Notes under the pieces: generated by a model
The model's input: the letters and a program-made list of their open reading frames with translations, nothing else
Told to the model about the DNA's origin: nothing
Databases searched by the model: none
Made by a program: the position numbers and the translations under genes
Shown here: positions 1 through 64,000 of the stretch, in pieces
Position numbering within the stretch: the stretch's first letter is position 1
Layout of the letters: each line of letters starts with the position of its first letter
Assembly (NCBI GenBank): GCA_027493615.1
Contig: JAOSKK010000001.1
Location: 175,629 to 239,628, forward strand
Origin: Verrucomicrobiota bacterium
GTDB taxonomy: Bacteria > Verrucomicrobiota > Verrucomicrobiia > Limisphaerales > J093
Length of the DNA stretch: 64,000 nt
Reading direction: 5' to 3'

Positions 1-2170
1 GCCGATGTGTCGCCAGGCAAAACTCGTTGGCCGCCTCGAATTCCAAAGCCTTGCGCCACCATCTCTGCTCGTCAGAAGTGAGCTTGCGCCGAACAAGACC
101 CATGTCCTGGAACTTCTCCAGCAGCTTGTGGGTAATGTCGTTCAGGGCGAGACCGGCAGCGCCCGCAGCCTGCACCACTTGCTCGATGGCGTGGCGCACG
201 GCAAATTGCCGATGCCGGTCGCCCATGTAACCGGCCTGATGCGCCGCCTCCTGCCGGTTGTCGGCGAAGATCAACAGTTTCCGCTCCTTGGCGGGCAACT
301 TGTCCAGGTGGTGCGTCGCCAGCACCGAGTTGGACGACGCCGCGCCGGAGCGCAACAGCGTGAGGATGTCCCCTTTCGGATAGGTCGAATTGCAGACCGG
401 GCAAGTGTTGCCTCGACCGCGCATGACCTGCTGGACTGTCACCGTCGCTGCTGCCTTCCCGTCCGGCATCTCGTCATAGACCCTGCCCGTCTGATGGCAG
501 ACGAATTTCGGCATCAACTTCAGCCGGGACTTCGTGTGCGCCTGGCGCTTGCGCGGCTTCTTGTTCTCACCGTTCTCCTCGTCCTCCCCATCGTCGTCGT
601 CACCGGCCTGCTCAACGTGAACACACGGAGTGATAAAGCCCGTGTTCTCGTCGCTGATGAAATCGTCGTTGGGATAGGTCTTGGTTGGGTCGGCCTCGTC
701 GAATCGCACTTTGACGAAATCCTGGCCGCAGGTGCGGCACAGGGCGGCGGGCCGGACGGCACTGCCGCACTTCGGGCACGTCTCCGAACCGTCGCGCACG
801 AGCATCCGGCACGCGGGGTTCATGCAAAGGCCCACGTCATACACTCCCTGGAAGAACGTGTGCAGTTTCGGGCGCAAGCTGGGCGGGTCTTTCTCCGTCC
901 CCACTGACCCCACCAGCAGATATGCCTCGATCAGCGTTCGCAGCTCCAGATCGGTCAACGCCTTCGCCGTCTCAATCCCAGCCTTGACCGCTTGCACCAA
1001 CTCCGCCATCGAACGCGGCTCTCGACACTCGCGTTCCAGCAGGGCGACGAGTTGATTGCCTTCAAGCGCAGCACGAATCTTCTGCGGCATCGAGCCGGAC
1101 GAACCGAGCGATTGACCAGTTATCCTGGCGACCAGGTCCGACAGCTTGGCGTCGTCCTCGTGGTCAAAGGTCTGGATTTCCTCCGGCGCGAGCTTCACGA
1201 ACGGCGGCTGATACGTCCGGCTGGGCGGCGGCTTCACAACCAGCGTCTCGCCAATCACGTCTTCCCGCGAAAATGGTTCGCCATATAACGCGGACACGAA
1301 CTCCGCCAGGGCCTCGTCTCCACCGGCGTCTTTCGAGACCGTGGCCGACGTGCCAACGCACCGCAGCTTGCCCTCGCCCACACCCGCTCGCGCCTTGAGC
1401 CTGCGAATCAGGCAGGCAATTTCCGTTGCCAGTGCGCCACGATAACTGTGGATTTCGTCCAGAACCAAGAACCGCAGGCTCGGGCTGAACAGCGTGCGGT
1501 CCTCCTTCCGCACCAGCATGAACTCCAATTCCTTGTAGTTTGTGAGCAGGATGTCGGGCTGGTGCTGCCGGATGTCCGTGCGGCGGATGAACTCGTTGCC
1601 TTCCACCGGCTCGCCCAACGTCGCGGCCACGCTCTCGCTCTCCCCGGTGTACATCGCGAAGGTCACTCCCACGCCCGAATCCCGGATCAAGGTCCGAAGC
1701 CGTCCCAGTTGGTCATTCGCCAAGGCGTTCATCGGATACAACAGAATGGCCTTCGTCCCCTTCACGCCTTCCGCACGCATCCGCAACACGCCCGACATGA
1801 CGGCCAGCAGGAAGGCTTCGGTCTTGCCGCTGCCCGTCCCGGTTTTCACGATGACGTTGCGACCGAGTTGCTCCACGCGGCGGAGCGATTGCTCCTGATG
1901 CAGGAAAAGCCGCTGGTCGCCAAAGCTCCATTTGAGCCGCTGGAGGTCTTTGTGCCCGACGCCCTGTTCGTGAAGCTGTTTCAGCGTGTGCTCCCGGGCG
2001 AAATCGTTGGCCAGCGTCACGTACGGGCCTTTGACCAGCACGTCGGCCTGCTTGATGTGCGACTCGAACTGCTCGCGCAGGCGCGGATCGGCCAGCCGAT
2101 AGGTGCTCAGCAGGAAGCGCCGGTACTCGGCGACCAGATGGTTGACACTGCCGACGACGGAGAAGCTCAT
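1..2170 (-). CDS. SF2 DEAD/DEAH-box helicase with internal zinc ribbon, first ~723 codons only (the gene continues past the window start). DrmA-like member of the DISARM-type locus.
   Basis: It is absent from the ORF track because it has no stop in the window. Manual reverse translation from ATG (2170..2168) stays open to the window edge: MSFSVVGSVNHLVAEYRRFLLSTYRLADPRLREQFESHIKQADVLVKGPYVTLAN... Helicase motifs: I 'VKTGTGSGKTEAFLL', II 'LVLDEIHSYRG', III 'GTSAT', Cys-rich ribbon 'CMNPACRMLVRDGSETCPKCGSAVRPAALCRTCG', RecA2 'KLLIFADNRQEAAHQAGYM'. Its start overlaps the PIN gene stop (ATGA). Plus-strand ORFs 5..907 and 1448..2230 are antisense shadows of this gene. Confidence 0.8.
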   Translation of the reverse strand, partial: MSFSVVGSVNHLVAEYRRFLLSTYRLADPRLREQFESHIKQADVLVKGPYVTLANDFAREHTLKQLHEQGVGHKDLQRLKWSFGDQRLFLHQEQSLRRVEQLGRNVIVKTGTGSGKTEAFLLAVMSGVLRMRAEGVKGTKAILLYPMNALANDQLGRLRTLIRDSGVGVTFAMYTGESESVAATLGEPVEGNEFIRRTDIRQHQPDILLTNYKELEFMLVRKEDRTLFSPSLRFLVLDEIHSYRGALATEIACLIRRLKARAGVGEGKLRCVGTSATVSKDAGGDEALAEFVSALYGEPFSREDVIGETLVVKPPPSRTYQPPFVKLAPEEIQTFDHEDDAKLSDLVARITGQSLGSSGSMPQKIRAALEGNQLVALLERECREPRSMAELVQAVKAGIETAKALTDLELRTLIEAYLLVGSVGTEKDPPSLRPKLHTFFQGVYDVGLCMNPACRMLVRDGSETCPKCGSAVRPAALCRTCGQDFVKVRFDEADPTKTYPNDDFISDENTGFITPCVHVEQAGDDDDGEDEENGENKKPRKRQAHTKSRLKLMPKFVCHQTGRVYDEMPDGKAAATVTVQQVMRGRGNTCPVCNSTYPKGDILTLLRSGAASSNSVLATHHLDKLPAKERKLLIFADNRQEAAHQAGYMGDRHRQFAVRHAIEQVVQAAGAAGLALNDITHKLLEKFQDMGLVRRKLTSDEQRWWRKALEFEAANEFCLATHR

Positions 2171-2667
2171 TGTGTCCCTCCCATCAGGATGTCCGTCCGC
2201 AAGGCGCTCAGCCACTTCTCGGTGAAATGATTCTTGAACTGCGGCGAGATACCCACCGCCCGCGCCAGGGCCTCCAGGGAGACAAACCGCTCCAGGAATC
2301 CCAGTTCATTCCCGGCCCGCACCGCAGCCCGGTCGGATGCGCTCAAATACCATACGCCCGGCCTGGCGATGGCGTGGGCCAGCAGATGCTTTTCGCCCAT
2401 GTCAATACGGTCAGGCTCGGCGAGCCGGGTTTCGATTTCGGCCAGCTCCAGAAGGCTGACAGCGTGGACTGCGACCCCCTTCTTCATTTCCTCGACATCC
2501 ACCGCCACGTAATCGGCGCGGCGTCTATCGCCGGTCGCCGCCTCCTCGCTGCACTTCTCCACGGTTTCCACCTTGAAAAAGTTTTCCATCGCCCGCCAGC
2601 ACCGGACGCGATGCGCCTCGATGATGACGTTGGTGTCAACCAGAACGATGTCCCCTCTGGTAATCAT
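2167..2667 (-). CDS. PIN-domain protein (predicted nuclease)
   Basis: Intact 166-aa ORF. The N-terminal 'GDIVLVDTNVIIEAH' is the PIN strand-1 Asp plus a following Glu, and 'YLSASDRAAV' supplies a later acidic residue. It lies 12 nt downstream of the ImmA-like gene and overlaps the helicase start by 4 nt. Confidence 0.7.
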   Translation of the reverse strand: MITRGDIVLVDTNVIIEAHRVRCWRAMENFFKVETVEKCSEEAATGDRRRADYVAVDVEEMKKGVAVHAVSLLELAEIETRLAEPDRIDMGEKHLLAHAIARPGVWYLSASDRAAVRAGNELGFLERFVSLEALARAVGISPQFKNHFTEKWLSALRTDILMGGTQ

Positions 2668-2679
2668 GCGGTTTCCTCA

Positions 2680-3811
2680 TCACAAGTCGAACGGCACGCT
2701 GAACCCGTAGCTCTTGAACAGGTCTTCGAGGTCTTCCACGGTCATGTCCAGCAGTCCGGCAGCACGGCGCACCGAAAGCTCGCCGCGCTCCAACGCCCAA
2801 TGCAACCGTTCAACAAAACGACGAGAAAACAGCTTGGGGAGCGTCTGCTCCGAAGGGGAACGCCCGTTCCAGGTCAGGCGCTCTTTAACCATGTCGAGTG
2901 AAGCGGCCTGCGTCAGCCAGCCGAGCTGGCGCAGCCGCCAGTAAAGGGCCTCCGAGGTCACTTCAAAGTCGGAAGCCGTTGCGTTCAGCCAATCGTGGAG
3001 GTCTTGGTCGCCCCGCTTCTCCCAGCGTGGCTTCAAGCTCGCAGCGGGCATGAGCAGGGCTGCCGCGAAGTTGTTGGCCAACTGCTCGACGCGCTTGACC
3101 TTCGTCCCCTCGAACTTGTCCGCCGCGTCATAGGGCCGGGGCGGCATGGCGTTCCAGGTCAGGACGTGGAACGTCTCGTGGGCGAAGTCGTAGTTCCGCC
3201 GACCGTCCGGCTCGCGGCGGTTCACCAGGATCGTGTTGAACTGCGGAAGCTGGCAGGCCGCGCCCGAGATACCCACCGGCGCGTCCACGTACAACACGAG
3301 AATCTTCAGCCGATCCTCGACGACCTCTCGGAGCTTCTGCGCGGGGATGTCGCCCAACTGCCAGTCCGCCACGAGGGCTTCCCCCTGCCGCCTGCGCCTC
3401 CTCGAACGAGCTGCGCTCGGTGAGGTTCAACTGCTGCAACAGCGGGTTGTACGGCTCACCCTTGATTTCCCCGAGACGACGGTACGTGGCAATCCACCTG
3501 CCCGCCTTGGCCTCGAACTCGTCGAGCGACGCGGGCGCAGCCCCTACCGCCCGCCACGAGAACGCGCCTTCGCCGACCAGCGAGAAGGTGTCAGTGAAAT
3601 ACTCCAGCTTTTTCCCGAGCACCTGGATCAGCTTCACCAACTCCTCGGCGGTGAGCTTGCGCTTGCCCGCTTCAATGTTGGAAAGCGTTTGGCGGTCGTT
3701 GAAACCCAACTGGGAGGCCAGTTCGTCCTGACTCAGGCTGGCGTCTTCCCGAGCGAGTTTCACCCTCTGCCCGACGATCCGCTGAAACTGTTCCTGTGAG
3801 GTCTTGTTCAT
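2680..3811 (-). CDS. XRE-family HTH fused to an ImmA/IrrE (COG2856) zinc metallopeptidase, with the frame broken once
   Basis: ORF 3128..3811 begins with the HTH 'LSQDELASQLGFNDRQTLSNIEAGKRKLTAEELVKLIQVL'. ORF 2680..3372 carries the HExxH motif 'DFAHETFHVLTW' typical of ImmA/IrrE peptidases. The two frames meet at the C5 run 3381..3385 (...FEEAQAAG / EALVADWQLGDIP...). Restoring one base gives a single ~377-aa HTH-peptidase; as written they would be two adjacent genes. Confidence 0.8.
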
Positions 3812-3998
3812 TCGTTCGCCAAGAATCTACTCCGCCTATCGAGGAATGCAAGAATTATTTGCGGTTTAGGTTTTGCAATAATAGATCACATCGCGTTTCC
3901 TCATATAGTTGGTTTCCAAGTAGTTAGAAGCGAGACGCCCACTACCAAACCATTTGGACGCCGCGAATTGCTCCTTGCCAAGGCGTTCGGAAATGGGC
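3812..3998 (-). promoter_or_regulatory. AT-rich 187-bp spacer inside the defence locus: candidate promoter plus palindromic operator for the HTH-ImmA/PIN/helicase unit
   Basis: This is the only strongly AT-rich stretch in the first 11 kb. It lies directly upstream of the HTH gene start (3811). It contains the inverted repeat ATTATTTGC-N12-GCAATAAT at 3854..3882, and TTGCAT/TAGATT-like hexamers on the minus strand. No experimental support. Confidence 0.35.
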
Positions 3999-6900
3999 CT
4001 ACCAAGCCTGGCTGTCCAGCTTGGCGGTCAGGAACGCGAAGAACTCCGCGTGCTTCTTTGCGAAGACTGGGAACGAAGCCAAGACGTGCCGGAAGTCGTC
4101 CTGGGAAAGGCCGTACGCTTTGGCCACGGCCTTGTTCGCGATCCACAGACCTTCCCAATGCTCCTTGAGTTCGGTGATCCGCTCCACGCCGTGTTCCCAA
4201 GCGCAAACGACGGGAACACGCGGCAGGGCGTTGGTCACCGACGCAGGCGGCACGGGCATCGGGCGCATGTAGGTGAAGCTGATGTGCGTCCCGGCAGTAC
4301 GGAGGCGGAGAGCATAGTCGAAGCAGAAAGAGTTCAGTACTGTCTGGGCTGCCAGTGGATCGACTCCTCGAACGAGGACACCACACAATGTGTGGGAGGC
4401 AGCAGACCCGCGAGGAAGCATCACAGCAATGCAAGTCCTCTGGTTCGTGTTGCTCGCGGTTTCGCGGTACACGAGGACTTCCTCGTCGAGCGGTGGTCGC
4501 TCATGCTTTGCTACGGCGAGCGATTTCTTTAACCACCACCGGAACGGCTTGATCCCATAAATGAACTGCTCGATGTGCTTCCCCTCATAAACCGGGACAA
4601 AACCCTCCGCCGCCATAGCCGCTACAAGGTGGGTAGTATCGGTCGGCGGGTTCGTCAGTACATTCTTCGGGCTGAATAGGCTTCCGGTTGCTGGGTCTGT
4701 CCAGAGGTCTTTGTCTCGCGTCGCGTTGTAGGTGAACTTGTGCGCGAAGTCCGTGAACAGTTCAGCCCGCCAGCCCGCTGCGTCGTCGCTACCGAGCACG
4801 ACGGAGTGGCGATACATCTTGTGGACGATCTCCTGATCGCGAGGCCCGCGATACTCCAGCAGGGCGTAGCTTTCGGGCGAGAGTTTCGCAACCTCCTCCG
4901 CCGTGATGGTGACCATCTGGACGGACTCATCGCCCATCAACTCGCGCACGTCATGGCGCATGAAGATGGCGGGAAACCGCCTTTTGCTTGGCGTCTTTTT
5001 TCGACAGACGAAGCAGACGAACTTGTAGCTGGCGTGAATCGGGAAAATTTTCTGTCGGTTCTCAAATCCAAAAACCGATGCGATGCTGGCCTCCGTGACC
5101 AACCATTTTCTCAGCGTGGCGCAGCCGTCTCCGTTGTAGAACACTGAAGGCAACAACAGGCCGACGCTGCCGCCGTGCCGCACTACCTGAATCGAACGGT
5201 CGGCAAAATACTTGGAAAGGTCTTCGTGCGCGGCTTGGGTTCTCCCTTCGGAGAGTGGGAAATCGCCGCCGCCACGCAGCATCTGCATGGTGGTCTTGAC
5301 CCGATTCTCGTAAGCCTTGAACTCGCCCGCCAGCGCCGGATTCTTCTGGTGAAGCTCGCCGATGCGTTGATCGAGTTCGTTGCCGGACAAGGCGCGGATG
5401 AAGATGTCGTAACGACCATAGAACTCCTGCCGGTCGGGCAGCACCTTGTCCCACGGCGGATTTCCCACGATGACGTGAAATCCCTTGTGTTCACCGAAGA
5501 AGACTTCGGGGAACTCCAGTTGCCAGTGAAAGAACCGCTCGCGTTGGCGAGCTTCCTCGAATCTGTCCCACCACTTTTGCTTCTTGGCGTACCCTTCGAC
5601 ATCGTCGGTCGAGAGCAACGTGGCCCACGCGCCCCAGATTTCGGGCACAAACGCCGCCGCGCTCCGCAGATCGAACAGCAGCCGCGCCTGAGCCAGAAGT
5701 TCGTTTGAACGCTTCAGCCGGTCGGCTTTGTATTCGTACTCCTGGGGCGTGTCTTTGCGGATGTCGGGCGGCAACGGCTTATCAATGAGCAGGCGTTCGT
5801 CCAGCGCCTCGCGGATCAGCCGCTTGAACTGAATCTCGAACAAGCCGCCCTGATCCCGGCCCTTCTTGTCGTCGAGCGACGGATGGGGCGGTTGATGCAG
5901 CCGATCCAGCCATGTACCGAGGAGCGAGTTTCCAGGCCGGATGTGGTGTGCGAAAAAGCTCAGCGGACGATCCCCGGCCAGCGACTCGATCCAGAGCGCG
6001 ACCTGGGCGAGCTGCACGGCGGTCGGGTTCAAGTCCACGCCGAACAGGCATCGCTCGACAATCCGGCGCTTGCACCAGGCTTCGCCTTCGCTCTGCCAGC
6101 GTTGGCGGACTTCCGGCGTCAGCGGACGGTCGGGGGTAGAACTCGGGCGGCGGGTCGTCTTTGAACTCGCGGTGATAGGCGTCGAGAAGCTTGCGGCCCA
6201 TGTACCGGGCCGCGCCGACCAGGAAATGCGCCGAGCCGCAGGCCAGGTCAATGACCCGCAGCGACTCGATCTCCGCCGCTGATTTGTCCTCGACCAACCC
6301 CTCCAACGCCTTCCGCACGAGGTACTGGACGATTTCCTCTCGCGTGTAGAACGAGCCGCTGGACTTGCGGGCCGAGCCGGGAACGAAATAGAACTCGTCC
6401 TTCTCCAGTCGCCGGATCAGCCGGGCTGCCGCGCCCTTCTTGACACCTTTGTCTTCCTCCTCCTCGCCCTCGCTGCTTTCACCGTTCTCGTCTTCACCTT
6501 CATCCTCGTCCTCGGTGTCGGCGGCGTCTTCGTCCACCTCGACGTTATCGGGGTGGAGATTGGCGGCTTCGGTGTCCGCCACGAGGGCGGCATCGCCCTT
6601 GAGCGTGAGTTGCTTCTGCTCGCACAGCCGTTTCAATTCCGCAGGTGTAAGCACGAAACCGCGGCCCTGGACGACGACCTCGATCATCGTCTGGTCGGCG
6701 GTGCGCGGCTCGTATTCGAGCAGGCCCTCATAAACCGAGCCGAGCTGCTCGATCTCCAGTTCACGGTAGGACACCCGCTCGCGGCCCACGCCGCGCCGGG
6801 GCTTGGTCGTGGCCAGGGTCATCACCAGCTTTCCGGCGACGCGGTCGGACAGCTTCAGTTTGGCGATGAGCTGGCCTTCGGGCGTTTTGTCACTGAACAA

Positions 6901-7955
6901 CCGACCGCCCCGAGGCGGGATGTTCTCCAGATCGGGCGTCGGCGGCAGACCCTCGTCGTAGATGCGGAACAGGGCCTGGAGCGCCTGCCAAGTGCCGAAA
7001 CGATTGCCGGGGAGTTCCTCCTCGGGCACGCGCAAGAGCCGATCCACCAGTTGCTCCAGCGAGTAGGATTTTTGGTAGAGCCGATGCCGCTGCAACCGTT
7101 CGTCTCGGGCCTCGGCGTAGAGGATGAACAAGAGTCGGTAGAGTGTTTGCAGGGCGGTGTCGCGCAGTTGGCCGAGCGTGGGCTTGGGATTGAACGCTTC
7201 GGGCCTGCCTGCCGAAGCCCCGGCGCAGGCAGGGCGGGCCTGGATGTCTTCGAGGAATCCACGGATCAGGATTTCAGCGGCGCTGAAGACGGCAGCCTTC
7301 AAATCCTCCGACACCCGCGCACTGTGTTTCCGCGACTCGGCTTCCAGCAACTCGATGGGCCTGGGCGAGCCATCTGCCGCCACGAAGTTCTCCGCGTGCA
7401 GCACGCGATAGGCGGCGGTGAGGGAGTCAATGTCCTCGGTTTCGACGGCGCTGGCGATGGAGAAGTCGAAAGACGCCCCTTCGGGCCATCGCCCAAGCGC
7501 CGGATCAAGCGCAGCAGGCTCGGGGTGATGATGAAGCCGTAACTCAGGCCCTGGTCGGCCAGGAGACGCTCCAGCGTCCCTCGGGTCTGCCTGCTTTCGA
7601 TCTCGTCGTCGTCCGGGCAGAGGTAGAGCGCGGCAATCGGAGCAGTGGCCGCGCCCTGTGCAGCTTCCTCCGGTTGCCGCGTCAGCAGTCGAACACGGGT
7701 TTCTTCGGGATGCTCCTCGATGTTGAACCCGAGCACCTGGCCGAGCAGTGGCCGGGCGAACTGTTCACGGAAGCGCGTGAGGTCGGGATGCTCGAAGCCC
7801 TCGATCCGATTCCTGAGCTGGGTCAGACGCCAGAGCGTTTTCTCGGCCTGTGCCTTCGTCAACTTCGAGCCAACCCCCTTCTTGGCGCTCAGGATCGAGC
7901 CGAGCCAGTAGTCGGAGAAGAAGCCCCGGATGTTGCGGATCGAGTTAAGCGCCAT
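3999..7955 (-). CDS. Large (~1,320 aa) N6-adenine DNA methyltransferase of the Eco57I/type IIG-like family; DrmMI-like. Frame broken twice.
   Basis: Overlapping minus ORFs 7299..7979, 5782..7404 and 3999..6251 read as one protein if 1-nt indels at C4 7476..7479 (...LGDGPKG / ASFDFSIASAVE...) and G5 6132..6136 (...DDPPPEFY / DRPLTPEVRQRW...) are repaired. SAM motif I is 'VIDLACGSAHFLVGAARY' and catalytic motif IV is 'VIVGNPPWDK'. The start ATG at 7955 (MALNSIRNIRGFFSDYWLGS) overlaps the SNF2 gene end by 11 nt. I did not recognise any nuclease motif. Confidence 0.85.
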
Positions 7956-10900
7956 GCTTGCCCTCCGGTGGGAAAACAAAGAGGACGCCCAGCGGCTGCG
8001 GTGTCCCCGGTTTCACGCCTTGCTCGAATTTCGCGATCTCCTCCAGGCGGCGCTGGTGGAAGGTGTCCACCGACGCCCGCTTGGCTTTGAAGCCATAAAC
8101 CTCGCGCCGATCAAACAGCAACTGCCCCTGTTCCTCGACGGCCAGCGCCTGCTTTTCCTCCAGGTCAATCTCCGCCAGGCGGTCGGCGCGGTATCGCGCC
8201 GCGTCCTCACGAAGCACGGCGGCGAAGTCTTGCCGGGTGCGCGTTTCCTCTGCCGCCTTTTCCTCCAGCAATTTCATCGCGGCCTCGCCTGCCGCCGCCT
8301 GCAACTGCTTGAATCGCTCGCCAAACACCTTTTCGACTTCTGCCCAGGGCACTTCTCCTGGCGGGAAGGTGGTGTCGAGGGCGGCAATAACCTGATCCTG
8401 CGGGAGCGTTTTGCCAGAGGCATCAATGGCAACCGCAAGGAATTGCCCGTGGTCGTGATCGTCCTGCCGCAGGTAGGTGAACACGGCATACGGGCCTTCG
8501 TCCGCGAACGGGTGACGGCGCACTGCCAGACGGGCCGAGGAGGCGTTGGGATCGCGGGGCGAGGTCAACTGGCGGTGAGCATCCTGCGCCATCGCCTGAA
8601 AGAGCGGATGCAGCCGTGTGACGAACTCGACATCCCGCGCCGGGTATTGGATGGCGACGGTTCGACGGAACGTCAGGCATGGGTACGACTCCGCAACCTG
8701 CGGGCCTTGAAACTCCCGTGGTGTCCGCAGCGAAAACGTGCCGGGAATCTGGCCGGGTTTCAGGTGCGTGCGAAGCCGGGCGAGCATGAACCGCTCGAAC
8801 GACTCGTCATCCTGCATCACCTGGTCGGCAGACAGGCTATTGGGATCAATCTTCGCGCCGTAGCCGGGCCTGCCACTCATGAGCAATGGGGCAACTTCGC
8901 GCAGGAATGAATCGCGACCCTCGTCCAGCTTGCTGAAAATCCTGTCAGTTGCCGTCGTGGTGTCGCCTTCGGCGTCCAGTTCCGTCAACGCCTCCTCGAT
9001 GCGCTGGCCAGCCAGGATGCCAAGGATGTCCGGCGTGGAAACCTTGTCGGACTGCATCTGGACGATCCGTTTCACGAGGCGGTCGAGGACGTTGTCCTCC
9101 GGCGAATCGGGGTAGAACAGGTAGCGGATGATCGGATTCCGGGTCTGTCCGTGGCGATCCACGCGACCGTTGCGTTGTTCCATCCGGTTGGGATTCCAGC
9201 TCAGCTCGAAATGGTAAACACGGCGGCAGAATCGCTGGAGGTTCAACCCTTCGGACGCGGCGTCGGTCGCCAACAGCAGTTTTTTTCCTGGCTTCTCGAA
9301 ATCGGCCAATCGCCCCTGGCGTTTTTTCGAGGACAGCCCGCCTGTCAACTCAACGTAGCAGTCCTTGAACTCCGGGCGTGCGTCGAGGGCAGCCTTGATC
9401 GCGCCCAGCGTGTCCAGGTATTCGGTGAAGACGATCGCCTTTTCGTCGGGCTGCGAGAGGACATCGGCCTCCAGATCGGCGACGAGCGCCCCGATCTTGG
9501 GATCAGGCAGAGTCTTCACCTGGTCGATCAACTTCTTAATTTCCTGGAGTTGCTTCTTTTCGGCGCTGCGCCGCTTGGCGTCCTTCGACACCGTCGCCTT
9601 GACGATCCGGCTGGCGATGCGTTCGTGGGTCTTTTCGTTCAGCGGCAGGTCGCCCTGCAACTCGCGGACTTCGGATCGCGTGGGAGCTTCTTCCTGCTGC
9701 GTGCGGCTGGCCAGGGCCTCCAGGCGCTTTTCCACCGTGTTGGCCAGGGCCGTCCGGCTGGACAACATCCGCTTCTTGATGATCTGCATGGCGAACGACA
9801 CCAGCTCGGCGTCGTCGGTCTGCCGGGCGGCTGCGGTGGTCTTGGCGCAGTAGGAGGAGACCTTCTTGAAGATGGCCTTCTCCGCGTCCGCCAGCGCCGA
9901 CACGCTGATGGCCTTCACCGGTTCGCGAACCTTGAATGCGGGGATTCTGCTGCCGTCCGCCCCGGACTTGGAGATGTCGCCTTTCAGGCGGCGGATCATG
10001 CTGCGGCCCACGCGACGGGCGACCACGGTCTTGTCACCGGTGAAGCTGGCATCCGTGGGTTCGACGATTTCGAGTAGTGACCGGAAGCTGTGGCTGTAGC
10101 CGTTGTGCGGCGTCGCGGACAATAGAATCAACGACTTGGTGTGGTCGCGCAGCTTCGGGCCAAGTCGAGCGCGAGCGGTGAGGTAGGGCTGCGCGGCGTG
10201 CCGGATTCCGCCAGATAGTGTGCTTCGTCAACGACAATCACGTCCCAGCGCGGCTCAAGGGCGCTGGCCAGAACCTCCCTCTTTTTCAGGTACTCGATGG
10301 ATGTGATGACCCGGTTCAAGAAGACCCAGGGTTTGATCCCTCCGACAGACGGGTTTGTGCCCGTTCCAGGGCCGCTGCGTTTTCGATGGCCTCGAACTTG
10401 AGGCCGAATTTGGTCAGCATCTCCTCCTGCCACTGCGGGATCAGGCCGGGAGGGACGACCAGGAGGATGCGTTTCCCGCGCCCTCGGGCCAGCAGCTCCA
10501 GCAGGCAAATGCCCGCCTCAATGGTCTTGCCAAGGCCGACATCATCCGCGATCAGCAGGCTCGGGCGTGGGAGCTGGAGCATTCGGGCCACGGGCGCGAA
10601 CTGGTAATGCTCAGGCGAGATGCGCCCGCCGTAGAACGCGGCGAACTCGCCGGAGTCCACGCCGGACATCTTCAGGGCCAGGTTCGCCGACTGCCAGGTT
10701 TCAAACGGAGCAACCGCATGCCTGGCGAACACCGGCGACTCCTCCGGCAACGATTCGTAGATTTCGGGCGGGCACAGGGCTTCGAGCCGCTCGGCGCTGC
10801 TCGGGTCAAAAAGCCGGAAAAGGGTCTTGTTCTCGGCGACCTTCGTCGCCGTTTCCACCCGCCAAGCTTTGTCACGTAGAAGAATGCGTTGCATGGGCCG

Positions 10901-11359
10901 CCGTACGCCGCACTGGGCGGTAGTCGTATTCCAGACAAGCAGGGCTGACAATTCGGGATTTGGACCCCAAGGCCGATTCACCTGGATTTGGGGAAGGGGT
11001 TGCGCAGCCTGCAGAACCGGCTGCTCCCAGAACTCTGCGCTGAGAGCCAGCGTGCGGTGGGCTCGAAAGCCTTCTGCGACGCCCGAGGCCCTGCCCGGGT
11101 CGATGAGGCTCCCGGCTAACGTTGCGTCCTGGCCCAGGGCCAAGTGAGGCGGGCCGATTGCGATCGCCGGCCAGTGGTCGCGGATGACCTTGAGCACCCC
11201 CGCGTCGTCGTATTGATCGAGGGTCGGACTGCTTGCGCGGAGGCCGATGTCCTCCGGCGTGACCGCTACCCGGGCCAAGACGCCGGTGATCAGTCCGTCC
11301 GTGGCCTTCTTGCCACCGGCCCTGAGGGAGGGGAACCCTGCGCGCGCAGAGCCAGACAT
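7945..11359 (-). CDS. SNF2-family helicase (DrmD-like); frame broken at least twice
   Basis: Minus ORFs 10316..11359, 10128..10508 and 7945..10131 join near 10350 and at G3 10186..10188 (...ESGTPRSP / YLTARARLGPKLRDHTKSLILLSATPHNG...). Motifs: 'LLIADDVGLGKTIEAG', 'VIVVDEAHYL', 'LLSATPHNG', 'KAIVFTEY', 'LLATDAASEGLNLQ', 'HFELSWNPNRMEQRNGRVDRHGQ'. The start may instead be ATG 11444 (MVTEQVRQGQDGSPHPRRLVIDD...) if there is another indel near 11340. Confidence 0.85.
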
Positions 11360-11504
11360 CCGCCTCGCCGTCGTGATCGTCGATGACCAGCCGGCGGGGG
11401 TGGGGGGAACCGTCCTGTCCCTGCCGGACCTGCTCGGTGACCATGAACCGCGGCGGGTGCAGGCTGGAAGCCCGCACCGCAGGTTCAGGGAGCGCCTCCC
11501 TCAG

Positions 11505-11583
11505 CCCAATCCCTGATGTTCGTCATCGGCGGAGAATCCAGGACGGGGCGTCCCTCCACCGATGACGAACCTCGGGGATTGGG
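11505..11583. repeat. 79-bp imperfect palindrome (29-bp arms, 21-nt loop) in the divergent intergenic region upstream of the SNF2 gene
   Basis: Left arm CCCAATCCCTGATGTTCGTCATCGGCGGA (11505..11533). The reverse complement of the right arm (11555..11583) is CCCAATCCCCGAGGTTCGTCATCGGTGGA, which matches 26 of 29 positions. The loop itself contains GGACG-GGG-CGTCC. Confidence 0.6.
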
Positions 11584-11784
11584 GAGTGACGGGTCGGGCG
11601 GTGCATGGCCAGAAGGCGCCGCTTGCCCAGGGGTTTCTCATCCCCTCCCCGGCATCACCCCGCCCGGCAAAGGGCGGTCGCCGCAGCGGACGGCAGAATC
11701 CGCGCTTGACACACCGGGATGCAATGGATTGTCTTCTGCGCATCGTTAGGCGAGGCGTTTCCCACAGGTCCCTTGTGTTGAGGC

Positions 11785-14700
11785 TTGAAAGCGAAGAGAA
11801 TCCGCGAGCAGAAGGGCTTGCCTGACCCGGACAAACAAACGGCGCCGCAACTTGTGAACACCCAGTCATTCGTCCTTTCGTTGCCTGCCTGGCCGTGGCG
11901 CTGCCGTCCGGACTGCACGGCCCCCGTGATCGTCGTGCCCGAGGTGCGTGTTCCGCCGCCCCCGCGTTTCCCGGCGAACCTTCCGGTCACCCTCGAGGCA
12001 CCGGCCCGGCGGATCGGTGCACTGGCCAAGGTGGATCCTTCGCTGCTGACGAGCCAAGGCCCGGTGACCGTGGTCATCCGGTTCATGGATCCCCCGCTGA
12101 GTGTGGCGGCCGGGCCCAACGCCAAACGTGTGGGTCCCCGGCTGGATGCAGTCCAGCAAAGGGCCTACCACCGCCGGCTCATGGTGGGACAGGGTGCCGT
12201 GGTGAACACGGTGACGCGGAACGGGGGACGGGTTATCGCACGGTTGACGCGGTCGCTGAACGCAGTCATTGCCACCGTGGAGGCGACGGCGATCGTGCGG
12301 CTGGCCGAACTGGCGCCCGTCGTCACCATCCGGCCCGTGGGCAACTACGAACTGGACCTCTCGCAGACCGTCCCGCACGTGGGCGCCGCGGCGGTTCACG
12401 GGCTCGGTGTGGACGGCACCGGCGTGCGTGTGGCGGTGCTCGATTCCGGCGTTGATTACACACACCGCAACCTGGGCGGCGCCGGCACGGTCGAGGCCTA
12501 TCTGGCGGCCTACGGCGAGAGTGCCGAAGCCGACGCGAACAAGCGGCTCGACGGGCTCTTTCCCACACCGAAAGTGATCGGCGGCTACGACTTCGTGGGC
12601 GAGATCTGGCCGTTGGGCCCGGACGGTCTGGCTGGACCGCTGGCACCGGATCCGGATCCGATTGACCGGGAAGGTCACGGGACCCACGTGGCGGACATCA
12701 TCGCCGGGGAGAGCCTGGACGGGTTGCATCGGGGCGTGGCGCCCGGCGCGAGGCTGTATGCCTTCAAGGTGTGCAGCGCCGTTGCGACCTCCTGCAGCGG
12801 GGTGGCCATCCTTCAGGGGCTGGAGCGGGCGATGGACCCGGATGAGAATGGCGACCTCAGCGACGCCGTGGACGTGGTGAACCTCTCCCTGGGATCGTCT
12901 TACGGCCAGATCCAGGACGACAGCGCCGGCGCGGTGCAGAACCTGGTGGATTTTGGCATCGTGGTCGTTGCTTCCGCGGGCAACAGCGGCGACAAGCCGT
13001 ATGTGGTCGGGGCGCCCGCGATTGCGCCCGGCGTGATCAGCGTCGCCCAGACCCAGATGCCGTCGGCCTTCGCGATCGCCGTCCGCGCCACGCAGGACGG
13101 CGTCACGACCTTCTATCCAAACACCGTCATGGTGGATTGGGCCCCGGTCGTGGACGAGGTGACCGGGACGCTGGTGCTCGCGGGACGTGGGTGTCCCGGC
13201 GATGCCTATCCGGAGGGGGCAGATCTGGCCGGCAAGATCGCCCTGATCGACCGCGGCGTTTGTGCCGTAAGTCTGAAGGTGGACCAGGCGGCGAGGGCCG
13301 GGGCCGTCGGCGTGATCCTCGCCAACAACGTGCCGGGTGACCCACCGGGTTTCTCCTTCGGCGGCGGCGACACCCTGGTTCCGACCCTCGTCATCAGCCA
13401 GGCCGACGGCAACGCGTTGAAGGCTCTGCTGGCCTTGCCGAGCCCGGTGACCGTCACGTTTTCCCCGGACGTCGGCACGCCCTTGAGCGGGAGCCTGGTC
13501 GCGAGCTCCTCCCGTGGTCCGGCCCCGAGCAACCAGGCCATCAAACCGGACGTGGGCGCTCCGGGCGCATCGGTTTCGGCGGAGGTGGGCACCGGCGGCG
13601 GCGAAACCGCGTTCGGCGGCACCTCGGGCGCGGCGCCGATGGTGTCCGGGGCGGCGGCGCTGCTTCTGGAGGCCTTCCCGACGCTGGCCCCGCATGAGGT
13701 CAAGGCCCGGCTCATGAACACGGCCGAGCGGGACATCCTGGTGAATCCGGTCGCCCAGCCCGGCCTGTTGGCCCCCATCACGCGCATCGGCGCCGGCGAG
13801 GTTCGCGTGGACCGTGCCCACGCCACCGACACCATCGCCTACGACCGGGATTCGAGGATCGCGAGCCTCTCCTTCGGCTACCGCTCGATCAACGCGGCAT
13901 CCCCGGTCACGACGCTGCGCAAGACCGTCGAGATCGCCAATCTGGGTTCCGCCCCGCGGACGTACACCGCCGAGAACTTGTTCCGCTACGCGGAGGACGC
14001 GGCGACGGCGGCCGTGACGGTGACCTTCACCCCGCCCTCGATTGACGTGCCGGCGGGTGGGGTGGGCTACCTCCGGGTTTCCCTGACGGTGAACCCCGCG
14101 TTGCTGCCGGACTGGTTCCTTGCGGGAGGCGCCCGCGGCGGCGACGGCGAGGCGCTGCGCTTGAACGAGTTCGACGGCCATGTGCTGATCCGCGGCGGCG
14201 CGGAGACCATCGCGCTTCCCTGGCACCTCCTCCCGCGCAAGGCGGCCGACATGCGTCCCGATACGAGACACTTGTGGCTCGTCGGAGATCCCGGCGAGGA
14301 ATCGGGAGTCGTCACGGTGGGCAACACCTGGGGGAGTACGGCGGGGGTGACGGAGGTGTTTGATCTGCTCGGCACCAGTCCTCTCGACTACCCTTCCCCG
14401 CCACTGCCGGGCGCGGATTACGCGCTGGTCGACCTCAAGTCGTTTGGCGCGCGGACCTTCATCGCCGGGGACGTCCCTTATGTGGAGTTCGCCGTCGCCA
14501 CGCACGGCGAACCGGCGCATCCAAACTACCCGGCCGGGATCGAAATCGACATCGACGTTACCGGGGACGGCGACCCGGACTTCGCCGTGTACCATCGGGA
14601 ACTGACCGGGTTTGCGCAGACCGGACAGAACGTGACGGCGGTCTACAATGTCGCCACGAAGACCGAGCTGCCCGTGCGGTTTTTCACGGACTGCGATCTG

Positions 14701-15054
14701 GATGCCAGCGTCATGGTGTTCCGGGTGCGCCTTTCTGACCTGGGCATCGGCCTGGGCGACCCCATGCAGATCATTGTCTGGGGCTACGACAACTATTTCA
14801 CGGGTTGGACCACGGACTACATCGCTGACGGGGCTTACCTGATCCTGTACACGCCGGGGGTGCCGCGGTTCGATGCCGGACCGCAGAGCCTGTCCGCGGC
14901 TGCCGGGGCCCGCGCGGCGCTGGCGGTTCGGCGAGACCCCGTCTGGGGCCCGCTGGCAGATCTCTATTCGCCGTCTCACACGGGCCTCCTGCTGCTCCAC
15001 CGTCAGGCCGCCTCGCGTCGTTGGACGGACGAGATTGAGGTCACCGTGCCCTGA
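11785..15054 (+). CDS. Secreted subtilisin-like serine protease (peptidase S8) with a PA-domain insert and a long C-terminal extension
   Basis: Catalytic triad motifs 'VAVLDSGVDYTH', 'HGTHVADIIAG' and 'GTSGAAPMVSGAAALL'. PA-like insert 'GKIALIDRGVCAVSLKVDQAARAGAVGVILANN'. The N-terminus is uncertain: a signal-peptide-like segment (..IRPFVACLAVALPSGLHG) is encoded in another frame just before the C5 run 11921..11925, which suggests one more indel. The 1,075-aa minus ORF 11866..15093 is an antisense shadow. Confidence 0.9.
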   Translation: MKAKRIREQKGLPDPDKQTAPQLVNTQSFVLSLPAWPWRCRPDCTAPVIVVPEVRVPPPPRFPANLPVTLEAPARRIGALAKVDPSLLTSQGPVTVVIRFMDPPLSVAAGPNAKRVGPRLDAVQQRAYHRRLMVGQGAVVNTVTRNGGRVIARLTRSLNAVIATVEATAIVRLAELAPVVTIRPVGNYELDLSQTVPHVGAAAVHGLGVDGTGVRVAVLDSGVDYTHRNLGGAGTVEAYLAAYGESAEADANKRLDGLFPTPKVIGGYDFVGEIWPLGPDGLAGPLAPDPDPIDREGHGTHVADIIAGESLDGLHRGVAPGARLYAFKVCSAVATSCSGVAILQGLERAMDPDENGDLSDAVDVVNLSLGSSYGQIQDDSAGAVQNLVDFGIVVVASAGNSGDKPYVVGAPAIAPGVISVAQTQMPSAFAIAVRATQDGVTTFYPNTVMVDWAPVVDEVTGTLVLAGRGCPGDAYPEGADLAGKIALIDRGVCAVSLKVDQAARAGAVGVILANNVPGDPPGFSFGGGDTLVPTLVISQADGNALKALLALPSPVTVTFSPDVGTPLSGSLVASSSRGPAPSNQAIKPDVGAPGASVSAEVGTGGGETAFGGTSGAAPMVSGAAALLLEAFPTLAPHEVKARLMNTAERDILVNPVAQPGLLAPITRIGAGEVRVDRAHATDTIAYDRDSRIASLSFGYRSINAASPVTTLRKTVEIANLGSAPRTYTAENLFRYAEDAATAAVTVTFTPPSIDVPAGGVGYLRVSLTVNPALLPDWFLAGGARGGDGEALRLNEFDGHVLIRGGAETIALPWHLLPRKAADMRPDTRHLWLVGDPGEESGVVTVGNTWGSTAGVTEVFDLLGTSPLDYPSPPLPGADYALVDLKSFGARTFIAGDVPYVEFAVATHGEPAHPNYPAGIEIDIDVTGDGDPDFAVYHRELTGFAQTGQNVTAVYNVATKTELPVRFFTDCDLDASVMVFRVRLSDLGIGLGDPMQIIVWGYDNYFTGWTTDYIADGAYLILYTPGVPRFDAGPQSLSAAAGARAALAVRRDPVWGPLADLYSPSHTGLLLLHRQAASRRWTDEIEVTVP

Positions 15055-15153
15055 GCCGAGCCACCGCAAGGCCGAACCGTGGACAACTTCCATTCATGCT
15101 GCGCCGAGCCGCAAGCGGATTGCCCCTCACCCTGTTTGCACAGACGCCACCCC

Positions 15154-15794
15154 ATGAAAGCCATCCCCACCCGCATCGCCGCACCGTGCCGCCCGGTCAG
15201 CCGCTGGATCCTTGCTGCCGCAGTGCTGGGCGCCGCCCCGCGACTGCGGTCGCGCAGGTCTTGCTCGACTTCGAGGGGATCCCATCGAGCTACAACTACG
15301 ACGGTGGTGGGCTGAACCTCGGTGGCTACTATGCCGGCCAGCCTGGCGGACCGACCTTTGGCCCGCAGGCCACCGTCCTCGAGGTGGGCGGGAGTTTGAA
15401 CGACGCCCTTTACCCGCCGAAATCGGGGACGGCCACTCTTTGGGGTGAGGGGCAGGACATCGAACTCACCTTCACCACCGCCCCGGCGCAAAGCGTCCGC
15501 TTGTATTACCGCTCGAATGCGGAGGTGTTCCTGTTCGCGTACGACGGCTTGAACGCGCTGCTGGGGTCCACCAGCGGAGCGGCCAGTCTGGGCGGTGATC
15601 CGGAAGGGCTCCTCGATTTCACGGCGTCGGGCCTCGACGGCATCGCCCGTGTGCTGATCCTGGGGCCGGCCGGTGCGTTCATCGTTGATGACGTGGCCTA
15701 CCACCCCGTGCCGGTCGTGCCGGAACCGGCCCACGTCGCGCTGGTGTCCGGCCTGGGGCTCCTGGGATTTGCGGTGTGGCGACGCCGGGCTTGA
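15154..15794 (+). CDS. PEP-CTERM sorting-domain protein (exosortase substrate); frame broken once
   Basis: The C-terminus 'VPEPAHVALVSGLGLLGFAVWRRRA' is a PEP motif, a TM helix and a basic tail. The signal peptide 'MKAIPTRIAAPCRPVSRWILAAAVLGAAP' (ATG 15154, frame of ORF 15079..15315) joins the frame of 15096..15794 at the C4 run 15236..15239. Confidence 0.8.
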
Positions 15795-15863
15795 CCGCCG
15801 CGAGGGCGGGAACCGCGCGCCTCCTCTGGCTTCGGCGTCCCCGGTGCAAGCCGGCCCGGGCCT

Positions 15864-17430
15864 TCAGCGCGGACGATAGCTCAGGGCCAGCGCCCGGCGC
15901 AGCTCTTCGCGGTTCAACGCGTCGTGGAAGTCGATGGGGTTGAAGTCGTCCGTCAAGACGCGGCCGCGGTCGGGCGCGGTGTGACGACGGCTGGCGAACG
16001 CTTCTTCAACCCGACCCCGGATCATCCAGGGGACGCCGGCGAAATCGGGCGTCTGGCGCAGCGTCAGGTCCGGGCGATCCGACGCCACGAAGAACACGTT
16101 GCCGTTGCCGGCGGCGTGGATGCGGTGTTGGGCGAAGACCGCGGCCAGCGTGCGTGACAGTGAACTGATCAGGAAGTCCCGGCCGGGGGTGAAGTCGCCG
16201 AACGCATTCATCACCAGCACCCCGCCGGGCTTGAGGCAGCGGCGCATGGCGGCGAAGGCCTCGCGGGTCATCAGGTGGGAGGGCGGGGATTCGCCGAGGA
16301 AGGCGTCGAGCACCAGCACGTCATACCGCTCGGCCGTCGTCATGAGGAACTGCCGCCCGTCACCGAGGTGCAACCGCACGCGGGCGGGGTCGAAGTCGAA
16401 GAACCGTTCGGCCACCGGCACCGCGGCGGGATTGATCTCGACGACGTCGACGCGGGCGCCTTCGCGCGCGAACTGCATCGGCACAATGCCGATGCCCAGG
16501 CCGATGCAGAGAACCGTCTGGGCTTCGGGCGCATAGCCGCGCCCCAGACCATGCAACAGGTAGGTGAACAGGGACAGGCTCTGACCGGTCTGCGGGTTGT
16601 AGGTGTTCTGGCTGAGGAGGTCGTTCAAGTAGTACCGCGCTTGGCCTTCCTCGCTCTCCAGCACTTGCAGCATCCCAAAGTTCGAGTTGCCCCGATAAAG
16701 CTCACGCCACCCGGTCTGCGGCGCGAACGGCGGGCGCATCGCCCCGAGGAACCCCAGGAACGCGGTCACTCCGCCGAGGACCAGCACCGGCGCCAGCGTG
16801 CGGCGCTGCCAGACGGCAAAGTACCCCACGGCCACCAGCAGCAACGCCACCGCGCAGGCGTACAGGGTCATCGAGTTGGGCATGCGCGGGATCAGCACAT
16901 ACCCGGCCAGCACGGTGCCCGCCACGCTGCCCAGCGTGCTCAAGGCGGTCAAACGCCCCACGTTCCAGCCCACCGCAGTCACTGCCGACGTGAGCACCCG
17001 CGCGAAGAAGGGCCCGACCATGGCCAGCAAGGCGAGGGGCACGAAGAACAGGAACAGCGCCCCCAACACCGACCCGGATTCGATCCCGAAGCGCAGGCAG
17101 AAGAAGGCCGCCGGTTCCGCCGCCAGCACCGCCCCGCACAACCACGCGCTCGCCCCCGCGATCCCGCCGTACACCCACGCCGGGCGCGGCGACTTGTCCG
17201 CCACCCATCCCCCGGCCGCGTACCCCGCCGCCAGCGCCAGCAGCGTCACGCCAATCTGCGCGGTCCAGACAAAATGCGAGGTGCCGAAGTACGGCGCCAG
17301 CAGCTTGGCCCCGACGATCTCGGACGACCATGATCACCCCGCCGGTGAGGGCGGCGGTCACGAACAGGAACCGGCGCAGACCCGTGGACAGCGTTGAACC
17401 GGCCGGCGCCGCGGTGCGGAATGGTTTCAC
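15864..17430 (-). CDS. Membrane-anchored spermidine synthase-like (polyamine aminopropyltransferase family) protein; frame broken once
   Basis: ORF 15864..17249 has several TM segments followed by a methyltransferase-fold domain ('VLCIGLGIGIVP', 'VDVVEINPAAV', 'YDVLVLDAF'). The N-terminus 'VKPFRTAAPAGSTLSTGLRRFLFVTAALTGGVIMVV' (GTG 17430) lies in the frame of ORF 16702..17523 and joins near 17325 (...EIVGAKLLAPYFGTSHFVWTAQIG...). Confidence 0.8.
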
Positions 17431-17517
17431 CCGCTTGTTGTAGGGGGACCGATCCCTGGCGGCAAGTCGGGGCAATCGTCGCTTGGCAGAGCCCCCTGGC
17501 CGGCCTAGGCTGCGCCT

Positions 17518-18070
17518 GTGCAATCCGCGCTCCGTTTCGCCGCGATCCTTAATGCCGCGGTCTGGCTGGGGGCCACGGTGTTCTTCACCGTGGGCGCGGC
17601 GCCCGCCATTTTTTCCGAGGCCATGGCGTCCTTCCTGCCGGCGCCTTTACCGGGCGCGCGTGGCCGAGCTGGTGATCGCCCGGCTGATCGTGGTGCAGCA
17701 GGTCTGCGGGCTGGTGGCGCTCGGGTTGCTCGTGGTTGAGTTCATCCGTGCCGGACGAGTGACGCGGCGGGTGACCCTGGGGGTGGTGTCAGGTCTCTTT
17801 GCCGCGAGCCTGCTTGCCGGGTTTGCCTTCGCGCCCAAGATGCACTCGCTCCAGCAAGTCCGGTATTCGGCCCGGTCGACCCCCGCGGAACGGGAGGCCG
17901 CCGAACGCACCTTCAGCGTGCTGCACGGCCTTTCGCAGGCGTTGAACGTCTTCGTGCTGGCCGGCCTGGTCTTCCACCTCTGGCAGGTCACGCGTCCTCC
18001 CGAGACGCCGCGTTGGAACGTCTTCCGTTCCGCCGCGCCCTCCGACGGGACGGTCCCGCGAATGTTGTGA
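17518..18070 (+). CDS. Small multi-pass membrane protein (DUF4149/TMEM205-like); frame broken once
   Basis: 'MQSALRFAAILNAAVWLGATVFFTVGAAPAIFSEAMASFLPAP' (ORF 17518..17739) continues in the frame of ORF 17483..18070 ('YRARVAELVIARLIVVQQVCGLVALGLLVVEF...LSQALNVFVLAGLVFHLWQV') after a shift near 17645. The family assignment is only from general resemblance. Confidence 0.5.
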
Positions 18071-18130
18071 GTGCGTGAGCTCCGCCGGTGCGCTTGACGC
18101 CCCGACCGCACCCGATAGTGTGGCCGCCTC

Positions 18131-18920
18131 ATGAAGCGTCCCTTCTCTGGCCGCGCCGAGCCGCGCGCGCCGCTCCTGGAGGCATTCTCCCGCGGCTTCA
18201 CGTTGATCGAGTTGCTGGTCGTGATCGCGATCATCGCCATCCTCGCGAGCCTCCTGTTGCCGGCGCTGGCCAAGGCCAAGGAGAAGGCCCACCGCACCGC
18301 CTGCATCAGCAACCTCAAGCAGATCGGCCTCGCCATGCATTTGTATGCCGACGACAACCGGGATCAGATGGCGCCGCCGAACTGGGGCAACGCTGCCCCC
18401 GGCTGGCTCTACACACCCGTCGGAGGCCGCCCCCCGCAACTCAACCGCACCAACGAGACCCTTCCCTACCAGACCGGCCTGTTCTGGCCTTATGTCAACG
18501 CCACCCGCGTCTACATCTGTCCCACTGACCGCACCAACGCCGTCAACTGGAAGGCCCGCGACAACAAGCTCTCCACCTACACCATGAACGGTGCCGTCTC
18601 GAACTACGGCGCGCTCGCCGACCGCAAGCCCAGCACGTACAAGCTCGGCCAGTTCAACCCCGCCGCCTACGTCCTCTGGGAGCCGGATGAAGATCTCTAC
18701 ATCAAAATGTGGGGCTTCAACGGCGTCTACAACGACGCCAGCAACGAACCCGACCTCGCCTGCGGCGTGGGCCGCCGCCACATCAAAGGCGCCGACCTGC
18801 TCGGCTTCGGCGGTCATGTCCTCTTCATCCAGTTCCTCGCCTTCGAACGCGAACGCGAAAACAAACCCGGCCTCCTGTGGTGCGTCCCCGGACGACCCGC
18901 GCGGTGGCGCCACCCGCTAA
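18131..18920 (+). CDS. Prepilin-type N-terminal cleavage/methylation domain protein (DUF1559 / H-X9-DG-like pseudopilin family)
   Basis: '[32 protein letters not shown]' is the canonical type IV pilin-like signal. The C-terminal part '[21 protein letters not shown]...LLWCVP' resembles the H-X9-DG family ending. The in-frame stop is missing: the track shows a 943-aa ORF running on to 20962. One extra G near 18889 would explain this, and the repaired reading ends ...[13 protein letters not shown] at TAA 18918..18920. The 3' end is therefore uncertain. Confidence 0.8.
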
Positions 18921-18962
18921 CCCGGTCGCTCCTTGGACCGCCCGAAACCGCCAGAGACGACG

Positions 18963-19033
18963 GTAGGCGCCGACGTGAGGAGGCGCCGTCGCGTCGCCCC
19001 CGAACCGCAACGCCTCCTCAGGTCGGCGCCTAC
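18963..19033. repeat. REP-like palindromic element, single unit (site A)
   Basis: Left arm GTAGGCGCCGACGTGAGGAGGCG (18963..18985), a 25-nt loop, and right arm CGCCTCCTCAGGTCGGCGCCTAC (19011..19033). The arms are complementary at 22 of 23 positions. Confidence 0.85.
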
Positions 19034-19078
19034 GTCGGGTCTGAATTGTCCGCGCCAGCCAACTATCTCCCTCCCCGC

Positions 19079-21285
19079 ATGCGTTCCTCCCCTCCCGTTC
19101 CCCGAACCCGCCAGGCGTCGGCCGGCACCTTCGCCCTGTTGACACTCCTCGTTCTCCCCAGCCTCCGGGCTCTGCCGCCCACGCCGGCGCCTGAGCCTGA
19201 TTGGCTGTTGGCGGCCGACACCGGACCCGCCCGGGTCGTGGAATCCCCTGCTGGCAACGAGCTGCGACTCGAGAATGGTCTGGTGCGCCGCACCTTCCGG
19301 CTGGCGCCCGCGGTGGCCACCGTGGGGTTGGACCACCTCCGCACCGGGGTCAGCTTCCTGCGCGCCGTCAAACCGGAGGCCCTCCTGACCCTCAACGGCC
19401 AGGAATACCCCGTGGGCGGACTCCACGGTCAACCCAACCACGCGTACCTGCTCCCCGAGTGGATCGCGGCCCTGCGCCCCAATTCCAACGCCTTTTCCCT
19501 CCAGCACTGGCGCGCCGGCCAGCCCGTCGCACCGTTTGCCTGGAAACGCAAACGCCACAGCGCCGACCTCCCCTGGCCGCCGCCCGGCGCCACCCTGGAC
19601 TTCACCTACACCGGACCCGATGCCGCCACCCGCGGCGTGGCCGTCACCGTCCATTACGAGCTCTACGACGGCCTGCCGGTGCTGGGGAAATGGCTCACCG
19701 TCAGCAACGGCACCAGCCAACCCCTCACCCTGGACCGCGTCACCACCGAAGTCCTCGCCGCGGTCGAGGCGGAGTCGGCCGTCGATTCGCGCCCCACCAA
19801 CCGCTGGCGGCTTCCCCCGCTCGCGGTGCTCAGCGACTACAGCTTCGGTGGCATGGACCCGGTCACGTCGAGTCGCGTCACCGAATGGGTGGCCGACCCC
19901 GAGTACCGCACCCAGGTCCATTACGCCCGGCTGACACCCTGCCTGTTGCTCTGCCGGCCGCCGATCGGTCCCGGCGTGACCCTGGCCCCCGGCGAGGTCT
20001 GGCGTTCCTTCCGCGTCTGGCTCGTCCTGCACGACAGCGACCAGCGGGAACGACAGGGGTTGGCCTTGCGCCGCGCCCAGCGCGTCCTGGCGCCCTGGAT
20101 CACAGAGAACCCCATCATGATGCATGTGCGCAGTGCCGACACCGCCACCTTCCGCGCCGCCGTCGACCAGTGCGCTGCCGTCGGGTTCGAGATGATCATC
20201 TACACGTTCGGCAGCGGGCTGAACATGGAGAGCGAGGACCCCGCATACCTGGCCCGCATCAAGGCGGACGTCGATTACGCCCACGCGCACAGCCTCGAGG
20301 TCGGCGCCTACTCCCTGTTCAGCAGCCGCCGCATCGACGACGCCAACGACGTCATCCACCCCGACACCGGCAAACCCGGCGGCGCCATCTTCGGCAACGC
20401 CCCCTGTCTGGCCAGCGTTTGGGGCACCCACTACCTCCGTCGCGTCCGGAATTTCATCGAGCAGACCGGGCTTGATCTGCTGGAACATGACGGCCCGTAC
20501 CCCGGCGACGTGTGCGCCTCGACCTCGCACCCGGGGCATCGCGGGCTGGCGGACTCGCAATGGGTGCAATGGCGCATGAGCGCTGACTTTTACGCCTGGT
20601 GCCGCGAGCGCGGGGTCTACGTCAACGCGCCGGACTACTACTTCTTCACCGGCTCGAACAAGACCGGCATGGGCTACCGCGAGGACAACTGGTCCCTCCC
20701 GCGGGCGCAGCAGCTCATCCACGGCCGGCAGAACATCTTCGATGGCACCTTCGAGAAAACCCCTCGATGGGCTGGATGTTCGTCCCGCTCACCGAGTATC
20801 ACGGCGGTGGGGCGGCGGCGACGCTCGAACCGTTGCGCGACCATCTCGCCGACTACGAGGCGCACCTTGCCAACAACTTCGGCGCCGGCGTCCAGGCCTG
20901 TTACCGCGGGCCGCGCCTCTATGACTCGGACGAGACACAGGCCGTCGTCCGCCGGTGGGTGAGCTGGTTCAAGGAATACCGCGAGATCCTCGAGGCGGAC
21001 ATCATTCATCTCCGCCGCGCCGACGGCCGCGATCTCGACTACTTCCTCCACGTCCATCCCGGCCGACCCCGTTGCGGGCTGGCGATGATCTACAATCCGC
21101 TCCCCGAACCGGTGCGCCGGAACCTCACGCTGCCGCTGTATTACACGGGACTCACCGAGGCCGCCTCGATCCGGCAGGAAGAAGGCCCGCGGCGCCGCTA
21201 CGAACTGGACCGCTACCACCAGGCGAGCGTCGAGGTCGAGGTCCCCGCCCACGGCCGGACCTGGTTGTTGATCGAACAGCCTTGA
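19079..21285 (+). CDS. Secreted hypothetical protein, possibly a TIM-barrel glycoside-hydrolase-like enzyme (family not assigned); frame broken once
   Basis: ATG 19079, with signal-like '[17 protein letters not shown]'. There is a long conserved-looking body ('[16 protein letters not shown]', '[20 protein letters not shown]'). At the C4 run 20760..20763 the frame of 18131..20962 joins that of 20599..21285 (...FEKTP / [16 protein letters not shown]...). The function is inferred only from composition and context. Confidence 0.6.
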
Positions 21286-21324
21286 GAGCCGGTCGGCGAA
21301 GATCGCGACAGATGGCGACAGACG

Positions 21325-21438
21325 GTAGGCGCCGACGTGAGGTAGGCGCCGACGTGAGGAGGCGACGTCGCGTTGCCCCCGAACCGCAACGCCTCCTCAC
21401 GTCGGCACCCTACCACGCCTTCTCACGTCGGCACCTAC
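21325..21438. repeat. REP-like element, nested double unit (site B)
   Basis: There are two left arms: a partial one at 21325..21342 and a full one at 21342..21364. The loop is nearly identical to that of site A (CGTCGCGTTGCCCCCGAACCGCAA). Two right arms follow, CGCCTCCTCACGTCGGCACCCTAC (21390..21413) and CGCCTTCTCACGTCGGCACCTAC (21416..21438). The site lies between convergent genes. Confidence 0.85.
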
Positions 21439-21459
21439 AGCGGGTAAGCGATTCCCGGG

Positions 21460-22791
21460 CTAGGCTCCGGGCGCCACGTAGGTTTCCTCCGGCGGCAGTT
21501 GGCGGACGATCATGTCCACCGTGCGCTCGATGGCGCCGGTGCTGGACTTGACCACTCGCAGGGCGTTGGCCCCCAGCACGCGCCGGCGACCCGCATCCGC
21601 CAGCAAGGCGCCCACCACCCGCTCCAGCTCGGCGGCGTCCTGGACCTGTACCGCCCCGTCCTCGCGCACAAAGGCCGCCGCAATGGCCTCGAAGTTCTGC
21701 ATGTTCGGCCCAAACACCATCGCTTTGCCCAGCGCCCCCGGCTCGATGGGGTTCTGTCCTCCCCGCGCGGTCAGGCTCTTGCCCACGAAGATGACGGTTG
21801 CCTCTTCGTAGAAAGACCGGAGCTCGCCGGTGGTGTTGACCACCAGCGCCTGCAGCGAGCGCTCGGCCCAGCGATTCGCCGCCGTGATCTCGCGACGGTA
21901 CACAAACGGGATGCCGCGCTGCTCGAGTTCGCGGCCCACCTCCCGGCCCCGTTCAAAATGCCGGGGGACCAACACCAGAAACAGGTCGGGAAACCGGGCG
22001 CGCAGACGCAGGAACACCTCCGCCAGAATGGCCTCTTCCCCGGCGTGCGTGCTGCCGCCCAGCAGCACTGGGGCGTTGGCCGGCACGCCGAGTTGGCGCA
22101 GAATCGCCGCCACATCCAGCGCGCAGCGTTCCTCGAGTCGCGCTCCCTCGAACTTCAGGCTTCCCAGCACCTGCACGGCTTCGGGACGGCAACCCAGCTC
22201 CACCCAGCGCGCGGCGTCCGTCTCGGTCTGGGCCCCCACACCGGCAAACGTTCCCAGCAGCGGGCGGAACAGAAAACCGAAGCGGCGGTAGGCCCGGTAG
22301 GAGCGTTCAGAAAGGCGCGCGTTCACCAGCACGACCGGCGTCCGGCGGGCGCGCAGGCTCCAAAGGAAGTTCGGCCAGATCTCGGATTCGACCAGTACCA
22401 CGATTTTCGGTCGGATGACCTTGAGTGAGCGCGAGACCCACCGGCGCAGGTCCAACGGCCAGTAGATCTTCTCGATGCGACCCGGGAGCCGCCGGTGCAG
22501 TTCCTCGCGCCCCGTCGAAGTGTACGTCGAGCAAACCAGCTTGAGATTCGGCACCCGTCGCTCCAAGGCCTGCAGCAGGGGCAGGGCCAGGTTGACTTCA
22601 CCCACGCTGGCGGCGTGCAGCCACAGCACCTGGCGGTTCGTCAGCCCCACCTTGATCCGGGAGCTGAACCGCCCGAAACGCTCGCCCACACCCGAGCGCC
22701 AGCCCCCCCGCCGCATCATCTTCATCAGATAATACGGCGACGTCAGTACCAGCAGGATCGCAAAGAGGATGTTGTAGCAGGCGCGCATCAC
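21460..22791 (-). CDS. waaA: 3-deoxy-D-manno-octulosonic acid (Kdo) transferase
   Basis: Intact 443-aa ORF. It has an N-terminal TM helix, 'GERFGRF', 'LWLHAASVGEVNLALPLL' and 'GGSTHAGEE', and its length and layout are typical of WaaA/KdtA. Confidence 0.9.
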   Translation of the reverse strand: MMRACYNILFAILLVLTSPYYLMKMMRRGGWRSGVGERFGRFSSRIKVGLTNRQVLWLHAASVGEVNLALPLLQALERRVPNLKLVCSTYTSTGREELHRRLPGRIEKIYWPLDLRRWVSRSLKVIRPKIVVLVESEIWPNFLWSLRARRTPVVLVNARLSERSYRAYRRFGFLFRPLLGTFAGVGAQTETDAARWVELGCRPEAVQVLGSLKFEGARLEERCALDVAAILRQLGVPANAPVLLGGSTHAGEEAILAEVFLRLRARFPDLFLVLVPRHFERGREVGRELEQRGIPFVYRREITAANRWAERSLQALVVNTTGELRSFYEEATVIFVGKSLTARGGQNPIEPGALGKAMVFGPNMQNFEAIAAAFVREDGAVQVQDAAELERVVGALLADAGRRRVLGANALRVVKSSTGAIERTVDMIVRQLPPEETYVAPGA

Positions 22792-22920
22792 TCAGGCCGC
22801 GGCCCGCGATTCTGGGACCCCGCCCGAGCCGGTGCAACCCGGCAGTGGGGTCGATCCTCGATTTCCCGTTGACGACATGGGCCGGGTTGTGAGGACATAC
22901 TGAATTCTTAATGTGGTTGG

Positions 22921-25900
22921 ATGCTTGAAACGATGCCTAGAGGACGAAAATCCGTCGCCCCGCGCCCGGCTCAGGTCAACAAATACGACGCCACCCATAC
23001 GGCGCTCAAGACCGCGTATGGCGAGTGGGCGGACCTTCGCCGGGAACTTGCCGATTCCCGCGCCGCCGTCGAGGAACGCACCCAGTTGCTGGACCTCTTC
23101 GCCGGCTGCCAGGACTCCCAGCGCGCCTGGCTCCTCCTCGAGGACTACTTCGGCAAGCTCTCCCTCGCGCGCCGCGACTTCGCCGGTAACGAGTGGTGGG
23201 CCCGCCTTCTCGCCGTCCAGGGCCGCGCCCGCCTCGAGGAAACCGCCCTCCTCTTCCTGCGCAACAACCGGCCCCTGCCCAAGGAGCTCTCCGGCTACGC
23301 CAACTTCGAACGCCTCGCCGAACTCGAACGCGCCGAGAAGGAACAACAGCGCATCGCGGAGCTCGAACGCTGGCTGCTCCCCCAACTCGATCACCTCGAC
23401 TCGCCCCGCGCCCGGTTGCGCGTCCTCGCCAAAGCCGTCCCCAGCGCCACCGCGCCCGGCCGCCATGAACTCGAGCTCGACTTCCTCCTGTTCCGCCCCC
23501 GCTCCGGCGAGAAGGGCCGGACGTTGGCCGAACTGATCGAGTTGACCACCCGGGCCATGCATGAGCAGGAGCTCTTCGCCCCGCGCGACTGGGAGTTCCT
23601 TCGCTGGCTGGCCACCTTCTACACCAACGTCACCCTTCCGGAAGGCCCCTTGCGCCTCGCCGGCCTCGACCTGCTCCAGTGGCTCGCGCACTGGGGCAAC
23701 CCGCCCTGGATCGAATGGTCCGGCCGCGCCGAGAACGTCTTCTTCACCGGCCAGATGGCCGAGTTCGTCCCCCACCTCGAGAACGGTGACCACGAACTTG
23801 CCTTCACCCAACGCCTCCGCCTCCCGGGCAGCCAGGAACTCGACCTCACCCAGGCCCGCTTCTTCGCCGGCCAACCTCCGCTCATCGCCGTCGAACAGAC
23901 CTTCTACCTTCTCCGCAACGCCCCCGCCCCGGAATTGCTCGACTCTTTGCTGGCCCAACCCCGGGTCCCGGTCCGCAAACTCAGTCACCGCCTCCTCACC
24001 CACCTCCGCAAGACCCGCACGGGCAATGGCTCGGATTGGGGCAGCCTCTGCCGCGCCCACCACGCCCGCCCCCAGTTCACCTTCGAACTGGAAGACGAAA
24101 CCGTCCGCCTCCGCCTCCGCGCCGTCAGTGACCTCGACCAGAGTCGTTGGCAGTGGAACGGTCACGAATGGCAGCCCAGCGAGCCGCCCGCTACGACACC
24201 GGACAAACCCGAGGTCCTCGACGACCCCCGCCTCGACGCCGCCACCCAGTGGCTCCGCCGCCTCGACTGGTTCACCCCCGAGGCTGGCCTGTGGGTCGGC
24301 GATGCCAACGACGCCTTCCTCAGCTCCCTTGCCACCGCCTGGCCCGACCGACCCGCGCAGGCCGATTACCTCGCCAACGCCGCCTTTCAGCGCCTCTTCC
24401 TCCAGCCCCGCCAGCTCAAACCCAAGATCATTGTCCAGGGTAGTGGCATCGACTGGTTCGCCGTCTCCGCCGCCTGGGAACAGGAAGGCCTCAAGCTCAC
24501 CAAGGCCGACCTCGAACGGCTCGCCGCCGCCACCTCGCGCTTCGTCAAACTGCCCGACAGCGGTTGGGTCCAGCTCGACCTCGGCGCCGTGCAGCAGGCC
24601 CACGAAACCATGGCCGACCTCGGCCTCGACACCCTCTCCGCTCTGCCCCAAAAGGTCGACATGGTGCAGGCCGTGCACCTCGGCGAGGAAGGCCTCCAGC
24701 GCTTCGCCGATCTCCCCGAAACCCGCGCCCTCCGCGAACGCCTCGGCAACTTCCGCGGCGTTGCCTCCGTCCCCCTGCCCGCTGGCCTCAAGGCCGAGAT
24801 GCGTCCCTACCAGAAGGCCGGCTTCGACTTCCTCTGCCACCTCGCCCAGGTCAAGCTCGGGGGCATCCTGGCCGACGACATGGGCCTGGGCAAAACCCTC
24901 CAGACCCTGTGCTGGCTTGCCTGGCTCAAGGAACAGCATCCCAAGCGACCCAAACCCGTCCTGGTCATCTGCCCGGCGTCCGTCCTCCATAACTGGCGTC
25001 GCGAGGCCGAGAAGTTCACCCCCCATCTCAAAGTCCTGGTCTTCGAGAGCGGCCCCGCCCGGCACAACCTCCGCAAACTCATCCCCCAACACGACATCGT
25101 CGTCACCAACTACGCCCTGCTCCGACGCGACCTCGAGGGCCCTCAAGCGTTTCACGTTCCGCGCCGTCATTCTGGACGAGGCCCAGTTCATCAAGAACCC
25201 CGCCGCCCAGGTCAGCCAGTCCGTCAAACAACTTGAAGCCGACCACCGCCTGGCCCTCACCGGCACCCCGCTCGAAAACCGCCTGCTCGACCTCTGGAGC
25301 ATCGTTGACTTCGTCCAGCCCGCCTACCTCGGCACCCAGCAGCAGTTCCACGAGACCTACGAACCCACCGGCGAGGACGCCGAATGGAACCAGCGCATGG
25401 CGCGCCGCAAACTCTCCGCCAAGCTGCGCCCCCGTCCTCCTCCGCCGCCTCAAGAAGCAGGTCGCCCAGGACCTCCCGGACCGCATCGAGGAACGCCGCG
25501 ATTGCGAGCTCGAGGAGGCCCAGCGCAAACTCTACCTTGCCGAGCTGCGGCGCAGCCGCGAACAGGTCCTCCAAACCGTCCAGGAAAAGGGCCTCGCCCG
25601 CAGCAAACTCCAGGTCCTCGCAGCCCTCACCCGCCTCCGCCAGATCTGCTGCCACCCCACGCTCGTTGGCAGCGACTGCCCGTCGGGCAAGACCGACACC
25701 CTCTTCGAGCTCATCGAGCCGCTGCTCGACGAAGGACAGAAGGTGCTCGTCTTCAGCCAGTTCGTCCGGATGCTGCTGCTCCTTCAGGAGGAATGCCGCA
25801 AACGTTCCATGCCCACCCATCTGCTCACGGGCGATACCAAGAACCGGCAGGAGGTCGTCCAGGCCTTCCAGGAGGATCCCAACCCCTCGATCTTCCTCCT

Positions 25901-26192
25901 CAGCCTCCGCGCCGCCGGCACCGGCCTCAACCTCACCACCGCCAGCTACGTCGTCCTCTACGATCCCTGGTGGAACCCCGCCGTCGAAGCCCAGGCCATC
26001 GACCGCACCCACCGCATCGGCCAGACCCGCACCGTCAACGCCTATCGCCTCATCACCCCCGGCACCGTCGAGGAAAAGATCTGGGAACTCCAGCAGCGCA
26101 AGGCGCAGACCATCGCCGACGTCCTCGGGGAGGAAGGCTTCGCCCGCAGCCTCACCCGCGCCGACCTCGAATACCTGTTTGCCGAAGACTGA
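22921..26192 (+). CDS. SNF2-family helicase with a ~600-aa N-terminal domain of unknown function; frame broken twice
   Basis: ORFs 22921..25236, 23561..26290 (middle part only) and 25233..26192 join at G3 25137..25139 (...LLRRDLE / ALKRFTFRAVILDEAQFIKN...) and C5 25429..25433 (...SAKLRP / VLLRRLKKQVA...). Motifs: 'GGILADDMGLGKTLQTL', 'VILDEAQFIKN', 'LALTGTPLENRL', 'KVLVFSQFVRML', 'LLSLRAAGTGLNLTTASYVVLYDPWWNPAVEAQAIDRTHRIGQ'. The minus ORF 22792..25302 is an antisense shadow. Confidence 0.85.
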
Positions 26193-26442
26193 CCGCCCGG
26201 CTCCCGGGGTCGGACCACGACAAGTCGTTGATGGATGGAGTGATACGACTGCCGCCACCCTTCCCGGAAGACCTTGGGGGCAACTTCTGACGCCGAATCC
26301 TGCCTCCAAGGCCAGGACGGATGACCGGGGGGAGGGTGCGGTGGCCTGCCCGGCTTGTTGCAGGTCAAAACCACCGCGAGAAGTTGGCCGTAAGGGTATC
26401 CCGCGGCTCGAAGATCTCGCTAACCGACTTCGCGCGAAGCGC

Positions 26443-26836
26443 TTATCGTGATCCGACCTCCTCCTCAACTGGGCCCGCTTCGAACCGGGAGCGCGGGGTT
26501 CGCCATGCGGCCGCCAGCACCAGCAGCGCCGGCACAATCGTCACGCCGAAGAACAGCGGGAACCTCGGCCCCGCCTTGTCCACGAAGAAGACGAAGGCGG
26601 CGACGATGACCACCAAGCTCGCGACGCGTTCCCAGCGCCACAACGCGAGCAACCCGAGTAGCAGTACCAGGTGCAGCCCGTGCGCCCACCAAACCGCCAG
26701 CGGCGGCGTCCGGGGCAGGGGGCCGTACAAACCACTCGATCGTGTGCTCGACGAAAAAACTCCCCCAGAACAGGAAGAGCAGAAGAGCCAGGATCCGGCC
26801 CGCCCAACGCAGGACGGGTACAAACTTCAGATTCAT
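26443..26836 (-). CDS. Small membrane protein of unknown function; frame broken once
   Basis: 'MNLKFVPVLRWAGRILALLLFLFWGSFFVEHTIEWFV' (frame of ORF 26465..26851, ATG 26836) continues as '...PPLAVWWAHGLHLVLLLGLLALWRWERVASLVVIVAAFVFFVDKAGPRFPLFFGVTIVPALLVLAAAW' (ORF 26443..26823), with the shift near 26720. Confidence 0.5.
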
Positions 26837-26957
26837 TGCCAGCGTATGCACGGCGGAATCTCTACACCCCCACCGCCGCCCGGCGTGAATCGAAAGTCAC
26901 ACCCCCGCTATCGGTTGTCTCGATGGCTCCTCTCCGTGCCTTCGCGAGTACCCATGC

Positions 26958-28366
26958 TTACTCGATGACGACCTGCATCCGAAGCTCGAGCGGTTCCCGG
27001 TCAGGGCCGAGGCTGATGAGCTTGGCCGTGTAGCGGCCGGGCGTCGCGTACACGTGAGTCGCTTCCGCCTCGACCTGCATGGCGGGGGAACCGTCGCCGA
27101 ATTCCAGGGTCACGGGTGCGGTCGTGCCCCACAGCCGGGTCCAGAAGCGCACCGGCATTCCCGGCCGGCCCCCGCGCACGGGTGAGTGGTAGAACCAGCC
27201 TGCACCCATGCGCCCGCCCCGCTCCCGGTCCCATACGCGGAGTTGCACGTAGTCGCGATCCTCACTTCCATCATCAGCCCAGACACGCAGCTCTTCGCTG
27301 TACAGCCCGGGCCGATCCGCCCGGACCACCGCCTGCGCCGCGTCGACCTCGCGTCCATCATGGAGCAACCAGCGGTGGCGGACGATGCGTCCCCGGGCCG
27401 TGCCACGCTCCGCGAGGCGTCCAGCTCCACCGGTTCGCCCGGCATCGCGTAATGGTAGCCGCCCGCCACAGCGAGGACCGAATCCGGGTAGTCGCGCAGG
27501 TAGGCCTCCAGCGCGAACGGGTAGCTCGCCAGCGGTTGGCCATCGCGGAACACACCCCAATGCAGATGCGGATCATTGACCTGGGATCGCGGCCCGTCCC
27601 ACGTCATGCCGGTGCGGCCGAGCCGTTGGCCAGTCCCGACGACGACCCCCTCGGTCAGCCCGGCGGGAATCGTCTCCAGGTTCATGTGGTAGTAGGCGAA
27701 CTCGAGACCGGAAGCATGGCGGATGCGCAGATGGTTCGAATCCCCGTCGCCCTCCGGTAGCGGGGACTGGATCACGGTTCCGCCAAGGCTGGCCACGACT
27801 TCGAGCTCATCCGGGATCGCTCCGAAGTCTTCCCCGCGATGGTAGTAGAGCTTGTTGTAGGGAACGAGGGCCCCCCACGTGTTGCCATAGGTGTTCGCCT
27901 GCCAGCGAAAACGGGCGATGGGGAACCGCAGTTCCGGCGGGCCCCAGGGCATTCCCTCCGCCACGCAGGACATCTTGACGTGATGGGTCATCCCGACCAG
28001 CGGATCCAGTTGCGGCGTGGTGGCCCACGTGTGCGTGCTTTCCACGTACAGGCGCAGACCGTCCACCAGCCGAGGCGGCTCGAACGGACGCGCCCAGAGC
28101 GTGGCGCGAGTGCTCCCGACCTCGACTTGCACCTCGGCCGCACGCAGAACCGCGTGGCCGGGGGCTTCGGCGAGATGCCAGTTCGGCCAGCGGGATTCCT
28201 CCACCTGCAGCAGCCGGACTCCGCGCCGGACCTCACCCCCCGGGCCCGGGACACGGATTTCCTTCGCCTGACCGATGTCCAGTTCGAAGACCCGCGGCAG
28301 AGAGTCGCCGTGCTGCACCCAGGCGGTCCCCAATGGCACGAGCAGGCGGAATGAAAGGAAGCGCAT
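26958..28366 (-). CDS. Secreted M23-family metallopeptidase with a C-terminal PKD-like domain; frame broken once
   Basis: ATG 28366 'MRFLSFRLLVPLGTAWV'. M23 motifs 'YHRGEDFG' (HxxxD) and 'DPHLHWGV' (HxH). The C-terminal part in the frame of ORF 26958..27560 ('RHRWLLHDGREVD...THVYATPGRYTAKLISLG') looks PKD-like. The join is near 27405. Confidence 0.8.
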
Positions 28367-28600
28367 GGGGGTAGAGTTCCTGCTGGCCTGATCCCGTGAG
28401 AGTTCTGCTGGCACCTGGACGGGGTCGTTGCCCGCGGGCAAAGTCCTCCTTTGCGCACCCCGCGTAAACCGAAAAGGACGCGGGCGCGGGGCCTGCGCCG
28501 TCGGGGCGCCGAACCCCAGGCTGGCACGGGTCCCGCCTGCCCCGAGGGATCCGTATTGCCTCCGCGAGCCCCCGGCGTCACCCCTGCTCCCCACCGGTGG

Positions 28601-29202
28601 CTATGGCCACGGATTCTCGACGCGGTAGAACCGCCGGCTGTCCTTTGCCGGTTGGCTGTCGGTGAACTCATACCAGCCGGGGCAGAACTCCGTCGCCATC
28701 CCGCTCGGTGTCCAGTTGACGGCTGGCCCATCCAGGTCCGCGGTGCTGAGCACGCGGAAACCCAGGCCTGGCGTGTTGCGCAACCTGAAGTGAACGGCGC
28801 CCTCCGCCGACACCTCCACGCCCTCGATGACCACTGCCGTCGCGACCTCTGGTGGTGCGTCATACCGCTCGACGCTTGCGAATGCCGGGTCGTCGCTGAC
28901 CCCGCCCCCGAGGATCAGTACCTTGCCGTCGGCCAGCAGCGTGCCCGTGTGCCACTCGCGGCCGACCCCGAGCGGGGCGGGCGGCGTCATACACCAATCG
29001 GAGCCGAAACAAGGTGCTCGTTGTGCCCGTGCAGACCCGGGACGTCCAGCCGGCCGGGTAATGCCACCAGCTTGTGCCGACCAGGCCTTCGCTCTCCTTG
29101 TTCATGCGGCCCAACACGAAGCCGTGGACCACTCCAGTCTTCCACGCCTCCGTGTTGACGACCGCGAACTGCAACTGGCACGACGTATTCGAGCCCCCTC
29201 AT
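28601..29202 (-). pseudogene. Kelch-repeat-like protein remnant, multiply frame-disrupted
   Basis: ORF 28601..28990 contains one Kelch-like blade ('GREWHTGTLLADGKVLILGG') and a beta-sandwich-like tail ending 'RRFYRVENPWP'. Further Kelch-like text ('RPGRHKLVALPGRLDVPG') lies upstream in other frames (ORFs 28860..29174 and 28987..29202). There is too little room (<230 codons) before the neighbouring gene for a full-length propeller. Confidence 0.3.
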
Positions 29203-29278
29203 CCCGTCGCAACCGCACGCTCCTGTACGTGTTTCTCCCGATGCGGCCGGGATCGCTGCCTGACTCGGACCGCGCCCC

Positions 29279-30429
29279 TCAGAGCAGCTCCAGCACCCGG
29301 CCCAGTTCCGCCTGGGTGTTGTAGTAGTGCGGCGAGAGACGGAGATAGGCGCGGCCGGATCGGTCGCGGCGCAGCGACGTCACCACGCCGGCCTCGCTGA
29401 GCCGGTGATGCAGCGCCGGCAGGTCCGCGCCGGGTCGGTGGAAGGTGGTGATGCCGCCCGCGTTCTCCGGCGGTGCATCCGCCGCCAACACCTCATACCC
29501 GCGCTGCAGAAGCTCGCGCACCAGCCAAAACCGTTTCTGCTGCAGGTCCACCGTGATCGCCGGGAGCCCGACTTCAGCGAGGAGATCGAGGGCGGCGCGC
29601 AGGCCCAGGAGACCCAGCAGATTGGCGCTGCCGGCCTCGTACCGGCGGGCGTCGTTGCGGAACATGAGGTCCTCCTGGGCGACGAATTCCGGGCAACGCA
29701 GATTGTGCCAGCCGTAGACGCTGGGAGCGATCCGATCTTGCACCGCCTCACGGACGTAGAGGATTCCCGCCGCACACGGGCCGAGCAGCCACTTGTGCGC
29801 GTCCGCCGCCAGAACGTCCACGTGCTCGACGGTCGTTGGGAACGCACCCAGTGTCTGGATGCCGTCCACGCAGAACAGGATCCCCCGCGAACGGAGGGCC
29901 TGCCCCAGCCGCGGCAGCTCGAGGCGCCAACCCGAGATGAAGTGGGCTGAAGCCAGCGCGACGAGCCGGGTGTTTTCATCCACCTGCCCGAGGACCTCGG
30001 CGGCACGCAGTTCACCGAGGCGCCGGACGTTCAGGAAACGGACCTCGACGCCGCGGTCGGCCAGCGTCATCCAGGGATACACGTTGCTCGGGTAATCATC
30101 GAAGTAGATCACCGCGTTCGTGTTTCGCCGGAGATCGAGGCCGTTGGCGACGAAGCTGAGCGCCAGCGACGTCGGGCCCACCAACGCGATCTCGCCCGGT
30201 TGGGCGCCCAGCAAACGGGCGGCCGCAACGCGGGTCTCGGCCAGGAAATCCCGCGCGACCGCCGTTTCCTGATCGTCACCCGCACCCGCTTCCGCGCCCT
30301 GGGCGACGGCTTGGGCCACGCGTCGGGGCAGGGGACAGACCCGGCGTGGGCCAGGTAGATGCGCTGGCGGGTGACGGGGAACTCGTGGTTCCGGAGTGCT
30401 TCGTCGTTCTGGATTTCGGCGGGGGTCAC
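29279..30429 (-). CDS. Class V PLP-dependent aminotransferase / cysteine desulfurase-like enzyme; frame broken once
   Basis: The PLP-lysine motif is 'VLAADAHKWLLGP'. The N-terminus 'MTPAEIQNDEALRNHEFPVTRQRIYLAHAG' (ORF 30109..30429) joins ORF 29279..30319 at the C3 run 30340..30342, and the repaired reading gives the canonical '...HAGVCPLPRRVAQAV...'. Confidence 0.85.
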
Positions 30430-30451
30430 GGTCGGGGGGCGGCTGGCGGCT

Positions 30452-31405
30452 TCAGTTGACGACGTTCTGCGGGCGGCCGGCGAGGAACGCGCGGACGTTG
30501 TCGACGGCCTGCGCGAGGAGGCGTTCGCGAGCAGCGCGGGTTGCCCAGCCCAGGTGCGGGGTGATGAAGCAGTTGCGGGCGGTGAGCAGGGGATGGGTGG
30601 CCGGAGGCGGTTCGACGCTCAAGACGTCCAGGCCGGCGCCGGCCAGTCGCCCGTCGTTCAGTGCCGCCGCAAGCGCGGTCTCGTCCACGAGCGGGCCGCG
30701 CCCGGTGTTGAGCAGGAAGGCCGAAGGTTTCATCCAGGCCAGACGTTCAGTGTTGACCAGATGCCGCGTCGCGTCCGTCAGGGGACAGTGAAGCGAGACC
30801 ACATCGCTGGCGCGGAAGAGGGTTTCGAGGTCCACGAATTCGAGTCCCGCCGGCGCAGGGATCGGTGGCGTCCGTGTGTGGACGAGCACGGAGCAGCCGA
30901 ACGCGGAAGCCACGCGGGCCACGTCGCGACCCACGTGACCGAACCCGATACAACCGAAGCTGCAGCCGGCCAGTTCGAGGAGGGGCGTTTCCCAGTAGCA
31001 GAAGTCCGGGCTCCGGCTCCAGCGTCCGGCCCGCACGCCGTCGGCGTGGCGACCGACGTGGTGGGTCAGTTCGAGGAGGAGCGCGAAGGTGAGCTGGACG
31101 ACCGACGGCGTGCTGTAGCCGGGGACGTTGGTGACGGGGATGCCACGGGCGTGGGCGGCGGCCAGGTCCACGACGTTGGTGCCAGTGGCGAGCACCCCGA
31201 TGTAGCGCAGGTCGGGCAGGGCAGCGAGGCTGGCGGCGTCGAGAACGGTCTTGTTGGTCAGGACGATGGCAGCGCCGAGGGCACGGGCGACGGTGTCGGT
31301 CGGGGCGGTGCGCTCGTAGATCCGGCACTTGCCGAGAGCTTCGAGGGGGGCCCAGCTCAAGTCACCCGGATTCAGGGTATGGCCGTCGAGGACAGCGATC
31401 TTCAT
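30452..31405 (-). CDS. D-isomer-specific 2-hydroxyacid dehydrogenase (glycerate dehydrogenase-like)
   Basis: Intact 317-aa ORF. It has the NAD-binding motif 'GCIGFGHVGRDVARV', plus 'LLNTGRGPLVDE', 'GLDVLSVEPP' and 'ITPHLGWAT'. Confidence 0.9.
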   Translation of the reverse strand: MKIAVLDGHTLNPGDLSWAPLEALGKCRIYERTAPTDTVARALGAAIVLTNKTVLDAASLAALPDLRYIGVLATGTNVVDLAAAHARGIPVTNVPGYSTPSVVQLTFALLLELTHHVGRHADGVRAGRWSRSPDFCYWETPLLELAGCSFGCIGFGHVGRDVARVASAFGCSVLVHTRTPPIPAPAGLEFVDLETLFRASDVVSLHCPLTDATRHLVNTERLAWMKPSAFLLNTGRGPLVDETALAAALNDGRLAGAGLDVLSVEPPPATHPLLTARNCFITPHLGWATRAARERLLAQAVDNVRAFLAGRPQNVVN

Positions 31406-31512
31406 CGCGGTTGCGGGCCGAGCCTCGCGGTTGAGTGGTGGTTGTCAATCCAGGAGGCCATCGGCAGGACGGCTCTCCTGTGGGTCTCGGGCCGGGATGG
31501 GCTAACCGCGCT

Positions 31513-31655
31513 GTAGGCGCCGACGTGAGGAGGCGTCGTTGAGATGGGACAATTGTCACTTCGCCTCCTGACGTCGGCTCCTACCCCAATCACCCGTAGG
31601 AGTCGAGGTGACGAGACTCTGCCTCCCGCGTGAGCCTCCTGACGTCGGCTCCTAC
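31513..31655. repeat. REP-like element, composite of two units (site C)
   Basis: Left arm GTAGGCGCCGACGTGAGGAGGCG (31513..31535) and right arm CGCCTCCTGACGTCGGCTCCTAC (31562..31584). Then a degenerate left arm GTAGGAGTCGAGGTGACGAG (31596..31615) and a second right arm GCCTCCTGACGTCGGCTCCTAC (31634..31655). The site lies in a divergent intergenic region. Confidence 0.8.
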
Positions 31656-31854
31656 GGTCGGTCGAGGTCTCGCGGTGTCGCTTGGCGTTGGCGTTGCCTG
31701 CCGGCCGTGGCCGGGTAAGGTGGGGTCATGCATACGCCTCGTACGGCAGGAGAACACCGGTGGTCGCGCGGTTTTGGGTCCTGGTTTCTCGCCCTGGCCC
31801 GGCAAAGGGGAGGGTGGGCCGCTCTCGGGCTGGTGACCGCGCGGCTGGTCGGCG

Positions 31855-33763
31855 GTGACGCCCCCGTTGCTGGGCTGGGAGACGTTGGCCCGGCCGGATC
31901 GACTGGCGGAGTTCAAGCCGGCGCTGGAAGTGGGGTGTGTGTCGAGCTACGACCGCACCGGGGGCAACGACGACGGGTTTTCCGGCAAGTACTCGTTCGT
32001 GCGTCGCGAGGGGGACGGTTTGGTATTGGCCGAGCTCCAGGGGCCCGGGGTGATTTACCGGGTGTGGACGCCGACGCCGACCGACGACTGGATGGAGTTC
32101 TACTTCGATGGCGAGGCGGCGCCCCGGATCCGGGTGCGATTCCGCGACTTGTTCCTGGGGGCGACCGCGCCGTTCCTCAAACCGCTGGTGGGCTACGGCG
32201 TCGGCGGTTTCTTCAGTTACGTGCCGCTGCCCTACGCGCAGTCGTGCAAGGTGGTGGTCCCGACCGAACGGGTGCAGTTCTACCAGATCAACTACGCCCG
32301 CTACGCACCGGACGTCGGCATCCGGAGCTACCGGACCGAGGCCGACGCATCGGTGGCGGCATCGGCGGAGCGACTGAGTGAGTTGTTCGGCGCGGCGGGA
32401 CAGGACCTGACGCGCTGGACCGCGCCGCCGGGGAGCCGGGTCGAGGTCGCGCGTCAGCGGGCGCGGGTGGCCAGCGGGGAGACGGCGGTGCTGTTCGCAC
32501 GGGAATCGCCGGGGCGGATCGTGGGCTTGCGGCTCAGTCCGGTGACGGCGTTGGAGGGCAAGGCGCGGGACCTGGTGTTGAGGATCGCATTCGACGGCGA
32601 CGCCCGGTCAGTGCTTTGCCCGGTTGGCGATTTCTTTGGCGCCGCCTGGGGAACCGGCGATGCGTGGGTTGTTCGTCGGGACGAATGCGCGCGAGGCGTA
32701 CTGCTACTACCCGATGCCGTTTGACCGGTCGGCGAAGGTGGAGTTGGTGTCGGAACAGACGGGCGGGCCGGCGGTCGATGTCGACGTCGAGGTGGCGTAC
32801 ACCGACGTGCCGCGGAGGGCGAACGAGGGGCGGTTTGGCGCGGTGTGGCGGCGCGAGAACCCGACGCGGGTGGGCGTGCCCTTTACGTTCTTCGAGGCAC
32901 AGGGGCGCGGACACCTGGTGGGGTTCGTGCTCCAGTCGCAGGGCTTCGAGTCGGGCAAGACCCTGTTCTTCGAGGGGGACGATGTGACGTGGCTGGACGG
33001 GCGGTTGGCGGTGCACGGCACGGGCTCGGAAGACTTCTTCAACGGCGGCTGGTACGACGTGCCGGATCGCTGGGAGAAGCGGCTGAGCTTCCCGCTGAGC
33101 GGCTGTCTCGGCTATCAGAAGCACCTCGGCCGGACGGGCGGGTACCGGCTGCTTCTGGGCGATGCCTACAGCTTCCGCGAGAGCGTGCTCCAGACGATCG
33201 AGCATGGTGGAACAGGCAACGACATCCCGACCGATTACGCCGGGGTGACGTACTTCTACCACGAAGCCCCCGGGCAAGCCTCGCTGCCGCCCGTGGGCGA
33301 GCGGGGCGTGGTGGACTTGGACGAAGTGATCTTCCCGGCGTGGTGGCAGATTCCCATCCGCGCGTTTCCGTTCGAGGGCACCACACTGACGCGCAAGCTG
33401 ACCCGGTTGGGGAGCGACGAAGTGCGGTTCCTCTCCGTGCGAGGCGGGGCACCGGACTGGGTGGGCCCTCCGTACCTCTACGTCACCTGCCATGTGCCGG
33501 TGGCCGGGCGCTATGGGATTGCCATCGAGGCGTTGCGGGGGCCGGAACAGGGACGGGTGCAGTTGTTCCAGGACGAGGTGCCGGCCGGTGAACCGGCGGA
33601 CCTGTACGCGGAAACGCCGGCCCGGAGCGGCCAGATCCCGCTCGGCACGGTGGCGCTGGAGGCGGGCGACAATCCCGTCATGCTGAAACTCGTGGGGAAA
33701 CATGAGCAGTCCAGCGGGCGCGGCCTGGATCTGATCCAGATCCTCTGCCGGCGGACGGAGTAG
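31855..33763 (+). CDS. DUF2961 / glycoside hydrolase family 172-like protein; frame broken once
   Basis: 'SSYDRTGGNDDGF', 'GPGVIYRVWTP' and 'HGTGSEDFFNGGW' are DUF2961 hallmarks. ORF 31855..32724 joins ORF 32624..33763 at the G4 run 32648..32651 (...GDFFGAAWG / EPAMRGLFVGT...). The true start may lie upstream (ORF 31728.. frame) if there is another indel near 31865. Confidence 0.85.
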
Positions 33764-33884
33764 CCAGGCGCTCCGATGTTCACGGTCGGTCGCGGACCCG
33801 GTCGATCCGCCAGGAAGTGGTTGAAAGCCGGGGCGGGCCGCGGAATGCTCCCGCCCACCGCGGGCTTTCTCGCGCGTTTGCCTC

Positions 33885-35252
33885 ATGTCCAGCAACCGAC
33901 TGCCGAACCACCCGACGCCGGCTCGTTCCTTAGTGTGCCTGGCGGGCGTTGCCATTGCCCGGTGCGCCGGCCGTCCCCGCCAGGCCTGGTTTGCCGGTGC
34001 GATGCTCCTGCTCCTGATGCTGTCCGGCGCGGGCTGTTCCGGCCCGCGGCTGATGCCGACACCCAACGTGTATCGCGGGAGGGCCGAGGACCCGTTTGCC
34101 TCCGTGCCTGCGGTCTTTCAGACCAACGTGGTGGACTTGCTCTATGTCACCGACCGCCGGCTCGAACCCGGAGCGGACGCCCGCCCGGCCTACACCCATG
34201 GCCGCTCGCCGCACTTGGTCTATGGCACGGGTCAGGTGCGGTTTGGAGACGAGGTGACTTGGGAACGCTTAGTCGCGGAGAGCCGGAGCGCCTCCCGCAC
34301 CACGCGGTTGCCGGTCCGGGTGGTCTGGGTGGAGGAGCTCGGGCAGTTCCCCCCTTTGCCTCCCGCGCCGGAGCCGACGCCGCTCGGGCTGCGACCGAGC
34401 CCCGGGAGCGTCGAGCGGAGTCAACGGGCGGTTAGCGGGTTCCAGCGCGAGGTGGAACGGCGGCTGGCGTTGACGCCGCGCAAGGAGGCGTTCGTCTACG
34501 TGCATGGTTTCAACAACGATTTCGAGTGGGCGCTACAGGTGGCGGCGCAACTCTGGCACTTCCTGCCCCGGGCGGGCGTGCCCATCGTCTATAGCTGGCC
34601 GGCGGGCCACGGAGGGGTGCGCGGCTACACCTACGACCGCGAATCGAGCGAGTTCACCGTGTATCATCTCAAACAGGTGCTGCGCGCCCTGGCCGCCTGT
34701 CCCAACCTCGAACGGGTCCACCTCATCGCACACAGCCGCGGGACCGATGTCGCTTCGAGCGCTGTGCGGGAGTTGTTGATCGAGGCCCGGGGTTCGGAGT
34801 CGGGTCTGACGCGGGTGGCGAAGCTCGAGAACCTCGTGTTGATTGCCCCCGACTTGGACCTGGAGGTCGCAGCGCAACGCATCGCGGCCGAGGGCGTGCC
34901 GCTGGCCGTGGGGCGGTTGACGGTGTACGTCCGGGAGAAGGACCGCGCCATTGGTCTGGCCAACTGGTTCTTCGAAGGCATCCGTCGCCTCGGCCAGGTG
35001 CGTGTGCAGGACTTCACCGAACAACAGCGCTACTACATGCGCCGGGCCCGTTCGGTGCAGTTCGTGGATGCCCGGGTGAAGGCGGACTGGCTTGGGCATG
35101 GCTACTTTCACAGCAGCCCGGCCGTCAGCTCCGACCTGCTCCAGTTGCTGCGAGAGAACTGTGACGCCGGCAGCGACTGCCGTCCGCTGGTCCGCGCTGA
35201 GGATCTGCTCTGGAAGATCAAGGACGACTATCTCGCGCCGCTTCCCCGCTGA
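33885..35252 (+). CDS. Lipoprotein alpha/beta hydrolase (DUF900-type esterase)
   Basis: Intact 455-aa ORF. Lipobox-like 'LLLMLSGAGCSG'; 'FVYVHGFNNDF'; nucleophile elbow 'LIAHSRGTDV'. Confidence 0.8.
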   Translation: MSSNRLPNHPTPARSLVCLAGVAIARCAGRPRQAWFAGAMLLLLMLSGAGCSGPRLMPTPNVYRGRAEDPFASVPAVFQTNVVDLLYVTDRRLEPGADARPAYTHGRSPHLVYGTGQVRFGDEVTWERLVAESRSASRTTRLPVRVVWVEELGQFPPLPPAPEPTPLGLRPSPGSVERSQRAVSGFQREVERRLALTPRKEAFVYVHGFNNDFEWALQVAAQLWHFLPRAGVPIVYSWPAGHGGVRGYTYDRESSEFTVYHLKQVLRALAACPNLERVHLIAHSRGTDVASSAVRELLIEARGSESGLTRVAKLENLVLIAPDLDLEVAAQRIAAEGVPLAVGRLTVYVREKDRAIGLANWFFEGIRRLGQVRVQDFTEQQRYYMRRARSVQFVDARVKADWLGHGYFHSSPAVSSDLLQLLRENCDAGSDCRPLVRAEDLLWKIKDDYLAPLPR

Positions 35253-35399
35253 GGGGAGACGGCCGTGCGGGTGGCACGTTTCAGAGCGGGTTTCCGGCCT
35301 TTCGACCCCTCGCGGGGACCGTGTTTCTGCGCTTGCCTGAATGAAGGGCCCGGCGAACACTTCCGCTCACATTCCTCCGCAAACGATTCAAAGCATGCC

Positions 35400-36734
35400 A
35401 TGAAAGCCGACGCGAACACCACCCGCCGCGAGTTCCTCAAGACCTCTGCCACCGCTGTCTCCACCCTCCCGCTTGCCGGCCTGAGCATCGGCCGGTTCGC
35501 CCATGCGGCCGGGAGCGACGTCCTGCGAGTGGGGCTCATCGGCGCGGGCGGCCGGAACACCGGTGCCGGCGCCCAGGCGTTGAAGGCCGATCCGGGCACC
35601 CGGTTGGTGGCCATCTCGGACATCTTTCTCGACCGGGTTCGGAACGCGCGCGAGTACATCCGGAGCGAGTTGACGAAGAGCGGCCGTCCGGATGCCGTGC
35701 AGGTGCCGGACGCGAACTGCTTCACCGGCTTCGACGCCTACAAGCAGGTCATCGAAGCCGCGGATGTGGTGTGCATCGCGAACGCGGCAAAGTTCCATCC
35801 GCTGCACAGCCTGGCGGCCATCGAGGCGGGTCGGCATGTGTTCGTCGAGAAACCGCACGGCATCGACCCCTACGGCGTGAAGATGATGCAGCGGGCCTGT
35901 GACCTGGCGAAGGAGAAGAAACTCGGCATCGTGTCCGGCCTCCACAGCCGCTACCACCCCGGCTACGCGGAGACCGTCCAGCGCGTCCAGGATGGCGCCA
36001 TCGGCGACATCGTCACCATCGAGGAGAACTTCCTCCGCGCCCCGTACGGGGTCACCGAGCGGAAACCCGGCCTGTCCGAGCTCCAATGGCAGTGCAGCAC
36101 GCAGTACCATTTCCGCTGGCTGTCCGGCGACGATGTGCCGCAGTCGCTGGTGCACAACATGGACCGCGCGAGCTGGGCCATGCGCAACGCCGTCCCGATC
36201 AAGTGCCACGGACTGGGCGGCCGTTCCTCGATGGTGGAACCCATCTACGGCGACGTCTTCGACCACCATTCCGTCGTGTACGAATTCCCGAACGGGGTCC
36301 GGGTCTATGCGTTCTGCCGCACCACGACCGGCTGTTACGACGAGGACTCGAGCCTGATCTTCGGGACCAAGGGCCAGGCCAACGTGAAGGCCTGCCGCAT
36401 CCAGGGCGAGACGCGCTGGCGCTGGCAGCCGGCCAGCAACGATCCCCATCAGGTCGATCCCTACCAGATCGAACACGACCGCCTCTTCGCCGGGATCCGC
36501 TCGGGCAAGCCCGTCAACAACGGGGATTACCTCGCGCGCAGCACGATGATCACCGTCATGGGCCAGATCTCGTGTTACACCGGCAAGGAAGTCTCCTGGG
36601 ACCAGATCAACGCCTCCGACTTCTGTTACGCCCCCAAACCCGAGGATTGTCACGACGGCATGGAACCGCCTACCAAGCCGGGTCCCGACGGCAGCTACCC
36701 CGTGCCGGTGCCCGGCCGGACCCGGATGATCTGA
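35400..36734 (+). CDS. Tat-exported Gfo/Idh/MocA-family oxidoreductase
   Basis: The start is ATG 35400, 'MKADANTTRREFLKTSATAV' (twin-arginine signal). Rossmann motif 'RVGLIGAGGRNTGA'; 'VFVEKPHG'. The track ORF 35265.. is an upstream over-extension of this gene. Confidence 0.9.
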   Translation: MKADANTTRREFLKTSATAVSTLPLAGLSIGRFAHAAGSDVLRVGLIGAGGRNTGAGAQALKADPGTRLVAISDIFLDRVRNAREYIRSELTKSGRPDAVQVPDANCFTGFDAYKQVIEAADVVCIANAAKFHPLHSLAAIEAGRHVFVEKPHGIDPYGVKMMQRACDLAKEKKLGIVSGLHSRYHPGYAETVQRVQDGAIGDIVTIEENFLRAPYGVTERKPGLSELQWQCSTQYHFRWLSGDDVPQSLVHNMDRASWAMRNAVPIKCHGLGGRSSMVEPIYGDVFDHHSVVYEFPNGVRVYAFCRTTTGCYDEDSSLIFGTKGQANVKACRIQGETRWRWQPASNDPHQVDPYQIEHDRLFAGIRSGKPVNNGDYLARSTMITVMGQISCYTGKEVSWDQINASDFCYAPKPEDCHDGMEPPTKPGPDGSYPVPVPGRTRMI

Positions 36735-36754
36735 GCGGATTCTCCCTGCCCTTC

Positions 36755-36770
36755 GTAGGCGCCGACGTGG
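36755..36770. repeat. Solo half-site of the REP-like element (site D)
   Basis: GTAGGCGCCGACGTGG matches the first 15 of 16 bases of the REP left arm. I found no partner arm downstream. It lies 21 nt after the oxidoreductase stop. Confidence 0.5.
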
Positions 36771-36773
36771 AAG

Positions 36774-37250
36774 TCAGGTTTGGTGTCGCCAGGACATCTT
36801 GTTCTGAACCGGTGGCTTACGCACGAAAATGCCTTGCAAGCGGTCCTTGGGGACGGTTTTGAAGCCTGTTTTTCCTCGGAGCGTTCGGGGATCACCGGGC
36901 GACGCCGAGGCGATGGCCTTCCGACACTCAGCCGCCCAGGTCTCGCCGGAGCCAGGCGCGGAGGCCGGTCGGCGGCGGCTTGTGTGTTTCCTGGACTTGA
37001 ACACCCTGAGCCGCGAGCAATTGGCGCAGGAACAGATGGCGTCCGCGTAGCCTATGCCGCAGGCGCTCTTCAGCAGATCCACGTCCTGCGTGAGTCGGGG
37101 AAATCCGGCCTCGATTATGGCAAAGCCGCCCACGACCAGGTAGCGGGCACCCAGCCGATTCAGCTCCGCGCAAAGGCGGGTCAGGTCGTCGCGGTCCGCT
37201 GCGCGCGGGCTTTCTTCAGGGCCCCCTGAAGAATGTGCTCGTTGGTCCAT
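36774..37250 (-). pseudogene. Nucleotidyltransferase-fold-like fragment (possibly a degraded toxin-antitoxin-type gene)
   Basis: Only a ~45-aa stretch looks like real protein: 'DDLTRLCAELNRLGARYLVVGGFAIIEAGFPRLTQDVDLL', which resembles the N-terminus of a small NTase domain. After that, sensible text jumps between frames ('LFLRQLLAAQGVQVQETHKPPPTGLRAWLRR', 'KTGFKTVPKDRLQGIFVRKPPVQNK'). Confidence 0.3.
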
Positions 37251-37765
37251 GCGTTGGCTTCGTCAAAAGCGCCGAACCGAAAGACGCCTTTGGGAAAAGG
37301 CAGCCACCGCATGATCGCGTCGGCGTTGCGCACTAGGCGGCTGTAATCGGTCGCCCGCACGGCACGACGCCCGACAACCTTGTCCGGTTGCTCGTCGAGG
37401 TTCACGAAGGCCTGCATGACGCTGGCGTGGTAGGGGTGTCGGTTCCGGACCGCAAGCGCGCTGAGATGAAGCGGGGCCGTCGTCCTCGCCCAGGCCGCTC
37501 GCCGATGGCTGCCCGCCCGTCGCCGCGATTCATCCCGGGCGGACCGCGCCGGAACACTCGATGCAGAGCATGGGCGCCTGCGCCGGCGGGTATCCGGCAG
37601 GGACGCAAAGAGGATCTGCCGAGAGATCTCTTCCCTCCGCTGGGTTGCGTATTGCGGACTGATTCGGACGGGGATCGCGGCGTTCCTCGGACACTGAACT
37701 CGGAAACCGTTTCGTCGGGCAGCGAGCAGCGGACGGCGCGGTGTCGGGGCGACTTCAGGGGGCAT
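37181..37765 (-). pseudogene. Hypothetical protein / remnant; only the C-terminal ~85 aa look coding
   Basis: 'HPYHASVMQAFVNLDEQPDKVVGRRAVRATDYSRLVRNADAIMRWLPFPKGVFRFGAFDEANAWTNEHILQGALKKA' is protein-like. The N-terminal ~110 codons of the ORF are Arg/Pro/Ser-rich and unconvincing. Confidence 0.3.
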
Positions 37766-37935
37766 GGGGCAGGCGCGACGCGGCTCAAACGCCGGGCGCG
37801 AGGCGGTTACAGATTACATATCAGTAGATCATGATGTGATGATTTTAGACTTGCCCAGCCTCTCCACCTTCACGATGGTCCGCCCGTGCGCGGCTACCGG
37901 TGCCCCGGCACGGTGTCCCCGCGCACCACAAACCG

Positions 37936-41956
<4,021 letters not shown>

Positions 41957-42911
41957 GACGGCGGGGGCTCCGGGCGGCTCCTTGGGCGGCGGTGGCAAAG
42001 GAGGTGTGGGGCGATCCCCCGCGGGCCGGGCGTTGATGGGCGGACCCGGTGGCTTGTCGGTCGCTGCCGGTGGCCGGGCCGCACCGGGTCCACCCGGTGG
42101 GTCGCCGTTGACCCGCGGAGGGGCGCCGGATCCGGCGGGTGGCGACAGCGAACGTCGCTGCAAGATCTCCTCGGTGATGGCGCGGAGACGGCGGTGTTTG
42201 GCATTCGCCTCCCAGATCTCGATGCCACCCTCGCTGGGACAGAGCACGCACAGCGCTCCGCCGCCGATGCGGCTCAAGGCGGTGAGGGCGGGCGGCAGGT
42301 TCCAACGTCCGCCTTGCTCGAGCGTGATGGTGGCGGCGGGTTGGACGATGGCCTCCTCGACCCAGCCCTGCAGCCGGATCTCATGGAGCTGAGCGCAGAC
42401 CTGCTCGAGGTAATCCTGCCAGAGGTGCTCGGGCACTACCCGGAGGCAGCCTTCGCACCAATACGAGATGACCCACGGGACCTCGAGCAAATTGCCCAAC
42501 CGCCGGCGCAACTCGACCGGCACGTAGAGGCGATGCTCGTTCATCTGCGAGTTCAGCAACCCAAAGCCTTTGAGGCTGTCGAGGAAGGGTTCCCAACGCA
42601 CGGGCCACCCGTTGGTGGGTTTGGCCACGGGCCTCCGCGGGTCGGGACCAGAGGGGCGTTTCATACCAGGTTTCTCCTTTGGTTCGGTTCGGCACCCGCC
42701 GGCGGTCGGCACGTCGCCTCCCCACGGTCCGTTCCAGAGTCCATCCCCGTCCTCCGAACGATCCACCCTTGCCGGAGGAACAGTTCGCGGCCGGGGTGGA
42801 GCGCTGCGTGCTGACGTTCGCCCGGGTCCTTGGCGGCGCATTATCCGCGCACTTCCGCGCACTGTGAACTTTATTTTGACTTTTTTTAGTCCGTCCGTGT
42901 AGTAGGATAGC

Positions 42912-43175
42912 GTGCGCAGGGCCGCTTACCGGAACTTCCGAATCGATGCGCGCCTCGCGGCGCGGGCGGAGAGAATCGCCACCGACCTGGGTCGGCTCTC
43001 CGCAAACGCGGTCATTGAGGCTTGTGTCGAGGAAATGCTCGACTTGGTCGAGCAAGCCCCCCACGAACGACACGTCCCCAAACTGGCACTGCTCGTCGAC
43101 GAGTTGCGCAGCTACGCGCAGAATCCTCCCCGCCTCCCACCGCCGACCTCCAACCGACCGGTGGCCGGCGCGTAA
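42912..43175 (+). CDS. Small ribbon-helix-helix (CopG/Arc-like) protein
   Basis: 87-aa ORF with a GTG start. 'RNFRIDARLAARAERIATDLGRLSANAVIEACVEEML' fits a strand-helix-helix pattern. It is preceded by an AT-rich stretch with TTGACT at 42876..42881. Confidence 0.4.
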   Translation: MRRAAYRNFRIDARLAARAERIATDLGRLSANAVIEACVEEMLDLVEQAPHERHVPKLALLVDELRSYAQNPPRLPPPTSNRPVAGA

Positions 43176-43312
43176 GGCGCTCCGGACCTGATGGGGCAAC
43201 GCCGAGCCCCAGCGCCGGAAAGGCGGGTTACCCGGCGAGGCGGAACTTGGGGCAGGCCGCGCCACGCTGCCCGCGGCGGGGAGGGAGGGGTGCCGAGAGG
43301 GGGTGACCGCGT

Positions 43313-44344
43313 TTATAGGTCTTGGATCTGGGCCCGACGTTGGGGGACATATCCTTGGGCCTGAAACCATTGCATCGCATCAGCCAGGGCCCGCCGCGGG
43401 GGTGTCTGGGGCAGGCCGAGTTCCCGAATGGCCTTGGCAGGAGTGAAGAACATTTTGTACCTCGCCATCCTCACACCCGCGAGGGGCGCGCGCGGGGGGC
43501 GCCACGTCAACCTCGACTTGAATTCGTCAACGTAGGCGGCCGCCAGCGCCAGCCCGTAGGGGATCTTCCATCGCGGAGCCGGTTGCCCGCTCAGTTCCGC
43601 CAGCACCGCCAGCGCTTCCTGCAGCGTCCAGTTGCCCTCGGCATTGCCCAGGATGTAACGCTCGCCTGTCCGACCGTGTTCAGCAGCAAGGACATGGCCG
43701 GCGGCCACATCGCGTACGTGCACCCAGTTCAGTCCGGTGTCCAGGACGGCCGGCAAACGCCGGTTCAGAAAGTCCACCACCACTTGACCGGTCGGAGTGG
43801 GCTTCACGTCCCGCGGACCCACCGGCGCCGTGGGATTCACGATGACGACCGGCAAGCCCCGCTCCGCCTGCTCGCGAGCGATGCCCTCCGCGAGCCACTT
43901 GGAGCGCTTGTAGGGGTTGGTCATTTCCTCGAGAGTCGCCGAGGCCGTCTCGTCCACCGGTTGGGGCTGCGCCACGCCCGGGGCAGGCGGGCGCAATACC
44001 CCGACCGTGCTCGTGTACACGATGCGTCGGCAGCCAGCGTCTCCGGCCGCCCCCAGAACTGCCCGCGTCCCCTCAACGTTGGCGGCGTACAGCGGCGCGT
44101 AGTCCGGCAGCCACAGGTGGTAGCTCGCGGCCACGTGAAAACACCAGTCGCAGCCGCGCAACGCCCGCGTCAACTCGCCGCGATCGGTCAGGGCCGCGGT
44201 CACCGGTTCGTACTCGGCACCTGCCAAGCCGCGCGTGTCCGCTCCCGGCCGCAGCAGCGCCCGCACCGCATGGCCCCGCGCGTTCAACTCATGCACCAAA
44301 TTGGCGCCAACAAAGCCCGTGGCTCCGGTGACAAAACAAAGCAT
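43313..44344 (-). CDS. NAD-dependent epimerase/dehydratase (HpnA / dihydroflavonol-reductase-like)
   Basis: The start is ATG 44344, 'MLCFVTGATGFVGANLVHEL' (GxxGxxG). 'FHVAASYHLW', 'VYTSTVGVL' and the 'PYKRSK' catalytic Y-x3-K are present. The track ORF start at 44455 is an over-extension. Confidence 0.85.
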   Translation of the reverse strand: MLCFVTGATGFVGANLVHELNARGHAVRALLRPGADTRGLAGAEYEPVTAALTDRGELTRALRGCDWCFHVAASYHLWLPDYAPLYAANVEGTRAVLGAAGDAGCRRIVYTSTVGVLRPPAPGVAQPQPVDETASATLEEMTNPYKRSKWLAEGIAREQAERGLPVVIVNPTAPVGPRDVKPTPTGQVVVDFLNRRLPAVLDTGLNWVHVRDVAAGHVLAAEHGRTGERYILGNAEGNWTLQEALAVLAELSGQPAPRWKIPYGLALAAAYVDEFKSRLTWRPPRAPLAGVRMARYKMFFTPAKAIRELGLPQTPPRRALADAMQWFQAQGYVPQRRAQIQDL

Positions 44345-44452
44345 GCGCCGCGTTATGCGGTCGACGCACAAGCGGGGGCAACGAAAAACCCGACCCCTCG
44401 CCGCAGGGTGCCGAAACTGTGACCCTCGCCCTGGCCGGGCCCTGAGCGCCAG

Positions 44453-44481
44453 CACCGAACACCGCAGGCTCGCCGGCCATC
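44453..44481. repeat. Left copy of a ~28-bp direct repeat flanking the AAA+/DUF4143 gene
   Basis: CACCGAACACCGCAGGCTCGCCGGCCATC. Its first 23 nt are identical to 45790..45812, and weaker similarity continues for about 14 nt (CCATC.. TT.ACC). Confidence 0.7.
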
Positions 44482-44554
44482 TCGTTCACCAGAGCGGCGA
44501 CGGCGGGTGAACTTTACGATTGGCCACGAGTGTATTTCACGATAGAACACCGAC

Positions 44555-45769
44555 ATGTTACTACGAGAAACACTGGTCCAGGTGCTGGCCGCGCCCACTG
44601 TGACCCGCCCGCCGCAGGTCGAGGTGCCCCGGGCGGTGCTGGATTCGTTGCGGCGCCCGGCGGACCACGCGCTGGTGCTCACCGGGGTGCGGCGCTGCGG
44701 CAAGAGCACGCTGCAGCAGCAGCTTCGCCGGCGGGAAGGCGGCCCGGCGGTCTTCGGCAACCTGGAGGATACGCGGCTTTACGGGCTGGGGCCGGACGAT
44801 TTCCCCTCCTTGCTTTCGGTCTTGGACGAGCATCATCCCGGCGCGGCGGTGTTCCTCGACGAAGTGCAGGAGGTTCCGGAATGGCCACGGCTCGTCCGGG
44901 CCCTGCTCGAGGCCGGGCGGCGTGTCTGCGTGACCGGCTCGAATGCCTCGCTGCTGGGCCGGGAGTTGGGTGCCAAGCTCACCGGTCGCCACATCTCTGC
45001 CGAGGTCTATCCCTTTTCCTACGGCGAATACTTGGAGTTCCGCGGCCGGGAGCGCGGGCCGGCGACACTGGCCAGCTACTTGGAGGAAGGCGGTTTTCCC
45101 GGTGCCTTGCGCGAGGGCGAGGCCGGCCCGGCGTTGCTGCGGGAACTGCTGCGCGACGTGGTGCAGCGCGACATCGTCTCGCGCTACGCGCTGCGCGACA
45201 CGCGCCACCTGATGAACCTTGTCCTGCACCTGCTGGCGCACACCGGCCAACCGCTGTCCTTGCAGGCGCTGGCCAAGGGGCTGGCGATTCCATCGGTGGC
45301 GCAGGCCGCCCGCTACGTCGAGTATCTGAAAGACGCGTGGCTGCTGCTGGCGGTGCCGAAGTTCAGCGCCTCGTTCAAACGGCGCGTCGTCAGCCCGCCG
45401 AAATACTACGCCATTGACCCCGGCTTTCGCGCCGCCAACACGCCCAACCCCACGCCCGACGTTGGCCGCCGCCTGGAGAACGCGGTCCTGCTCGCCTTGC
45501 GCCGCCAGGGTGCTGCGCCAGCTTACGCGGCGGAACCCCACGATTGGGAATGTGACTTCGTGACACCGGAAACCGCCATCCAGGTCTGCGCCGAACTGAC
45601 GCCGCAAAACCGCGAGCGCGAACTGCGCGGATTGCTGGCCGCGGCGGAACTGCCCGGCGCCCGCGGTCGCAAGCGCGAACTGCTGCTGCTCACGCTCAAC
45701 CAGCGCGACGCGCTCAAGGAGGAAGGCCGCAGCATCCGAGTGCAGCCCGCCTCGGATTGGTTGGATTGA
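44555..45769 (+). CDS. AAA+ ATPase with a C-terminal DUF4143 (COG1373 family)
   Basis: Intact 404-aa ORF. Walker A 'LTGVRRCGKSTL', Walker B 'AVFLDEVQEVPEW', and a C-terminal 'DWECDFVTPETAIQVCAEL' segment typical of the DUF4143 region. It is preceded by a relatively AT-rich 60 bp. Confidence 0.85.
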   Translation: MLLRETLVQVLAAPTVTRPPQVEVPRAVLDSLRRPADHALVLTGVRRCGKSTLQQQLRRREGGPAVFGNLEDTRLYGLGPDDFPSLLSVLDEHHPGAAVFLDEVQEVPEWPRLVRALLEAGRRVCVTGSNASLLGRELGAKLTGRHISAEVYPFSYGEYLEFRGRERGPATLASYLEEGGFPGALREGEAGPALLRELLRDVVQRDIVSRYALRDTRHLMNLVLHLLAHTGQPLSLQALAKGLAIPSVAQAARYVEYLKDAWLLLAVPKFSASFKRRVVSPPKYYAIDPGFRAANTPNPTPDVGRRLENAVLLALRRQGAAPAYAAEPHDWECDFVTPETAIQVCAELTPQNRERELRGLLAAAELPGARGRKRELLLLTLNQRDALKEEGRSIRVQPASDWLD

Positions 45770-45775
45770 TTTCTC

Positions 45776-45967
45776 ATGTCAAAGCCTGCCACCGAACACC
45801 GCAGGCTCGCCGCCATCATGTTTACCGACATCGGGGGCCAACACGCCGGACCCGCAGGAACCCGGGTGGGCGCTTCATGCAGGCCTTTGGTGCCTCGGGC
45901 ATGGGCCTCCGGTGGCCGCGTCGGACACCACGGCGACCCCTTGACTTGGAACGGGCGGCGACCATGA
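45776..45967 (+). pseudogene. Remnant of the N-terminus of a class III adenylate/guanylate cyclase-type protein
   Basis: 'MSKPATEHRRLAAIMFTDI' matches the characteristic start of class III cyclase catalytic domains (..RRLAAIMFTDIVG..). No further cyclase sequence follows in any frame, and only ~160 nt separate it from the TPR coding part. Confidence 0.3.
45789..45817. repeat. Right copy of the direct repeat flanking the AAA+/DUF4143 gene
   Basis: CCACCGAACACCGCAGGCTCGCCGCCATC. It lies within codons 5-14 of the short ORF that starts at 45776. Confidence 0.7.
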
Positions 45968-46392
45968 TTGCCCCCGCAGTTATGGCGCGTGGTTCCAACA
46001 AACCCCTCAGTCCCCAGCAACGTCGCGATCTCGACATCGAGATCAGTTTTCTCGCCGGGTTGACCCGGCGCGATCCCGCCTTCGTCGAAGCCCTTCAGTT
46101 GCTGGGGGATGACTACATTCAGCGCGGCCAGCTCCATGAAGGCACGGCGGTGGATGAGCAGGTCGCGCGGCTGCGGCCCGACGACCCGTCCGTCCAGTAC
46201 AACCTGGCTTGCAGCTACGCCCTCACCCATCGACCCGAGGCCGCGTACGCCGCGCTGAACCGGGCCCTCGACGTGGGATACCGTGACTTCCGCCGGATCT
46301 CACGCGATCCGGATCTCGCCGCGTTCCGCAAGCACCCGCTCTACCGCCAACTCCGCTCCCGCATCCGTACCCTCCGCGTCGAGATCTTCTGA
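45964..46392 (+). CDS. TPR-like repeat protein (C-terminal part of the former cyclase-TPR gene?)
   Basis: 'DPAFVEALQLLGDDYIQRGQLHEGTAVDEQVARLRPDDPSVQYNLACSYALTHRPEAAYAALNRALDVGYRDFRRISRDPDLAAFRKHPLY' shows TPR-like helical pairs. The first in-frame ATG is at 45964. Confidence 0.55.
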   Translation: MIAPAVMARGSNKPLSPQQRRDLDIEISFLAGLTRRDPAFVEALQLLGDDYIQRGQLHEGTAVDEQVARLRPDDPSVQYNLACSYALTHRPEAAYAALNRALDVGYRDFRRISRDPDLAAFRKHPLYRQLRSRIRTLRVEIF

Positions 46393-46429
46393 GGGCTTCC
46401 GTGCGTCCGGTCCGGCCCGCCTTCCCGCC

Positions 46430-47569
46430 ATGAACGTCACCGTCCGCGGCCGCCGCCGAGCCTGTCGCACCGTCGACTTCGACACCGCCATCAACGCTGT
46501 GCGGTTGATCGATCAGCGGCTCCTGCCGCACCGCTTCGTCATCCTCCCCTTCACGGACTACCAGAAGACCGCTCGCGCCATCCGGGACATGGTGGTTCGT
46601 GGCGCACCCGCCATCGCTGCCACCGCCGCCTACGGGCTTGCCCAAGGCGCACGGGCTTTTCGCGGCCGCGACCTCGCACTTTTTGGCGCCCATCTCGAGC
46701 GGGTACGCACCACGCTCGCAGCGGCCCGCCCCACCGCCGTGGATCCCGCGAACGCCCTTCGGCAGGTGCTCGAGTCCATGCGCCAAGGCTCCACCGTCGC
46801 CGAACAGCAAGCGACAGCCCTGGCCGCGGCCCGCGCTTTCGCTGATGCCAGCGTCGCCCACTGTGAAGCCATCGGTCGGCACGGCCTCCCCCTCATCCAG
46901 GACGGCGCCCGTGTCCTGACCCACTGCAACGCCGGTTGGCTCGCCTGCGTCGACGTCGGCACTGCCACCGCCCCGCTCTACGCCGCCCAGGCCGCCGGCC
47001 GCCCGTTCCACGTGTTCTGCGACGAAACCCGGCCTCGCTGCCAGGGGGCGTCCCTCACTGCGTGGGAACTCGCCCACCAGGGGGTGCCGCATCACGTGAT
47101 CGCCGACAACGCCGCCGGCCACCTCATGCAGCGCGGCGAGATTGACCTCGTCATCGTGGGCAGCGACCGCGTGCTCGGCCGCACCGGGCATGTGGCCAAC
47201 AAGATCGGCACCTATACGAAGGCCGTTCTTGCCCACCGCCACCGCCTCCCGTTCTACGTCGCCATCCCGCTTTCAACCCTCGACTGGGAGTTGCGTGACG
47301 GCGGCGAGATCCCGATCGAAGAGCGGAGCGAAGACGAGGTGCTGGGCGCCTCGGGCGCCGTTACCACGCCCGGCCGGTGTTCCTCCTCCTCCGCGGCACG
47401 CCCCGGCCGTCCTGCCTACGTGCGCATCGCCAACCCTTCCAGCCACGCACGCAACCCCGGCTTTGACGTCACTCCGCCCGAGCTCATCACCGGCATCATC
47501 ACGCCGGTCGGCATCTTCAAGCCGCGTGAGTTGTGGCGCCACCGCCACCGCCTCGGTGGGCCTGCCTGA
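46430..47569 (+). CDS. mtnA: S-methyl-5-thioribose-1-phosphate isomerase (eIF-2B alpha/beta/delta family)
   Basis: The start is ATG 46430. 'RGAPAIAATAAYG', 'VLTHCNAGWLA', 'VGSDRVLGRTGHVANKIGTY' and 'NPGFDVTPPELITGIITPVG' are present. The track ORF start at 46283 is an over-extension into the previous gene. Confidence 0.9.
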   Translation: MNVTVRGRRRACRTVDFDTAINAVRLIDQRLLPHRFVILPFTDYQKTARAIRDMVVRGAPAIAATAAYGLAQGARAFRGRDLALFGAHLERVRTTLAAARPTAVDPANALRQVLESMRQGSTVAEQQATALAAARAFADASVAHCEAIGRHGLPLIQDGARVLTHCNAGWLACVDVGTATAPLYAAQAAGRPFHVFCDETRPRCQGASLTAWELAHQGVPHHVIADNAAGHLMQRGEIDLVIVGSDRVLGRTGHVANKIGTYTKAVLAHRHRLPFYVAIPLSTLDWELRDGGEIPIEERSEDEVLGASGAVTTPGRCSSSSAARPGRPAYVRIANPSSHARNPGFDVTPPELITGIITPVGIFKPRELWRHRHRLGGPA

Positions 47570-47575
47570 ACTTCC

Positions 47576-49612
47576 ATGAAACTCCTCTTCCCGACGGGGC
47601 GAGGCTGCGGGTCGTCGGTCGTGCGCAACCGCAGCTTTGCATCACCCACTTCATGGCCGCTGCGGAGCCTGGAAAAAGGCATCCCGCCCGGCTTGCTCTG
47701 CGCCCTCGGCATTCTGATGGTAGCGACCCCATGCTGCGTGGCGACCGCCGCCGAGTTCCACGTGGCCCCTGCGAGTTTGCCGCTCCCCAACATCGACCCC
47801 CCCCACCGCTTCACGTCGTTGCGCGAAGCCCGGGACGCCGCCCGCCAGATTCCTGCGGCAGAGCCGCGTCGGATCCTGGTCCACGGCGGCGAGTACCGCG
47901 ATGTCGGCCTGTCGCTCGAGCCCGAGGATTCCGGGCTTGAAATCCTTGCCGCACCCGGCACCCGTCCGGTGCTCTATGGCGGACACCGGCTGACCGGCTG
48001 GGAAAGTGAAACCGGCACTCCCTGGTGGTCTGCCCCGTTGCCTGCTCTGTCTCCACGCGAAGAGGACGTGAAGGCCGGTTTGGCCAGTCCCGGGTGGGAG
48101 GTCCGACTGCTGCTGGTTGATGGCCAGACCCGACCGCGCGCCCGGTTCCCGGCCCAGGGTGCGCTTGAACACACCACCCGCTTCGACGTGCCCTGGATGA
48201 GCACCACTGGCGGCGGCTGGAAACGCCCGCCCACCCAGGAAGAACTCACCACCCTGGAATACCGACCCGGCGACTTGGGCGACTGGCCGGACCTCACGCA
48301 GGCCGAGATCACCGCTTATCACATGTGGGACGAATCATGCGTGGGCGTCGCCCAACACGATCCGGCCAACCACCGCCTCACCCTCGCTCCCCCCTGCGGC
48401 CATCCTCCCGGAGCTTTCGGCGTCCGCCGCTATGTTCTCTGGAACCTCCGTGCCGGTCTTACCCAGCCCGGTCAATGGCTGCACGATCGCGAGCGGAACC
48501 GCATTCTCTACTGGCCCCTGCCCGGCGAGGATCCGACAAGCCTGGTGGCGGTGGCGCCCGCGCGGTTTACCCTGCTCCGCCTGGCAGGACGCCCGGACGC
48601 GCCCGTGAAGGACGTGATGGTGCGCGGCCTGACCTTCAGCGCCACCACCGTTCCCCTGGTCGCCGGTGGTTTCGCCGCGACCCGACTCAGCGGGGCCATC
48701 AGCCTGGATCGTGCCGAGGGTTGCACCTTCGAGGACCTGACCATCCGCGGCGTCGGCGGCCATGCAGTGAAGGCCACTGGTCGCGTTCAGGACATCGTTG
48801 TCCAACGTTGCGAGATTCACGACTGCGGCGCCGGGGGCCTGTATGTCGGCGGCCAACGCGCCATCCTGCGCGATAACCACGTCCACGGCATCGGGCGCAG
48901 CTATCCCAGCGGCATCGGCATCTTCAACGGTGGCACCGACTGCCTCGTCACTCACAACGAGGTCCACGACTGCAGTTATTCCGCGATCAACTACGGCGGC
49001 CGCGGCAACGTCGTTTCCAGCAACCTCCTCTACGACTGCATGAAGGTGCTCCACGACGGCGCGGCCATCTACATGTTCGCCGCCACCAACTGCATCCTCC
49101 GCGGCAACTTCGCCCGCGACATCACCGACACCGGCGGTTACGGCGCCTCGGCTTACTACCTCGACGAGCGAAGTTCCGGTTGCGTCGTCGAACACAACGT
49201 CTCCCTCCGCGTCGGATGGCCGGCCCACAATCACATGGCCACCAACAACGTCATCCGCAACAACCTGTTCCTCGTCGAAGGCGACGCCAAGCTGACCTTC
49301 CCGCGCTCCACCGGCTTCACCCTCGAACACAACATCCTCAGCGCCACCGGCAAGATCCGGATCGAAGGCGAGAACGCCGTCACCCGCTGGTCGAAGAACC
49401 TCTTCCACAGCGGCGCCGACCGTATCGAGCGCGTCCGACTCGACCAATACGCCGCCAAAGAAACCCTGCTGGGTCCGCCCGGCGATACCGTTGTGGCCGA
49501 CCCGCTGTTGGTGGACCCGGCCCGACTCGACTTCCGGTTCCGCACGAACTCGCCGGCGCTCGAGTTGGGCATCGAACCTATCGACATCCGGGCGGTCGGA
49601 ATCCGGCGCTGA
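47576..49612 (+). CDS. Secreted right-handed parallel beta-helix repeat protein (pectate-lyase-fold; function unknown)
   Basis: Intact 678-aa ORF. Signal-like 'LLCALGILMVATPCCVATAAEF'. It has repeated beta-helix turns ('VTHNEVHDCSYSAINYGG', 'VVSSNLLYDC', 'ILRGNFARD', 'VVEHNVSL', 'VIRNNLFL', 'TLEHNILS'). The minus ORF 48335..49678 is an antisense shadow. Confidence 0.8.
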   Translation: MKLLFPTGRGCGSSVVRNRSFASPTSWPLRSLEKGIPPGLLCALGILMVATPCCVATAAEFHVAPASLPLPNIDPPHRFTSLREARDAARQIPAAEPRRILVHGGEYRDVGLSLEPEDSGLEILAAPGTRPVLYGGHRLTGWESETGTPWWSAPLPALSPREEDVKAGLASPGWEVRLLLVDGQTRPRARFPAQGALEHTTRFDVPWMSTTGGGWKRPPTQEELTTLEYRPGDLGDWPDLTQAEITAYHMWDESCVGVAQHDPANHRLTLAPPCGHPPGAFGVRRYVLWNLRAGLTQPGQWLHDRERNRILYWPLPGEDPTSLVAVAPARFTLLRLAGRPDAPVKDVMVRGLTFSATTVPLVAGGFAATRLSGAISLDRAEGCTFEDLTIRGVGGHAVKATGRVQDIVVQRCEIHDCGAGGLYVGGQRAILRDNHVHGIGRSYPSGIGIFNGGTDCLVTHNEVHDCSYSAINYGGRGNVVSSNLLYDCMKVLHDGAAIYMFAATNCILRGNFARDITDTGGYGASAYYLDERSSGCVVEHNVSLRVGWPAHNHMATNNVIRNNLFLVEGDAKLTFPRSTGFTLEHNILSATGKIRIEGENAVTRWSKNLFHSGADRIERVRLDQYAAKETLLGPPGDTVVADPLLVDPARLDFRFRTNSPALELGIEPIDIRAVGIRR

Positions 49613-49713
49613 TCGCCGGGTGCCTGGCCGGCGCCGCGGAGGTTGGACGCGACGCGGGATTGGGTTTGACACCTGCATCGAGGCGGATCAATAGTATCAC
49701 AAGTGACTTACTT

Positions 49714-51419
49714 ATGATTGCAACTGAGAGTGTTTCGGCTTCGGCTTCAGCTTCGGCCACGGTGACCCACAACGAGGTTATCAAGGCCGCGGTGCCGACC
49801 TTGGCCGGTCAGATCGCCGCCACTCTGGCCGATCCCACTGCCGACCGGTTCTCCGATGACGACGCCCAGTTCCTCAAGTTCCACGGCATCTATCAGCAGG
49901 ACGATCGCGACCTGCGCAAGACGGGCAAGAGGTACATCATGATGATTCGCGGCCGCATCCCTGGCGGCGTCATGACCCCCGCCCAATGGATCGCGTTCGA
50001 CGACCTCGCCACCCGTCACGGCAACAACACGCTGCGGATCACCACCCGCCAGAGCATCCAGTTCCACGGCGTAGTCAAGAGCCATCTGGGCCCGCTCATG
50101 CGGGGCATCCACGACTGCCTCTTGTCCACGCTCGCCGCCTGTGGTGACGTGAACCGCAACGTCCTCGCGCCTCCGACACCCGCCTACACCCGCGCCCGCG
50201 ACCAGGTCCACGCCGACTGCGTCCGCGTGGCCGATGCCCTCAAACCCCGCACCCGGGCCTACCACGCCATTTGGGTCGACGGCGTGCAATTGGACCTTGA
50301 GGATCCGGCGAACAAGCACTTCGTCGACCCGCTCTACGGCGCCACGTACCTGCCCCGGAAGTTCAAGGTGGCCTTCGTCATCCCGCCGGTGAACGATCTC
50401 GACGTGCTGGCCAACGACCTCGGCTTCATTGCCATCGTCGAGCGGGACCAGCTCCTCGGCTACAACCTCTGCGTCGGTGGCGGCCTTGGGCGGAGTCACG
50501 GTAACGACGCCACCTATCCGCGTCTGGCCGATGTCCTGGGGTTCTTCACGCCCGAACACCTGGTACCTATCGCCCGGGCGGTGCTGACCATCCACCGCGA
50601 CTTTGGCGACCGTACCGATCGCAAACACGCGCGGCTCAAGTACGTCGTCCAGGAACGCGGACCTGACTGGATCCGGGCCGAGATCGAGCAGCGCGCCGGA
50701 CTCGAACTGGAACCGCCGCGATCGTACGCGTTCACGACCACCCAAGACTTGTTGGGCTGGCATGCGGCGGTCGACGGCACGTGGTTCCTCGGTCTGTTTG
50801 TCGAGAACGGGCGGGTGAAGGACGACGCCGAACGGCGCTTGAAGTCTGCCTTGCGCCAGGTCGCCGGGCGATTCTCGGCCATCGAGTTCCGGCTCACAGC
50901 CAACCAGAATGTCCTGCTCGCGCGCGTCCCGGTCGGCGAGCGTGACGCCATCACCGCCCTCCTGGCCGAGCACGGTGTTCGCACCACGCAACAGGCCTCG
51001 GTGCTCCACGCCGCCGCCATGGCCTGCGTGGCCCTGCCCACCTGCGGCCTCGCGTTGGCTGAATCGGAACGCTGTCTGCCCGGCATTCTGGACCGCATCG
51101 AGCGGCTGATGGCCGACACCGGCCTGGCCGGCGAAGAGATCATCATCCGCATGACCGGTTGTCCGAACGGCTGCGCGCGACCCTACCTGGCGGAAATCGC
51201 GTTCGTCGGCAAGGCCCCCGGCCGTTACCAGCTCTGGTTGGGGGCAACACCTCCGGCACCCGGCTCAACCGGTTGTGGAAGGAGATGGTGAAGGAACCGG
51301 AGATCGAGAACGAACTGCGCCCCCTCCTCGAGCGTTTCCGCCGCGAGCGGCAGGCCGGCGAGCGTTTTGGCGATTGGGCGGCTCGGACGTTGTGGGAGGC
51401 CGCCACCCTCAACGCCTGA
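49714..51419 (+). CDS. cysI: Assimilatory sulfite reductase hemoprotein (siroheme/4Fe-4S; CysI/Sir type); frame broken once
   Basis: ATG 49714 'MIATESV...'. 'FLKFHGIYQQDDRD', 'MACVALPTCGLALAE' and 'MTGCPNGCARPYLAEIAFVG' are present. The G5 run 51240..51244 joins the frame of ORF 49180..51291 to ORF 51159..51419 (...YQLWLG / GNTSGTRLNRLWKEMV...). The first 178 codons of the track ORF overlap the previous gene and are not part of this CDS. Confidence 0.9.
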
Positions 51420-51425
51420 TCCGCC

Positions 51426-52094
51426 ATGGACCCCGACCAACTCCGACTCGCCAACGCGGAACTCCGGAACGCTCCGCCCCCGACCATCATCCGGTGGGCC
51501 CTCACCCGGGCCGAAGGCCGCGCGCTGGTCTCGACCAACTTCCGCCCCTATGAAGCCGTCCTCCTCCACCTCGTCACCCGCCTCCAGCCGGACATCCCGG
51601 TGCTCTGGGTGGACCACGGCTACAACCGCCCGGCCACCTATCGCCATGCCGACGACCTCTGCCAGCGCCTCAACCTCAACCTCAAGAGCTACGTCCCCAC
51701 GTTGACCGCGGCGCACTACGACGCCCGCCACGGCGGCCCGCCCGAGCCCACGCCGGAGAACGAGCCGCAGATCCGCGCCTTCAGCCGGGTCATGAAACTC
51801 GAGCCGTTCCAGCGCGGCATGCGCGAACTCGCCCCACGCGTCTGGTTCACCGCCCTGCGCCAGGTGCAGAACCCGCAACGTGCCCAACTCGACATCGTCG
51901 GCTTTGATCCCGCCTTCAACACGCTCAAGGTCTCCCCCCTGTGCCACTGGAGTGACGCCCAGATGGAGGCCTATCTCGAGGAGCATCACCTCCCCAACGA
52001 GTGGGATTACTTCGATCCCGCCAAAGCCAGCGAAAAACGCGAGTGCGGTCTGCACGCCGCCTGGGGCACTCCGCCCGCCTCTCCTTCCCCGTGA
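51426..52094 (+). CDS. cysH: Phosphoadenosine phosphosulfate (PAPS) reductase family protein
   Basis: Intact 222-aa ORF. 'LVSTNFRPYEAVLLHLV' is the PP-loop-like region, and the C-terminal 'KRECGLH' motif is present. I saw no CC...CxxC iron-sulfur cysteine set. Confidence 0.9.
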   Translation: MDPDQLRLANAELRNAPPPTIIRWALTRAEGRALVSTNFRPYEAVLLHLVTRLQPDIPVLWVDHGYNRPATYRHADDLCQRLNLNLKSYVPTLTAAHYDARHGGPPEPTPENEPQIRAFSRVMKLEPFQRGMRELAPRVWFTALRQVQNPQRAQLDIVGFDPAFNTLKVSPLCHWSDAQMEAYLEEHHLPNEWDYFDPAKASEKRECGLHAAWGTPPASPSP

Positions 52095-52993
52095 GCAACT
52101 ACCACCTCGACCACCTCGATCACCTCGAATCCGAGGCCATCCACGTCCTGCGCGAGGTCGCCGCCGAGTTCGAGCGCCCGGCCCTGCTCTTCTCCGGCGG
52201 CAAGGACTCCATCTGCCTCCTGCGCCTGGCCGAGAAGGCCTTCCGCCCCTCCGACCTCCCCCTGCCGCTCCTCAACGTCGACACCGGCCATCACTTCCCC
52301 GAACTCAACGAATTCCGCGATCGCCGTGCCGCCGAACTCGGCGCCCGCCTCATCGTCCGCAAGGTCGAAGACGCCATTGCCGCCGGCATCGCCGTACCGG
52401 TCCCGGGCGAGATCAGCCGCAACCGCCTCCAAATCCCCACCCTCCTCGCCGCCCTCGAGGAGTTCCGCTTCGACTGTGCCATCGGCGGGGCGCGTCGGGA
52501 CGAGGAGAAGGCCCGCGCCAAGGAGCGGTTCTTCAGCTTCCGGGACGCGTTCGGCCAGTGGGATCCCAAGAACCAGCGGCCCGAGCTCTGGAACCTCTAC
52601 AATGCCCGCCTCAATCCCGGCGAGCACATGCGGGTCTTCCCGCTCAGCAACTGGACCGAGATGGACGTCTGGGAATACATCGACCGCGAACATCTCGAGG
52701 TCCCCAGCATCTACTTCAGCCATCGCCGCGCCTGCGTCCGCCGCCACGGCCAGTGGCTCCCCGTCACCCCCCTCCTGCCCCCGCGCGACCAGGAAACCGT
52801 CCGTGAACTCGTCGTCCGCGTCCGCACCATCGGCGACATCATCAGCACCGGCCTGGTCGAAAGCCCGGCCAACACCGTGACCGACATCATCGCCGAAATC
52901 GCCGCCGCCCGGGTCACCGAACGTGGTTCCCGTGCCGATGACCGGACCAGCGAGGCCGCCATGGAGGATCGCAAGAAACAAGGCTACTTCTAA
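52091..52993 (+). CDS. cysD: Sulfate adenylyltransferase subunit 2
   Basis: The GTG start at 52091 overlaps the cysH stop (GTGA). '[36 protein letters not shown]', '[18 protein letters not shown]', '[17 protein letters not shown]' and the terminal 'EDRKKQGYF' are present. Confidence 0.95.
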
Positions 52994-53042
52994 CCTTCCC
53001 CCGCTCACCCCCCGTCGCCTCCCCCTCAGCCGCCCCGCCCGC

Positions 53043-54363
53043 ATGACTCCCACGCCTCCCATCGACATTCTCCGCTTCAACACCTGCGGCTCGGTCGACG
53101 ACGGCAAGTCCACCCTCATCGGCCGCCTGCTCTACGACTCGAAGTCGCTCATGGAGGACCAGATCGAGGCCCTCGAACGCAGCGCCGACATCACCGGCGG
53201 CGGCCAGATCAACCTCGCCAACCTCACCGACGGCCTGCGCGCCGAGCGCGAACAGGGCATCACCATCGATGTTGCCTACCGCTACTTCGCCACCCCCCGC
53301 CGCCGGTTCATCATCGCCGACACTCCCGGCCACGTGCAGTACACCCGCAACATGGTCACCGGCGCCTCCACCGCCAATCTCGCCATCGTGCTCGTGGACG
53401 CCCGCAAGGGTGTCGTCGAACAAACCCGCCGCCACATCTTCCTCGCCGCCCTCCTCGGCATCCCCCACCTCGTCATCGCCGTCAACAAGATGGACCTCGT
53501 CGGCTGGAGCGAAGACCGCTTCCAGGAAATCCGCGCGGGCTGCGAGGCCTTCCTCCCCCGCCTCGACGTCCTGCGCGACGTCAAGTTCATCCCGCTCTGT
53601 GCCCAGGACGGCGACAACGTCGTCGCCCCTTCCCCCCGGACGCCGTGGTACCAGGGACCCGCGCTCCTCGGCCACCTCGAGACCGTCCACATCGCCAGCG
53701 ACTACAACCTCAGCGCCTTTCGCTTTCCAGTTCAGTGGGTCAACCGCCCTGCCCGCCCCGACCACCCGGTCTGGCATGACTTCCGCGGCTTCAGTGGCCA
53801 GATCGCCGGCGGCATCGTCAAGGTCGGCCAACCCCTCCTGCTCCTCCCCTCCGGTCTCCGCTCGACCGTGCGGGGAGATCTGGACCTACGACGGCGCCCT
53901 CCCCGAAGCCTTCTGCCCCCAAAGCATCACCCTCCGCATCGAGGACGAGATCGATTGCAGTCGCGGCGACGTCTGGGTCAGCCCTGACGCGCTTCCCGGT
54001 TGCGCCACCGACCTCGAGGCCCGTCTCGTCTGGATGCATCCCAAGCCGCTGACGCCCGGTCGCAAGTTCCACCTCAAGCACACCACCACGCTCTGCCGCG
54101 CGGTCGTCACCGCCCTCGAGAACCGCGTCAACTTCGCCGACCTCGACCTCGAACCCGACCCGCCCGCTCATCTCGGCCTGAACGACATCGGCCGGGTCCG
54201 GCTCAAGACCACCCGCCCGCTCGTCTTCGACAGCTACCGCAGCAACCGCCTCACCGGCTCCTTCATCCTCATCGAGGAAGGTTCCAACCACACCGTCGCC
54301 GCCGGCCTCCTCGAACCGCCCCGCGAACTCTACAAACCGGAGTTCGAGGATTTCGCCATCTGA
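53043..54363 (+). CDS. cysN: Sulfate adenylyltransferase subunit 1 (GTPase), with no fused APS kinase domain; frame broken once
   Basis: ATG 53043. G1 is '[16 protein letters not shown]', followed by '[11 protein letters not shown]', 'ADTPGHVQY' and 'AVNKMDLV'. ORFs 52923..53987 and 53269..54363 join at the G4 run 53872..53875 (...LRSTVR / [13 protein letters not shown]...). Confidence 0.95.
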
Positions 54364-54380
54364 TCACCGCCGGGCCGAAC

Positions 54381-55109
54381 TCACGGGTTCGGCCGCGGCG
54401 CGTCCGGGGTCGCCGGCAACGACCGCGACTCAAGATACTTGACGAGCTTCTCCCGGCTCGCGGCGAACGTGAAAGCGTCGTACACCACGTGGTAGTTCCA
54501 CGGGTCCACCACGCTGTCGTAGGCGGCCTTGGCCAACTCCAGGCGGCCGTCCTCGAACGTGAACAAGCCCAGCATCTCCCGCACCTGCCGCGAGGTGATC
54601 CGCCCCCTTGCCCCGGCCACCACCTGCCGGGCGATCGCCAACCGCGTGTTGTCGAAGTTCTCCTTGCCCACGGTCCGCAGCAGGTCCGCCCACTCAGCCT
54701 CGCTCAGCGGCGCCGGCAGCATGCCACCGGGCGGCGGCCCTTCACCCCGGGACAGGAGCCTGATCCGATCATGCAGTCGGAAAACCTTCGAGAAGGACTG
54801 AAACGCGTCGTACACCTCGTAGAAGTTCTCGGGGTCCACCGTGCGCGGATACGCCGCCACGGCAAACTCCAGCCGCGCCTCCTCGCTGCGGATCGTCCGC
54901 GCCAGCGCCTTGACCTGCAGACTCGACACCGCGTGCCGCGAGACCAGCGAACGCGCCGCGTCCAACCGCTCGACGTCGTTCCCCGCCGCCTCGAGACGGC
55001 GGACCCGCGACTCGAGTTCCGGCTCCGCCAACCGCGGCGGCGGCTCAGCGGCCCGGGCGGACGGCGTGCCCAGTCCGCCCAGCCAGCAACCCGTCGCCAA
55101 GACCCACAT
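54381..55109 (-). CDS. DUF4476-like repeat protein, secreted
   Basis: There are two internal repeats of the pattern 'ARLEFAVAAYPRTVDPENFYEVYDAFQSFSK' and 'GRLELAKAAYDSVVDPWNYHVVYDAFTFAASR'. Signal-like 'MWVLATGCWLGGLGTPSARA'. The start could lie further upstream (MKQQNRSE..., other frame). Confidence 0.7.
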   Translation of the reverse strand: MWVLATGCWLGGLGTPSARAAEPPPRLAEPELESRVRRLEAAGNDVERLDAARSLVSRHAVSSLQVKALARTIRSEEARLEFAVAAYPRTVDPENFYEVYDAFQSFSKVFRLHDRIRLLSRGEGPPPGGMLPAPLSEAEWADLLRTVGKENFDNTRLAIARQVVAGARGRITSRQVREMLGLFTFEDGRLELAKAAYDSVVDPWNYHVVYDAFTFAASREKLVKYLESRSLPATPDAPRPNP

Positions 55110-55418
55110 CCCAACACCCGCGCAGCGTCGCCTCCCGGACTTCAGAACGGTTCTGCTGTTTCATATAGCCAGCCTGCTGTCTTAACAAACTCAGCCCTTG
55201 GACGCGCCAGCCCCTCGTTTCTTCAGCCCCCGAAAAGCAAACGGCGGGGCGCAAGCGCCCCGCCGCCAAGACCGCGTGCTCCGCGGCCACCCCGTCAGTT
55301 CATCCAATGGCCAGCAGTCGCTACTTCCATCGCCCCCGCGCCAGCGACCGCACGTTCCTGCCCCCGCCCTACCCCGCGCAGCGGGGCCGCATCTTTTCGC
55401 GATGCAGGAGCGAAAAGA

Positions 55419-56060
55419 TCACGACTTCTTCTTCTCGGCAGCCGGCTTGGCCGGCTTCGCAGGCCCCGACTTGGCCTCCGCAGGGGCCGCCGCCTTCTCC
55501 CCGGTTCGGGCCGCGGCCGCCCCGCGCGCCGGACGTTCAAACCGCCGTCCACGCCCCTCGGGCTTGGCCGCTTCCTTCGGTTCCTCCACCACGGGAGCCG
55601 GCGGTGTGCTGCTCTCGATCAACACCTTGAGCTTGGCGTGAACGTCGGGGTGCAGCCGCATCTCCACCTCGTGCTCCCCGAGCGAACGGAGCGGTTGCTC
55701 GAGGTGGATCTTCTTGCGGTCCAGCGCAATGGCGAACTGGCTCTTGAGCTCATCCGCAATCGTCCCGGCCGTCACGGCCCCGAACATCTTGCCGTCATCG
55801 CCAGTCTTCACGACGATCTTGAGCAGGAGTTTGCCGAGCGAAGCCGCCAGTTCGCTCATCGAGTTGAGGTCGGCGGCCTCCCGCTCCGCGCGGCGCTTGC
55901 GGAGCGCCTCGAGTTGCTTCTTGTTGGAGGCGCTCAGCGGGATGGCCAGGCGCTGGGGAAACAGGAAGTTGCGCGCGTAACCCGCGGCCACCTTCACCTG
56001 GTCGGACTCACCGCCGAGGCCGACGATGTTCTGTACGAGAATGACTTCGGTCTTTGGCAT
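55419..56060 (-). CDS. rplI: 50S ribosomal protein L9 with a ~65-aa Ala/Lys/Pro-rich C-terminal tail
   Basis: ATG 56060 'MPKTEVILVQNIVGLGGESDQVKVAAGYARNFLFPQRLA'. The track ORF start at 56336 is an over-extension. Confidence 0.9.
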   Translation of the reverse strand: MPKTEVILVQNIVGLGGESDQVKVAAGYARNFLFPQRLAIPLSASNKKQLEALRKRRAEREAADLNSMSELAASLGKLLLKIVVKTGDDGKMFGAVTAGTIADELKSQFAIALDRKKIHLEQPLRSLGEHEVEMRLHPDVHAKLKVLIESSTPPAPVVEEPKEAAKPEGRGRRFERPARGAAAARTGEKAAAPAEAKSGPAKPAKPAAEKKKS

Positions 56061-56122
56061 AACAATCGGAGCAATCGGAATTCGCAGCGGTAAACAACAG
56101 CGGACACGCCGGCACGCGCGCC

Positions 56123-56590
56123 CTAGAACGGCACGTCGTCTTCTTCCTGCGGGGGAACCTCCGGCTCGGCGGCGGCGGGCGGCGGCGGCGCTCCCGGTGG
56201 CGGCGGCGTGGGGCGTGAGCCCCCCGAGGAAGTCCCGGGCGCACCTGCCTCGGCGGCCTTCGAGTCCAGAAAACTGAATGATTCGAGGACCACCCGGAGC
56301 TTGCTCTGCTTCTGATGGGTGTTCTTGTCCTCCCATTGATCCAGGCGCAACCTCCCCTCGATCAGGATCGGTCGGCCTTTCCGCATGTACTGGCTGATGA
56401 CCTCGGCCTGACGACCGAAGGCGTCGACGTCCACAAATGTGACTTCCTCCCGCTTCTCCCCGCCCTCCGTCGTGAAGGACCGGTTCAACGCCAGCCCGAG
56501 CCGGGCGATCGCCGTCCCTTTCGGCGTGTATCGCAGTTCGGGGTCACGGGTGAGGTTCCCCGCGAGGATCACCTTGTTGAAACTGGCCAT
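56123..56590 (-). CDS. ssb: Single-stranded DNA-binding protein
   Basis: 'MASFNKVILAGNLTRDPELRYTPKGTAIARLGLALN', an OB fold, a Pro/Gly-rich linker, and the acidic tip 'EEDDVPF'. Confidence 0.95.
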   Translation of the reverse strand: MASFNKVILAGNLTRDPELRYTPKGTAIARLGLALNRSFTTEGGEKREEVTFVDVDAFGRQAEVISQYMRKGRPILIEGRLRLDQWEDKNTHQKQSKLRVVLESFSFLDSKAAEAGAPGTSSGGSRPTPPPPGAPPPPAAAEPEVPPQEEDDVPF

Positions 56591-56593
56591 AGG

Positions 56594-56911
56594 CTACGCA
56601 GCCGCCGCCGGCGTGGGCGCGCTGGCCGGCGCGTGGGAGAATTGGACCCGGAACACATCCGGACTCAGCGCAAATCGCGCACGCAACGTCTCGAGCGCCG
56701 TCGGCGGGGCCGCGAAGATGACGTTCACGTAGAACCCCGAGGTCACCTTCTTGTCCGCCGCGCGGGCAAACTGCCGTTTGTCCATCTTCTGCGTGGTCTC
56801 GATCCGGCCACCCTGCACGGCGATCTCCGCCGCGATCTTGTCCACCAGCGCCGGAACGCCTTCGTCCTTGCCCGCCGTGTTCAGAATAAACAGACCTTCG
56901 TAACGTTTCAC
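56594..56911 (-). CDS. rpsF: 30S ribosomal protein S6
   Basis: 'MKRYEGLFILNTAG...GGRIETTQKMDKRQFA...GFYVNVIF'. Its position directly upstream of ssb matches the usual operon order. Confidence 0.9.
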   Translation of the reverse strand: MKRYEGLFILNTAGKDEGVPALVDKIAAEIAVQGGRIETTQKMDKRQFARAADKKVTSGFYVNVIFAAPPTALETLRARFALSPDVFRVQFSHAPASAPTPAAAA

Positions 56912-57517
56912 TCTGCTTGCCTTTGTTCAGGGGGCGCCACGGCCCCGTTAAATCGGTTCATCGCCTGGCCCAGGCCGGCTTCGAGCCAGCACTCGACCGC
57001 TTCCACCGCCCGGTCCAGAACCCGGGCAAACCACTCGCTCTCCGCCGCCTCGAACGCCCCGAGCACATGGCCGATGATCTCCCGACCCGCTTCCCGCGCG
57101 CCGCCCAATCCCCAGCCGCATCCGGGCGTATGCGCGAGTGCCCAGGTGCTGCTCGACCGATTGCAGCCCCCGGTGCCCGCCGCTGCTCCCGTCGGGCCGC
57201 AGCCGCAGTGTGCCCAGCGGCAGGTCGGCGTCGTCCACCACCACCAGCAACCCGCTCGCCGGCAGCCGATGGTACCGGAGCACCGCGCCCACCGACTCAC
57301 CGCTGATGTTCATGAAGGTTTGCGGCTGACACAACCAGCACACCCTCGCCCCGAACCTGGCCTGGGCCAGTCGCGCTTGAAAGCGCCGTTCCACCCGCCA
57401 CGCCGCGTTCCATCGCTCGGCCAACCGGTCCGTCAGCATGAACCCTGCATTATGCCGCGTCCGCGCGTATTCCGCACCCGGGTTTCCCAATCCCACGATG
57501 AGCGCTGCATCCTGCAC
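56908..57517 (-). CDS. pth: Peptidyl-tRNA hydrolase; frame broken once
   Basis: 'LIVGLGNPGAEYARTRHNAGF', 'PQTFMNISGESV', 'LLVVVDDADLPLGTLRLRPDGSSGGHRGLQS'. The C-terminal part 'GREIIGHVLGAFEAAESEWF...' lies in the frame of ORF 56908..57300, with the join near 57100. Confidence 0.9.
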
Positions 57518-57574
57518 GCCGGCTCGTCACCCGCCACCACCGCAGCCCCGTTCACCCGGAGCCGTCCGCCACGG

Positions 57575-58317
57575 CTATTTCTTCTCCGGCTTCTCGGCCT
57601 TCTCCGGCTTTTCCACCTTCTTTTCGGCCTTTTCGGCCTTCTCGCCCTTGGCCGGAGCGGTCTCGGTCCCCTCTTCCTTCTTCTCGGTCAGGACCTCGGG
57701 CTCGGCAGCGCCCGCCTCGGCGGCTGCGGCCTCGGCCGCCTTCTCTTCCTCCTCCGTCACCGGCGCGGCGACCGCGACGACGGAAATGTGTTTGTCGCCG
57801 AGGATCTCGGTGCCCGGCGGGGGGGTGATGTCCCCGATGTGAATTGCCTGACCGATCTCGGAGGTGGGACACGTCCAGGCGGATGACTTCCGGCAGTTCT
57901 TTGGGCAGGGCCCGCACCTTGAGCTTGAAGAGAATCAGCTCGAGAATGCCCCCGCCTTGACCCCGGCTGACTCGCCGGTCGTTTCCACCGGCACGGTGAT
58001 CACCACCCGCTCGTCTTCCGCCACCTCATGGAAGTCCACGTGCAGGATGTCCCCCGCAACGGGTGATGCTGGATCTCCTGCACCAGGGCCAGTCGCTTGT
58101 CGGCCCTTCGCCTTCGACGGTCAGGTCCACCAGGATGTTCTCCGACGCCGACTGGTGCACCAGCTTCTCCAGTTCCTCGAGCCGGAGTTCCAGACTCTGC
58201 GGGGCACGCCGGCGGCCATAGATCACCGCTGGCACCCGCTCGTGGGTCCGCAGCTTCTTCACGGCGGACCGGCGCCGGGCCGTCCGCGGGAAACACAGTC
58301 AAAGGCAACGATTTCAT
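57575..58317 (-). CDS. rplY: 50S ribosomal protein L25 / general stress protein Ctc with an acidic-lysine tail; frame broken about 5 times
   Basis: The reconstructed reading across three frames is MKSLPLTVFP / RTARRRSAVKKLRTHERVPAVIYGRRRAPQSLELRLEELEKLVHQSASENILVDLTVEGEG / KRLALVQEIQHHPLRG / DILHVDFHEVAEDERVVITVPVETTGESAGVKAGG / ILELILFKLKVRALPKELPEVIRLDVSHL / EIGQAIHIGDITPPPGTEILGDKHISVVAVAAPVTEEEEK... The ATG is at 58317. The conserved prs-rplY-pth gene order supports the call. Confidence 0.8.
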
Positions 58318-58350
58318 TTCACTCTCACCGCGCGTGGCGGGCAACCAGGC

Positions 58351-59295
58351 TCATTCCGGCCGCCCACCTTTGAACTCGAAGAGCGAAGTGACCGACGAAT
58401 TCGTGTGAATTCGCTTGATCGCTTCGCCCAACAACCCCGCCACCGACAGCGTCGTCAGGTTCACACCGCGGATCGCAGGGCGGGCAACGCTATCAGTGGT
58501 GATCAGTTCGTCAATATTCGATTTGCGCAGCCGGTCCAGCCCCATGTCCGACAGCACCGCGTGGGACACCGCCGCCAGCACCCGCTTCGCCCCCCGCCGC
58601 TTGAGCAGCTTCGCCGCCGAGGTCAGCGTCCCGGCCGTCTCCGTCAGGTCGTCCACCATCAACACGTTGCGCCCCCGCACCTCGCCGATCACCGTGTCGT
58701 GCTCGACTTCCGTCGCGCTCTTGCGCCGCTTGGCCACGATGGCCAACCCCGCCGCCAGGACCTGCGCATAGGCATGGGCCATCTTCAACCCGCCCACGTC
58801 CGGGCTCACCACCACCAGATCCGCCAAGTCCTTCTGCTTCAGATAGTCGAACATCACGGGCGCCGCGTACAGGTGATCCACCGGGATGTCGAAGAAGCCC
58901 TGAATCTGCTGGGCGTGCAGATCCATCGTCAACACCCGGTTCGCGCCCGCCGCCACCAGCAGGTTTGCCACCAGCTTCGCCGTGATCGGCACCCGTGGCT
59001 GGTCCTTGCGATCCTGCCGCGCGTACCCGTAAAACGGCAGCACCGCCGTGATCCGCTTGGCGCTCGCCCGCCGCAGGGCATCAATCATGATGAACAGCTC
59101 CATCAGATGATGGTTCGTCGGCGGGCTCGTGGACTGCACCACAAACGTGTCCTCCCCCGCACGTTCTCATCAATCTTCACGAACGTTTCGCTGTCCGGGA
59201 ACTGGCTCACCGTGCACTTGCCCAGGGGCATGCCGATGGCCTGGCAAATGGCTTCCCGCCAAAGGACGGTTCGAGGTGCCGCTGAAAACTTTCAC
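58351..59295 (-). CDS. prs: Ribose-phosphate pyrophosphokinase; frame broken twice near the 5' end
   Basis: GTG 59295 'VKVFSGTSNRPLA / EAICQAIGMPLGKCTVSQFPDSETFVKIDENVRG / EDTFVVQSTSPPTNHHLMELFIMIDALRRASAKRITAVLPFYGYARQDRK...'. The PRPP loop is 'VVVSPDVGG' plus 'VLMVDDLTETAGTL'. One of the indels is at the C5 run 59154..59158. Confidence 0.9.
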
Positions 59296-59495
59296 GGAAT
59301 CGGGTGGTTGAACGCTGGCGAATCGAGGCGCCGTCGGCCCGCAGGGCGGTTGCCAGCGCAAAATGTGTCGGGACGGTAACAACCACCCCCCACCAGGCAA
59401 GCGGGAAGTTGCCCCGCCCCGACGCACCGACGCGCCCGACGTGCGAAATCCTGCTTGCGCGGCGAGGGCTCCGGTGCTATGGAGTCCACCGTCGC

Positions 59496-59569
59496 GCGGG
59501 TGTGGTTCAATGGTAGAATGCGGGCTTCCCAAGCCTGAGGCGAGGGTTCGATTCCCTTCACCCGCTCCA
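59496..59569 (+). tRNA. tRNA-Gly (anticodon CCC), with CCA encoded
   Basis: GCGGGTGTGGTTCAATGGTAGAATGCGGGCTTCCCAAGCCTGAGGCGAGGGTTCGATTCCCTTCACCCGCTCCA. The acceptor stem is GCGGGTG/CACCCGC and the anticodon stem is CGGGC/GCCTG with loop TTCCCAA. The T-loop is GGTTCGATTCC. The layout is the same as classical bacterial tRNA-Gly(CCC). Confidence 0.9.
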
Positions 59570-60217
59570 ACTTCCCAGGCTCAACCACAAGCACTTACGA
59601 GAGGTCCGGCGTCCATGGGGGGCAATGCCGTCAGGCAATTCAGCCCTCGACCGGCGCGACCGTGATGGCGACCGGCTTCCTCGGGTAGCTGTTGCGCTTG
59701 AGTCGCGGCCAACGGCCCACTGGCCGCCGGGATCGCAACCGGCCCAGTCGCCTACAGCAGCTTTCGGTCGTAGCGGTCCACGACGACGACGGCCCGGGTC
59801 GGCTCCGGTGCGGCCGTGAGGGGCTATACGGACGGTGCCCTAAGAAGCGGAGGGGAGGGAGCGATGGCTCGTGGGCATTACTCTCTCTTCTCCAATCCCA
59901 GGGGTGAGAACCGAACAAGCGACAACAACGATGCGCGCAGCGACCCCCGCAGGCCTAACTTAAATTCGCGCTTCCGTGGTCCAACACTTGGGGTCCACCT
60001 CACATCCGCCATCTACCAGACCAAGTGCGACGCGGTGTACCAGCACGTGTATGACATGTACGGGGGCGCGAGGCTGGCGTAACACCGCACCTTTCGGTAG
60101 CATGGATCCGCAACGACGAGCATCCGAGTAAGAGTTCACCGGCTCTCAACCGCCTCCCCGCCGGAGAATGCGAGACGCTAATCGAGCATCTCCGTCGCAC
60201 GCAAACGGGAGAATCGT

Positions 60218-61776
60218 TTGTCTACGAAGAAGCGATCGACCTTGTGCTTCAGCAGGACTCGGTTGACACCCGGCGGCTCTCGCGCTCTGGGGCGCACGCA
60301 CTTTGAAGCTGAATTGAACACACCCTGGACAACGGTCGCCGGGCGGAGGTGGATCCCCGTCCTGGTTCTGGTCTCGCTGCTGTCTCCCCTTGGCGGGTGG
60401 GCCACCGCCGAGGAGATCACCGTGGACTTCTCCCGAACCCACGGCCTGTTCCGGCCCCTGCACGGCCTCAATCAGGGTCCCCTCTGCTATCGCGGCACGG
60501 TCGACCTTACCGCCTGGCATCGCGAGTTGGGTCCGCCGTTGACCCGCCTGCACGACGTCGTCTGGGTCCACGCGGACGCCGTGGATATCAGCACGATCTT
60601 CCGCGATTTCCGCGACGACCCGGCCGGGCCGGACAACTACGACTTCGCCACGACGGACGATTACGTGGCCGCCGTGGTGCGTGCCGGATCCCCGATCCTG
60701 TATCGCCTGGGAGAAAGCATCGAGCACACCCCGAGGAAGTATCGCGTGCACCCCCGCCGATGCGGCCCGGTGGGCGGAGGTCTGTTGCCAGATCATCCGG
60801 CATTACAACGAGGGGTGGGCCGACGGTTTCCGGCACCAGATCCGGTACTGGGAGATCTGGAACGAACCCGAGAATCAGCCGGCCATGTGGACCGGCACCG
60901 ACGAGCAGTTCTTCGAGCTCTATGAAATCACCGCCCGGGCCATCAAGAACCGCTGGCCCGACCTGAGGATCGGGGGCCCTTCCCTCGGGCACACCGGGAC
61001 CTTTCGTGGCCGGTCCGTTTCAGCCGGGCGAGTTCCTCTTGCGCTTCCTCCGTCGTTGCCGCGACCGGGGGCTGCCGCTGGATTTCTTCTCCTGGCATCG
61101 CTACGCCGACGATCCTGCCGACTTCGCCCGTTGCGCGCAGGCCGTGCGGCAGTTGCTCGACGCGCACGGGTTTTCCCGGACCGAAAGCCACCTCAACGAG
61201 TGGAACTACCTGCCCCGGAGAGGATTGGCGCCCATGATGCCCGAAGGCCAGGGACCCATTCGCGAGGCCTGGAGCGCCGAACTGCGCGGACCGAAGGGAG
61301 CCGCCTTTGTGGTCTGGACGCTGCTCTCGCTGCAGGATGCCCCTGTCGACATGGCCAACTTCTACGCGGCCGACATCCAGGCGTTCGGCCTGTTCAACTT
61401 CCACGGCGTGCCGCAGAAGACCTTCTTCGCCTTCCGGACGTTCCGCGCCCTGCTCGACACGCCACGACGCGTCCAGACCCCACCGTGCATCGCCGGCGGG
61501 GTCGCCGTCGGGGCTGGCTTGGATGGCTCTGGAACCCGCGCCGCGGTGCTCCTGAGCAACTTCCACACGACCCTCGGGCTGCCGGATCTGACGCTCCGGC
61601 GGCTCCCCTGGAGCGGACCCACCGCCTTCGAGGTGTGCATCGTGGATGCGACCGGCAACGGCGAGGTCGCGCGGGCGGGGATCCTGGGACCCGAACTCCG
61701 CCTGGCGCTGTCCGAACACCGCGGTCCCGCGGTGGCCTTTGTGAAGCTCCGCCCGGCACCGCCGTCCCCTCCTTGA
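60218..61776 (+). CDS. Secreted clan GH-A glycoside hydrolase (GH39-like TIM barrel); frame broken twice
   Basis: The signal is 'RRWIPVLVLVSLLSPLGGWATA' (the start is ambiguous between TTG 60218 and TTG ~60314). The catalytic acid/base motif is 'IRYWEIWNEPEN'. 'LDFFSWHRY' and 'ESHLNEWNY' are also present. ORFs 60218..60925, 60681..61973 and 61006..61776 join near 60760 and 61010. Confidence 0.7.
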
Positions 61777-61833
61777 GCTGCATGCCTCCCACTCCCCAGC
61801 CGACCGCATTTGCACCTGCACCCGTACCCGGCC

Positions 61834-61964
61834 GTAGGCGCCGACGTGAGGAGGCGCCGGGTCCGGGGCAACGCCACATCGCCTCCTTACGTCGGCACCT
61901 ACTACGATTTCGCCTCCTTACGTCGGCGCCCACTGCGATGTCGCCTCCTCACGTCGGCGGCTAC
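61834..61964. repeat. REP-like element with one left arm and three tandem right arms (site E)
   Basis: The left arm is GTAGGCGCCGACGTGAGGAGGCG (61834..61856). The right arms are CGCCTCCTTACGTCGGCACCTAC (61880..61902), CGCCTCCTTACGTCGGCGCCCAC (61911..61933) and CGCCTCCTCACGTCGGCGGCTAC (61942..61964). The period is 31 nt. Confidence 0.85.
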
Positions 61965-62056
61965 GGGCGGTAAAGAAGATCCGAATCACCCCTTGAACCT
62001 GTGAACCACCCCTTCGCTCGAATCTCCGTTCCCCTGGCGGCACCCGGGTTCGCCCG

Positions 62057-63952
62057 GTGGCCGGCCTGGTGATGCTTGCCTGGTGCCAGGCTGCGTTCCC
62101 GGCCGGGGGAGGTCGCGGCCGACGCCCAACTCGAGCCGCTGCCGCTCGCCCGGGTGGAGCTCCGCGATTCCTTCTGGATGCCCAAACACCGCGTCTATCG
62201 GGAGCGGACGATTCCGCACTCGTGGTTTTACCTGCAATGGGAACTGCGCGCCCTGCGTCGGGCGGCCGGTCAGCCGGTCGAGGGCGAACTGAACGGCACG
62301 TGGGGCGAGGCGAACCTGTACAAGTTCCTCGAGACCGCCGCCTATGCCCTGGCACAGGAGCGAGATCCGGTCCTGGAACGTCGGATCGACGAGGTCATCG
62401 CGCTGCTGGCCGCCGGACAACAACCGGACGGCTACCTCCACGTTTACGTCACGAACAACGGCAAGATCCCGTGGGACCCGGACTTCCTGGACGGTTCCCA
62501 CGACGGCTATGTGCTCGGCCATCTTATCGAGGCCGCGATCGAGTATCACGCCGCCACCGGCAACCGCGCGCTGCTCGACGTCGCCTGCAAGGCGGCCGAT
62601 CAGGCCTGGCGACATTTCCTCGGCCCAGGTGGCCGACCGGGATTCTGCGGGCATGCCGAGCTCGAGATGGCGCTGGTTGAGCTTTACCGCGTGACCCGCG
62701 AACCGCGCTACCTCGAGCTGTCCCGCGCTCTTGTCGGATGGCGCGGTCGAGGCAAGGTGAAGCCCTTCAGCGACACCCCCCGCGCCTACTTCCAGGACGC
62801 CGTCCCTCTCCGCGCCCAGCGCACGCTCGAGGGCCACGCGGTCCGCGCCCTCTTCTTTGCCACCGGTGTGGCCGATCTGGCGCGGGAGACGGGCGACGGC
62901 GATTACCGCCTGGCCGCCCATCGTTTCTGGGACAGCACGACCTTGCGTCGGATGACGGTCACCGGCAGCGTGGGGCCCCGCCGGGAACACGAGGCCTTCG
63001 GTGAGGATTACGAACTGCCCCACGACGGCTATTACGAGTCCTGTGCCGCCTGCGGACTTGTGGACTTCGCGCACCGCATGTTCCTGCTGGAACGTCGGGC
63101 CGACAGCGCCGATGTCCTCGAGCGTGTGCTCTACAACGCGGTGCTCCACGGCATCTCGCTCGGTGGCACCAACACCTACTACTGCAATCCTCTGCGCGAT
63201 CGCGATCACCTGCGGGACAACTGCTGGGTCTGCTGTCCCCCGAACCTCTCCCGCACACTGCTGCAGGTCGGCCGGTACGCGTACGCCCGCGGGCACACCG
63301 GCGCCCGACCCGACCTCTATGTGAACCTGTTCGTGGGCGGGAGCGTCCAGGTGCCTTTCCCCGCCGGCGAAGTGACCGTTCGGGTCGAGACCGACTATCC
63401 GTGGGACGAGCGGGTGACCTTCCGTGTGGCCACACCCGCGCCGGTCGCGTTCGCGCTGCACGTCCGGAAACCCGGCTGGTGCGAGCAGGCCCGGCTCGAA
63501 CTGAACAGCGCCCCGCAGGACACACTCCCGGACGACGCCGGCTACTGGTGTTTCGATCGGACCTGGAAGGACGGCGACTCGCTGCAACTGCGCCTGGCCA
63601 TGCCGGTGGTCCGGCTGGTGGCCCATCCGAACATCGCCGCCTGCCGGGGCCAGGTTGCGCTCCAGCGCGGCCCCTGGTCTACGGCGTTGAAGGACTCGAC
63701 AACGACGGCCACCCGGCCGTGACGCTGGGACCCGATCCGGCGTTCACGGTCGAGCACCAACCGGAACTGCTGGGTGGAGTCTCGGTGATTCGTGGGGTGG
63801 CGGCCGACGGCCGGTCCATTCTCGCGATCCCGTTCTACGCGCTCGCAAACCGCGAGCCATCGGCCCAGGAAGTGTGGGTGGAACAGGCGGGACTGAAATC
63901 CAGCGATGCCTGGTGGCTCGGGGCCCTCTACCGGCCCATCGGGCCGCCGTGA
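62057..63952 (+). CDS. Glycoside hydrolase family 127 (DUF1680; beta-L-arabinofuranosidase-like); frame broken twice
   Basis: 'GHLIEAAIEYH', 'GHAELEMALVELYRVT', 'LEGHAVRALFF', 'YYESCAACGLVDF' and 'NCWVCCPPNLSRT' are GH127/DUF1680 hallmarks. The signal peptide 'VAGLVMLAWCQAAFPAG' (GTG 62057) joins at G5 62105..62109. The C-terminal part (ORF 63401..63952) joins at C4 63671..63674 (...ALQRGP / LVYGVEGLDNDG...). The minus ORF 61986..63626 is an antisense shadow. Confidence 0.9.
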
Positions 63953-64000
63953 TCCGCGCTCTCGGCTGCCTTTTGCGGGACCCAGGCCGAGGCGTGCCTG

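Follow-up and report, generated by a model that had tools for sequence, protein, structure and literature searches.

A probable ARMADA type I anti-phage locus with a nested HTH-M78/PIN cassette in a Verrucomicrobiota bacterium

Results and Discussion

The window, by which we mean the whole stretch of 64,000 nucleotides analysed here, very probably carries at positions 1-10898 the greater part of an ARMADA type I anti-phage system, consisting of armA-armB-armC and a nested cassette. ARMADA type I is an already known kind of system, named as a relative of DISARM by Bell et al. 2025 (bioRxiv; PMC12458937), and the locus is a fresh example of it, neither DISARM nor a new system. Five co-oriented minus-strand genes stand at the start of the window, comprising armA, armB, the two cassette genes and armC up to codon 723. 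Their tight packing with two overlaps, as described in the original prediction, is borne out by the sequence: the armA stop (TAA 7947-7945) and the armB start (ATG 7955) overlap by 11 nt, and the orfX stop and armC start share an ATGA (2170-2167). The features are as follows.

1-2170, minus strand: armC, first 723 codons of a DEAD/DEAH helicase-nuclease gene, YprA/DruE-like, start ATG 2170
2167-2667, minus strand: orfX, 166-aa PIN-fold protein, putative toxin (nuclease) of the cassette
2680-3811, minus strand: HTH-M78 gene, RmrA-like, encoding an Xre-type HTH fused to an M78 (ImmA/IrrE) metallopeptidase (376 aa after repair)
3812-3998, minus strand: AT-rich intergenic gap of 187 nt between armB and the HTH-M78 gene, presumed internal promoter/operator
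3999-7955, minus strand: armB, PglX/Eco57I-like gamma-class N6-adenine DNA methyltransferase, 1,318 aa after repair
7945-10894, minus strand: armA, SNF2/RapA/BrxHII-like helicase, DrmD-like, 983 aa after repair
10895-11463, minus strand: coding-like stretch (GC3-phase HMM) upstream of the armA ATG and in frame with it

Family assignment and synteny

[quoted passage not shown] We assign the locus to this family because of its gene composition and family matches (DrmD/BrxHII; DrmMI/PglX/type IIG; DruE far above DrmA). The original prediction had instead read it as DISARM class 1, with drmD, drmMI and drmA in the window and drmB (DUF1998) and drmC (PLD) just past position 1. The PADLOC run that it proposed returned DrmD for the SNF2 protein (1.7e-76) and DrmMI for the methyltransferase (1.3e-53), both best or near-best matches, and DrmD is likewise the top NCBIfam model for the L002 homologue of armA (476 bits, below the cut-off of 610). 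However, the helicase matches DruE at 7.6e-72 and DrmA only at 1.1e-8, a full-length relative shows the same preference (4e-152 versus 3e-12), and the NCBIfam DrmA model scores 20.5 bits on the helicase against a cut-off of 950. Since ARMADA is named as a DISARM relative, we regard the earlier reading as partly supported rather than not supported: a DISARM-related defence locus with DrmD-like and DrmMI-like proteins stands, whereas DISARM itself is very unlikely.

Genes in the same order and intact are found in L001, L002, L004 and L082; L003, L014 and L083 have the part from the cassette to the helicase in common with the window, and many more loci encode ArmA-ArmB-ArmC without the cassette. 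The syntenic L001 helicase, 58% identical to that of the window, is MBI5899705.1, which is given as 'ARMADA Type I helicase' in Table S1 of PMC12458937; the Calothrix contig carrying L040 is also listed in that paper. In a neighbour-joining tree the window helicase groups with those of L001 and L040, with the E. coli type II ArmC and DruE outside.

The helicase-nuclease ArmC

The visible part of armC encodes the motifs GSGKT and DEIH and, as predicted earlier, a Cys-rich ribbon within the DEAD/DEAH helicase (CMNPAC...CPKC...CRTC), with Pfam matches to DEAD (4e-22) and a double zinc ribbon. The gene continues past position 1, and the window holds its first ~40%. Its C-terminal two thirds and the downstream genes were therefore inferred from relatives of 84-90% nucleotide identity, whose full-length ArmC proteins measure 1,729-1,733 aa. 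In L082 and L083, with helicases 89% identical in protein to that of the window, DEAD, YjiV_N, Helicase_C, MZB (DUF1998) and DUF559/MTES_1575 lie in a single polypeptide, and the relatives' C-termini have a conserved Vsr-like motif (PDFAY...YCDGxxxHG). The ~1,000 armC codons beyond position 1 would thus be expected to encode Helicase_C, DUF1998 and a Vsr-type nuclease.

These relatives also speak against the drmB and drmC genes that had been placed beyond position 1. The helicase of every relative is ~1,730 aa with DUF1998 fused, and a separate DUF1998 gene is absent; in those with 89% protein identity it is followed by unrelated genes, with no drmB, drmC or armD among them. No PLD gene directly follows the helicase in L082, L083 and L087, L004 has no ORF of at least 250 aa after it, and the sole nearby PLD match lies 1.6 kb downstream in L002, in a separate PLD-SNF2 fusion. 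Judged from relatives 89% identical in protein, DUF1998 and PLD genes would hence be lacking downstream of the helicase. No ArmD homologue adjoins the close relatives either.

The same helicase could be taken for the DruE of a Druantia system whose partner genes lie past the window, the SNF2/methyltransferase pair then being a separate neighbouring system. DruE does top the PADLOC families for this protein, and DruE and ArmC form one clade according to PMC12458937. However, tblastn found a DruH homologue in none of 89 related loci, the SNF2, methyltransferase and helicase genes keep their synteny in bacteria of many lineages as well as in one archaeon, and the C-terminal nuclease of the relatives is Vsr-type, in contrast to the PLD pair of Druantia III. 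We thus consider Druantia highly improbable, and ARMADA type I the preferred assignment for the helicase as for the locus.

The methyltransferase ArmB

The repaired ArmB contains the two motifs reported in the original prediction, VIDLACGSAHF at residue 568 and GNPPW at residue 831. Its Pfam matches are Eco57I (5e-20), N6_Mtase and MmeI_Mtase and nothing else. A type IIG/ISP-like restriction-modification variant was weighed here, with the large methyltransferase carrying its own nuclease and the helicases as accessories. PADLOC REase-MTase (type IIG) models do match the C-terminal half (4.2e-53). Nevertheless, Pfam on 10 ArmB homologues detected only methyltransferase domains and a single weak MmeI helical-spacer match, and the matches of the PDB profile search fell only in methyltransferase regions (BsaXI, CamA, PglX/BrxX). 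The first 520 residues have no invariant Lys, which makes a conserved PD-(D/E)xK site improbable, and the E. coli type II ArmB aligns with the window protein from residue 163 on. Pfam, the profile search and the invariant residues hence agree with the earlier statement that no nuclease motif was found, and a type IIG variant has a very low probability. The C-terminal segment is hypervariable, with residues ~1051-1200 being 38-56% identical to L082 and most of the rest 84-100%.

The SNF2 helicase ArmA and the locus boundary

ArmA has the Pfam domains SNF2-rel_dom and Helicase_C and is 26% identical to E. coli ArmA over its full length. It had been given as ~1,140 aa, a form that starts at ATG 11359. 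Homology instead places the start at ATG 10894, yielding 983 aa as in relatives; the 155 additional residues have no homologue by tblastn against all loci and no Pfam match. Similarity to the 84%-identical L082 locus ends at 10898, and we accordingly shorten the extent from 1-11444 to 1-10898. In the stretch 10895-11463 GC rises from 0.62 to 0.67. Its membership of the locus is doubtful: armA may have an N-terminal extension here, or the stretch may be left over from a disrupted host gene.

Frame breaks

Five frame breaks interrupt the locus: the SNF2 and methyltransferase genes have two each, and the HTH-M78 gene has one. The earlier report of breaks in all three large genes therefore stands for the first two, whereas the visible helicase has none, its open frame of 768 codons being unbroken and colinear with relatives. 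Each is a ±1 change within a G/C run of 3-5 nucleotides. In armA single bases are deleted at about 10337 and about 10184-10194, armB has indels at 7476-7479 and 6132-6136 (C5), and the HTH-M78 gene has one extra G at 3381-3385 (G5), a site where L081, L082, L083 and L086 have G4 and L087 has GGAG. Single-base repairs restore full-length ORFs; that of armA is colinear with the intact genes in L001, L002, L004 and L082, and the HTH-M78 gene is a single ORF in relatives (376 aa in L082 and L087, 436 aa in L081).

If the breaks were real, armA, armB and the cassette repressor would be pseudogenes and the locus a decayed relic in this organism. Their density (5 in 10.9 kb) is ~2x a rough estimate for the remaining 52 kb of the window, which has ~10-13 candidate breaks, and decay does occur among relatives: L087-L089 have lost armA and armB, and L081 has lost armC beside transposase genes. 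Against this, every break is a ±1 change in a G/C run, the locus has no in-frame stop, deletion or other lesion, the repaired proteins are colinear with homologues, and the codon-position GC signal is maintained throughout. The breaks look like assembly noise because similar ones occur elsewhere in the window, where the housekeeping gene metH is split in this way, as are a second SNF2 gene and a DUF2961 gene; moreover, L082, whose assembly has Flye-style contig names, has its own armB break at another site. We conclude that the five breaks are most likely homopolymer errors of assembly and not pseudogenisation, in line with the original view that the genes are probably intact; a relic is unlikely.

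The nested cassette

An extra regulator/PIN module behind an internal gap had been predicted and is present, as a pair of HTH-M78 and PIN-fold genes downstream of the 187-nt gap. The repaired HTH-M78 protein matches HTH_3 (2e-12) and Peptidase_M78 (2e-13) in Pfam and RmrA over its full length in PADLOC (9.4e-23), and contains an HExxH motif (HETFH). OrfX has no Pfam, NCBIfam or PADLOC match. Its AF2 model (mean pLDDT 93.9) is closest in a Foldseek search of the PDB to the VapC4 PIN domain (5h4g; E 2e-4, TM 0.60-0.68), and D11, E42, E92 and D112 do not vary among 40 homologues, while D89 scarcely does. A consensus sigma-70 scan of the gap detected no promoter, and no inverted repeat or operator was found in it; similarity to L087-L089 begins at 3880, ~70 nt upstream of the HTH-M78 ATG.

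The pair belongs to a known type of mobile cassette, which in one subclade has entered between armB and armC; it also stands alone in other genomic contexts (L092-L096). Comparable HTH-DUF955 and PIN architectures (PMC5499597) and RmrA-type antitoxins (PMC10440598) have been described.

Proposed mechanism

By analogy with homologous systems, from which the steps for ArmA, ArmB and ArmC are drawn, ArmB would mark host DNA with m6A, its variable C-terminal recognition region specifying the motif. ArmA and ArmC could load onto invading or replicating phage DNA and move along it in an ATP-driven manner, where the mark is missing or single-stranded ends or forks are exposed, and the C-terminal Vsr-type domain of ArmC would then cleave this DNA. 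Defence is predicted to be direct and non-abortive, as measured in E. coli ARMADA type II. The cassette's own upstream gap, together with the overlap of the PIN stop and the armC start, makes it probable that armC is transcribed from a cassette promoter, autoregulated by the HTH-M78 protein. As a candidate toxin or second effector, the PIN protein may be freed once the protease domain removes the repressor.

Comparison with known systems

The locus shares with ARMADA type I the three defining genes, namely a BrxHII/RapA-like SNF2 ArmA, a PglX-like ArmB with NPPW, and a YprA/DruE-like ArmC with Zn-binding modules, as well as DUF1998 and a C-terminal Vsr-type nuclease on ArmC, known here from the 89%-identical relatives. 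ArmD is absent from type I, and likewise from beside the close relatives of the locus. The locus differs in its order, armA-armB-armC rather than the usual YprA-first arrangement, an order that PMC12458937 reports within type I only from archaea and cyanobacteria, and in the HTH-M78 and PIN cassette between armB and armC, which is unmentioned in the text of that paper.

Direct anti-phage defence is experimentally proven for ARMADA type II only, where every gene is required for protection, as are the Walker motifs in ArmA and ArmC and NPPW in ArmB (PMC12458937, PMC13463889). The E. coli type II system (armABCD, z5899-z5902) has the same armA-armB-armC order; its ArmB is 27-28% identical to that of the window in two aligned stretches, and its ArmC N-terminus 34% identical in the best-aligned stretch. 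However, it has a GajB/RelE-type ArmD, which the close relatives of the locus lack, a longer ArmB (1,644 versus 1,318 aa), and an ArmC of 2,113 aa (versus about 1,730 aa in relatives) with additional EEP and second Vsr domains absent from the relatives' ArmC.

DISARM class 1 (drmD, drmMI, drmA, drmB, drmC) resembles the locus in its DrmD-like SNF2 protein, its DrmMI-like adenine methyltransferase and a YprA-superfamily helicase and DUF1998 module. In contrast to DISARM, helicase and DUF1998 would be one polypeptide here, of the Druantia/ARMADA branch, and a fused Vsr-type nuclease would take the place of the DrmC PLD nuclease. Druantia type III DruE, the best PADLOC family for the window helicase, shares with it the large size, the YprA-family helicase-nuclease character and the inserted Zn-ribbon region, whereas the locus has no DruH partner, a predicted Vsr-type rather than PLD nuclease, and an attached SNF2/methyltransferase pair. 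Finally, the cassette resembles RosmerTA-type and HTH-DUF955 and PIN three-component toxin-antitoxin systems (PMC10440598, PMC5499597) in having a fused Xre-HTH and M78 protein with HExxH and, downstream, a PIN-fold gene whose product keeps four acidic residues conserved. It differs in that no Pfam or PADLOC model matches its PIN family, the toxin and antitoxin roles being putative, and in that the pair here sits inside a defence operon, its stop overlapping the start of the effector helicase.

Gene organisation and extent of the locus

The first 11.5 kb of the window carry, on the minus strand, long stop-free segments in alternating frames, to which we assigned families with Pfam and PADLOC.

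10319-11500, 10131-10517 and 7948-10227, minus strand: SNF2 helicase (armA), in three pieces
7302-8012, 5785-7764 and 4002-6416, minus strand: Eco57I/N6-adenine methyltransferase (MTase; armB), in three pieces
3131-3826, minus strand: Xre-type HTH
2683-3426, minus strand: M78 peptidase
2170-2676, minus strand: 169-codon stop-free segment containing orfX (166 aa), no family match
2305 to position 2, minus strand: DEAD/DEAH helicase (armC), open to the window edge

The genes are closely packed at two junctions: the armA stop (TAA 7947-7945) overlaps the armB start (ATG 7955, preceded by GGAGG) by 11 nt, and the stop of orfX (ATG 2667 to TGA 2169-2167) overlaps the armC ATG at 2170 as ATGA. Between armB, which ends at TAG 4001-3999, and the HTH-M78 gene (ATG 3811 to TGA 2682-2680) lies a 187-nt AT-rich gap, in which a promoter scan and a repeat search returned nothing usable. 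The original prediction had read these gene boundaries and both overlaps correctly and, for the most part, its observation stands; the motifs that it named in the MTase are present at residues 568 (VIDLACGSAHF, the SAM motif) and 831 (GNPPW) of the repaired 1,318-aa protein.

Nucleotide similarity to the closest full relative (locus L082; 84% over 10,958 nt) starts at window position 10898, four bases upstream of an ATG at 10894 whose methionine is also the start of protein similarity to all relatives, and GC climbs from about 0.62 to 0.67-0.70 at the upstream edge of armA. Based on these comparisons, we treat 10894 as the probable armA start and about 10898 as the putative edge of the acquired segment. 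Immediately upstream, 10895-11463 (minus strand) has a coding-like GC pattern in frame with armA and would add 155 residues ahead of ATG 10894. None of the relatives contains a homologue of this extension, which also lacks a Pfam match, and we left it out of the locus; the stretch may derive from a host gene that was interrupted when the locus inserted, or may be an N-terminal extension specific to this lineage. The locus is flanked by a divergent subtilase gene (11801-15575, plus strand; Peptidase_S8 with a PA domain, about 1,090 aa) with a possible frame switch near 15247. The sole tRNA in the window, tRNA-Gly(CCC) at 59496-59569 (plus strand), lies well away from the locus, with which it shows no evident connection.

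Frame breaks

Five breaks emerged when the genes were aligned with intact homologues: one base is missing at each of about 10337, about 10184-10194 and 7476-7479, and one base is inserted in a C5 run (6132-6136) and in a G5 run (3381-3385). All five fall in runs of G or C that are 3-5 bases long, and one-base repairs yield full-length proteins colinear with their homologues (SNF2 helicase, 983 aa; MTase, 1,318 aa; fused HTH-M78 protein, 376 aa). All three large genes had been predicted to be frame-broken. This is borne out for the SNF2 and MTase genes but is wrong for the helicase, since its 723 visible codons contain no break; the fifth break lies in the HTH-M78 gene.

The breaks may, less probably, represent real inactivation of the locus genes, a reading favoured by their density, which is roughly double that in the remaining 52 kb of the window, where a codon-position GC model gives about 10-13 candidates. 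Similar breaks are found elsewhere in the window, in a metH-like gene (37899-41086, plus strand; S-methyl_trans in one frame and Pterin_bind and B12-binding domains in the other, with a switch near 39063), in an unrelated second gene of the SNF2 family, which has a long N-terminal region (22953-26368, plus strand; switches near 25137 and 25426, Pfam placing SNF2-rel_dom positions 1-119 and 213-289 in different frames), and in a DUF2961 gene divided between two frames (31839-33867, plus strand; switch near 32636). Such a break in a housekeeping gene, the metH-like gene, suggests that indel errors of the assembly are spread over the window, and from these sequence comparisons we consider assembly error the most likely origin of the five breaks.

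We also considered whether the break at 3381-3385 reflects a true CapH/CapP-type arrangement, with HTH and M78 encoded by two genes. In three relatives (L083, L085 and L086) only the M78 ORF was called, with similarity to the window starting at 3400. We rejected this reading because the window's G5 corresponds to G4 in the contigs of these three and of relatives L081 and L082, and because L082 and L087 encode a single 376-aa ORF; the site reads G4 in four relatives from different samples and GGAG in a fifth (L087). Locus L082 has an armB frame break of its own at ~8163-8168, a different site from those in the window, on a contig named in the style of a long-read assembler.

Assignment to ARMADA type I

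A scan of one genome per species recovered 80 related loci. Those from Rhodocyclales (L001), Binatia (L002) and Gammaproteobacteria (L004) show all five genes of the window in unchanged order, with every gene in one frame, and their helicases are 55-58% identical to that of the window (58% in L001). Two others (L003 and L014) share the part from the cassette, i.e. the HTH-M78 gene and orfX, to the helicase, and many more, including one in a Thermococcus MAG, consist of SNF2, MTase and helicase genes without the cassette. Closer relatives (L082 and L083) were found by searching with orfX; their helicases (1,733 and 1,729 aa) are 89% identical to the window's over the shared 723 residues.

ARMADA, a DISARM-related defence system, is defined by a BrxHII/RapA-like helicase (ArmA), a PglX-like MTase (ArmB) and a YprA-like helicase (ArmC) that is nearest to Druantia DruE and has a C-terminal Vsr-type nuclease, ArmD being an addition in type II (Bell et al. 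2025, PMC12458937). In the window, ArmA matches SNF2-rel_dom and Helicase_C in Pfam, BrxHII and DrmD in PADLOC (DrmD, 1.7e-76) and RapA in NCBIfam, and it shares 26% of its residues with E. coli ArmA along the full length. Against NCBIfam DrmD, the L002 homologue scores 476 bits, where 610 is needed for an equivalog. ArmB matches PADLOC DrmMI (1.3e-53) and is 27-28% identical to E. coli ArmB over two aligned stretches. The visible part of armC encodes a DEAD domain with GSGKT and DEIH and the Cys ribbon noted in the original prediction (CMNPAC...CPKC...CRTC), with clusters of CxxC at residues 452-481 and 590. It scores 7.6e-72 against DruE, its best PADLOC family, versus 1.1e-8 against DrmA, and the helicase of a full-length relative 4e-152 versus 3e-12; the L002 homologue reaches 20.5 bits against NCBIfam DrmA, for which the cut-off is 950.

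The armC C-terminus lies outside the window, beyond position 1. In the 89%-identical relatives, this part carries DUF1998 and the Vsr-type nuclease fused to ArmC, the domains of the whole protein being DEAD, YjiV_N, Helicase_C, MZB (DUF1998) and DUF559/MTES_1575; L002 has the same architecture, and the C-terminal Vsr-type motif (PDFAY...IAIYCDGxxxHG...GW) is kept across 14 loci. No separate DUF1998 gene follows the helicase in L002, L082, L083 or L087, where MZB/DUF1998 is within the helicase polypeptide, and no separate DUF1998, PLD or ArmD-like UvrD gene directly follows it in the close relatives. The genes 3' of the helicase are mutually unrelated (DUF2130 in L082 and L087, PIN_12 in L083), L004 has no ORF of at least 250 aa after it, and PLD is matched only in L002, by an unrelated PLD-SNF2 fusion lying 1.6 kb downstream.

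The locus had originally been called DISARM class 1, with drmB and drmC expected beyond position 1. Since the helicases score far higher against DruE than against DrmA, and the DrmA and DrmD scores fall under the NCBIfam cut-offs, the DISARM core of DrmA, DrmB and DrmC appears to be absent. With a DruE-like helicase and, in relatives, DUF1998 fused within it, we replace that label with ARMADA type I; as the close relatives lack separate genes of this kind, drmB and drmC are not expected past the window edge. The type I features present in the window are ArmA, ArmB with NPPW, and the N-terminal part of ArmC with its Zn-binding insertion. In the part of Table S1 of PMC12458937 available to us, the L001 helicase (MBI5899705.1) is listed as 'ARMADA Type I helicase' and the Calothrix contig of locus L040 likewise appears; six further contig accessions had no match in that part, which says little. 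A rough neighbour-joining tree groups the window with L082/L083, then L001, L002 and L004, inside a clade containing L040, with E. coli type II ArmC and DruE (both from EDL933) outside that clade. Based on the gene set, the listing of MBI5899705.1 and the tree, we therefore assign the locus to ARMADA type I as a predicted member in armA-armB-armC order.

Four other assignments were considered and judged unlikely. For ARMADA type II, tblastn with E. coli ArmD found nothing in L001-L005, L009, L011, L016, L082 or L083, and the genes after the helicase are unrelated. For Druantia, tblastn gave no DruH match in 89 loci, and the genes upstream of the helicase are SNF2, MTase and the cassette. BREX, suggested by the PglX-like and BrxHII-like proteins, was rejected, as no other BREX-type gene occurs in the locus or its relatives. 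A type IIG restriction-modification enzyme, with a nuclease domain in the MTase polypeptide, is opposed by the absence of any such domain in Pfam searches of ten ArmB homologues (Eco57I, N6_Mtase and MmeI_Mtase only, plus one weak MmeI helical-spacer match) and in a PDB profile search, which matched only the MTase regions of BsaXI, CamA (7rfk) and PglX/BrxX. Searching PDB sequences directly with the repaired ArmB gave no match, and residues 1-520 contain no lysine that is invariant among homologues. Within ArmB, residues ~1051-1200 (window ~4370-5550, minus strand) are 38-56% identical to L082, versus 84-100% for most of the rest, a hypervariability that fits a swapped target-recognition region.

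The regulator/PIN cassette

The nested regulator/PIN cassette, itself of known type, is the only unusual feature of the locus. The repaired HTH-M78 protein matches Pfam HTH_3 and Peptidase_M78, has HETFH as its HExxH motif, and aligns with PADLOC RmrA, the RosmerTA antitoxin, over residues 15-365 (9.4e-23). For orfX there is no convincing match in Pfam (two weak sub-threshold hits, RskA_N and PSD2), NCBIfam or PADLOC. Its earlier designation as a PIN protein is nonetheless supported by an AF2 model built from a 40-sequence alignment (mean pLDDT 93.9), for which the top seven Foldseek matches in the PDB are VapC-type PIN proteins (best 5h4g, E 2e-4), and by the acidic residues D11, E42, E92 and D112, which are invariant in that alignment, and D89, which is nearly so.

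In all six contexts examined, orfX is partnered with an HTH-M78 gene. Distant homologues (38-40% identical), always preceded by an HTH-M78 gene, are located outside ARMADA (L092-L096), one group beside a type ISP-like methylase without a helicase part and another beside uvrD among housekeeping genes; the pair is therefore a mobile cassette. Pairs of HTH-DUF955 and PIN genes have been described as a cassette type (Matelska et al. 2017, PMC5499597) and discussed under Rosmer-like systems (Ernits et al. 2023, PMC10440598), and the text of PMC12458937 makes no mention of such a cassette in ARMADA.

The cassette position is kept in relatives from at least six bacterial lineages, and close ARMADA relatives keep the four-base overlap between the PIN stop and the armC start. 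The armB-armC junction of other type I loci contains a Hachiman pair (HamA and a DEAD helicase; L016, 5628-9966), a Schlafen/AlbA_2-HATPase_c_4 gene (L011, 8153-9856) or a macro-domain gene (L005, 5995-7104), or is empty (L009). The junction is thus a slot for varied cargo in related type I loci. Decay has taken different courses in some close relatives: armA and most of armB are gone from L087-L089, which keep the cassette and armC, and L081 is reduced to the HTH-M78 gene, a truncated PIN gene and some 225 nt of armC, beside Mu-like transposase genes.

Proposed function and significance

In E. coli, defence by ARMADA type II is direct and non-abortive and depends on every gene, on the ArmA and ArmC Walker motifs and on NPPW in ArmB (PMC12458937; PMC13463889). 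By analogy, ArmB would place an m6A mark on host DNA, ArmA and ArmC would translocate on phage DNA that is unmarked or has exposed single strands, and this DNA would be degraded by the Vsr-type domain of ArmC. A putative cassette promoter under HTH-M78 control probably drives armC, and the PIN protein is a candidate toxin or second effector.

A speculative extension, which we consider unlikely, is that the cassette acts as a control unit, in which HTH-M78 silences armC until a phage or DNA-damage cue triggers self-cleavage, switching ArmC on and freeing the PIN protein as a second, abortive layer. This would fit the position of the cassette, the ATGA coupling of PIN and armC in close relatives, and the retention of cassette and armC alone in L087-L089. 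If true, ARMADA in this subclade would be sensor-gated, and the cassette would not be a passenger.

The locus is a further example of the kind described in 2025. Its reassignment corrects a label, since tools and models from 2023 divide it into 'DISARM-like' and 'Druantia-like' parts where we recognise one ARMADA type I system, and it adds a bacterial example of the armA-armB-armC order, reported mainly for many archaea and cyanobacteria (PMC12458937). Two features go beyond the text of that study, namely the conserved regulator/PIN cassette between methylase and effector helicase and the armB-armC cargo slot. As a compact, regulated variant with a variable ArmB recognition region, the locus is a reasonable candidate for experimental testing of ARMADA type I.

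Comparison with known systems

The likeness to DISARM class 1 is confined to the DrmD-like SNF2 helicase and the DrmMI-like MTase, which are homologous but not equivalogs; the locus differs in that its helicase is not of the DrmA type and the relatives examined have no DrmB gene or directly following DrmC gene. Like RosmerTA-like and HTH-DUF955 plus PIN systems, the cassette comprises a fused HTH-M78 protein with HExxH and an adjacent PIN-fold partner. The proposed sensor-gated ARMADA would be comparable to the control of CBASS by CapH/CapP.

Follow-up and report, generated by a model that had tools for sequence, protein, structure and literature searches.

Frame-disrupting indels in 64 kb of a metagenome-assembled Verrucomicrobiota genome are very probably uncorrected base-calling errors

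Nanopore consensus sequences are known to retain homopolymer indels, which lead to frameshifted gene calls (Sereika et al. 2022, PMC9262707). Errors of homopolymer length have been described as their largest error class after methylation motifs, at a consensus quality of ~Q22-Q29 (Wick et al. 2019, PMC6591954), and a passage in the Polypolish paper (PMC8812927) states that long-read-only bacterial assemblies usually keep them. The 64,000-nucleotide stretch of a Verrucomicrobiota bacterium analysed here (hereafter the window) resembles unpolished Nanopore R9-type assemblies and MAGs (PMC9262707, PMC6591954, PMC8812927; Kastor, PMC12007338) in its mostly 1-base homopolymer indels, an error rate that climbs steeply from run length 4-6, a consensus of ~Q30, fragmented gene calls, truncated deposited proteins and the success of short-read repair. 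It is unlike them in having 40% insertions in short runs (1-4 bases) and several fixed-context events. Flow-based 454/Ion Torrent sequencing likewise produces run-length miscalls that become frameshifts, but a MAG contig of 1.03 Mb is beyond the reach of these platforms. Reductive genome evolution, as in Mycobacterium leprae and recent host-restricted symbionts, leaves many genes interrupted by frameshifts; the window also contains many frameshifted genes, but its breaks are absent from the same population, lack accompanying substitutions or stop codons, and hit core genes (pth, prs and those of ribosomal proteins). In Neisseria, Haemophilus and Helicobacter, phase-variable poly-G/C contingency loci are found among restriction-modification and surface genes. 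As in those loci, the length of a G/C tract sets the frame in the window and some of the breaks lie in methyltransferase or helicase genes of defence, whereas the window tracts are short (3-6 bases), lie across all gene classes and in intergenic DNA, and are invariant among 4-6 runs.

The window was compared with Logan contigs, which derive from four or more public runs (SRR11288142, SRR31125242/44/45) and whose same-population sequence covers 49,327 of its 64,000 bases (11573-18233 and 21335-64000). Over these 49,327 bases, the comparison with accurate data of the same organism that the sequence-only reading had proposed as a check, the two versions were identical except for 42 small indels and 8 substituted positions. 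All covering contigs (1-5 per site) agreed with each other and against the window at each of the 42 indels, the window's state being supported by no covering Logan contig (4-6 independent runs); no variation in tract length was seen among the 4-6 runs wherever they gave cover, the island at 1-11572 lying outside it. Every gene that was tested is unbroken in these other assemblies of the organism; the breaks are therefore assembly errors and not pseudogenes, as the sequence-only reading had proposed: the broken genes almost certainly reflect uncorrected base-calling errors in the MAG consensus, the genes being intact where independent data exist. A second strain (SRR11182809 and SRR25844861; contig L087), with 5 SNPs, showed the short-read state at 57093, the single indel site that it covers. 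A literature search by the six run accessions found no paper. The remaining 14.7 kb (1-11572 and 18234-21334) were assessed through homology only, using a relative with 87% nucleotide identity and protein homologues at 40-54%.

We take the Logan contigs to be accurate, given their mutual agreement, their intact reading frames and the overlaps of ~30 bases at most contig ends, which presumably fit de Bruijn-graph assembly. The reverse reading, that the window is correct and the errors lie in the Logan contigs, has a negligible probability: contigs from at least four runs were concordant at every indel site, and it is the Logan version, not the window, that gives full-length frames fitting family profiles and distant homologues. 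Reading-frame integrity and homologue alignments thus rule it out.

Individual events are collected in Table 1. All 16 junctions named by the sequence-only reading are indeed G/C runs of 3-5 bases, and all 16 were supported as frame junctions, 11 of them being reproduced to the base by independent same-population contigs. Its break counts per gene also agree with ours, with four breaks inside metH and one just past the stop, five in rplY, two in prs and one each in pth, cysN and cysI. Other parts of that reading require revision. Its '30 or more' single-base disruptions are too few, the total being ~48 (42 verified and 6 probable, of which ~41 disrupt a coding frame), and some span 2-3 bases; deletions do predominate (25/42), but insertions are more than the 'few' supposed (17/42, 40%); and in the verified part 11 of the 20 genes of at least 300 aa are broken (~55%), well short of 'almost every' long gene.

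Table 1. Indels and substitutions in the window. Events are written as Logan contig state>window state. Rows at 3381-10340 and 20756-20763 are drawn from homologues, with the probable event. The last column gives the support for junctions named by the sequence-only reading.
Position	Gene or region	Event	Evidence	Listed junction
3381-3385	HTH/Peptidase_M78 (RmrA-like) regulator	C5 run, probable 1-base insertion	L099	relative
6132-6136	DrmMI-like Eco57I-type methyltransferase	G5 run, probable 1-base insertion	L099	relative
7476-7479	DrmMI-like methyltransferase	C4 run, probable 1-base deletion	switch 7476-7497, 1-base gap 7476	relative
10186-10188	DrmD-like SNF2 helicase	G3 run, probable 1-base deletion	~10 intact 973-995-aa homologues switch at 10179-10188	relative
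10338-10340	DrmD-like helicase	C3 run (relative: 4), probable 1-base deletion	switch 10328-10340, 1-base gap 10337
11876-11878	S8 peptidase	1-base deletion, T4>T3	L102
11915	S8 peptidase	1-base deletion, C lost	L102
11921-11925	S8 peptidase	1-base deletion, C6>C5	L102
15068-15069	intergenic	insertion, A>AA	short-read contig
15236-15239	213-aa PEP-CTERM-type gene	1-base deletion, CTCCC>C4 (T lost)		to the base
17322-17323	fused MFS/spermidine synthase (521 aa intact)	insertion, G>GG; N-terminus truncated
17492-17496	intergenic	deletion, C6>C5
17646-17648	DUF4149 gene	insertion, T2>T3
20756-20763	~740-aa gene	A4C4, probable 1-base deletion	8/9 remote homologues, frame 2 to frame 1 at 20755-20764	remote homologues (20760-20763)
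23379-23383	SNF2 helicase	3-base in-frame deletion, C8>C5	3/3 contigs
25137-25139	SNF2 helicase	insertion, G2>G3		to the base
25429-25433	SNF2 helicase	insertion, C4>C5		to the base
26718-26722	DUF7670 gene	insertion, G4>G5
27391-27394	Peptidase_M23 gene (469 aa intact)	deletion, C5>C4
30340-30342	Aminotran_5 gene (383 aa intact)	deletion, C4>C3		to the base
31861-31865	GH172 gene	insertion, C4>C5	3/3 contigs
32648-32651	GH172 gene	2-base deletion, G6>G4	4/4 contigs	to the base
39068-39072	metH	deletion, C6>C5		to the base
41089-41095	metH	2-base deletion, GC lost beside G6 run	3/3 contigs
41366-41370	metH	deletion, C6>C5	3/3 contigs
41836	metH	deletion, TT>T	3/3 contigs
41963-41967	just past metH stop, 3' end of convergent 236-aa gene	insertion, G4>G5	3/3 contigs
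47801		substitution filling interrupted run, CCCCACCC>C8	4/4 contigs
51240-51244	cysI	deletion, G6>G5	4/4 contigs	to the base
53008-53013	between cysD and cysN	deletion, C7>C6	3/3 contigs
53634	cysN	substitution filling interrupted run, CCACCC>C6	5/5 contigs
53872-53875	cysN	insertion, G3>G4	5/5 contigs	to the base
55134-55136	DUF4476 gene, 5' end	insertion, C2>C3	5/5 contigs
55227-55231	intergenic	2-base deletion, C7>C5	5/5 contigs
57093-57095	pth	insertion, C2>C3	5/5 contigs incl. divergent strain L087
57860-57861	rplY/ctc	insertion	4/4 contigs
57949-57953	rplY/ctc	deletion, C6>C5	4/4 contigs
58051-58055	rplY/ctc	deletion, C6>C5	4/4 contigs
58104-58106	rplY/ctc	deletion, C4>C3	4/4 contigs
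58288-58290	rplY/ctc	insertion	4/4 contigs
59154-59158	prs	deletion, C6>C5		to the base
59255-59257	prs, N-terminal part	insertion, C2>C3
60751-60755	GH39 gene (451 aa intact)	deletion, C7>C5	2/2 contigs
61002-61004	GH39 gene	insertion, T2>T3	2/2 contigs
61217-61218	GH39 gene	insertion, G>GG	2/2 contigs
61231-61233	GH39 gene	deletion, C4>C3	2/2 contigs
61857-61858	intergenic CCCGGG site	deletion, C3>CC
62035-62036		two adjacent substitutions at C6 run, CCCCCCGCGG>CCCCTGGCGG	2/2 contigs
62056-62057	intergenic CCCGGG site	deletion, G3>GG
62105-62109	near GH127 gene start	insertion, G4>G5		to the base
63671-63674	GH127 gene	deletion, C5>C4		to the base

Genes called on the Logan contigs were full length and carried the Pfam domains to be expected, the intact products including RplY (247 aa), Pth (176 aa), Prs, CysN (439 aa), CysI (568 aa), the GH172 (678 aa) and GH127 (626 aa) proteins and others. 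Applying the short-read version to the window returned one stop-free segment for each of the split genes. The sequence-only reading had expected such repair to restore full-length alignments, and this is what happened with MetH: against four relatives, the raw window aligned in four pieces in alternating frames and the repaired protein in a single piece over residues ~20-1300. A MetH search of genome contigs gave a best relative at 77% identity, with no near-identical reference. A 256-aa open reading frame proved to belong to the broken GH39 gene, of which it is one piece. The WaaA protein had an exact match in the look-up with an ATG start and none with a GTG start; the 678-aa beta-helix protein had no exact match because of the substitution at 47801. 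No Pfam or NCBIfam family was found for the gene at 19.2-21.3 kb, whose homologues came from a representative search. A Viterbi frame-switch model based on codon usage found most of the real breaks; its further flags (2175-2181, 7945-7956, 28976, 37198, 46388, 52066-52072, 52989-52991, 56910-56934 and 60970-61002) fell at gene boundaries or in non-coding DNA, with no indel in contigs or homologues.

G/C runs were miscalled more often the longer they truly are. The proportion of G/C runs miscalled, for true lengths of 1 to 8, was 0.03%, 0.09%, 0.2%, 2.2%, 2.0%, 30%, 60% and 1/1, and runs of at least four G or C, comprising 4.4% of the bases, held 23 of the 42 events (binomial P ~1e-20). This enrichment bears out the earlier description of mostly short G/C homopolymers, with the qualification that some errors lie outside homopolymers: 36 events are in G/C, and 11915, 15237 and 41090 are among the few that are other than pure run-length changes. 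Long runs lost bases (true lengths of 6-8 appearing as 5 or 6) and short ones gained them (1 to 2, 2 to 3, 4 to 5); five events were 2- or 3-base deletions, and four of the eight substituted positions were at homopolymers. Overall there were ~0.85 indels per kb (~1 per 1.2 kb), or ~Q30. Certain contexts recurred, with GCGGAA read as GCGGGAA three times, CGATCTCGA as CGATCTCGGA twice and CCCGGG sites affected five times; this repeated hitting of the same local contexts suggests a systematic, signal-dependent error, and these fixed-context events may be methylation-linked miscalls rather than pure run-length errors. Most errors are miscounted run lengths in G/C homopolymers, a few substitutions merge interrupted runs, and any genic indel whose length three does not divide splits its gene into overlapping reading frames. 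A contig of megabase size with an error profile of this form suggests a long-read assembly, most likely of the Oxford Nanopore R9 generation, left unpolished by accurate reads.

Run-length dependence alone cannot tell error from mutation, because slippage in a mismatch-repair-deficient cell also favours homopolymers and rises with run length. It is nevertheless very unlikely that the indels are real, the outcome of massive recent pseudogenisation by homopolymer slippage in a lineage that is, for example, host-restricted and clonal or a hypermutator deficient in mismatch repair. The Logan runs may come from samples other than that of the MAG, but 4-6 independent runs, including a diverged strain, were never in the window's state, and a decaying or mutator lineage should have gained transitions and nonsense mutations, whereas we found 42 indels against 8 substitutions in 49 kb. 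No decay marks beyond the indels were seen in the fragments, which are otherwise 100% identical to the intact versions, and identity to relatives was similar on either side of the breaks. Neither were indels depleted in coding sequence among the 42 verified events: 35 break coding frames, pth, prs, rplY, metH, cysI and cysN being hit, and six are intergenic, by estimate roughly in proportion to the intergenic sequence. rplY alone (744 bp) carries five uncompensated indels (net -1) and zero substitutions. As rplY is dispensable in E. coli, it makes a weaker argument from essentiality than pth or prs. The repeated hits in identical local contexts also stand against mutation.

It is scarcely credible that the cell decodes its way around the breaks, whether by programmed ribosomal frameshifting, by slippage of transcription at the runs or by some other non-standard decoding. 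Transcriptional slippage does usually occur at homopolymers, and each fragment retains its family motifs, but in the same population the DNA of these genes is free of frameshifts, so that nothing needs decoding. No orthologue shares the break sites, all orthologues being in one frame, and no known recoding system resembles a set of ~40 sites within 64 kb that shift the frame in either direction (+1 or -1), some of them at runs of only 2-3 bases.

The defence island (1-11572) was compared with an intact syntenic island from another metagenome (L099, 87% nucleotide identity), against which the junctions at 3381-3385, 6132-6136, 7476-7479 and 10186-10188 are frame switches. Residues 1-141 of the 367-aa regulator homologue match one frame (3811-3386) and residues 143-367 another (3381-2683), and the 1320-aa methyltransferase switches frame between 6079 and 6146, with a 1-base gap at 6136 in the nucleotide alignment. 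The break at 10338-10340 is absent from the earlier list. The defence genes are probably intact in vivo, as the sequence-only reading had concluded, to judge from the 87%-identical relative. The five island breaks and that at 20760 are probably errors of the same kind as the verified ones, as homologue alignments suggest. A mixed case, in which nearly all breaks are errors but at least one of those at 3385, 6136, 7476, 10186 and 10338 is genuine, through an inactivated defence system or phase variation at short G/C tracts, is improbable. Phase variation and pseudogenisation are common in defence and restriction-modification genes, the island is the only affected part without a same-population contig, and no 100%-identical intact helicase was found among the cluster members, the closest versions being 92-95% identical. 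On the other side, the five sites are short G/C runs of the type seen in the verified errors, their density fits the measured rate (~10 expected in 11.5 kb against five seen), contingency tracts are typically longer than the 3-5 bases found here, and the fragments have no additional substitutions or stops relative to the relatives. If a break were genuine, the strain would have a switched-off or phase-variable DISARM-like methyltransferase/helicase pair.

Base-calling errors, by far the likeliest source of the breaks, have already reached the protein databases, as the sequence-only reading had foreseen in predicting a fragmented automated annotation. MCZ7634752.1, MCZ7634755.1 and MCZ7634793.1, all from one 1,031,748-bp contig of the deposited GenBank MAG that matches the window, are truncated or altered: the first has 728 aa against about 973-985, and the last (GH127) 548 against 626. 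In the S8 peptidase the triple deletion regains the frame and garbles the signal peptide, which reads FVLFVACLAVALPSGLARPP in the Logan protein (P0241) and FVLSLPAWPWRCRPDCTAP in the window and MCZ7634755.1, the annotated start of which lies downstream of the garbled stretch. Such damage is overlooked by frame analysis alone, as is the in-frame loss at 23379-23383.

Extrapolated to the 1.03-Mb contig, the indel rate amounts to several hundred events, and analyses of pseudogene load, gene content, completeness of defence systems or protein length in this MAG would be misled; the public short-read runs could serve to polish the assembly. As artefacts, the breaks are of low biological interest in themselves, the organism having ordinary, intact genes for functions in translation, sulfate assimilation and the nucleotide and methionine pathways.

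We detected about 25–30 same-strand frame switches with no gene boundary between them when a codon-usage frame model was applied to the window (G+C 62–69%), and profile scans showed gene families broken over neighbouring frames. The cysN profile stops at base 53873 after positions 1–262 and resumes (263–406) at 53875 in a different frame, positions 1–52 of the prs profile are missing from the prs fragment, rplY is matched at 10–70 and 152–234 only, the SNF2 domain was found in three pieces, and MetH of relatives aligned to the raw window in four pieces with alternating frames. All 16 junctions listed by the sequence-only reading, which had ascribed such disruptions to sequence error, are G/C runs of 3–5 bases. 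The sequence of the deposited GenBank MAG ("Verrucomicrobia bacterium") is identical to the window, and a contig scan with the window MetH found its closest matches in Verrucomicrobiota MAGs, at no more than 77% identity.

Gene content of the window, with gene identities from family profile scans
Feature	Position	Strand	Detail
Defence island	1–11.4 kb	minus	DruE-like helicase, HTH/Peptidase_M78 regulator, Eco57I/DrmMI-like methyltransferase, DrmD-like SNF2 helicase
S8 peptidase, fused MFS/spermidine synthase, DUF1559 pilin-like protein, WaaA, second SNF2 helicase			family scan
Aminotran_5, 2-hydroxyacid dehydrogenase, GH172, metH, mtnA			family scan
cysI-cysH-cysD-cysN			family scan
rplI-ssb-rpsF-pth-rplY-prs			family scan
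GH39, GH127			family scan
tRNA-Gly (anticodon CCC)	59496–59569	+	between prs and GH39 gene

Logan contigs (assemblies of public sequencing runs), retrieved by exact-sequence look-up of intact window proteins, cover 11573–18233 and 21335–64000, i.e. 49,327 bases (runs SRR11288142 and SRR31125242/44/45, with SRR11182809 and SRR25844861 for a second strain). Over these bases they differ from the window by 42 indel events and eight substituted positions and are otherwise identical (overall divergence 0.10%, ~Q30). The contigs covering each indel are unanimous, and 11 of the 16 junctions noted beforehand are matched to the base. Encoded at full length in these contigs are RplY (247 aa), Pth (176 aa), Prs, CysN (439 aa), CysI (568 aa), CysD (300 aa), GH172 (678 aa), Aminotran_5 (383 aa), Peptidase_M23 (469 aa), MFS/spermidine synthase (521 aa), GH39 (451 aa) and GH127 (626 aa). 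That the errors sit in the short-read contigs and not in the window is excluded, as the contigs agree with one another and their reading frames are intact.

In rpsF (56594–56831), contigs L087 and L088 (SRR11182809, SRR25844861) differ by five SNPs from the window and from the remaining runs, which indicates a second, closely related strain in those samples; the short-read state at indel site 57093 is also present in this diverged strain. Four unanimous single-base differences, at 43504, 57363, 59897 and 61817, lie outside homopolymer merging, and two of these change G/C to A/T (one at GCCGCG, one at CCCGGG); all four may be additional base-calling errors or else genuine SNPs between strains. 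One end of each of the short-read contigs L084 and L103 lies within the tRNA-Gly gene.

The disruptions are absent from the organism and are therefore errors of the deposited consensus, as the earlier reading had proposed; the intact independent contigs and the effect of repair both support this. Several results contradict both genuine gene decay and a hypermutator lineage: the disruptions are missing in 4–6 independent runs, come without accompanying substitutions or stop codons and are not depleted in coding sequence, and rplY alone would combine five uncompensated indels with zero substitutions. As an argument from essentiality, rplY carries less weight than pth or prs. Recoding or slippage in vivo would have nothing to decode, the population DNA being already in frame. 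The earlier estimate of about 30 events was too low, since 48 were found, six of them placed by homology, and ~55 would be expected over 64 kb at the measured rate.

The 42 events comprise 25 window deletions and 17 window insertions, so that insertions, thought to be few, make up 40%; G or C is involved in 36. Deletions occur mainly in long runs (true 6 read as 5, n = 9; 7 as 5 or 6, n = 3; 8 as 5, n = 1) and insertions in short ones (1 to 2, 2 to 3, 4 to 5). Miscalls of G/C runs of true length 1 to 8 numbered 4/15197, 5/5877, 3/1414, 8/357, 2/100, 9/30, 3/5 and 1/1, respectively. G/C runs of at least 4 account for 4.4% of bases but for 23 of the 42 events (P ~1e-20). Multi-base and non-homopolymer errors also occur: five events are 2- or 3-base deletions and three (11915, 15237, 41090) are something other than a simple change in run length. 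Of the eight substituted positions, four alter a run by filling or disturbing it (47801, 53634, 62035–62036). Some contexts recur, namely GCGGAA read as GCGGGAA (n = 3 among 63 such sites; 57093–57095, 58288–58290, 59255–59257), CGATCTCGA read as CGATCTCGGA (n = 2; 17322–17323, 57860–57861) and CCCGGG (45 sites), with four indels and one substitution (27391–27394, 39068–39072, 57363, 61857–61858, 62056–62057). These contexts, whose counts are small, may be places where methylated DNA motifs interfered with base-calling.

A coding frame is broken by 35 of the 42 events, six lie between genes and one removes 3 bases in frame. In the verified part 19 of 37 genes are affected, and 11 of the 20 of at least 300 aa, fewer than the "almost every" long gene initially described; WaaA, 2-hydroxyacid dehydrogenase, DUF900, GFO/IDH/MocA oxidoreductase, HpnA-like epimerase, AAA_14, MtnA, the beta-helix protein and CysD are unbroken. 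The counts per gene agree with those first made (metH four, plus one just past the stop; rplY five; prs two; pth, cysN and cysI one each), and the GH39 gene contains four. When the short-read version was applied to the window, every split gene became one stop-free segment, and MetH of four relatives then aligned in one piece and one frame (~residues 20–1300), the predicted effect of repair. Frame-neutral errors escape a frame-based approach. At 23379–23383, in the SNF2 helicase, a run of 8 was called as 5, an in-frame loss of 3 bases to which any frame-based check is blind; at 11876–11925, in the S8 peptidase, three 1-base deletions within 46 bases regain the frame and turn the true signal peptide FVLFVACLAVALPSGLARPP into nonsense. 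The deposited S8 peptidase MCZ7634755.1 starts downstream because of this garbled signal peptide and carries even the window's aberrant N-terminal sequence. Damage to the annotation had been foreseen, and MCZ7634793.1 (GH127, 548 aa) and MCZ7634752.1 (helicase, 728 aa) are indeed the window's truncated frames.

No same-population contigs cover the defence island or the gene at 19.2–21.3 kb, and homology was used there. The island, a predicted mixed DISARM/Druantia-like gene set, further holds a 165-aa protein; its DruE-like member is a giant DEAD/MZB helicase and its regulator is RmrA-like. L099 (JGI metagenome contig Ga0116249_10002827, 1–13339) has the window's gene order at ~87% nucleotide identity, with intact genes of 973, 1320, 367, 165 and 1727 aa and a 301-aa gene that the window lacks. 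Against L099, frame changes fall at 10328–10340 and 10179–10188 in the DrmD-like helicase, at 7476–7497 and 6079–6146 in the methyltransferase and at 3381–3386 in the HTH/M78 regulator, each accompanied by a gap of one base at a G/C run, and about ten more intact helicase homologues place the same two switches in the window. For the gene at 19.2–21.3 kb, eight of nine remote homologues align first in frame 2 and then in frame 1, with the change at 20755–20764. The five island sites and the 20760 site are thus probably errors too, and it is very unlikely that some of the five island breaks are genuine.

Two database homologues resemble the window: P0373 (648 aa) keeps to its frame across the 20760 junction and P0535 (730 aa) shows the same N-terminal truncation as its helicase. 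Similar errors may be present at these runs in other public assemblies. A single stop-free frame (18119–20959) passes through the DUF1559 pilin-like gene and what looks like a spacer into the beginning of a ~740-aa gene, whose signal peptide is near 19050. Between 18233 and 19100, a stretch without independent cover, one more error may have removed the stop codon of the DUF1559 gene.

The assembly was probably built from error-prone long reads, most likely of the Oxford Nanopore R9 generation, with no accurate-read polishing, because a megabase MAG contig (1,031,748 bp) is combined with length-dependent run compression and expansion, a ~Q30 consensus and repeated contexts. In Nanopore consensus sequences homopolymer indels lead to frameshifted gene calls (PMC9262707); in one study only methylation motifs gave a larger class of error than homopolymer length, at Q22–Q29 (PMC6591954), and a further paper reports that the errors usually left in long-read-only assemblies are of this homopolymer-length kind (PMC8812927). 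The split genes are an artefact and no biological feature of this bacterium; their biological interest is low, and their practical use is as a quality flag for a public genome.

Follow-up and report, generated by a model that had tools for sequence, protein, structure and literature searches.

GTAG-tagged REPs typically occur in more than 100 copies per genome, as stem-loops of 20-40 bp, and to our knowledge work on REPs and RAYTs has so far been carried out almost entirely in Gammaproteobacteria. The E. coli REP/BIME-TnpAREP 'REPtron' (PMC3333891; 4ER8, PMC3479197) resembles the repeat family described here in several respects: a 5' GTAG foot stands beside an imperfect hairpin, the stem carries an essential irregularity, two types of REP alternate, one inverted relative to the other, joined by characteristic linkers both head-to-head and tail-to-tail, and the enzyme gene is bracketed by repeats. 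The enzymes of both systems also appear to share one fold, the HUH and Y..NP motifs and aligning GTAG-contact residues. On the other hand, the hairpin here is far shorter (4-5 Watson-Crick pairs, GA/GA, one pair and GTNA, compared with a bulged stem of ~12 bp in E. coli), sequence similarity is limited to GTAG, and the enzyme is only 17% identical to TnpAREP over the structural alignment and has a C-terminal extension of ~40 residues (VPGYP...FW..FW) beyond the part aligned in sequence with 4ER8 (query 15-148 of 189). IS200/IS605 elements and their TnpA (IS608, ISDra2) likewise combine a HUH/Tyr enzyme with a small imperfect hairpin and a 5' tetranucleotide on single-stranded DNA; however, the repeats here are not IS ends, and they vastly outnumber the gene, which appears to be low-copy.

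In the Pseudomonas REPIN-RAYT system (Bertels & Rainey 2011, in the accounts given by PMC3733652 and PMC6006769), two inverted REPs and a spacer form one unit of ~70-90 bp with many diverged copies, and a low-copy RAYT keeps a fixed chromosomal position. The corresponding features here are a 71-bp unit with homologous spacers and a dxs-RAYT-glyS synteny found at three loci, but phylum and sequence are different, conservation is far stronger in the arms than in the spacer, and mutations of the arms go uncompensated in the long hairpin. Within the same phylum, the REP families GTAG-17 to GTAG-20 have been described in the verrucomicrobium Opitutus terrae (Di Nocera et al. 2013, PMC3733652). In the portions of that paper compared, these are also GTAG-tagged stem-loops, mostly present as dimers, including tail-to-tail dimers with variable spacers; its intragenic REPs encode GTGVPPV, VGPALAAG and VAGVADIGP, in contrast with the VGADVRRR and RLLTSAPT strings found here. 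Neither GACGTGAGG nor CGACGTGA occurs in the text and supplements of PMC3733652 (its Figure 1 consensus sequences lie outside this comparison). A literature search for the consensus returned only unrelated sequences, from papers on other topics, in agreement with the first-pass annotation, to which no description of this consensus was known; the published O. terrae GTAG REPs differ in sequence within the same portions of PMC3733652.

Here, we have analyzed a 64-kb stretch of DNA from a Verrucomicrobiota bacterium (the window) together with related genomes and metagenomic loci. Considered jointly, the repeats are very probably GTAG-tagged REPs arranged as inverted doublets of hairpin arms, on which a probable RAYT/TnpAREP-type enzyme would act. 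Of the features by which the GTAG-tagged REP superfamily is recognized (Di Nocera 2013; Nunvar 2010), a GTAG foot, a short complementary stem-loop, an extragenic position (in the window), and inverted dimers or BIME-like clusters were found. The proposal that a REP/BIME-type family exists in this lineage was supported: the repeats are dispersed, intergenic in the window and, in related genomes, linked to genes of the RAYT fold. They represent a new family within a well-known kind of repeat and not a new kind of system.

Occurrence of the repeats in the window

The 23-mer GTAGGCGCCGACGTGAGGAGGCG matched the window 11 times at up to three mismatches, compared with 0 matches expected from 100 shuffles, and 14 times at up to six mismatches. 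A covariance-model scan run with filters off returned 13 matches at E <= 8e-5, all of which were inside sites A, B, C and E (Table 1). In total, 13 full arms are spread over four intergenic sites of the window, which also has one 17-nt partial arm and one 16-nt half-site; all arms begin with GTAG or GTGG. Previously, about 13 arms with 0-3 mismatches had been reported for this DNA. The count holds for full arms and is corrected by adding the partial arm (21325-21341) and the half-site. In addition, the arm at 21390-21413 has a 1-nt insertion, and that at 31596-31618 belongs to a second arm type.

Table 1. Sites, arms and spacers of the repeat family in the window
Feature	Position	Strand	Remarks
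Site A, whole	18963..19033		between tandem genes
Site A type-1 arm, GTAGG-CGCC-GACGTGAGGA-GGCG	18963..18985	+	perfect consensus, 40.0 bits
Site A spacer, 25 nt	18986..19010	.	reversed relative to family spacer consensus
Site A inverted type-1 arm	19011..19033	-	1 mismatch
Site B, whole	21325..21438		between convergent genes
Site B partial arm, 17 nt, fused to next arm	21325..21341	+	in ~27-nt stretch missing from H5_VER1 ortholog
Site B type-1 arm	21342..21364	+	perfect
Site B spacer, 25 nt	21365..21389	.	23/25 identical to site A spacer
Site B inverted arm, GTAGG-G-TGCC...	21390..21413	-	1-nt insertion, 24.5 bits
Site B second inverted arm	21416..21438	-	2 mismatches
Site C, whole	31513..31655		between divergent genes
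Site C type-1 arm, CGCC stem	31513..31535	+	perfect
Site C spacer, 26 nt	31536..31561	.	mini-hairpin GACA-AT-TGTC in place of family GGGGC-AAT-GCCCC
Site C inverted type-1 arm	31562..31584	-	5' half AGCC, 3' half GGCG: one mismatched stem pair
Site C type-2 arm, GTAGG-AGTC-GAGGTGACGA-GACT	31596..31618	+	inner pair G:C not C:G; 38.3 bits
Site C inverted type-1 arm, AGCC/GGCT stem	31633..31655	-	41.7 bits
Site D truncated arm, limited to its first 16 nt	36755..36770	+	14.2 bits; just past a stop codon
Site E, whole	61834..61964		between tandem genes
Site E type-1 arm	61834..61856	+	perfect
Site E spacer, 23 nt	61857..61879	.	forward orientation of family spacer
Site E inverted arm 1	61880..61902	-	2 mismatches
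Site E inverted arm 2	61911..61933	-	tandem, 8-nt linker
Site E inverted arm 3	61942..61964	-	tandem, 8-nt linker

The first-pass annotation had placed the 23-mer only between genes, and this proved correct for the window, where 13 out of 13 strong arms were located in four intergenic gaps and the motif was absent from coding sequence. No strong arm match was found inside genes by the covariance-model scan of the window; the strongest intragenic match (14.9 bits, 20288-20313) agrees in the first 12 nt only, and half-site D is also far below the 13 strong matches. Gene calls based on codon-position GC and Pfam likewise upheld the view that the sites are found between tandem, convergent and divergent genes. 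It should be noted that site A lies formally within the open frame 18131-20962. The sole cause is one additional C at 18886-18889, through which the upstream gene loses its TAA stop; this stop is retained in the ortholog. The VGADVRRR and RLLTSAPT strings that recur in translated frames were confirmed to be direct translations of the repeat sequence, and the repeats explain the spurious peptides that keep recurring, as well as the run-through ORFs, when these high-GC genomes are annotated.

Site D, which starts 21 nt past the stop of a GFO/IDH/MocA oxidoreductase gene, is a relic. A degraded RAYT or an inserted element beside it was considered and rejected, the ORFs at 36774-38216 having no Pfam match. 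Site C is a BIME-like mixture of two arm types: its type-2 arm stands head-to-head with the preceding arm across an 11-nt linker, and forms with the last arm of the site a type-2/type-1 heterodimer with a 14-nt spacer.

Structure and covariation of the arm

Each 23-nt arm is a complete REP in itself and not merely one arm of a larger palindrome. It consists of a 5' GTAG(G) foot, a Watson-Crick stem of 4-5 bp, GA/GA, a single pair that is either C:G or G:C, and a tetraloop of the form GTNA. The stem occurs as CGCC/GGCG, AGAC/GTCT, AGCC/GGCT and other variants, at least nine of which are fully compensated, such that its sequence changes from lineage to lineage and its complementarity stays. The tandem GA/GA is invariant, and we infer that it forms sheared G.A pairs. 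The inner pair was C:G in 378, G:C in 143 and otherwise in 6 of 527 arms. Over 492 arm instances, the GTAG foot was read as G in 488, T in 464, A in 474 and G in 492, counts that cannot reveal greater divergence, as the search pattern demanded GTAGG with at most one mismatch.

Covariation analysis supported the small hairpin within the arm. In the six-pair intra-arm helix, 89.3% of cells were paired, compared with 72.3% in shuffles, and double-change cells numbered 125 against 43.9 in shuffles (matched by 0 of 500), although these cells include copies related by descent, by which independent events are overstated, and the removal by hand of 13 out of 148 random pattern matches from the alignment (apparent chance hits or indels) slightly favours the structure counts. 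Slid controls reached at most 50% paired. On the other hand, mutations in the arms have no compensating partners in the long inter-arm hairpin, and a 23-bp inter-arm helix was therefore rejected as the primary selected structure; compensatory change is found in the intra-arm helix. The lone hairpin, which can be represented by a sequence such as d(GGCGCCGACGTGAGGAGGCGCC), comes out of nearest-neighbour DNA folding, in which sheared G.A pairs are not credited, as only marginally stable (-2.8 to -7.6 kcal/mol over the arms folded).

The conservation of the arm could also be read as that of binding sites for a host DNA-binding protein (nucleoid-associated, gyrase or a regulator) that were amplified for chromosome organisation. 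Across genomes of 46-69% GC, hardly any change is seen in the 10-nt core or the GTAGG head, as would be expected of a site recognized by a protein, and REP/BIMEs of E. coli are bound by IHF, gyrase and Pol I (PMC3333891, PMC2817692). However, the covariation of the intra-arm pairs indicates a single-strand hairpin rather than a duplex site. In addition, the tight linkage to RAYT genes described below points to RAYT as the reader of the motif, and RAYT is alone among candidate proteins in being linked to the repeats. We consider this reading highly improbable in comparison with REPs read by a RAYT.

Dimers, spacers and gene context

Most paired arms were tail-to-tail (50 dimers), compared with 22 direct and 5 head-to-head dimers. 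The tail-to-tail spacer has its mode at 23-27 nt, which gives REPIN-like units of ~71 bp; the two arms of site A form exactly such a 71-bp dimer (DNA fold -33.6 kcal/mol, z -6.7). Single arms, tandem arrays with 0-8 nt between the arms and head-to-head arrangements are found as well. Heterodimers of type-1 and type-2 arms predominate beside RAYT genes; they have linkers of 8-12 nt where the arms are head-to-head and spacers of ~28 nt where they are tail-to-tail. The spacers are homologous across sites, being diverged copies of one sequence, roughly TTGTGGGCCAGGGGCAATGCCCCTT, and decay faster than the arms. Thus, the earlier statement that loops differ except at sites A and B is right as to the near-identity of these two, but the other loops are also diverged copies of the same spacer.

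Stable doublets next to genes might instead be RNA elements selected by the host, either terminators or stabilisers of mRNA 3' ends, whose association with RAYT is incidental. Arm doublets do fold very stably (-33 to -47 kcal/mol, z -5.5 to -8.8), sites A, B, D and E each adjoin at least one gene 3' end, and E. coli REPs, which stabilise upstream mRNA, provide a precedent. A terminator role, which had been suggested for these hairpins, was not borne out: a T-tract is absent, the sequence directly after the sites being GTCGGG (A), GGTCGG (C) and GGGCGG (E), and site C is located between divergently transcribed genes, in a divergent promoter region. None of 15 terminator-like sites detected within 18000-37500 coincided with sites A-D, and scanning for promoter consensus likewise gave no match at the repeat sites. 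Rfam at gathering thresholds identified only a tRNA in the window and no RNA family at the sites. Also at odds with selection on RNA, units are present in both orientations relative to neighbouring genes, the inter-arm helix is without compensatory change, and conservation falls on the GTAG foot and on the small hairpin within each arm, the features that RAYT enzymes read. A host-selected RNA element is thus very unlikely to be the correct explanation, and GTAG-tagged REPs remain the preferred one.

Distribution in related genomes

The motif was found at more than 77 loci among the matches listed, in many Verrucomicrobiota genome bins, and is thus not restricted to the window; as the genome scan used one stem variant and the matches listed, abundance and taxonomic range are biased lower bounds. 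H5_VER1, accession JABTUJ01, alone had at least ~45 separate loci among the matches listed for this stem variant, which suggests a high copy number in the genome. H5_VER1 is also the closest genome (92% identical to the window), and sites A and B are present in it at orthologous positions. Between the two genomes, the arms are 23/23 and 22/23 identical, whereas the site A spacer is only ~60% identical. The comparison revealed no insertion polymorphism: sites A and B, the two that could be compared, are occupied in the window and in H5_VER1 alike, and the sole change between the two genomes was one extra partial arm at site B.

A RAYT-like protein family linked to the repeats

The candidate partner of the repeats is a HUH/Tyr protein family of 180-210 aa. 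Its starting point was a relic with a frameshift and with the exact 23-mer on its flank (locus L055), the fragments of which had no Pfam match; only a large protein search led from it to the family of 277 proteins, several of which were named RayT by JGI. Among the genome-scan loci, this relic was the only RAYT found by motif regex, tblastn and maximum-sensitivity HMM. The same three methods detected no RAYT gene in the 64-kb window, and none was found in the ~45 H5_VER1 loci among the matches listed. Arm pairs 800-970 bp apart (L031, L027) were considered as possible RAYT carriers and rejected; they enclose one PIN-domain gene and otherwise unrelated ORFs.

In 16 aligned sequences, the HUH motif (MPDHxHL) and the Y..NP motif were conserved, with H73, H75, Y132, N136 and P137 invariant or nearly so. 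A profile search of PDB had 4ER8 (E. coli TnpAREP) as its sole match (E 3e-6), and an AlphaFold model (pLDDT 88.8) also had 4ER8 as the top fold match (E 1.3e-7, TM 0.64/0.70), followed by IS200/IS605-type structures (E 5e-4 to 1e-3). NCBIfam REP_Tyr_transpos (NF047646) matched all 16 members (best E 2.7e-15) and Pfam Y1_Tnp (PF01797) matched 8 of them (best E 0.0045). The curated thresholds of PF01797 and NF047646 were not reached by the 16 members tested; for example, P0003 scored 44 bits against NF047646, below the cut-off of 80. At the level of protein sequence, these sub-threshold scores show a divergent clade rather than exclusion, the thresholds being those of the libraries and not biochemical definitions. 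With regard to the features expected of a RAYT (class 2 TnpAY1, Quentin 2018), the family has the HUH motif, a tyrosine in Y---NP that is predicted to be catalytic and, in the model, the TnpAREP fold. The GTAG-contact residues of the E. coli enzyme, Q95, E100, H101 and R104 (PMC6006769), align to Q, D, H and R in the family. The aligned contacts support the prediction that the protein may cleave and rejoin single-stranded REP DNA in a manner dependent on GTAG and the hairpin.

The linkage between repeats and enzyme was close. Among 73 metagenomic loci, arms were located within 250 bp upstream of RAYT in 68, within 300 bp downstream in 61, and on both sides in 56, and the linkage was also observed in five genome loci. 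In one of the latter (L083), the exact 23-mer of the window stands 63 bp upstream of the RAYT gene, and L078, L081, L083 and L084 all have the order forward arm, RAYT gene, inverted arm. In related genomes, the RAYT gene thus stands between inverted copies of these REPs, as in a REPtron. RAYT pairs with a common flanking stem type were 70.8% identical, as against 64.6%, a difference reached by 0 of 1000 permutations. The first-pass annotation had raised mobilisation by RAYT for these repeats, and the search did find in related genomes a 4ER8-like family with arms on its flanks. This HUH/Tyr family is likely to be the RAYT partner of the repeats.

The identity of the bracketed gene also bears on whether the units are MITEs, that is, deletion derivatives of an IS with a DDE transposase, with the 23-mers as terminal inverted repeats. 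The only gene consistently bracketed by arms encodes a HUH/Tyr enzyme and not a DDE transposase. An inverted-repeat unit with a variable centre of ~25 nt, dispersed in intergenic DNA, would fit such an origin, but a covarying hairpin and a GTAG foot are present in every arm, single, tandem and head-to-head arms exist, unlike in MITEs defined by terminal inverted repeats, and no target-site duplication was visible on inspection of sites A, C and E. A MITE origin is accordingly given almost no weight compared with a REP-RAYT relationship.

Proposed mechanism and implications

Under the REP-RAYT explanation, the mechanism judged most likely is that a HUH tyrosine enzyme of the RAYT/TnpAREP type, whose gene would lie elsewhere in the genome, recognizes the GTAG foot together with the irregular single-stranded hairpin; it would then cut and rejoin nearby. 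Such cutting and rejoining could create, duplicate and homogenise the intergenic copies. We infer that RAYT mobilises these arms, and the genome from which the window is derived presumably encodes one. A role at the host level (mRNA 3'-end protection or protein binding) would be putative and secondary.

Several consequences follow for the study of these bacteria. The RAYT clade is not called by standard domain libraries, and its genes are now annotated as hypothetical proteins. The arms serve as markers of intergenic DNA, and in Verrucomicrobiota metagenome bins they can lead gene calling and assembly astray. As a well-resolved Verrucomicrobiota example with a compact hairpin, the family extends the known range of REPs and RAYTs. 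In addition, each position of the hairpin is either invariant or covarying, and clear predictions of enzyme recognition can therefore be made.

It is conceivable, with a chance that we place a little short of even, that one REP superfamily extends across Verrucomicrobiota (several orders, 46-69% GC), with a fixed recognition core (a GTAGG foot, the tandem GA/GA, a single pair that can be swapped, and the GTNA tetraloop) and a 4-bp stem that co-diverges with the RAYT clade missed by the libraries. If so, this would represent an old, mainly vertical REPIN-RAYT partnership outside Proteobacteria, with RAYT at dxs-RAYT-glyS in some lineages, and would provide a 19-nt hairpin substrate, unusually simple and specified in full, on which the reading of DNA by RAYT enzymes could be studied.

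Repeat arms in the window and their gene setting

The repeat unit, a 23-nt arm with its own hairpin (GTAGGCGCCGACGTGAGGAGGCG), had 11 matches with up to three mismatches in the window, whereas none was found in 100 dinucleotide-preserving shuffles; 14 matches were obtained once up to six mismatches were allowed. We also scanned the whole window, with filters off, using a covariance model trained on 135 arms from all sources. This gave 13 matches (24.5-41.7 bits, E <= 8e-5), all within sites A, B, C and E and, as judged by codon-position GC and Pfam matches of the flanking ORFs, all located between genes. The first-pass annotation had described REP-like palindromes (REP, repetitive extragenic palindrome) at five intergenic sites, and its site coordinates, the common loop of sites A and B (spacers identical at 23 of 25 positions) and the recurring translated strings VGADVRRR and LLTSAPT were all reproduced here. 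Below a score gap, only two weak matches appeared, half-site D (14.2 bits) and a match within a gene (14.9 bits, E ~0.05) that was confined to GTAGGCGCCGAC, the first 12 nt. The latter is probably due to chance, although decay of a former arm within the gene could also explain it.

Repeat sites and other features of the window
Feature	Coordinates	Strand	Setting
Site A	18963-19033		Tandem: DUF1559/N-methyl pilin-like gene upstream, same-strand gene downstream
Site B	21325-21438		Convergent: + strand ORF ending at 21285; Kdo transferase gene 21460-22791 (- strand)
Site C	31513-31655		Divergent: 2-hydroxyacid dehydrogenase gene 30452-31405 (- strand); DUF2961 gene
Type-2 arm	31596-31618		
Site D (half-site)	36755-36770		21 nt 3' of GFO/IDH/MocA oxidoreductase gene
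Site E	61834-61964		Unannotated ORF 61006-61776 before, GH127 gene 62076-63722 after
Weak match	20288-20313	-	Within gene 19079-20962
Arm-free segment	1-10000		
Segment next to site D	36770-37900		Adjoins truncated arm D
tRNA-Gly (CCC)	59496-59569	+	

It should be noted that site A lies inside an uninterrupted frame (18131-20962), because one extra C at 18886-18889, relative to the ortholog in Verrucomicrobiales bacterium H5_VER1, abolishes the TAA stop (18918-18920) of the upstream DUF1559 gene, whose frame continues through the site into the next gene (ATG 19079). Either the frameshift is genuine or the extra C is a homopolymer sequencing error. Codon periodicity disappears over 18860-19160, and site A is therefore non-coding in practice. 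The segment without any REP arm had a GC content of 0.595-0.644, compared with 0.65-0.69 elsewhere in the window, and may be compositionally distinct. GC was also slightly lower (0.65) in the ~1.1 kb adjoining arm D, where overlapping ORFs of 148-194 aa had neither a Pfam match nor similarity to RAYTs (REP-associated HUH/Tyr transposases). The tRNA gene, the only RNA gene found in the window by Rfam and ARAGORN, is unrelated to the repeats.

Structure of a single arm

Arms were collected with a pattern in which the head and the 10-nt core were fixed and everything else was free. The four bases on either side of the core were complementary within one arm and differed in sequence by lineage (variants including CGCC/GGCG, AGAC/GTCT, AGCC/GGCT, AGTC/GACT, GGAC/GTCC, GCAC/GTGC, AATC/GATT, CGAC/GTCG and AAAC/GTTT). 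With core positions 3 and 8 also left free, these two were C:G in 378, G:C in 143 and other combinations in 6 of 527 arms. This inner pair enclosed GTGA (248), GTAA (168) or GTCA (99), and the GA...GA flanking it was invariant in 398 of ~430 arms. Among 135 distinct arms, 89.3% of the cells of the six-pair helix were paired versus 72.3% in column shuffles, with 125 double-change cells versus 43.9 (a count reached by 0 of 500 shuffles); when the partner columns were slid as a control, pairing was at most 50%. Thus, these data directly support an arm layout of GTAG-G, a 4-bp stem, tandem GA/GA, one pair and a GTNA tetraloop. A fifth stem pair, G:C or G:T, was present in 77 of the 135. From established nucleic-acid chemistry, 5'-GA/3'-AG is expected to form sheared G.A pairs; nearest-neighbour folding gives such pairs no credit, hence the low energy of a single arm (only -2.8 to -7.6 kcal/mol).

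Two arm types could be distinguished, type 1 with a C:G inner pair (GACGTGAGGA) and type 2 with a G:C inner pair (GAGGTGACGA); the window contains 12 of the former and one of the latter. Forward type-1 arms include AGGAGG, a perfect Shine-Dalgarno core (for example, 18977-18983), and inverted ones CCTCCT, identical to the anti-SD core (for example, 19013-19018). Since the nearest start codons are ~100 nt away, the SD-like core probably results from the hairpin being rich in purines. If transcribed, arm copies could titrate ribosomes.

Dispersal and arrangement of arms

A scan for the exact pattern GTAGGNGCCGACGTNAGGAGGCG in one genome per species listed at least 77 loci, ~45 of them from H5_VER1, almost entirely in Verrucomicrobiota bins with a GC content of 53-69%, and the repeat is thus a dispersed family beyond the window. 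Exact-pattern arms were also observed in two Acidobacteriota-labelled bins (Ca. Sulfopaludibacter and Ca. Acidoferrum) and one labelled Akkermansia muciniphila (L007, L037 and L061). Their presence there could be due to mis-binning, to horizontal transfer or to a broader distribution of the family. One H5_VER1 locus (L011) was 92% identical to window positions 16905-24929, which makes the source of the window a close relative. Sites A and B, 2.3 kb apart in the window, occupy the same positions in both genomes, with 23/23 and 22/23 arm identity and ~85-90% identity in the flanks. The site A spacer (18986-19010) was only ~60% identical to its H5_VER1 ortholog but 23/25 identical to the window site B spacer (21365-21389), and was closer to the site B spacers of both genomes than to its own ortholog (the L011 spacers compared are at 5896-5919 and 3543-3566). 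This sequence pattern points to neighbouring units having converted or replaced one another. Site B of the window has ~27 nt that are missing from the H5_VER1 ortholog, and an additional partial arm of 17 nt lies within them.

Neighbouring arms were mostly tail-to-tail (50 cases, versus 5 head-to-head and 22 direct), with a spacer mode of 23-27 nt (33 of 50); tandem arms were 0-8 nt apart. The ~71-bp tail-to-tail units of the window and H5_VER1 have a homologous asymmetric spacer, approximately TTGTGGGCCAGGGGCAATGCCCCTT, with its own mini-hairpin, which points one way at sites C and E and the opposite way at A and B. In 27 such units, arms were nearly invariant and spacers heavily diverged, and the 21-pair inter-arm helix had one compensated change versus many uncompensated ones. 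This pattern directly supports conservation acting on the sequence of each arm rather than on inter-arm pairing.

Arms beside RAYT genes were arranged unlike these units. Type-1/type-2 heterodimers dominated, both tail-to-tail (56 versus 14 and 16 homodimers, linkers of ~28 nt) and head-to-head (31 versus 7 and 7, linkers of 8-12 nt), the same alternation of REP types as in E. coli BIMEs (PMC3333891). Within the window, site C represents such a BIME-type module on a small scale. Head-to-tail arrays with a fixed period were also observed, comprising four directly abutting arms at 23 nt (L076 2162-2253), arms at 30 nt (L074 7620-7702) and five arms at ~42 nt downstream of a RAYT gene (L122), which imply that arms are also amplified locally by a process other than the one forming doublets.

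A RAYT clade linked to the arms

At locus L055, two arms 505 bp apart (4024-4574) bracket a frameshifted ORF with a ~60-aa internal deletion, ending ...IIHYIAENPARADL...WPYTG; the arm upstream of this relic (4552-4574) is the exact window 23-mer. A search with its stitched translation brought up 277 proteins, each 180-210 aa long; JGI names several of them 'REP element-mobilizing transposase RayT', and none has a precomputed Pfam domain. They share the motifs MPDHxHL (HUH motif), FQPQxHDH and Y..NP. Against PDB sequences, the family profile had a single match, E. coli TnpAREP (4ER8, E 3e-6), with HUH, WQ-region and Tyr motifs aligned. The GTAG-contacting residues reported for the E. coli enzyme, Q95, E100, H101 and R104, align to Q, D, H and R, and the E-to-D substitution has been reported for subclasses 2.5 and 2.7 (PMC6006769). 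The AlphaFold model (pLDDT 88.8) again matched 4ER8 best (E 1.3e-7, TM 0.64/0.70), followed by IS608, ISDra2 and IS200 transposases (~1e-3). All 16 members tested were matched by NCBIfam REP_Tyr_transpos with scores under its cut-off; weak matches to Pfam Y1_Tnp were obtained for 8 of the 16. Together, sequence and predicted fold identify a divergent RAYT clade.

Five homologs were examined in their contigs (bins labelled Terrimicrobiaceae, Limisphaerales and Verrucomicrobiales, and two metagenome contigs). In four, the gene was closely preceded by a forward arm and closely followed by an inverted one; the nearest downstream arm of the fifth (L080) was a degenerate forward copy. In L083, the exact window 23-mer lies 63 bp upstream of the gene. 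A protein-alignment scan of metagenomes yielded 80 loci. Counting each side separately where flanking DNA sufficed, an arm was present within 250 bp upstream in 68 of 73 loci and within 300 bp downstream in 61 of 73, with both sides flanked in 56. These counts directly support the repeat-RAYT linkage, and the RAYT-type partner proposed in the first-pass annotation was thus found in related genomes. No RAYT gene was found within the 64-kb window; one is presumably present in the window's own genome. RAYT pairs with a common flanking stem variant were 70.8% identical versus 64.6% otherwise (reached in 0 of 1000 permutations), which fits co-divergence, and shared ancestry alone could give the same signal. 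The gene, a relic in L055 and intact in L083 and L084, has dxs on one side and on the other a gene for a class II aminoacyl-tRNA synthetase, identified as glycyl-tRNA synthetase from the L055 sequence; this shared position hints at stable chromosomal inheritance in this clade.

Proposed mechanism, possible roles and novelty

For binding, E. coli TnpAREP depends on the GTAG foot as well as on an irregularity in the stem, and it cleaves single-stranded DNA at C|T dinucleotides near REPs (PMC3333891). By analogy, the RAYT would act on single-stranded DNA, bind the GTAG foot and the GA/GA-containing hairpin, and cut and rejoin nearby, producing doublets, tandem arms and new copies; catalysis on the arms is likewise predicted from the E. 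coli enzyme. A terminator role, previously suggested as a possibility for these repeats, was not supported, since no T-tract follows any site, the promoter region holding site C is divergent and the units face both ways. Secondarily, the repeats may protect mRNA 3' ends or bind protein.

Systems of this kind are well known, such as REP/BIME with TnpAREP in E. coli and REPIN-RAYT in Pseudomonas. Every sequence that a full-text literature search for the consensus returned was unrelated and came from a paper on a different topic, in agreement with the first-pass annotation, which knew of no description. For the verrucomicrobium Opitutus terrae, GTAG-tagged REPs have already been described (PMC3733652); the peptide strings published for them differ from those of the window arms, and GACGTGAGG and CGACGTGA are absent from the text and supplements of that paper. 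Because the Opitutus terrae REPs differ and the literature matches are unrelated, we consider this arm family new within a known kind. It is notable for a very short, fully specified hairpin, for a recognition core conserved over a wide GC and taxonomic range, and for a RAYT clade that curated domain thresholds miss.

Follow-up and report, generated by a model that had tools for sequence, protein, structure and literature searches.

An AAA_14–DUF4143 ATPase gene between two class III cyclase gene starts in Verrucomicrobiota: a probable relic of an ATPase–cyclase module

Introduction

In orphan CDI/Rhs cassettes a short, conserved piece of a gene is carried along as a handle for recombination, and homology-facilitated illegitimate recombination is a recognised process. 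To our knowledge the PDC-S01 family (COG1373) is without known function or partner. PDC-S01 has been described as an ATPase with a fused PD-(D/E)xK domain that ranks fourth in frequency among the predicted defences of prokaryotes and for which 'experimental validation is pending' (PMC12988326). One PDC-S01 representative gave no protection against T4, T5 and T7 (bioRxiv 10.1101/2024.09.26.614923). DUF4143 is listed as a PD-(D/E)XK family (PMC3424549).

Here we analyse a gene of this family in a 64-kb stretch of Verrucomicrobiota DNA, referred to as the window. In the first-pass annotation the gene was seen as a single-gene cassette bracketed by direct repeats, and perhaps a solitary mobile gene inserted at the 5' end of a cyclase-TPR gene. 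We compared the locus with relatives and with other copies of the cassette.

Results

The features of the locus are collected in Table 1. Its left neighbour matches the NCBIfam family TIGR03466 HpnA (8.7e-121) and is syntenic in 80 Verrucomicrobiota genomes. The TPR gene on the right (45964-46392) matches NCBIfam TPR_END_plus, its orthologues of ~140 aa lie beside mtnA in all relatives, and the promoter scan called TTGACT-16-CATGAT at 45941-45968. This gene is native, unrelated to the cassette and no part of any cyclase. In ~35 Verrucomicrobiota relatives the epimerase and the TPR gene are separated by 75–250 bp, with neither an ATPase nor a cyclase gene between them, thus the block of 1.4–1.5 kb is a derived insertion. 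Homology to the empty site of one relative, L009, stops at ~44390 and resumes at ~45931. The empty relatives found had at most 81% epimerase or at most 75% TPR identity, and since no closer empty site was found the insertion could be delimited only to within 51 nt at its left end and 83 nt at its right end.

Table 1. Features of the locus, in window coordinates.
Feature	Position	Strand	Basis or remark
HpnA-type NAD-dependent sugar epimerase, native left neighbour	43313..44344	-	Pfam Epimerase 5.9e-33
Native spacer	44345..44390	.	blastn: L009 empty-site spacer aligns to about 44390
51 nt, donor cyclase upstream sequence or fast-evolving native spacer	44391..44441	.
Stub A, decayed 5' end of class III cyclase gene, ~codons 1-17	44442..44490	+
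Direct repeat copy 1	44453..44475	+	exact 23 nt; similarity to 44490
Stub-to-leader spacer	44491..44506	.	homologous to L116/L119 spacer (multiple alignment)
Conserved cassette leader, CTTTACGATTGGCCAC-N3-TGTATyTCAyGATAGAACACCGrC-ATG	44507..44554	+
AAA_14 + wHTH + DUF4143 ATPase, intact, 404 aa, PADLOC PDC-S01 family	44555..45769	+
Stub B, 5' end (~24 codons) of the class III cyclase gene of the module itself (MSKPATEHRRLAAIMFTDIGGQHA)	45776..45847	+
Direct repeat copy 2	45790..45812	+	exact 23 nt; similarity to 45826
83 nt junk right of stub B	45848..45930	.
Native right neighbour, promoter-like + stand-alone TPR gene	45931..46392	+	L009 homology resumes ~45931

The 51 nt left of stub A (44391-44441) were not alignable to L009, to the cassette loci L116, L119, L120 and L122 or to any other fetched locus, and the junk beside the stubs (44381-44441, 45848-45935) gave no match in any fetched locus. 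The epimerase scan of genomes and the TPR scan of metagenomes yielded L008, at ~90% ANI, as the only relative with a filled hpnA–TPR spacer. At 45879 a further 52 nt are present in L008, with the 10-nt repeat GGGCGCTTCG at their borders. The same spacer holds a type IIG restriction-modification gene in the relative L072, which marks it as an insertion hot spot. Neither a donor locus nor an intermediate relative with a full cyclase in this spacer was found. No ORF of the block encodes a recombinase or transposase and no such domain was detected, the ATPase being the sole credible ORF between the repeats; inverted repeats at the block ends were absent. Insertion at the 5' end of a cyclase-TPR gene, as first proposed, held for the insertion but not for the target, as there is no cyclase-TPR gene here. 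The proposed look-up of the empty site gave ~35 empty relatives, but their hpnA–TPR spacers lacked the expected single copy of the repeat.

The repeat itself, CACCGAACACCGCAGGCTCGCCG, was found in exactly two exact direct copies in the 64-kb window, as annotated, and in 0/100 dinucleotide shuffles even when up to 3 mismatches were allowed. The weaker extension of ~14 nt is real but requires a 1-nt indel, an extra G at 44476 in copy 1, after which 11/14 positions match. The best local alignment of the copies was 34/38 with one indel (z = 14.7 vs shuffles). Both copies encode TEHRRLA, and the proposed derivation from a cyclase 5' end was borne out by the N-termini of PF00211 proteins, which begin M-x4-TEHRRLAAIMFTD; the 23–38-nt repeat is the conserved codon 5–17 segment of cyclase gene starts. 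An intact but unrelated cyclase gene, at L114, agrees with copy 2 at 33–34/37 nt, which identifies the repeat as a gene-start segment conserved in the family. Such near-identical starts at L114 and L115 have no ATPase upstream. Each copy has its own start codon and its own first 4–5 codons, which argues against a clean duplication. Judged from sequence, the repeats appear to be the leftover starts of two class III cyclase genes and not insertion-site scars made here. The perfect 23-nt run in the window corresponds to 21/23 in L008 and could reflect later gene conversion between both stubs. We also considered constraint on the repeat core at the DNA level, with 19% synonymous differences vs 40% in the next 43 codons, and set this comparison aside because it is confounded by non-independent pairs and by the small number of synonymous codons open to the core residues.

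Stub A starts with CTG in the window and with ATG in L008, carries a +1 frameshift at 44476 and reads MSAG/LSAS-TEHRRLA. In L008 it reads ATG AGC GCC GGC ACC GAA CAC… (MSAGTEHRRLA) and agrees at 10/11 residues with the N-terminus of the PF00211 protein P0216. A counterpart lies upstream of the ATPase in L116, L119, L120 and L122. The ATG of stub B lies 6 nt past the ATPase stop codon and opens an ORF of 63 codons, taken at first for a cyclase-like gene. Only codons 1-24 (MSKPA-TEHRRLAAIMFTD) align to PF00211 proteins in tblastn, and the ORF then continues as junk to 45967. The N-terminus fits the family-typical M-x4-TEHR(R/K)LAAIMFTD and matched the PF00211 proteins P0233 and P0149 at 13/13 residues, the synthetic search probe consisting of 18 residues of the stub itself joined to a cyclase consensus. 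A cyclase catalytic domain was not matched by Pfam in the ORF even at E <= 10, and neither phmmer against the PDB nor tblastn against plasmids found a cyclase, the stub being too short for each; a word-indexed protein search with the 63-aa ORF returned the L008 stub as sole match.

Between the repeat copies lie a leader of 44% GC and one intact ORF of 404 aa, whose product is identical to NCBI MCZ7634777.1. This agrees with the first description of an AT-richer leader and a COG1373-type ATPase with a Walker A motif. The protein matches AAA_14 (PF13173, 1.6e-27) and DUF4143 (PF13635, 1.7e-14, residues 204-337). A possible defence role had been suggested as well, and the gene does belong to a candidate defence family, matching the PADLOC PDC-S01 profile PDLC04787 over residues 26-403 of 404 (E 9.7e-86). 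In an alignment of 125 family sequences the Walker A residues G44, G49 and K50 are invariant, and D102 and E103, in the Walker motifs of the AAA_14 P-loop domain, are at least 90% conserved. No PDB entry showed sequence-level similarity to the ATPase, and no relatives were found in viral contigs.

The AF2 model of the ATPase had a pLDDT of 95.6 and that of the C-terminal domain 93.8. In Foldseek the AAA+ part matched MalT, Orc1-Cdc6, RuvB and Avs. The best match of the C-terminal domain was McrC (prob 0.98-0.99, E 3e-3, with moderate TM-scores of 0.44-0.46), followed by DdmD, Can2, Vsr, Hjc and NucS. In line with the earlier suggestion for DUF4143, the model predicts an αβββα restriction-endonuclease-like (PD-(D/E)xK) core. 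Overall, the chain is predicted to fold into an AAA+ domain, a winged helix and a PD-(D/E)xK domain of McrC type whose motif, QVC, is non-canonical. The canonical D…(D/E)xK is not found: conservation extends to E308, E332 and D334, yet the β3 strand has I-Q343-V-C345. As IQVC is the consensus among the 125 relatives, catalytic competence is doubtful. The divergent ATP2 and ATP3 paralogues do carry E-x-K, and an alternative catalytic site using R355/E356 may exist in the window protein. From the models the protein looks like an ATP-dependent DNA-binding protein with an Orc1/Cdc6- or STAND-like AAA+ part, winged helix and McrC-like domain.

The 48-nt leader is kept in every ATP1 cassette copy, whatever the context. 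By inspection it is promoter-like, with TTGGCC at 44520-44525, a 17-nt spacer, TAGAAC at 44543-44548 and the ATG 7 nt downstream; a strict consensus promoter scan did not call it. The promoter-like elements and their distance to the ATG suggest a leaderless or near-leaderless mRNA. At the region of L120 that corresponds to the junction between stub A and the leader a longer cyclase remnant is present, which makes the junction in the window look like an internal deletion.

The composite of stub, ATPase and stub was found at unrelated loci in other metagenomes. Window positions 44443–45830 align to L116, which is located in a kinase array, with 84.5% identity over 1390 nt, and 44443–45734 align to L119. 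The flanking repeats match at 38/43 positions in L116, 155/184 in L120 and 73/89 in L122; the repeat identity at unrelated loci was 84–92%. The right end varies among the copies from the 24 cyclase codons of the window to 62 codons in L116 and the full gene in L120. In L120 the ATPase is followed after 6 nt by an intact 707-aa PF00211+TPR gene and then by a second ATPase→cyclase pair. The solitary condition in which the gene was first described is secondary: the ATPase gene of relatives opens an ATPase→cyclase pair, and in this fuller form it is probably co-transcribed with the sensor-type cyclase. Five solo cassettes (82–85% clade) are without flanking repeats and sit in cyclase-free contexts. 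To the first-pass question whether other copies carry the same repeats the answer was yes, in diverged form, for L116, L120 and L122 and no for the five solo copies.

A second ATPase lineage, ATP3 (27% identity), has flanking repeats matching at 84/94 positions with paralogue-specific codons in common. ATP2 in L120 was tried as a third bracketed lineage and not counted (11/11 match, z = 1.6). L122 contains six cyclase 5' fragments within 6 kb. All cyclase remnants seen beside these ATPases were 5' fragments, and a full-length cyclase query, applied to the single array L122, found no 3' fragments there. Together with the ATP3 repeats this hints at a systematic duplication mechanism and not random decay of arrays. 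Conserved cassette boundaries were rejected as evidence of precise mobility, because non-coding flanks are unalignable anyway at 78–81% nt identity.

Between the window and L008 the ATPase has a dS of 0.037 (dN/dS ~0.05), whereas dS of the neighbours is 0.24-0.54, and the low-divergence tract extends over 44509–45786. The ~10-fold lower dS points to a recent exchange confined to the cassette, and implies a donor copy of >99% identity. By these values the ATPase appears to be under purifying selection.

Discussion

The segment is probably what is left of a stripped-down module, an AAA_14–DUF4143 ATPase gene followed by a class III cyclase gene, inserted in the hpnA–TPR spacer. The same composite at other loci, the intact cyclase-TPR gene in L120 and the bracketing of ATP3 argue for this reading; the failure to find a donor locus or an intermediate relative, and the hint of a systematic duplication mechanism, speak against it. 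ATPase→cyclase modules occur in arrays in related Verrucomicrobiota, and a piece of ~1.4–1.5 kb would have entered the spacer in an ancestor shared by the window organism and the relative at ~90% ANI. From left to right this piece would have carried the 5' stub of a cyclase gene, a spacer, the ATPase gene behind its own conserved promoter-leader and, after 6 nt, the start of the module's cyclase, so that the repeat would have been inherited with the block and not made by integration here. The cyclase body would have been lost since then, traces of microhomology-mediated deletion can still be seen, and the ATPase would recently have been overwritten by an almost identical cassette copy, with a conversion tract of leader and ORF only. 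Viewed by itself, the bracketed gene of the window is for the most part a relic, an ordinary scar left by evolution.

Site-specific integration of a mobile ATPase–nuclease cassette at this site, with the repeats as attL/attR or a long target-site duplication, could account for an exact 23-nt repeat around a single gene, for a block that is an insertion relative to other genomes and for a spacer that the type IIG gene of L072 marks as a hot spot. We regard it as very improbable. The same repeat pair accompanies the cassette at L116, L120 and L122 with 84–92% repeat identity, the empty sites of ~35 relatives lack the sequence, each repeat has its own start codon and first 4–5 codons, integrase, transposase and terminal inverted repeats are absent, and five solo copies have no flanking repeats. 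The first-pass annotation had named two observations that would speak against this reading, diverged repeats in relatives and repeats at unrelated loci, and both were made; closest to what is seen among its alternatives is recombination between paralogous gene starts. Equally little credit can be given to nuclease-driven homing, by which the PD-(D/E)xK-like domain would cut the conserved 5' segment of cassette-free cyclase genes (candidate target: a duplex with the 37-nt core CACCGAACACCGCAGGCTCGCCGCCATCATGTTCACC) and repair from a filled copy would spread the cassette, like free-standing homing endonuclease genes. Two divergent ATPase lineages between duplicated cyclase starts, the McrC-like nuclease fold and the recent cassette-limited exchange between lineages are consistent with homing, but QVC as family consensus in place of the β3 (D/E)xK makes cleavage doubtful, the five solo cassettes sit in cyclase-free contexts and codon degeneracy confounds the lower synonymous divergence that the core shows.

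An unlikely alternative, which nevertheless explains several observations, is Campbell-type hopping driven by homology, in which the repeats would be the functional ends of a recombinase-less mobile cassette. The two cyclase-start repeats would recombine with each other and release the unit as a loop, and RecA and the conserved segment of ~40–200 nt would re-integrate it into the 5' end of any cyclase paralogue, which would restore a stub to its left and an entire cyclase to its right, with the large cyclase family as landing pads. At least 4 different contexts do hold the composite, its stub-to-leader junction being the same in each, and the right copy is a full cyclase in L120. In L116 the upstream kinase stop overlaps the stub ATG, as expected if this were the start of a resident array gene; the first 4 codons of stub A vary by context (MSAG, MSAA, MNAG, MTPA) around a constant core. 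The ATP3 repeats with their paralogue-specific codons fit as well, and the fragments of L122 resemble tandem att scars at a hot spot. Neither an empty/filled pair of one cyclase paralogue nor a circular junction was seen, however, and no relative has a resident cyclase at the hpnA–TPR site, so at least the window copy arrived another way. The neutral divergence between copies is ~40–50%, which makes the sharp left boundary indistinguishable from decayed homology except in L116. By eye the cyclase 5' region of L116 and L120 is about as similar as the ATPase gene, which would fit co-inheritance.

We regard as rather unlikely the wider reading that AAA_14–DUF4143 ATPase genes of PDC-S01 type are recombinase-less cassettes in the 5' ends of sensor cyclase genes, a large family conserved at the DNA level, or else belong to an undescribed two-gene signalling or defence module of ATPase and cyclase. 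In such a cassette class, insertion would duplicate the cyclase start and thereby spare the host gene, the duplicate being a handle for excision and for hopping to further cyclase paralogues and genomes. Within one Verrucomicrobiota group a sensor-type class III cyclase typically follows the PDC-S01 gene as the second of a pair, the minimal cassette (48-nt leader and ORF) has been exchanged between lineages far more recently than the flanks, and in two divergent ATPase lineages duplicated cyclase gene starts bracket the gene. If pairing or duplication were systematic, this would give a testable handle on the function and spread of the ATPase; if the cassette-class or the two-gene-module reading were true, the most abundant unexplained defence candidate would gain a genetic partner and a mode of spread.

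Compared with known systems, the locus resembles genomic islands at tRNA genes and gene ends (attL/attR), since a gene-terminus direct repeat brackets inserted DNA and several gene-end fragments lie in tandem at L122. It differs from them in that the cassette has no integrase, the repeat length ranges from 38 to 184 nt with differing first codons, and the repeat pair travels with the cassette to loci without the target gene. With orphan CDI/Rhs cassettes it shares a short fragment of a multi-copy gene family beside a variable cassette, by analogy a possible one-sided homology anchor, but here the fragment is a 5' and not a 3' end, and the cassette has its own putative promoter and start, so there is no in-frame swapping. 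Like McrBC the ATPase joins an AAA+ NTPase with a predicted McrC-like nuclease fold (6hz4_M, prob 0.99, TM 0.46); unlike McrBC it is one polypeptide with an intervening winged helix, and its AAA+ part resembles MalT, Orc1-Cdc6 and RuvB and not McrB. With PDC-S01 the window ATPase shares the domain architecture, a strong HMM match and the occurrence as a single-gene cassette in variable contexts. Its clade has QVC where (D/E)xK is expected, and PDC-S01 is defined as solitary, whereas in the window and in L116, L120 and L122 the gene leads, or once led, a pair completed by a class III cyclase.

Results

The direct repeats that the first-pass annotation had described around a single ATPase gene were recovered. 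The 23-mer CACCGAACACCGCAGGCTCGCCG occurred exactly twice in the window, and past it the similarity continued for 14 nt after one 1-nt indel (an additional G at 44476). The best local alignment of the pair was 34/38 (z = 14.7), and a match with up to 3 mismatches was found in 0 of 100 shuffles. The copies enclosed a leader of 44% GC and a single intact ORF; the GC content of the segment did not differ from that of its surroundings. The DNA is from a Limisphaerales/Pedosphaera-like member of the Verrucomicrobiota. The ATPase was identical to NCBI MCZ7634777.1, and two Logan assemblies held contigs near-identical to the window.

Positions of features in the window and in related loci
Feature	Position	Remarks
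Foreign DNA	44391-45930	within the gap in homology to L009
Repeat copy 1 (within stub A)	44453-44475	
ATPase ORF	44555-45769	intact, 404 aa; Pfam AAA_14 1.6e-27, DUF4143 1.7e-14
Cyclase-like ORF (stub B)	45776	start
Repeat copy 2	45790-45812	
Tract of low divergence to L008	44509 to about 45786	exactly leader + ORF
Indel	45879	52 nt
Segment aligned to L116–118	44443–45830	84.5% over 1390 nt
tRNA-Gly(CCC)	59496-59569	sole Rfam or ARAGORN match in the window; unrelated to repeats and ATPase
Restriction-modification gene	L072:3089-7759	~window 44345-45963
Heptamer run	L088:1-120	metagenome relative; long tandem run, CTTCGGA type, upstream of TPR gene
Kinase array	L116:1-9690	tandem Ser/Thr kinase genes, C-terminal domain TPR or PD40/Tricorn; overlapping ATGA stop/start junctions
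Stub A as 34-codon upstream ORF	L116:4887-4991, L119:95-199, L122:3230-3334	stops at TAG within conserved leader (GATAGAAC), 10 nt before ATPase ATG; frame broken in window and L008
Two ATPase→cyclase pairs in a row	L120:3150-8624	ATP1 + cyclase-TPR, ATP2 + cyclase-PD40
Array of cyclase 5' fragments	L122:1490-7172	14 to 141 codons; also a PIN/VapC-like gene

The left neighbour is an HpnA-type epimerase gene, and a scan with it, at one genome per species, yielded 80 loci. The arrangement of the window was present in one of them, the filled relative L008 (Verrucomicrobiales H5_VER1, ~90% nt identity). In ~35 others the epimerase gene was divergently adjacent to a small TPR gene with mtnA behind it, and the 75–250 bp separating epimerase and TPR gene contained neither an ATPase nor a cyclase. 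L009, the closest empty site, was homologous up to ~44390 and again from ~45931, where a conserved promoter-like box (TTGACT) lies; this gap delimits the foreign DNA. The ATPase block is an insertion, as had been proposed, and the TPR gene lies outside it. In all these relatives the TPR gene was a stand-alone ORF of ~140 aa starting MP(K/R)K…RDLD.EI.F; thus the supposed target, a cyclase-TPR gene, does not exist at this locus. In L072 the epimerase–TPR spacer was occupied by a gene of 1556 aa for type IIG restriction-modification (Eco57I/MmeI-type), and in L062 by ~3.8 kb of other genes. It is an insertion hot spot that seems to be used repeatedly and to accept defence-type genes.

The stub fused to a cyclase consensus was used as probe and retrieved 1290 PF00211 proteins, many of which start M-x4-TEH(R/K)(R/K)LAAIMFTDMVGYSA; two matched the stub TEHRRLAAIMFTD at 13/13. 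The alignment covered codons 1-24 of the right-hand ORF (MSKPATEHRRLAAIMFTDIGGQHA) and did not extend beyond, which defines stub B. The codons before the left repeat were CTG AGC GCC AGC in the window and ATG AGC GCC GGC in L008, where the left repeat reads MSAG-TEHRRLA (10/11 to the protein P0216) before a frameshift. This is stub A, a second, different cyclase N-terminus, and each repeat is the start of a cyclase gene. An intact cyclase gene in an unrelated Verrucomicrobiales MAG (L114) had 33–34/37 nt in common with repeat copy 2; the repeat is therefore a family-conserved gene-start segment.

Other copies of the cassette (a 48-nt leader and the ORF) occurred with and without flanking repeats. 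The closer homologues (87–92% aa identity, same 90% cluster) have the whole composite of stub A, cassette and stub B, but homologues of 82–85% (L003, L005, L006, L106, L111), found in five unrelated contexts, had no flanking repeats and only the leader and ORF, to the stop codon, in common with the window. The 85% identical cassette of P0002 was present in five samples (L106-L110), and all five contigs stop at the same point, 282 nt upstream of the gene, which suggests a repeat or population-variable junction breaking the assemblies.

In L116–118 the composite stood within a Ser/Thr-kinase array. The ATG of stub A overlaps the stop codon of the upstream kinase, stub B keeps 62 cyclase codons, and the repeats agree at 38/43. 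The ORF after the ATPase in L116 has 112 aa, its cyclase codons apparently fused to a tail (…IENWFEEFRQKK) that may come from the C-terminus of a kinase-PD40 gene. L119 has stub A and lacks the right end together with the ATPase 3' end. In L120/121 the leader is preceded by a cyclase stub of ~77 codons, which is decayed (repeats 155/184), and an intact 707-aa PF00211+TPR gene starts 6 nt past the ATPase. A second AAA_14–DUF4143 gene, a divergent one, comes next, and its stop overlaps a further cyclase start. Such junctions in L120, 6 nt apart or overlapping, suggest operon-like coupling of these ATPases with sensor cyclases. The L122–124 array contained six 5' fragments of cyclases along with what remains of three divergent ATPase lineages, and no cyclase 3' fragment was detected in L122 with a full-length TPR-type cyclase query. 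There the ATP1 (window lineage) repeats agree at 73/89, and ATP3, which has 27% identity with the window protein, lies between 84/94-nt repeats with common paralogue-specific codons. The repeats thus travel with the cassette.

Between the window and L008, dS was 0.24–0.54 for flanking genes and 0.037 for the ATPase, whose two copies differ by 12 synonymous and 2 non-synonymous changes. The stubs were 5–15% diverged, as the flanks are. On the simplest reading, a nearly identical copy, homologous within the cassette only, replaced the resident one, and such cassettes would therefore circulate horizontally. At the indel L008 has 52 nt more, bounded by the 10-nt repeat GGGCGCTTCG, of which a single copy stands in the window. 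The difference resembles a deletion mediated by microhomology, and the stub region is apparently still eroding.

No relative of the ATPase was found in the PDB at the sequence level. With the full AF2 model (pLDDT 95.6), Foldseek retrieved the AAA+/STAND proteins MalT, Orc1/Cdc6, RuvB, RFC and Avs. The C-terminal domain modelled alone (pLDDT 93.8) matched McrC best (prob 0.99, TM 0.46), followed by nuclease domains of DdmD, Can2, Vsr, Hjc and NucS. These matches support the anticipated PD-(D/E)xK fold, and DUF4143 is catalogued as such (PMC3424549). On strand β3 the position of the canonical (D/E)xK reads Q343-V-C345. Since 'IQVC' is the consensus among 125 relatives, in which E308, E332 and D334 are conserved, nuclease competence is uncertain.

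Discussion

The first-pass annotation had offered an att-like or target duplication, or recombination between paralogous gene starts, as the origin of the repeats, and had favoured insertion of a mobile gene at a cyclase-TPR gene. Relatives with the same arrangement carried diverged repeats and the repeat recurred at unrelated loci as a generic motif, the two observations that the annotation itself had named as refuting; that the repeats arose here as site-specific att sites or a target duplication is as good as excluded. We consider it likely that both repeats were inherited, as relics of the starts of two cyclase genes, from an ATPase–cyclase array. Such an array would have supplied both starts, a fragment of it would have entered the hpnA–TPR spacer, and the cyclase body would have been deleted after arrival.

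How the cyclase starts became duplicated is a separate matter. Decay of the array, homologous integration of the Campbell type at the 5' ends of cyclases and nuclease-driven homing are all compatible with the data. We regard Campbell-type integration as rather unlikely and homing as very improbable. Two points favour a systematic process, namely that only 5' fragments were seen and that two ATPase lineages are bracketed; they amount to only two independent junctions.

PADLOC assigned the ATPase to PDC-S01 (E 1e-85), a candidate defence gene, very common and still unvalidated (PMC12988326); the single representative assayed gave no protection against T4, T5 and T7 (bioRxiv 10.1101/2024.09.26.614923). 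In related loci, the recurrent pairing of ATPase and cyclase and the pattern of duplicated starts are worth following up. The feature itself is real but for the most part an ordinary evolutionary scar, and the ATPase that it surrounds belongs to a family that is known but uncharacterised.
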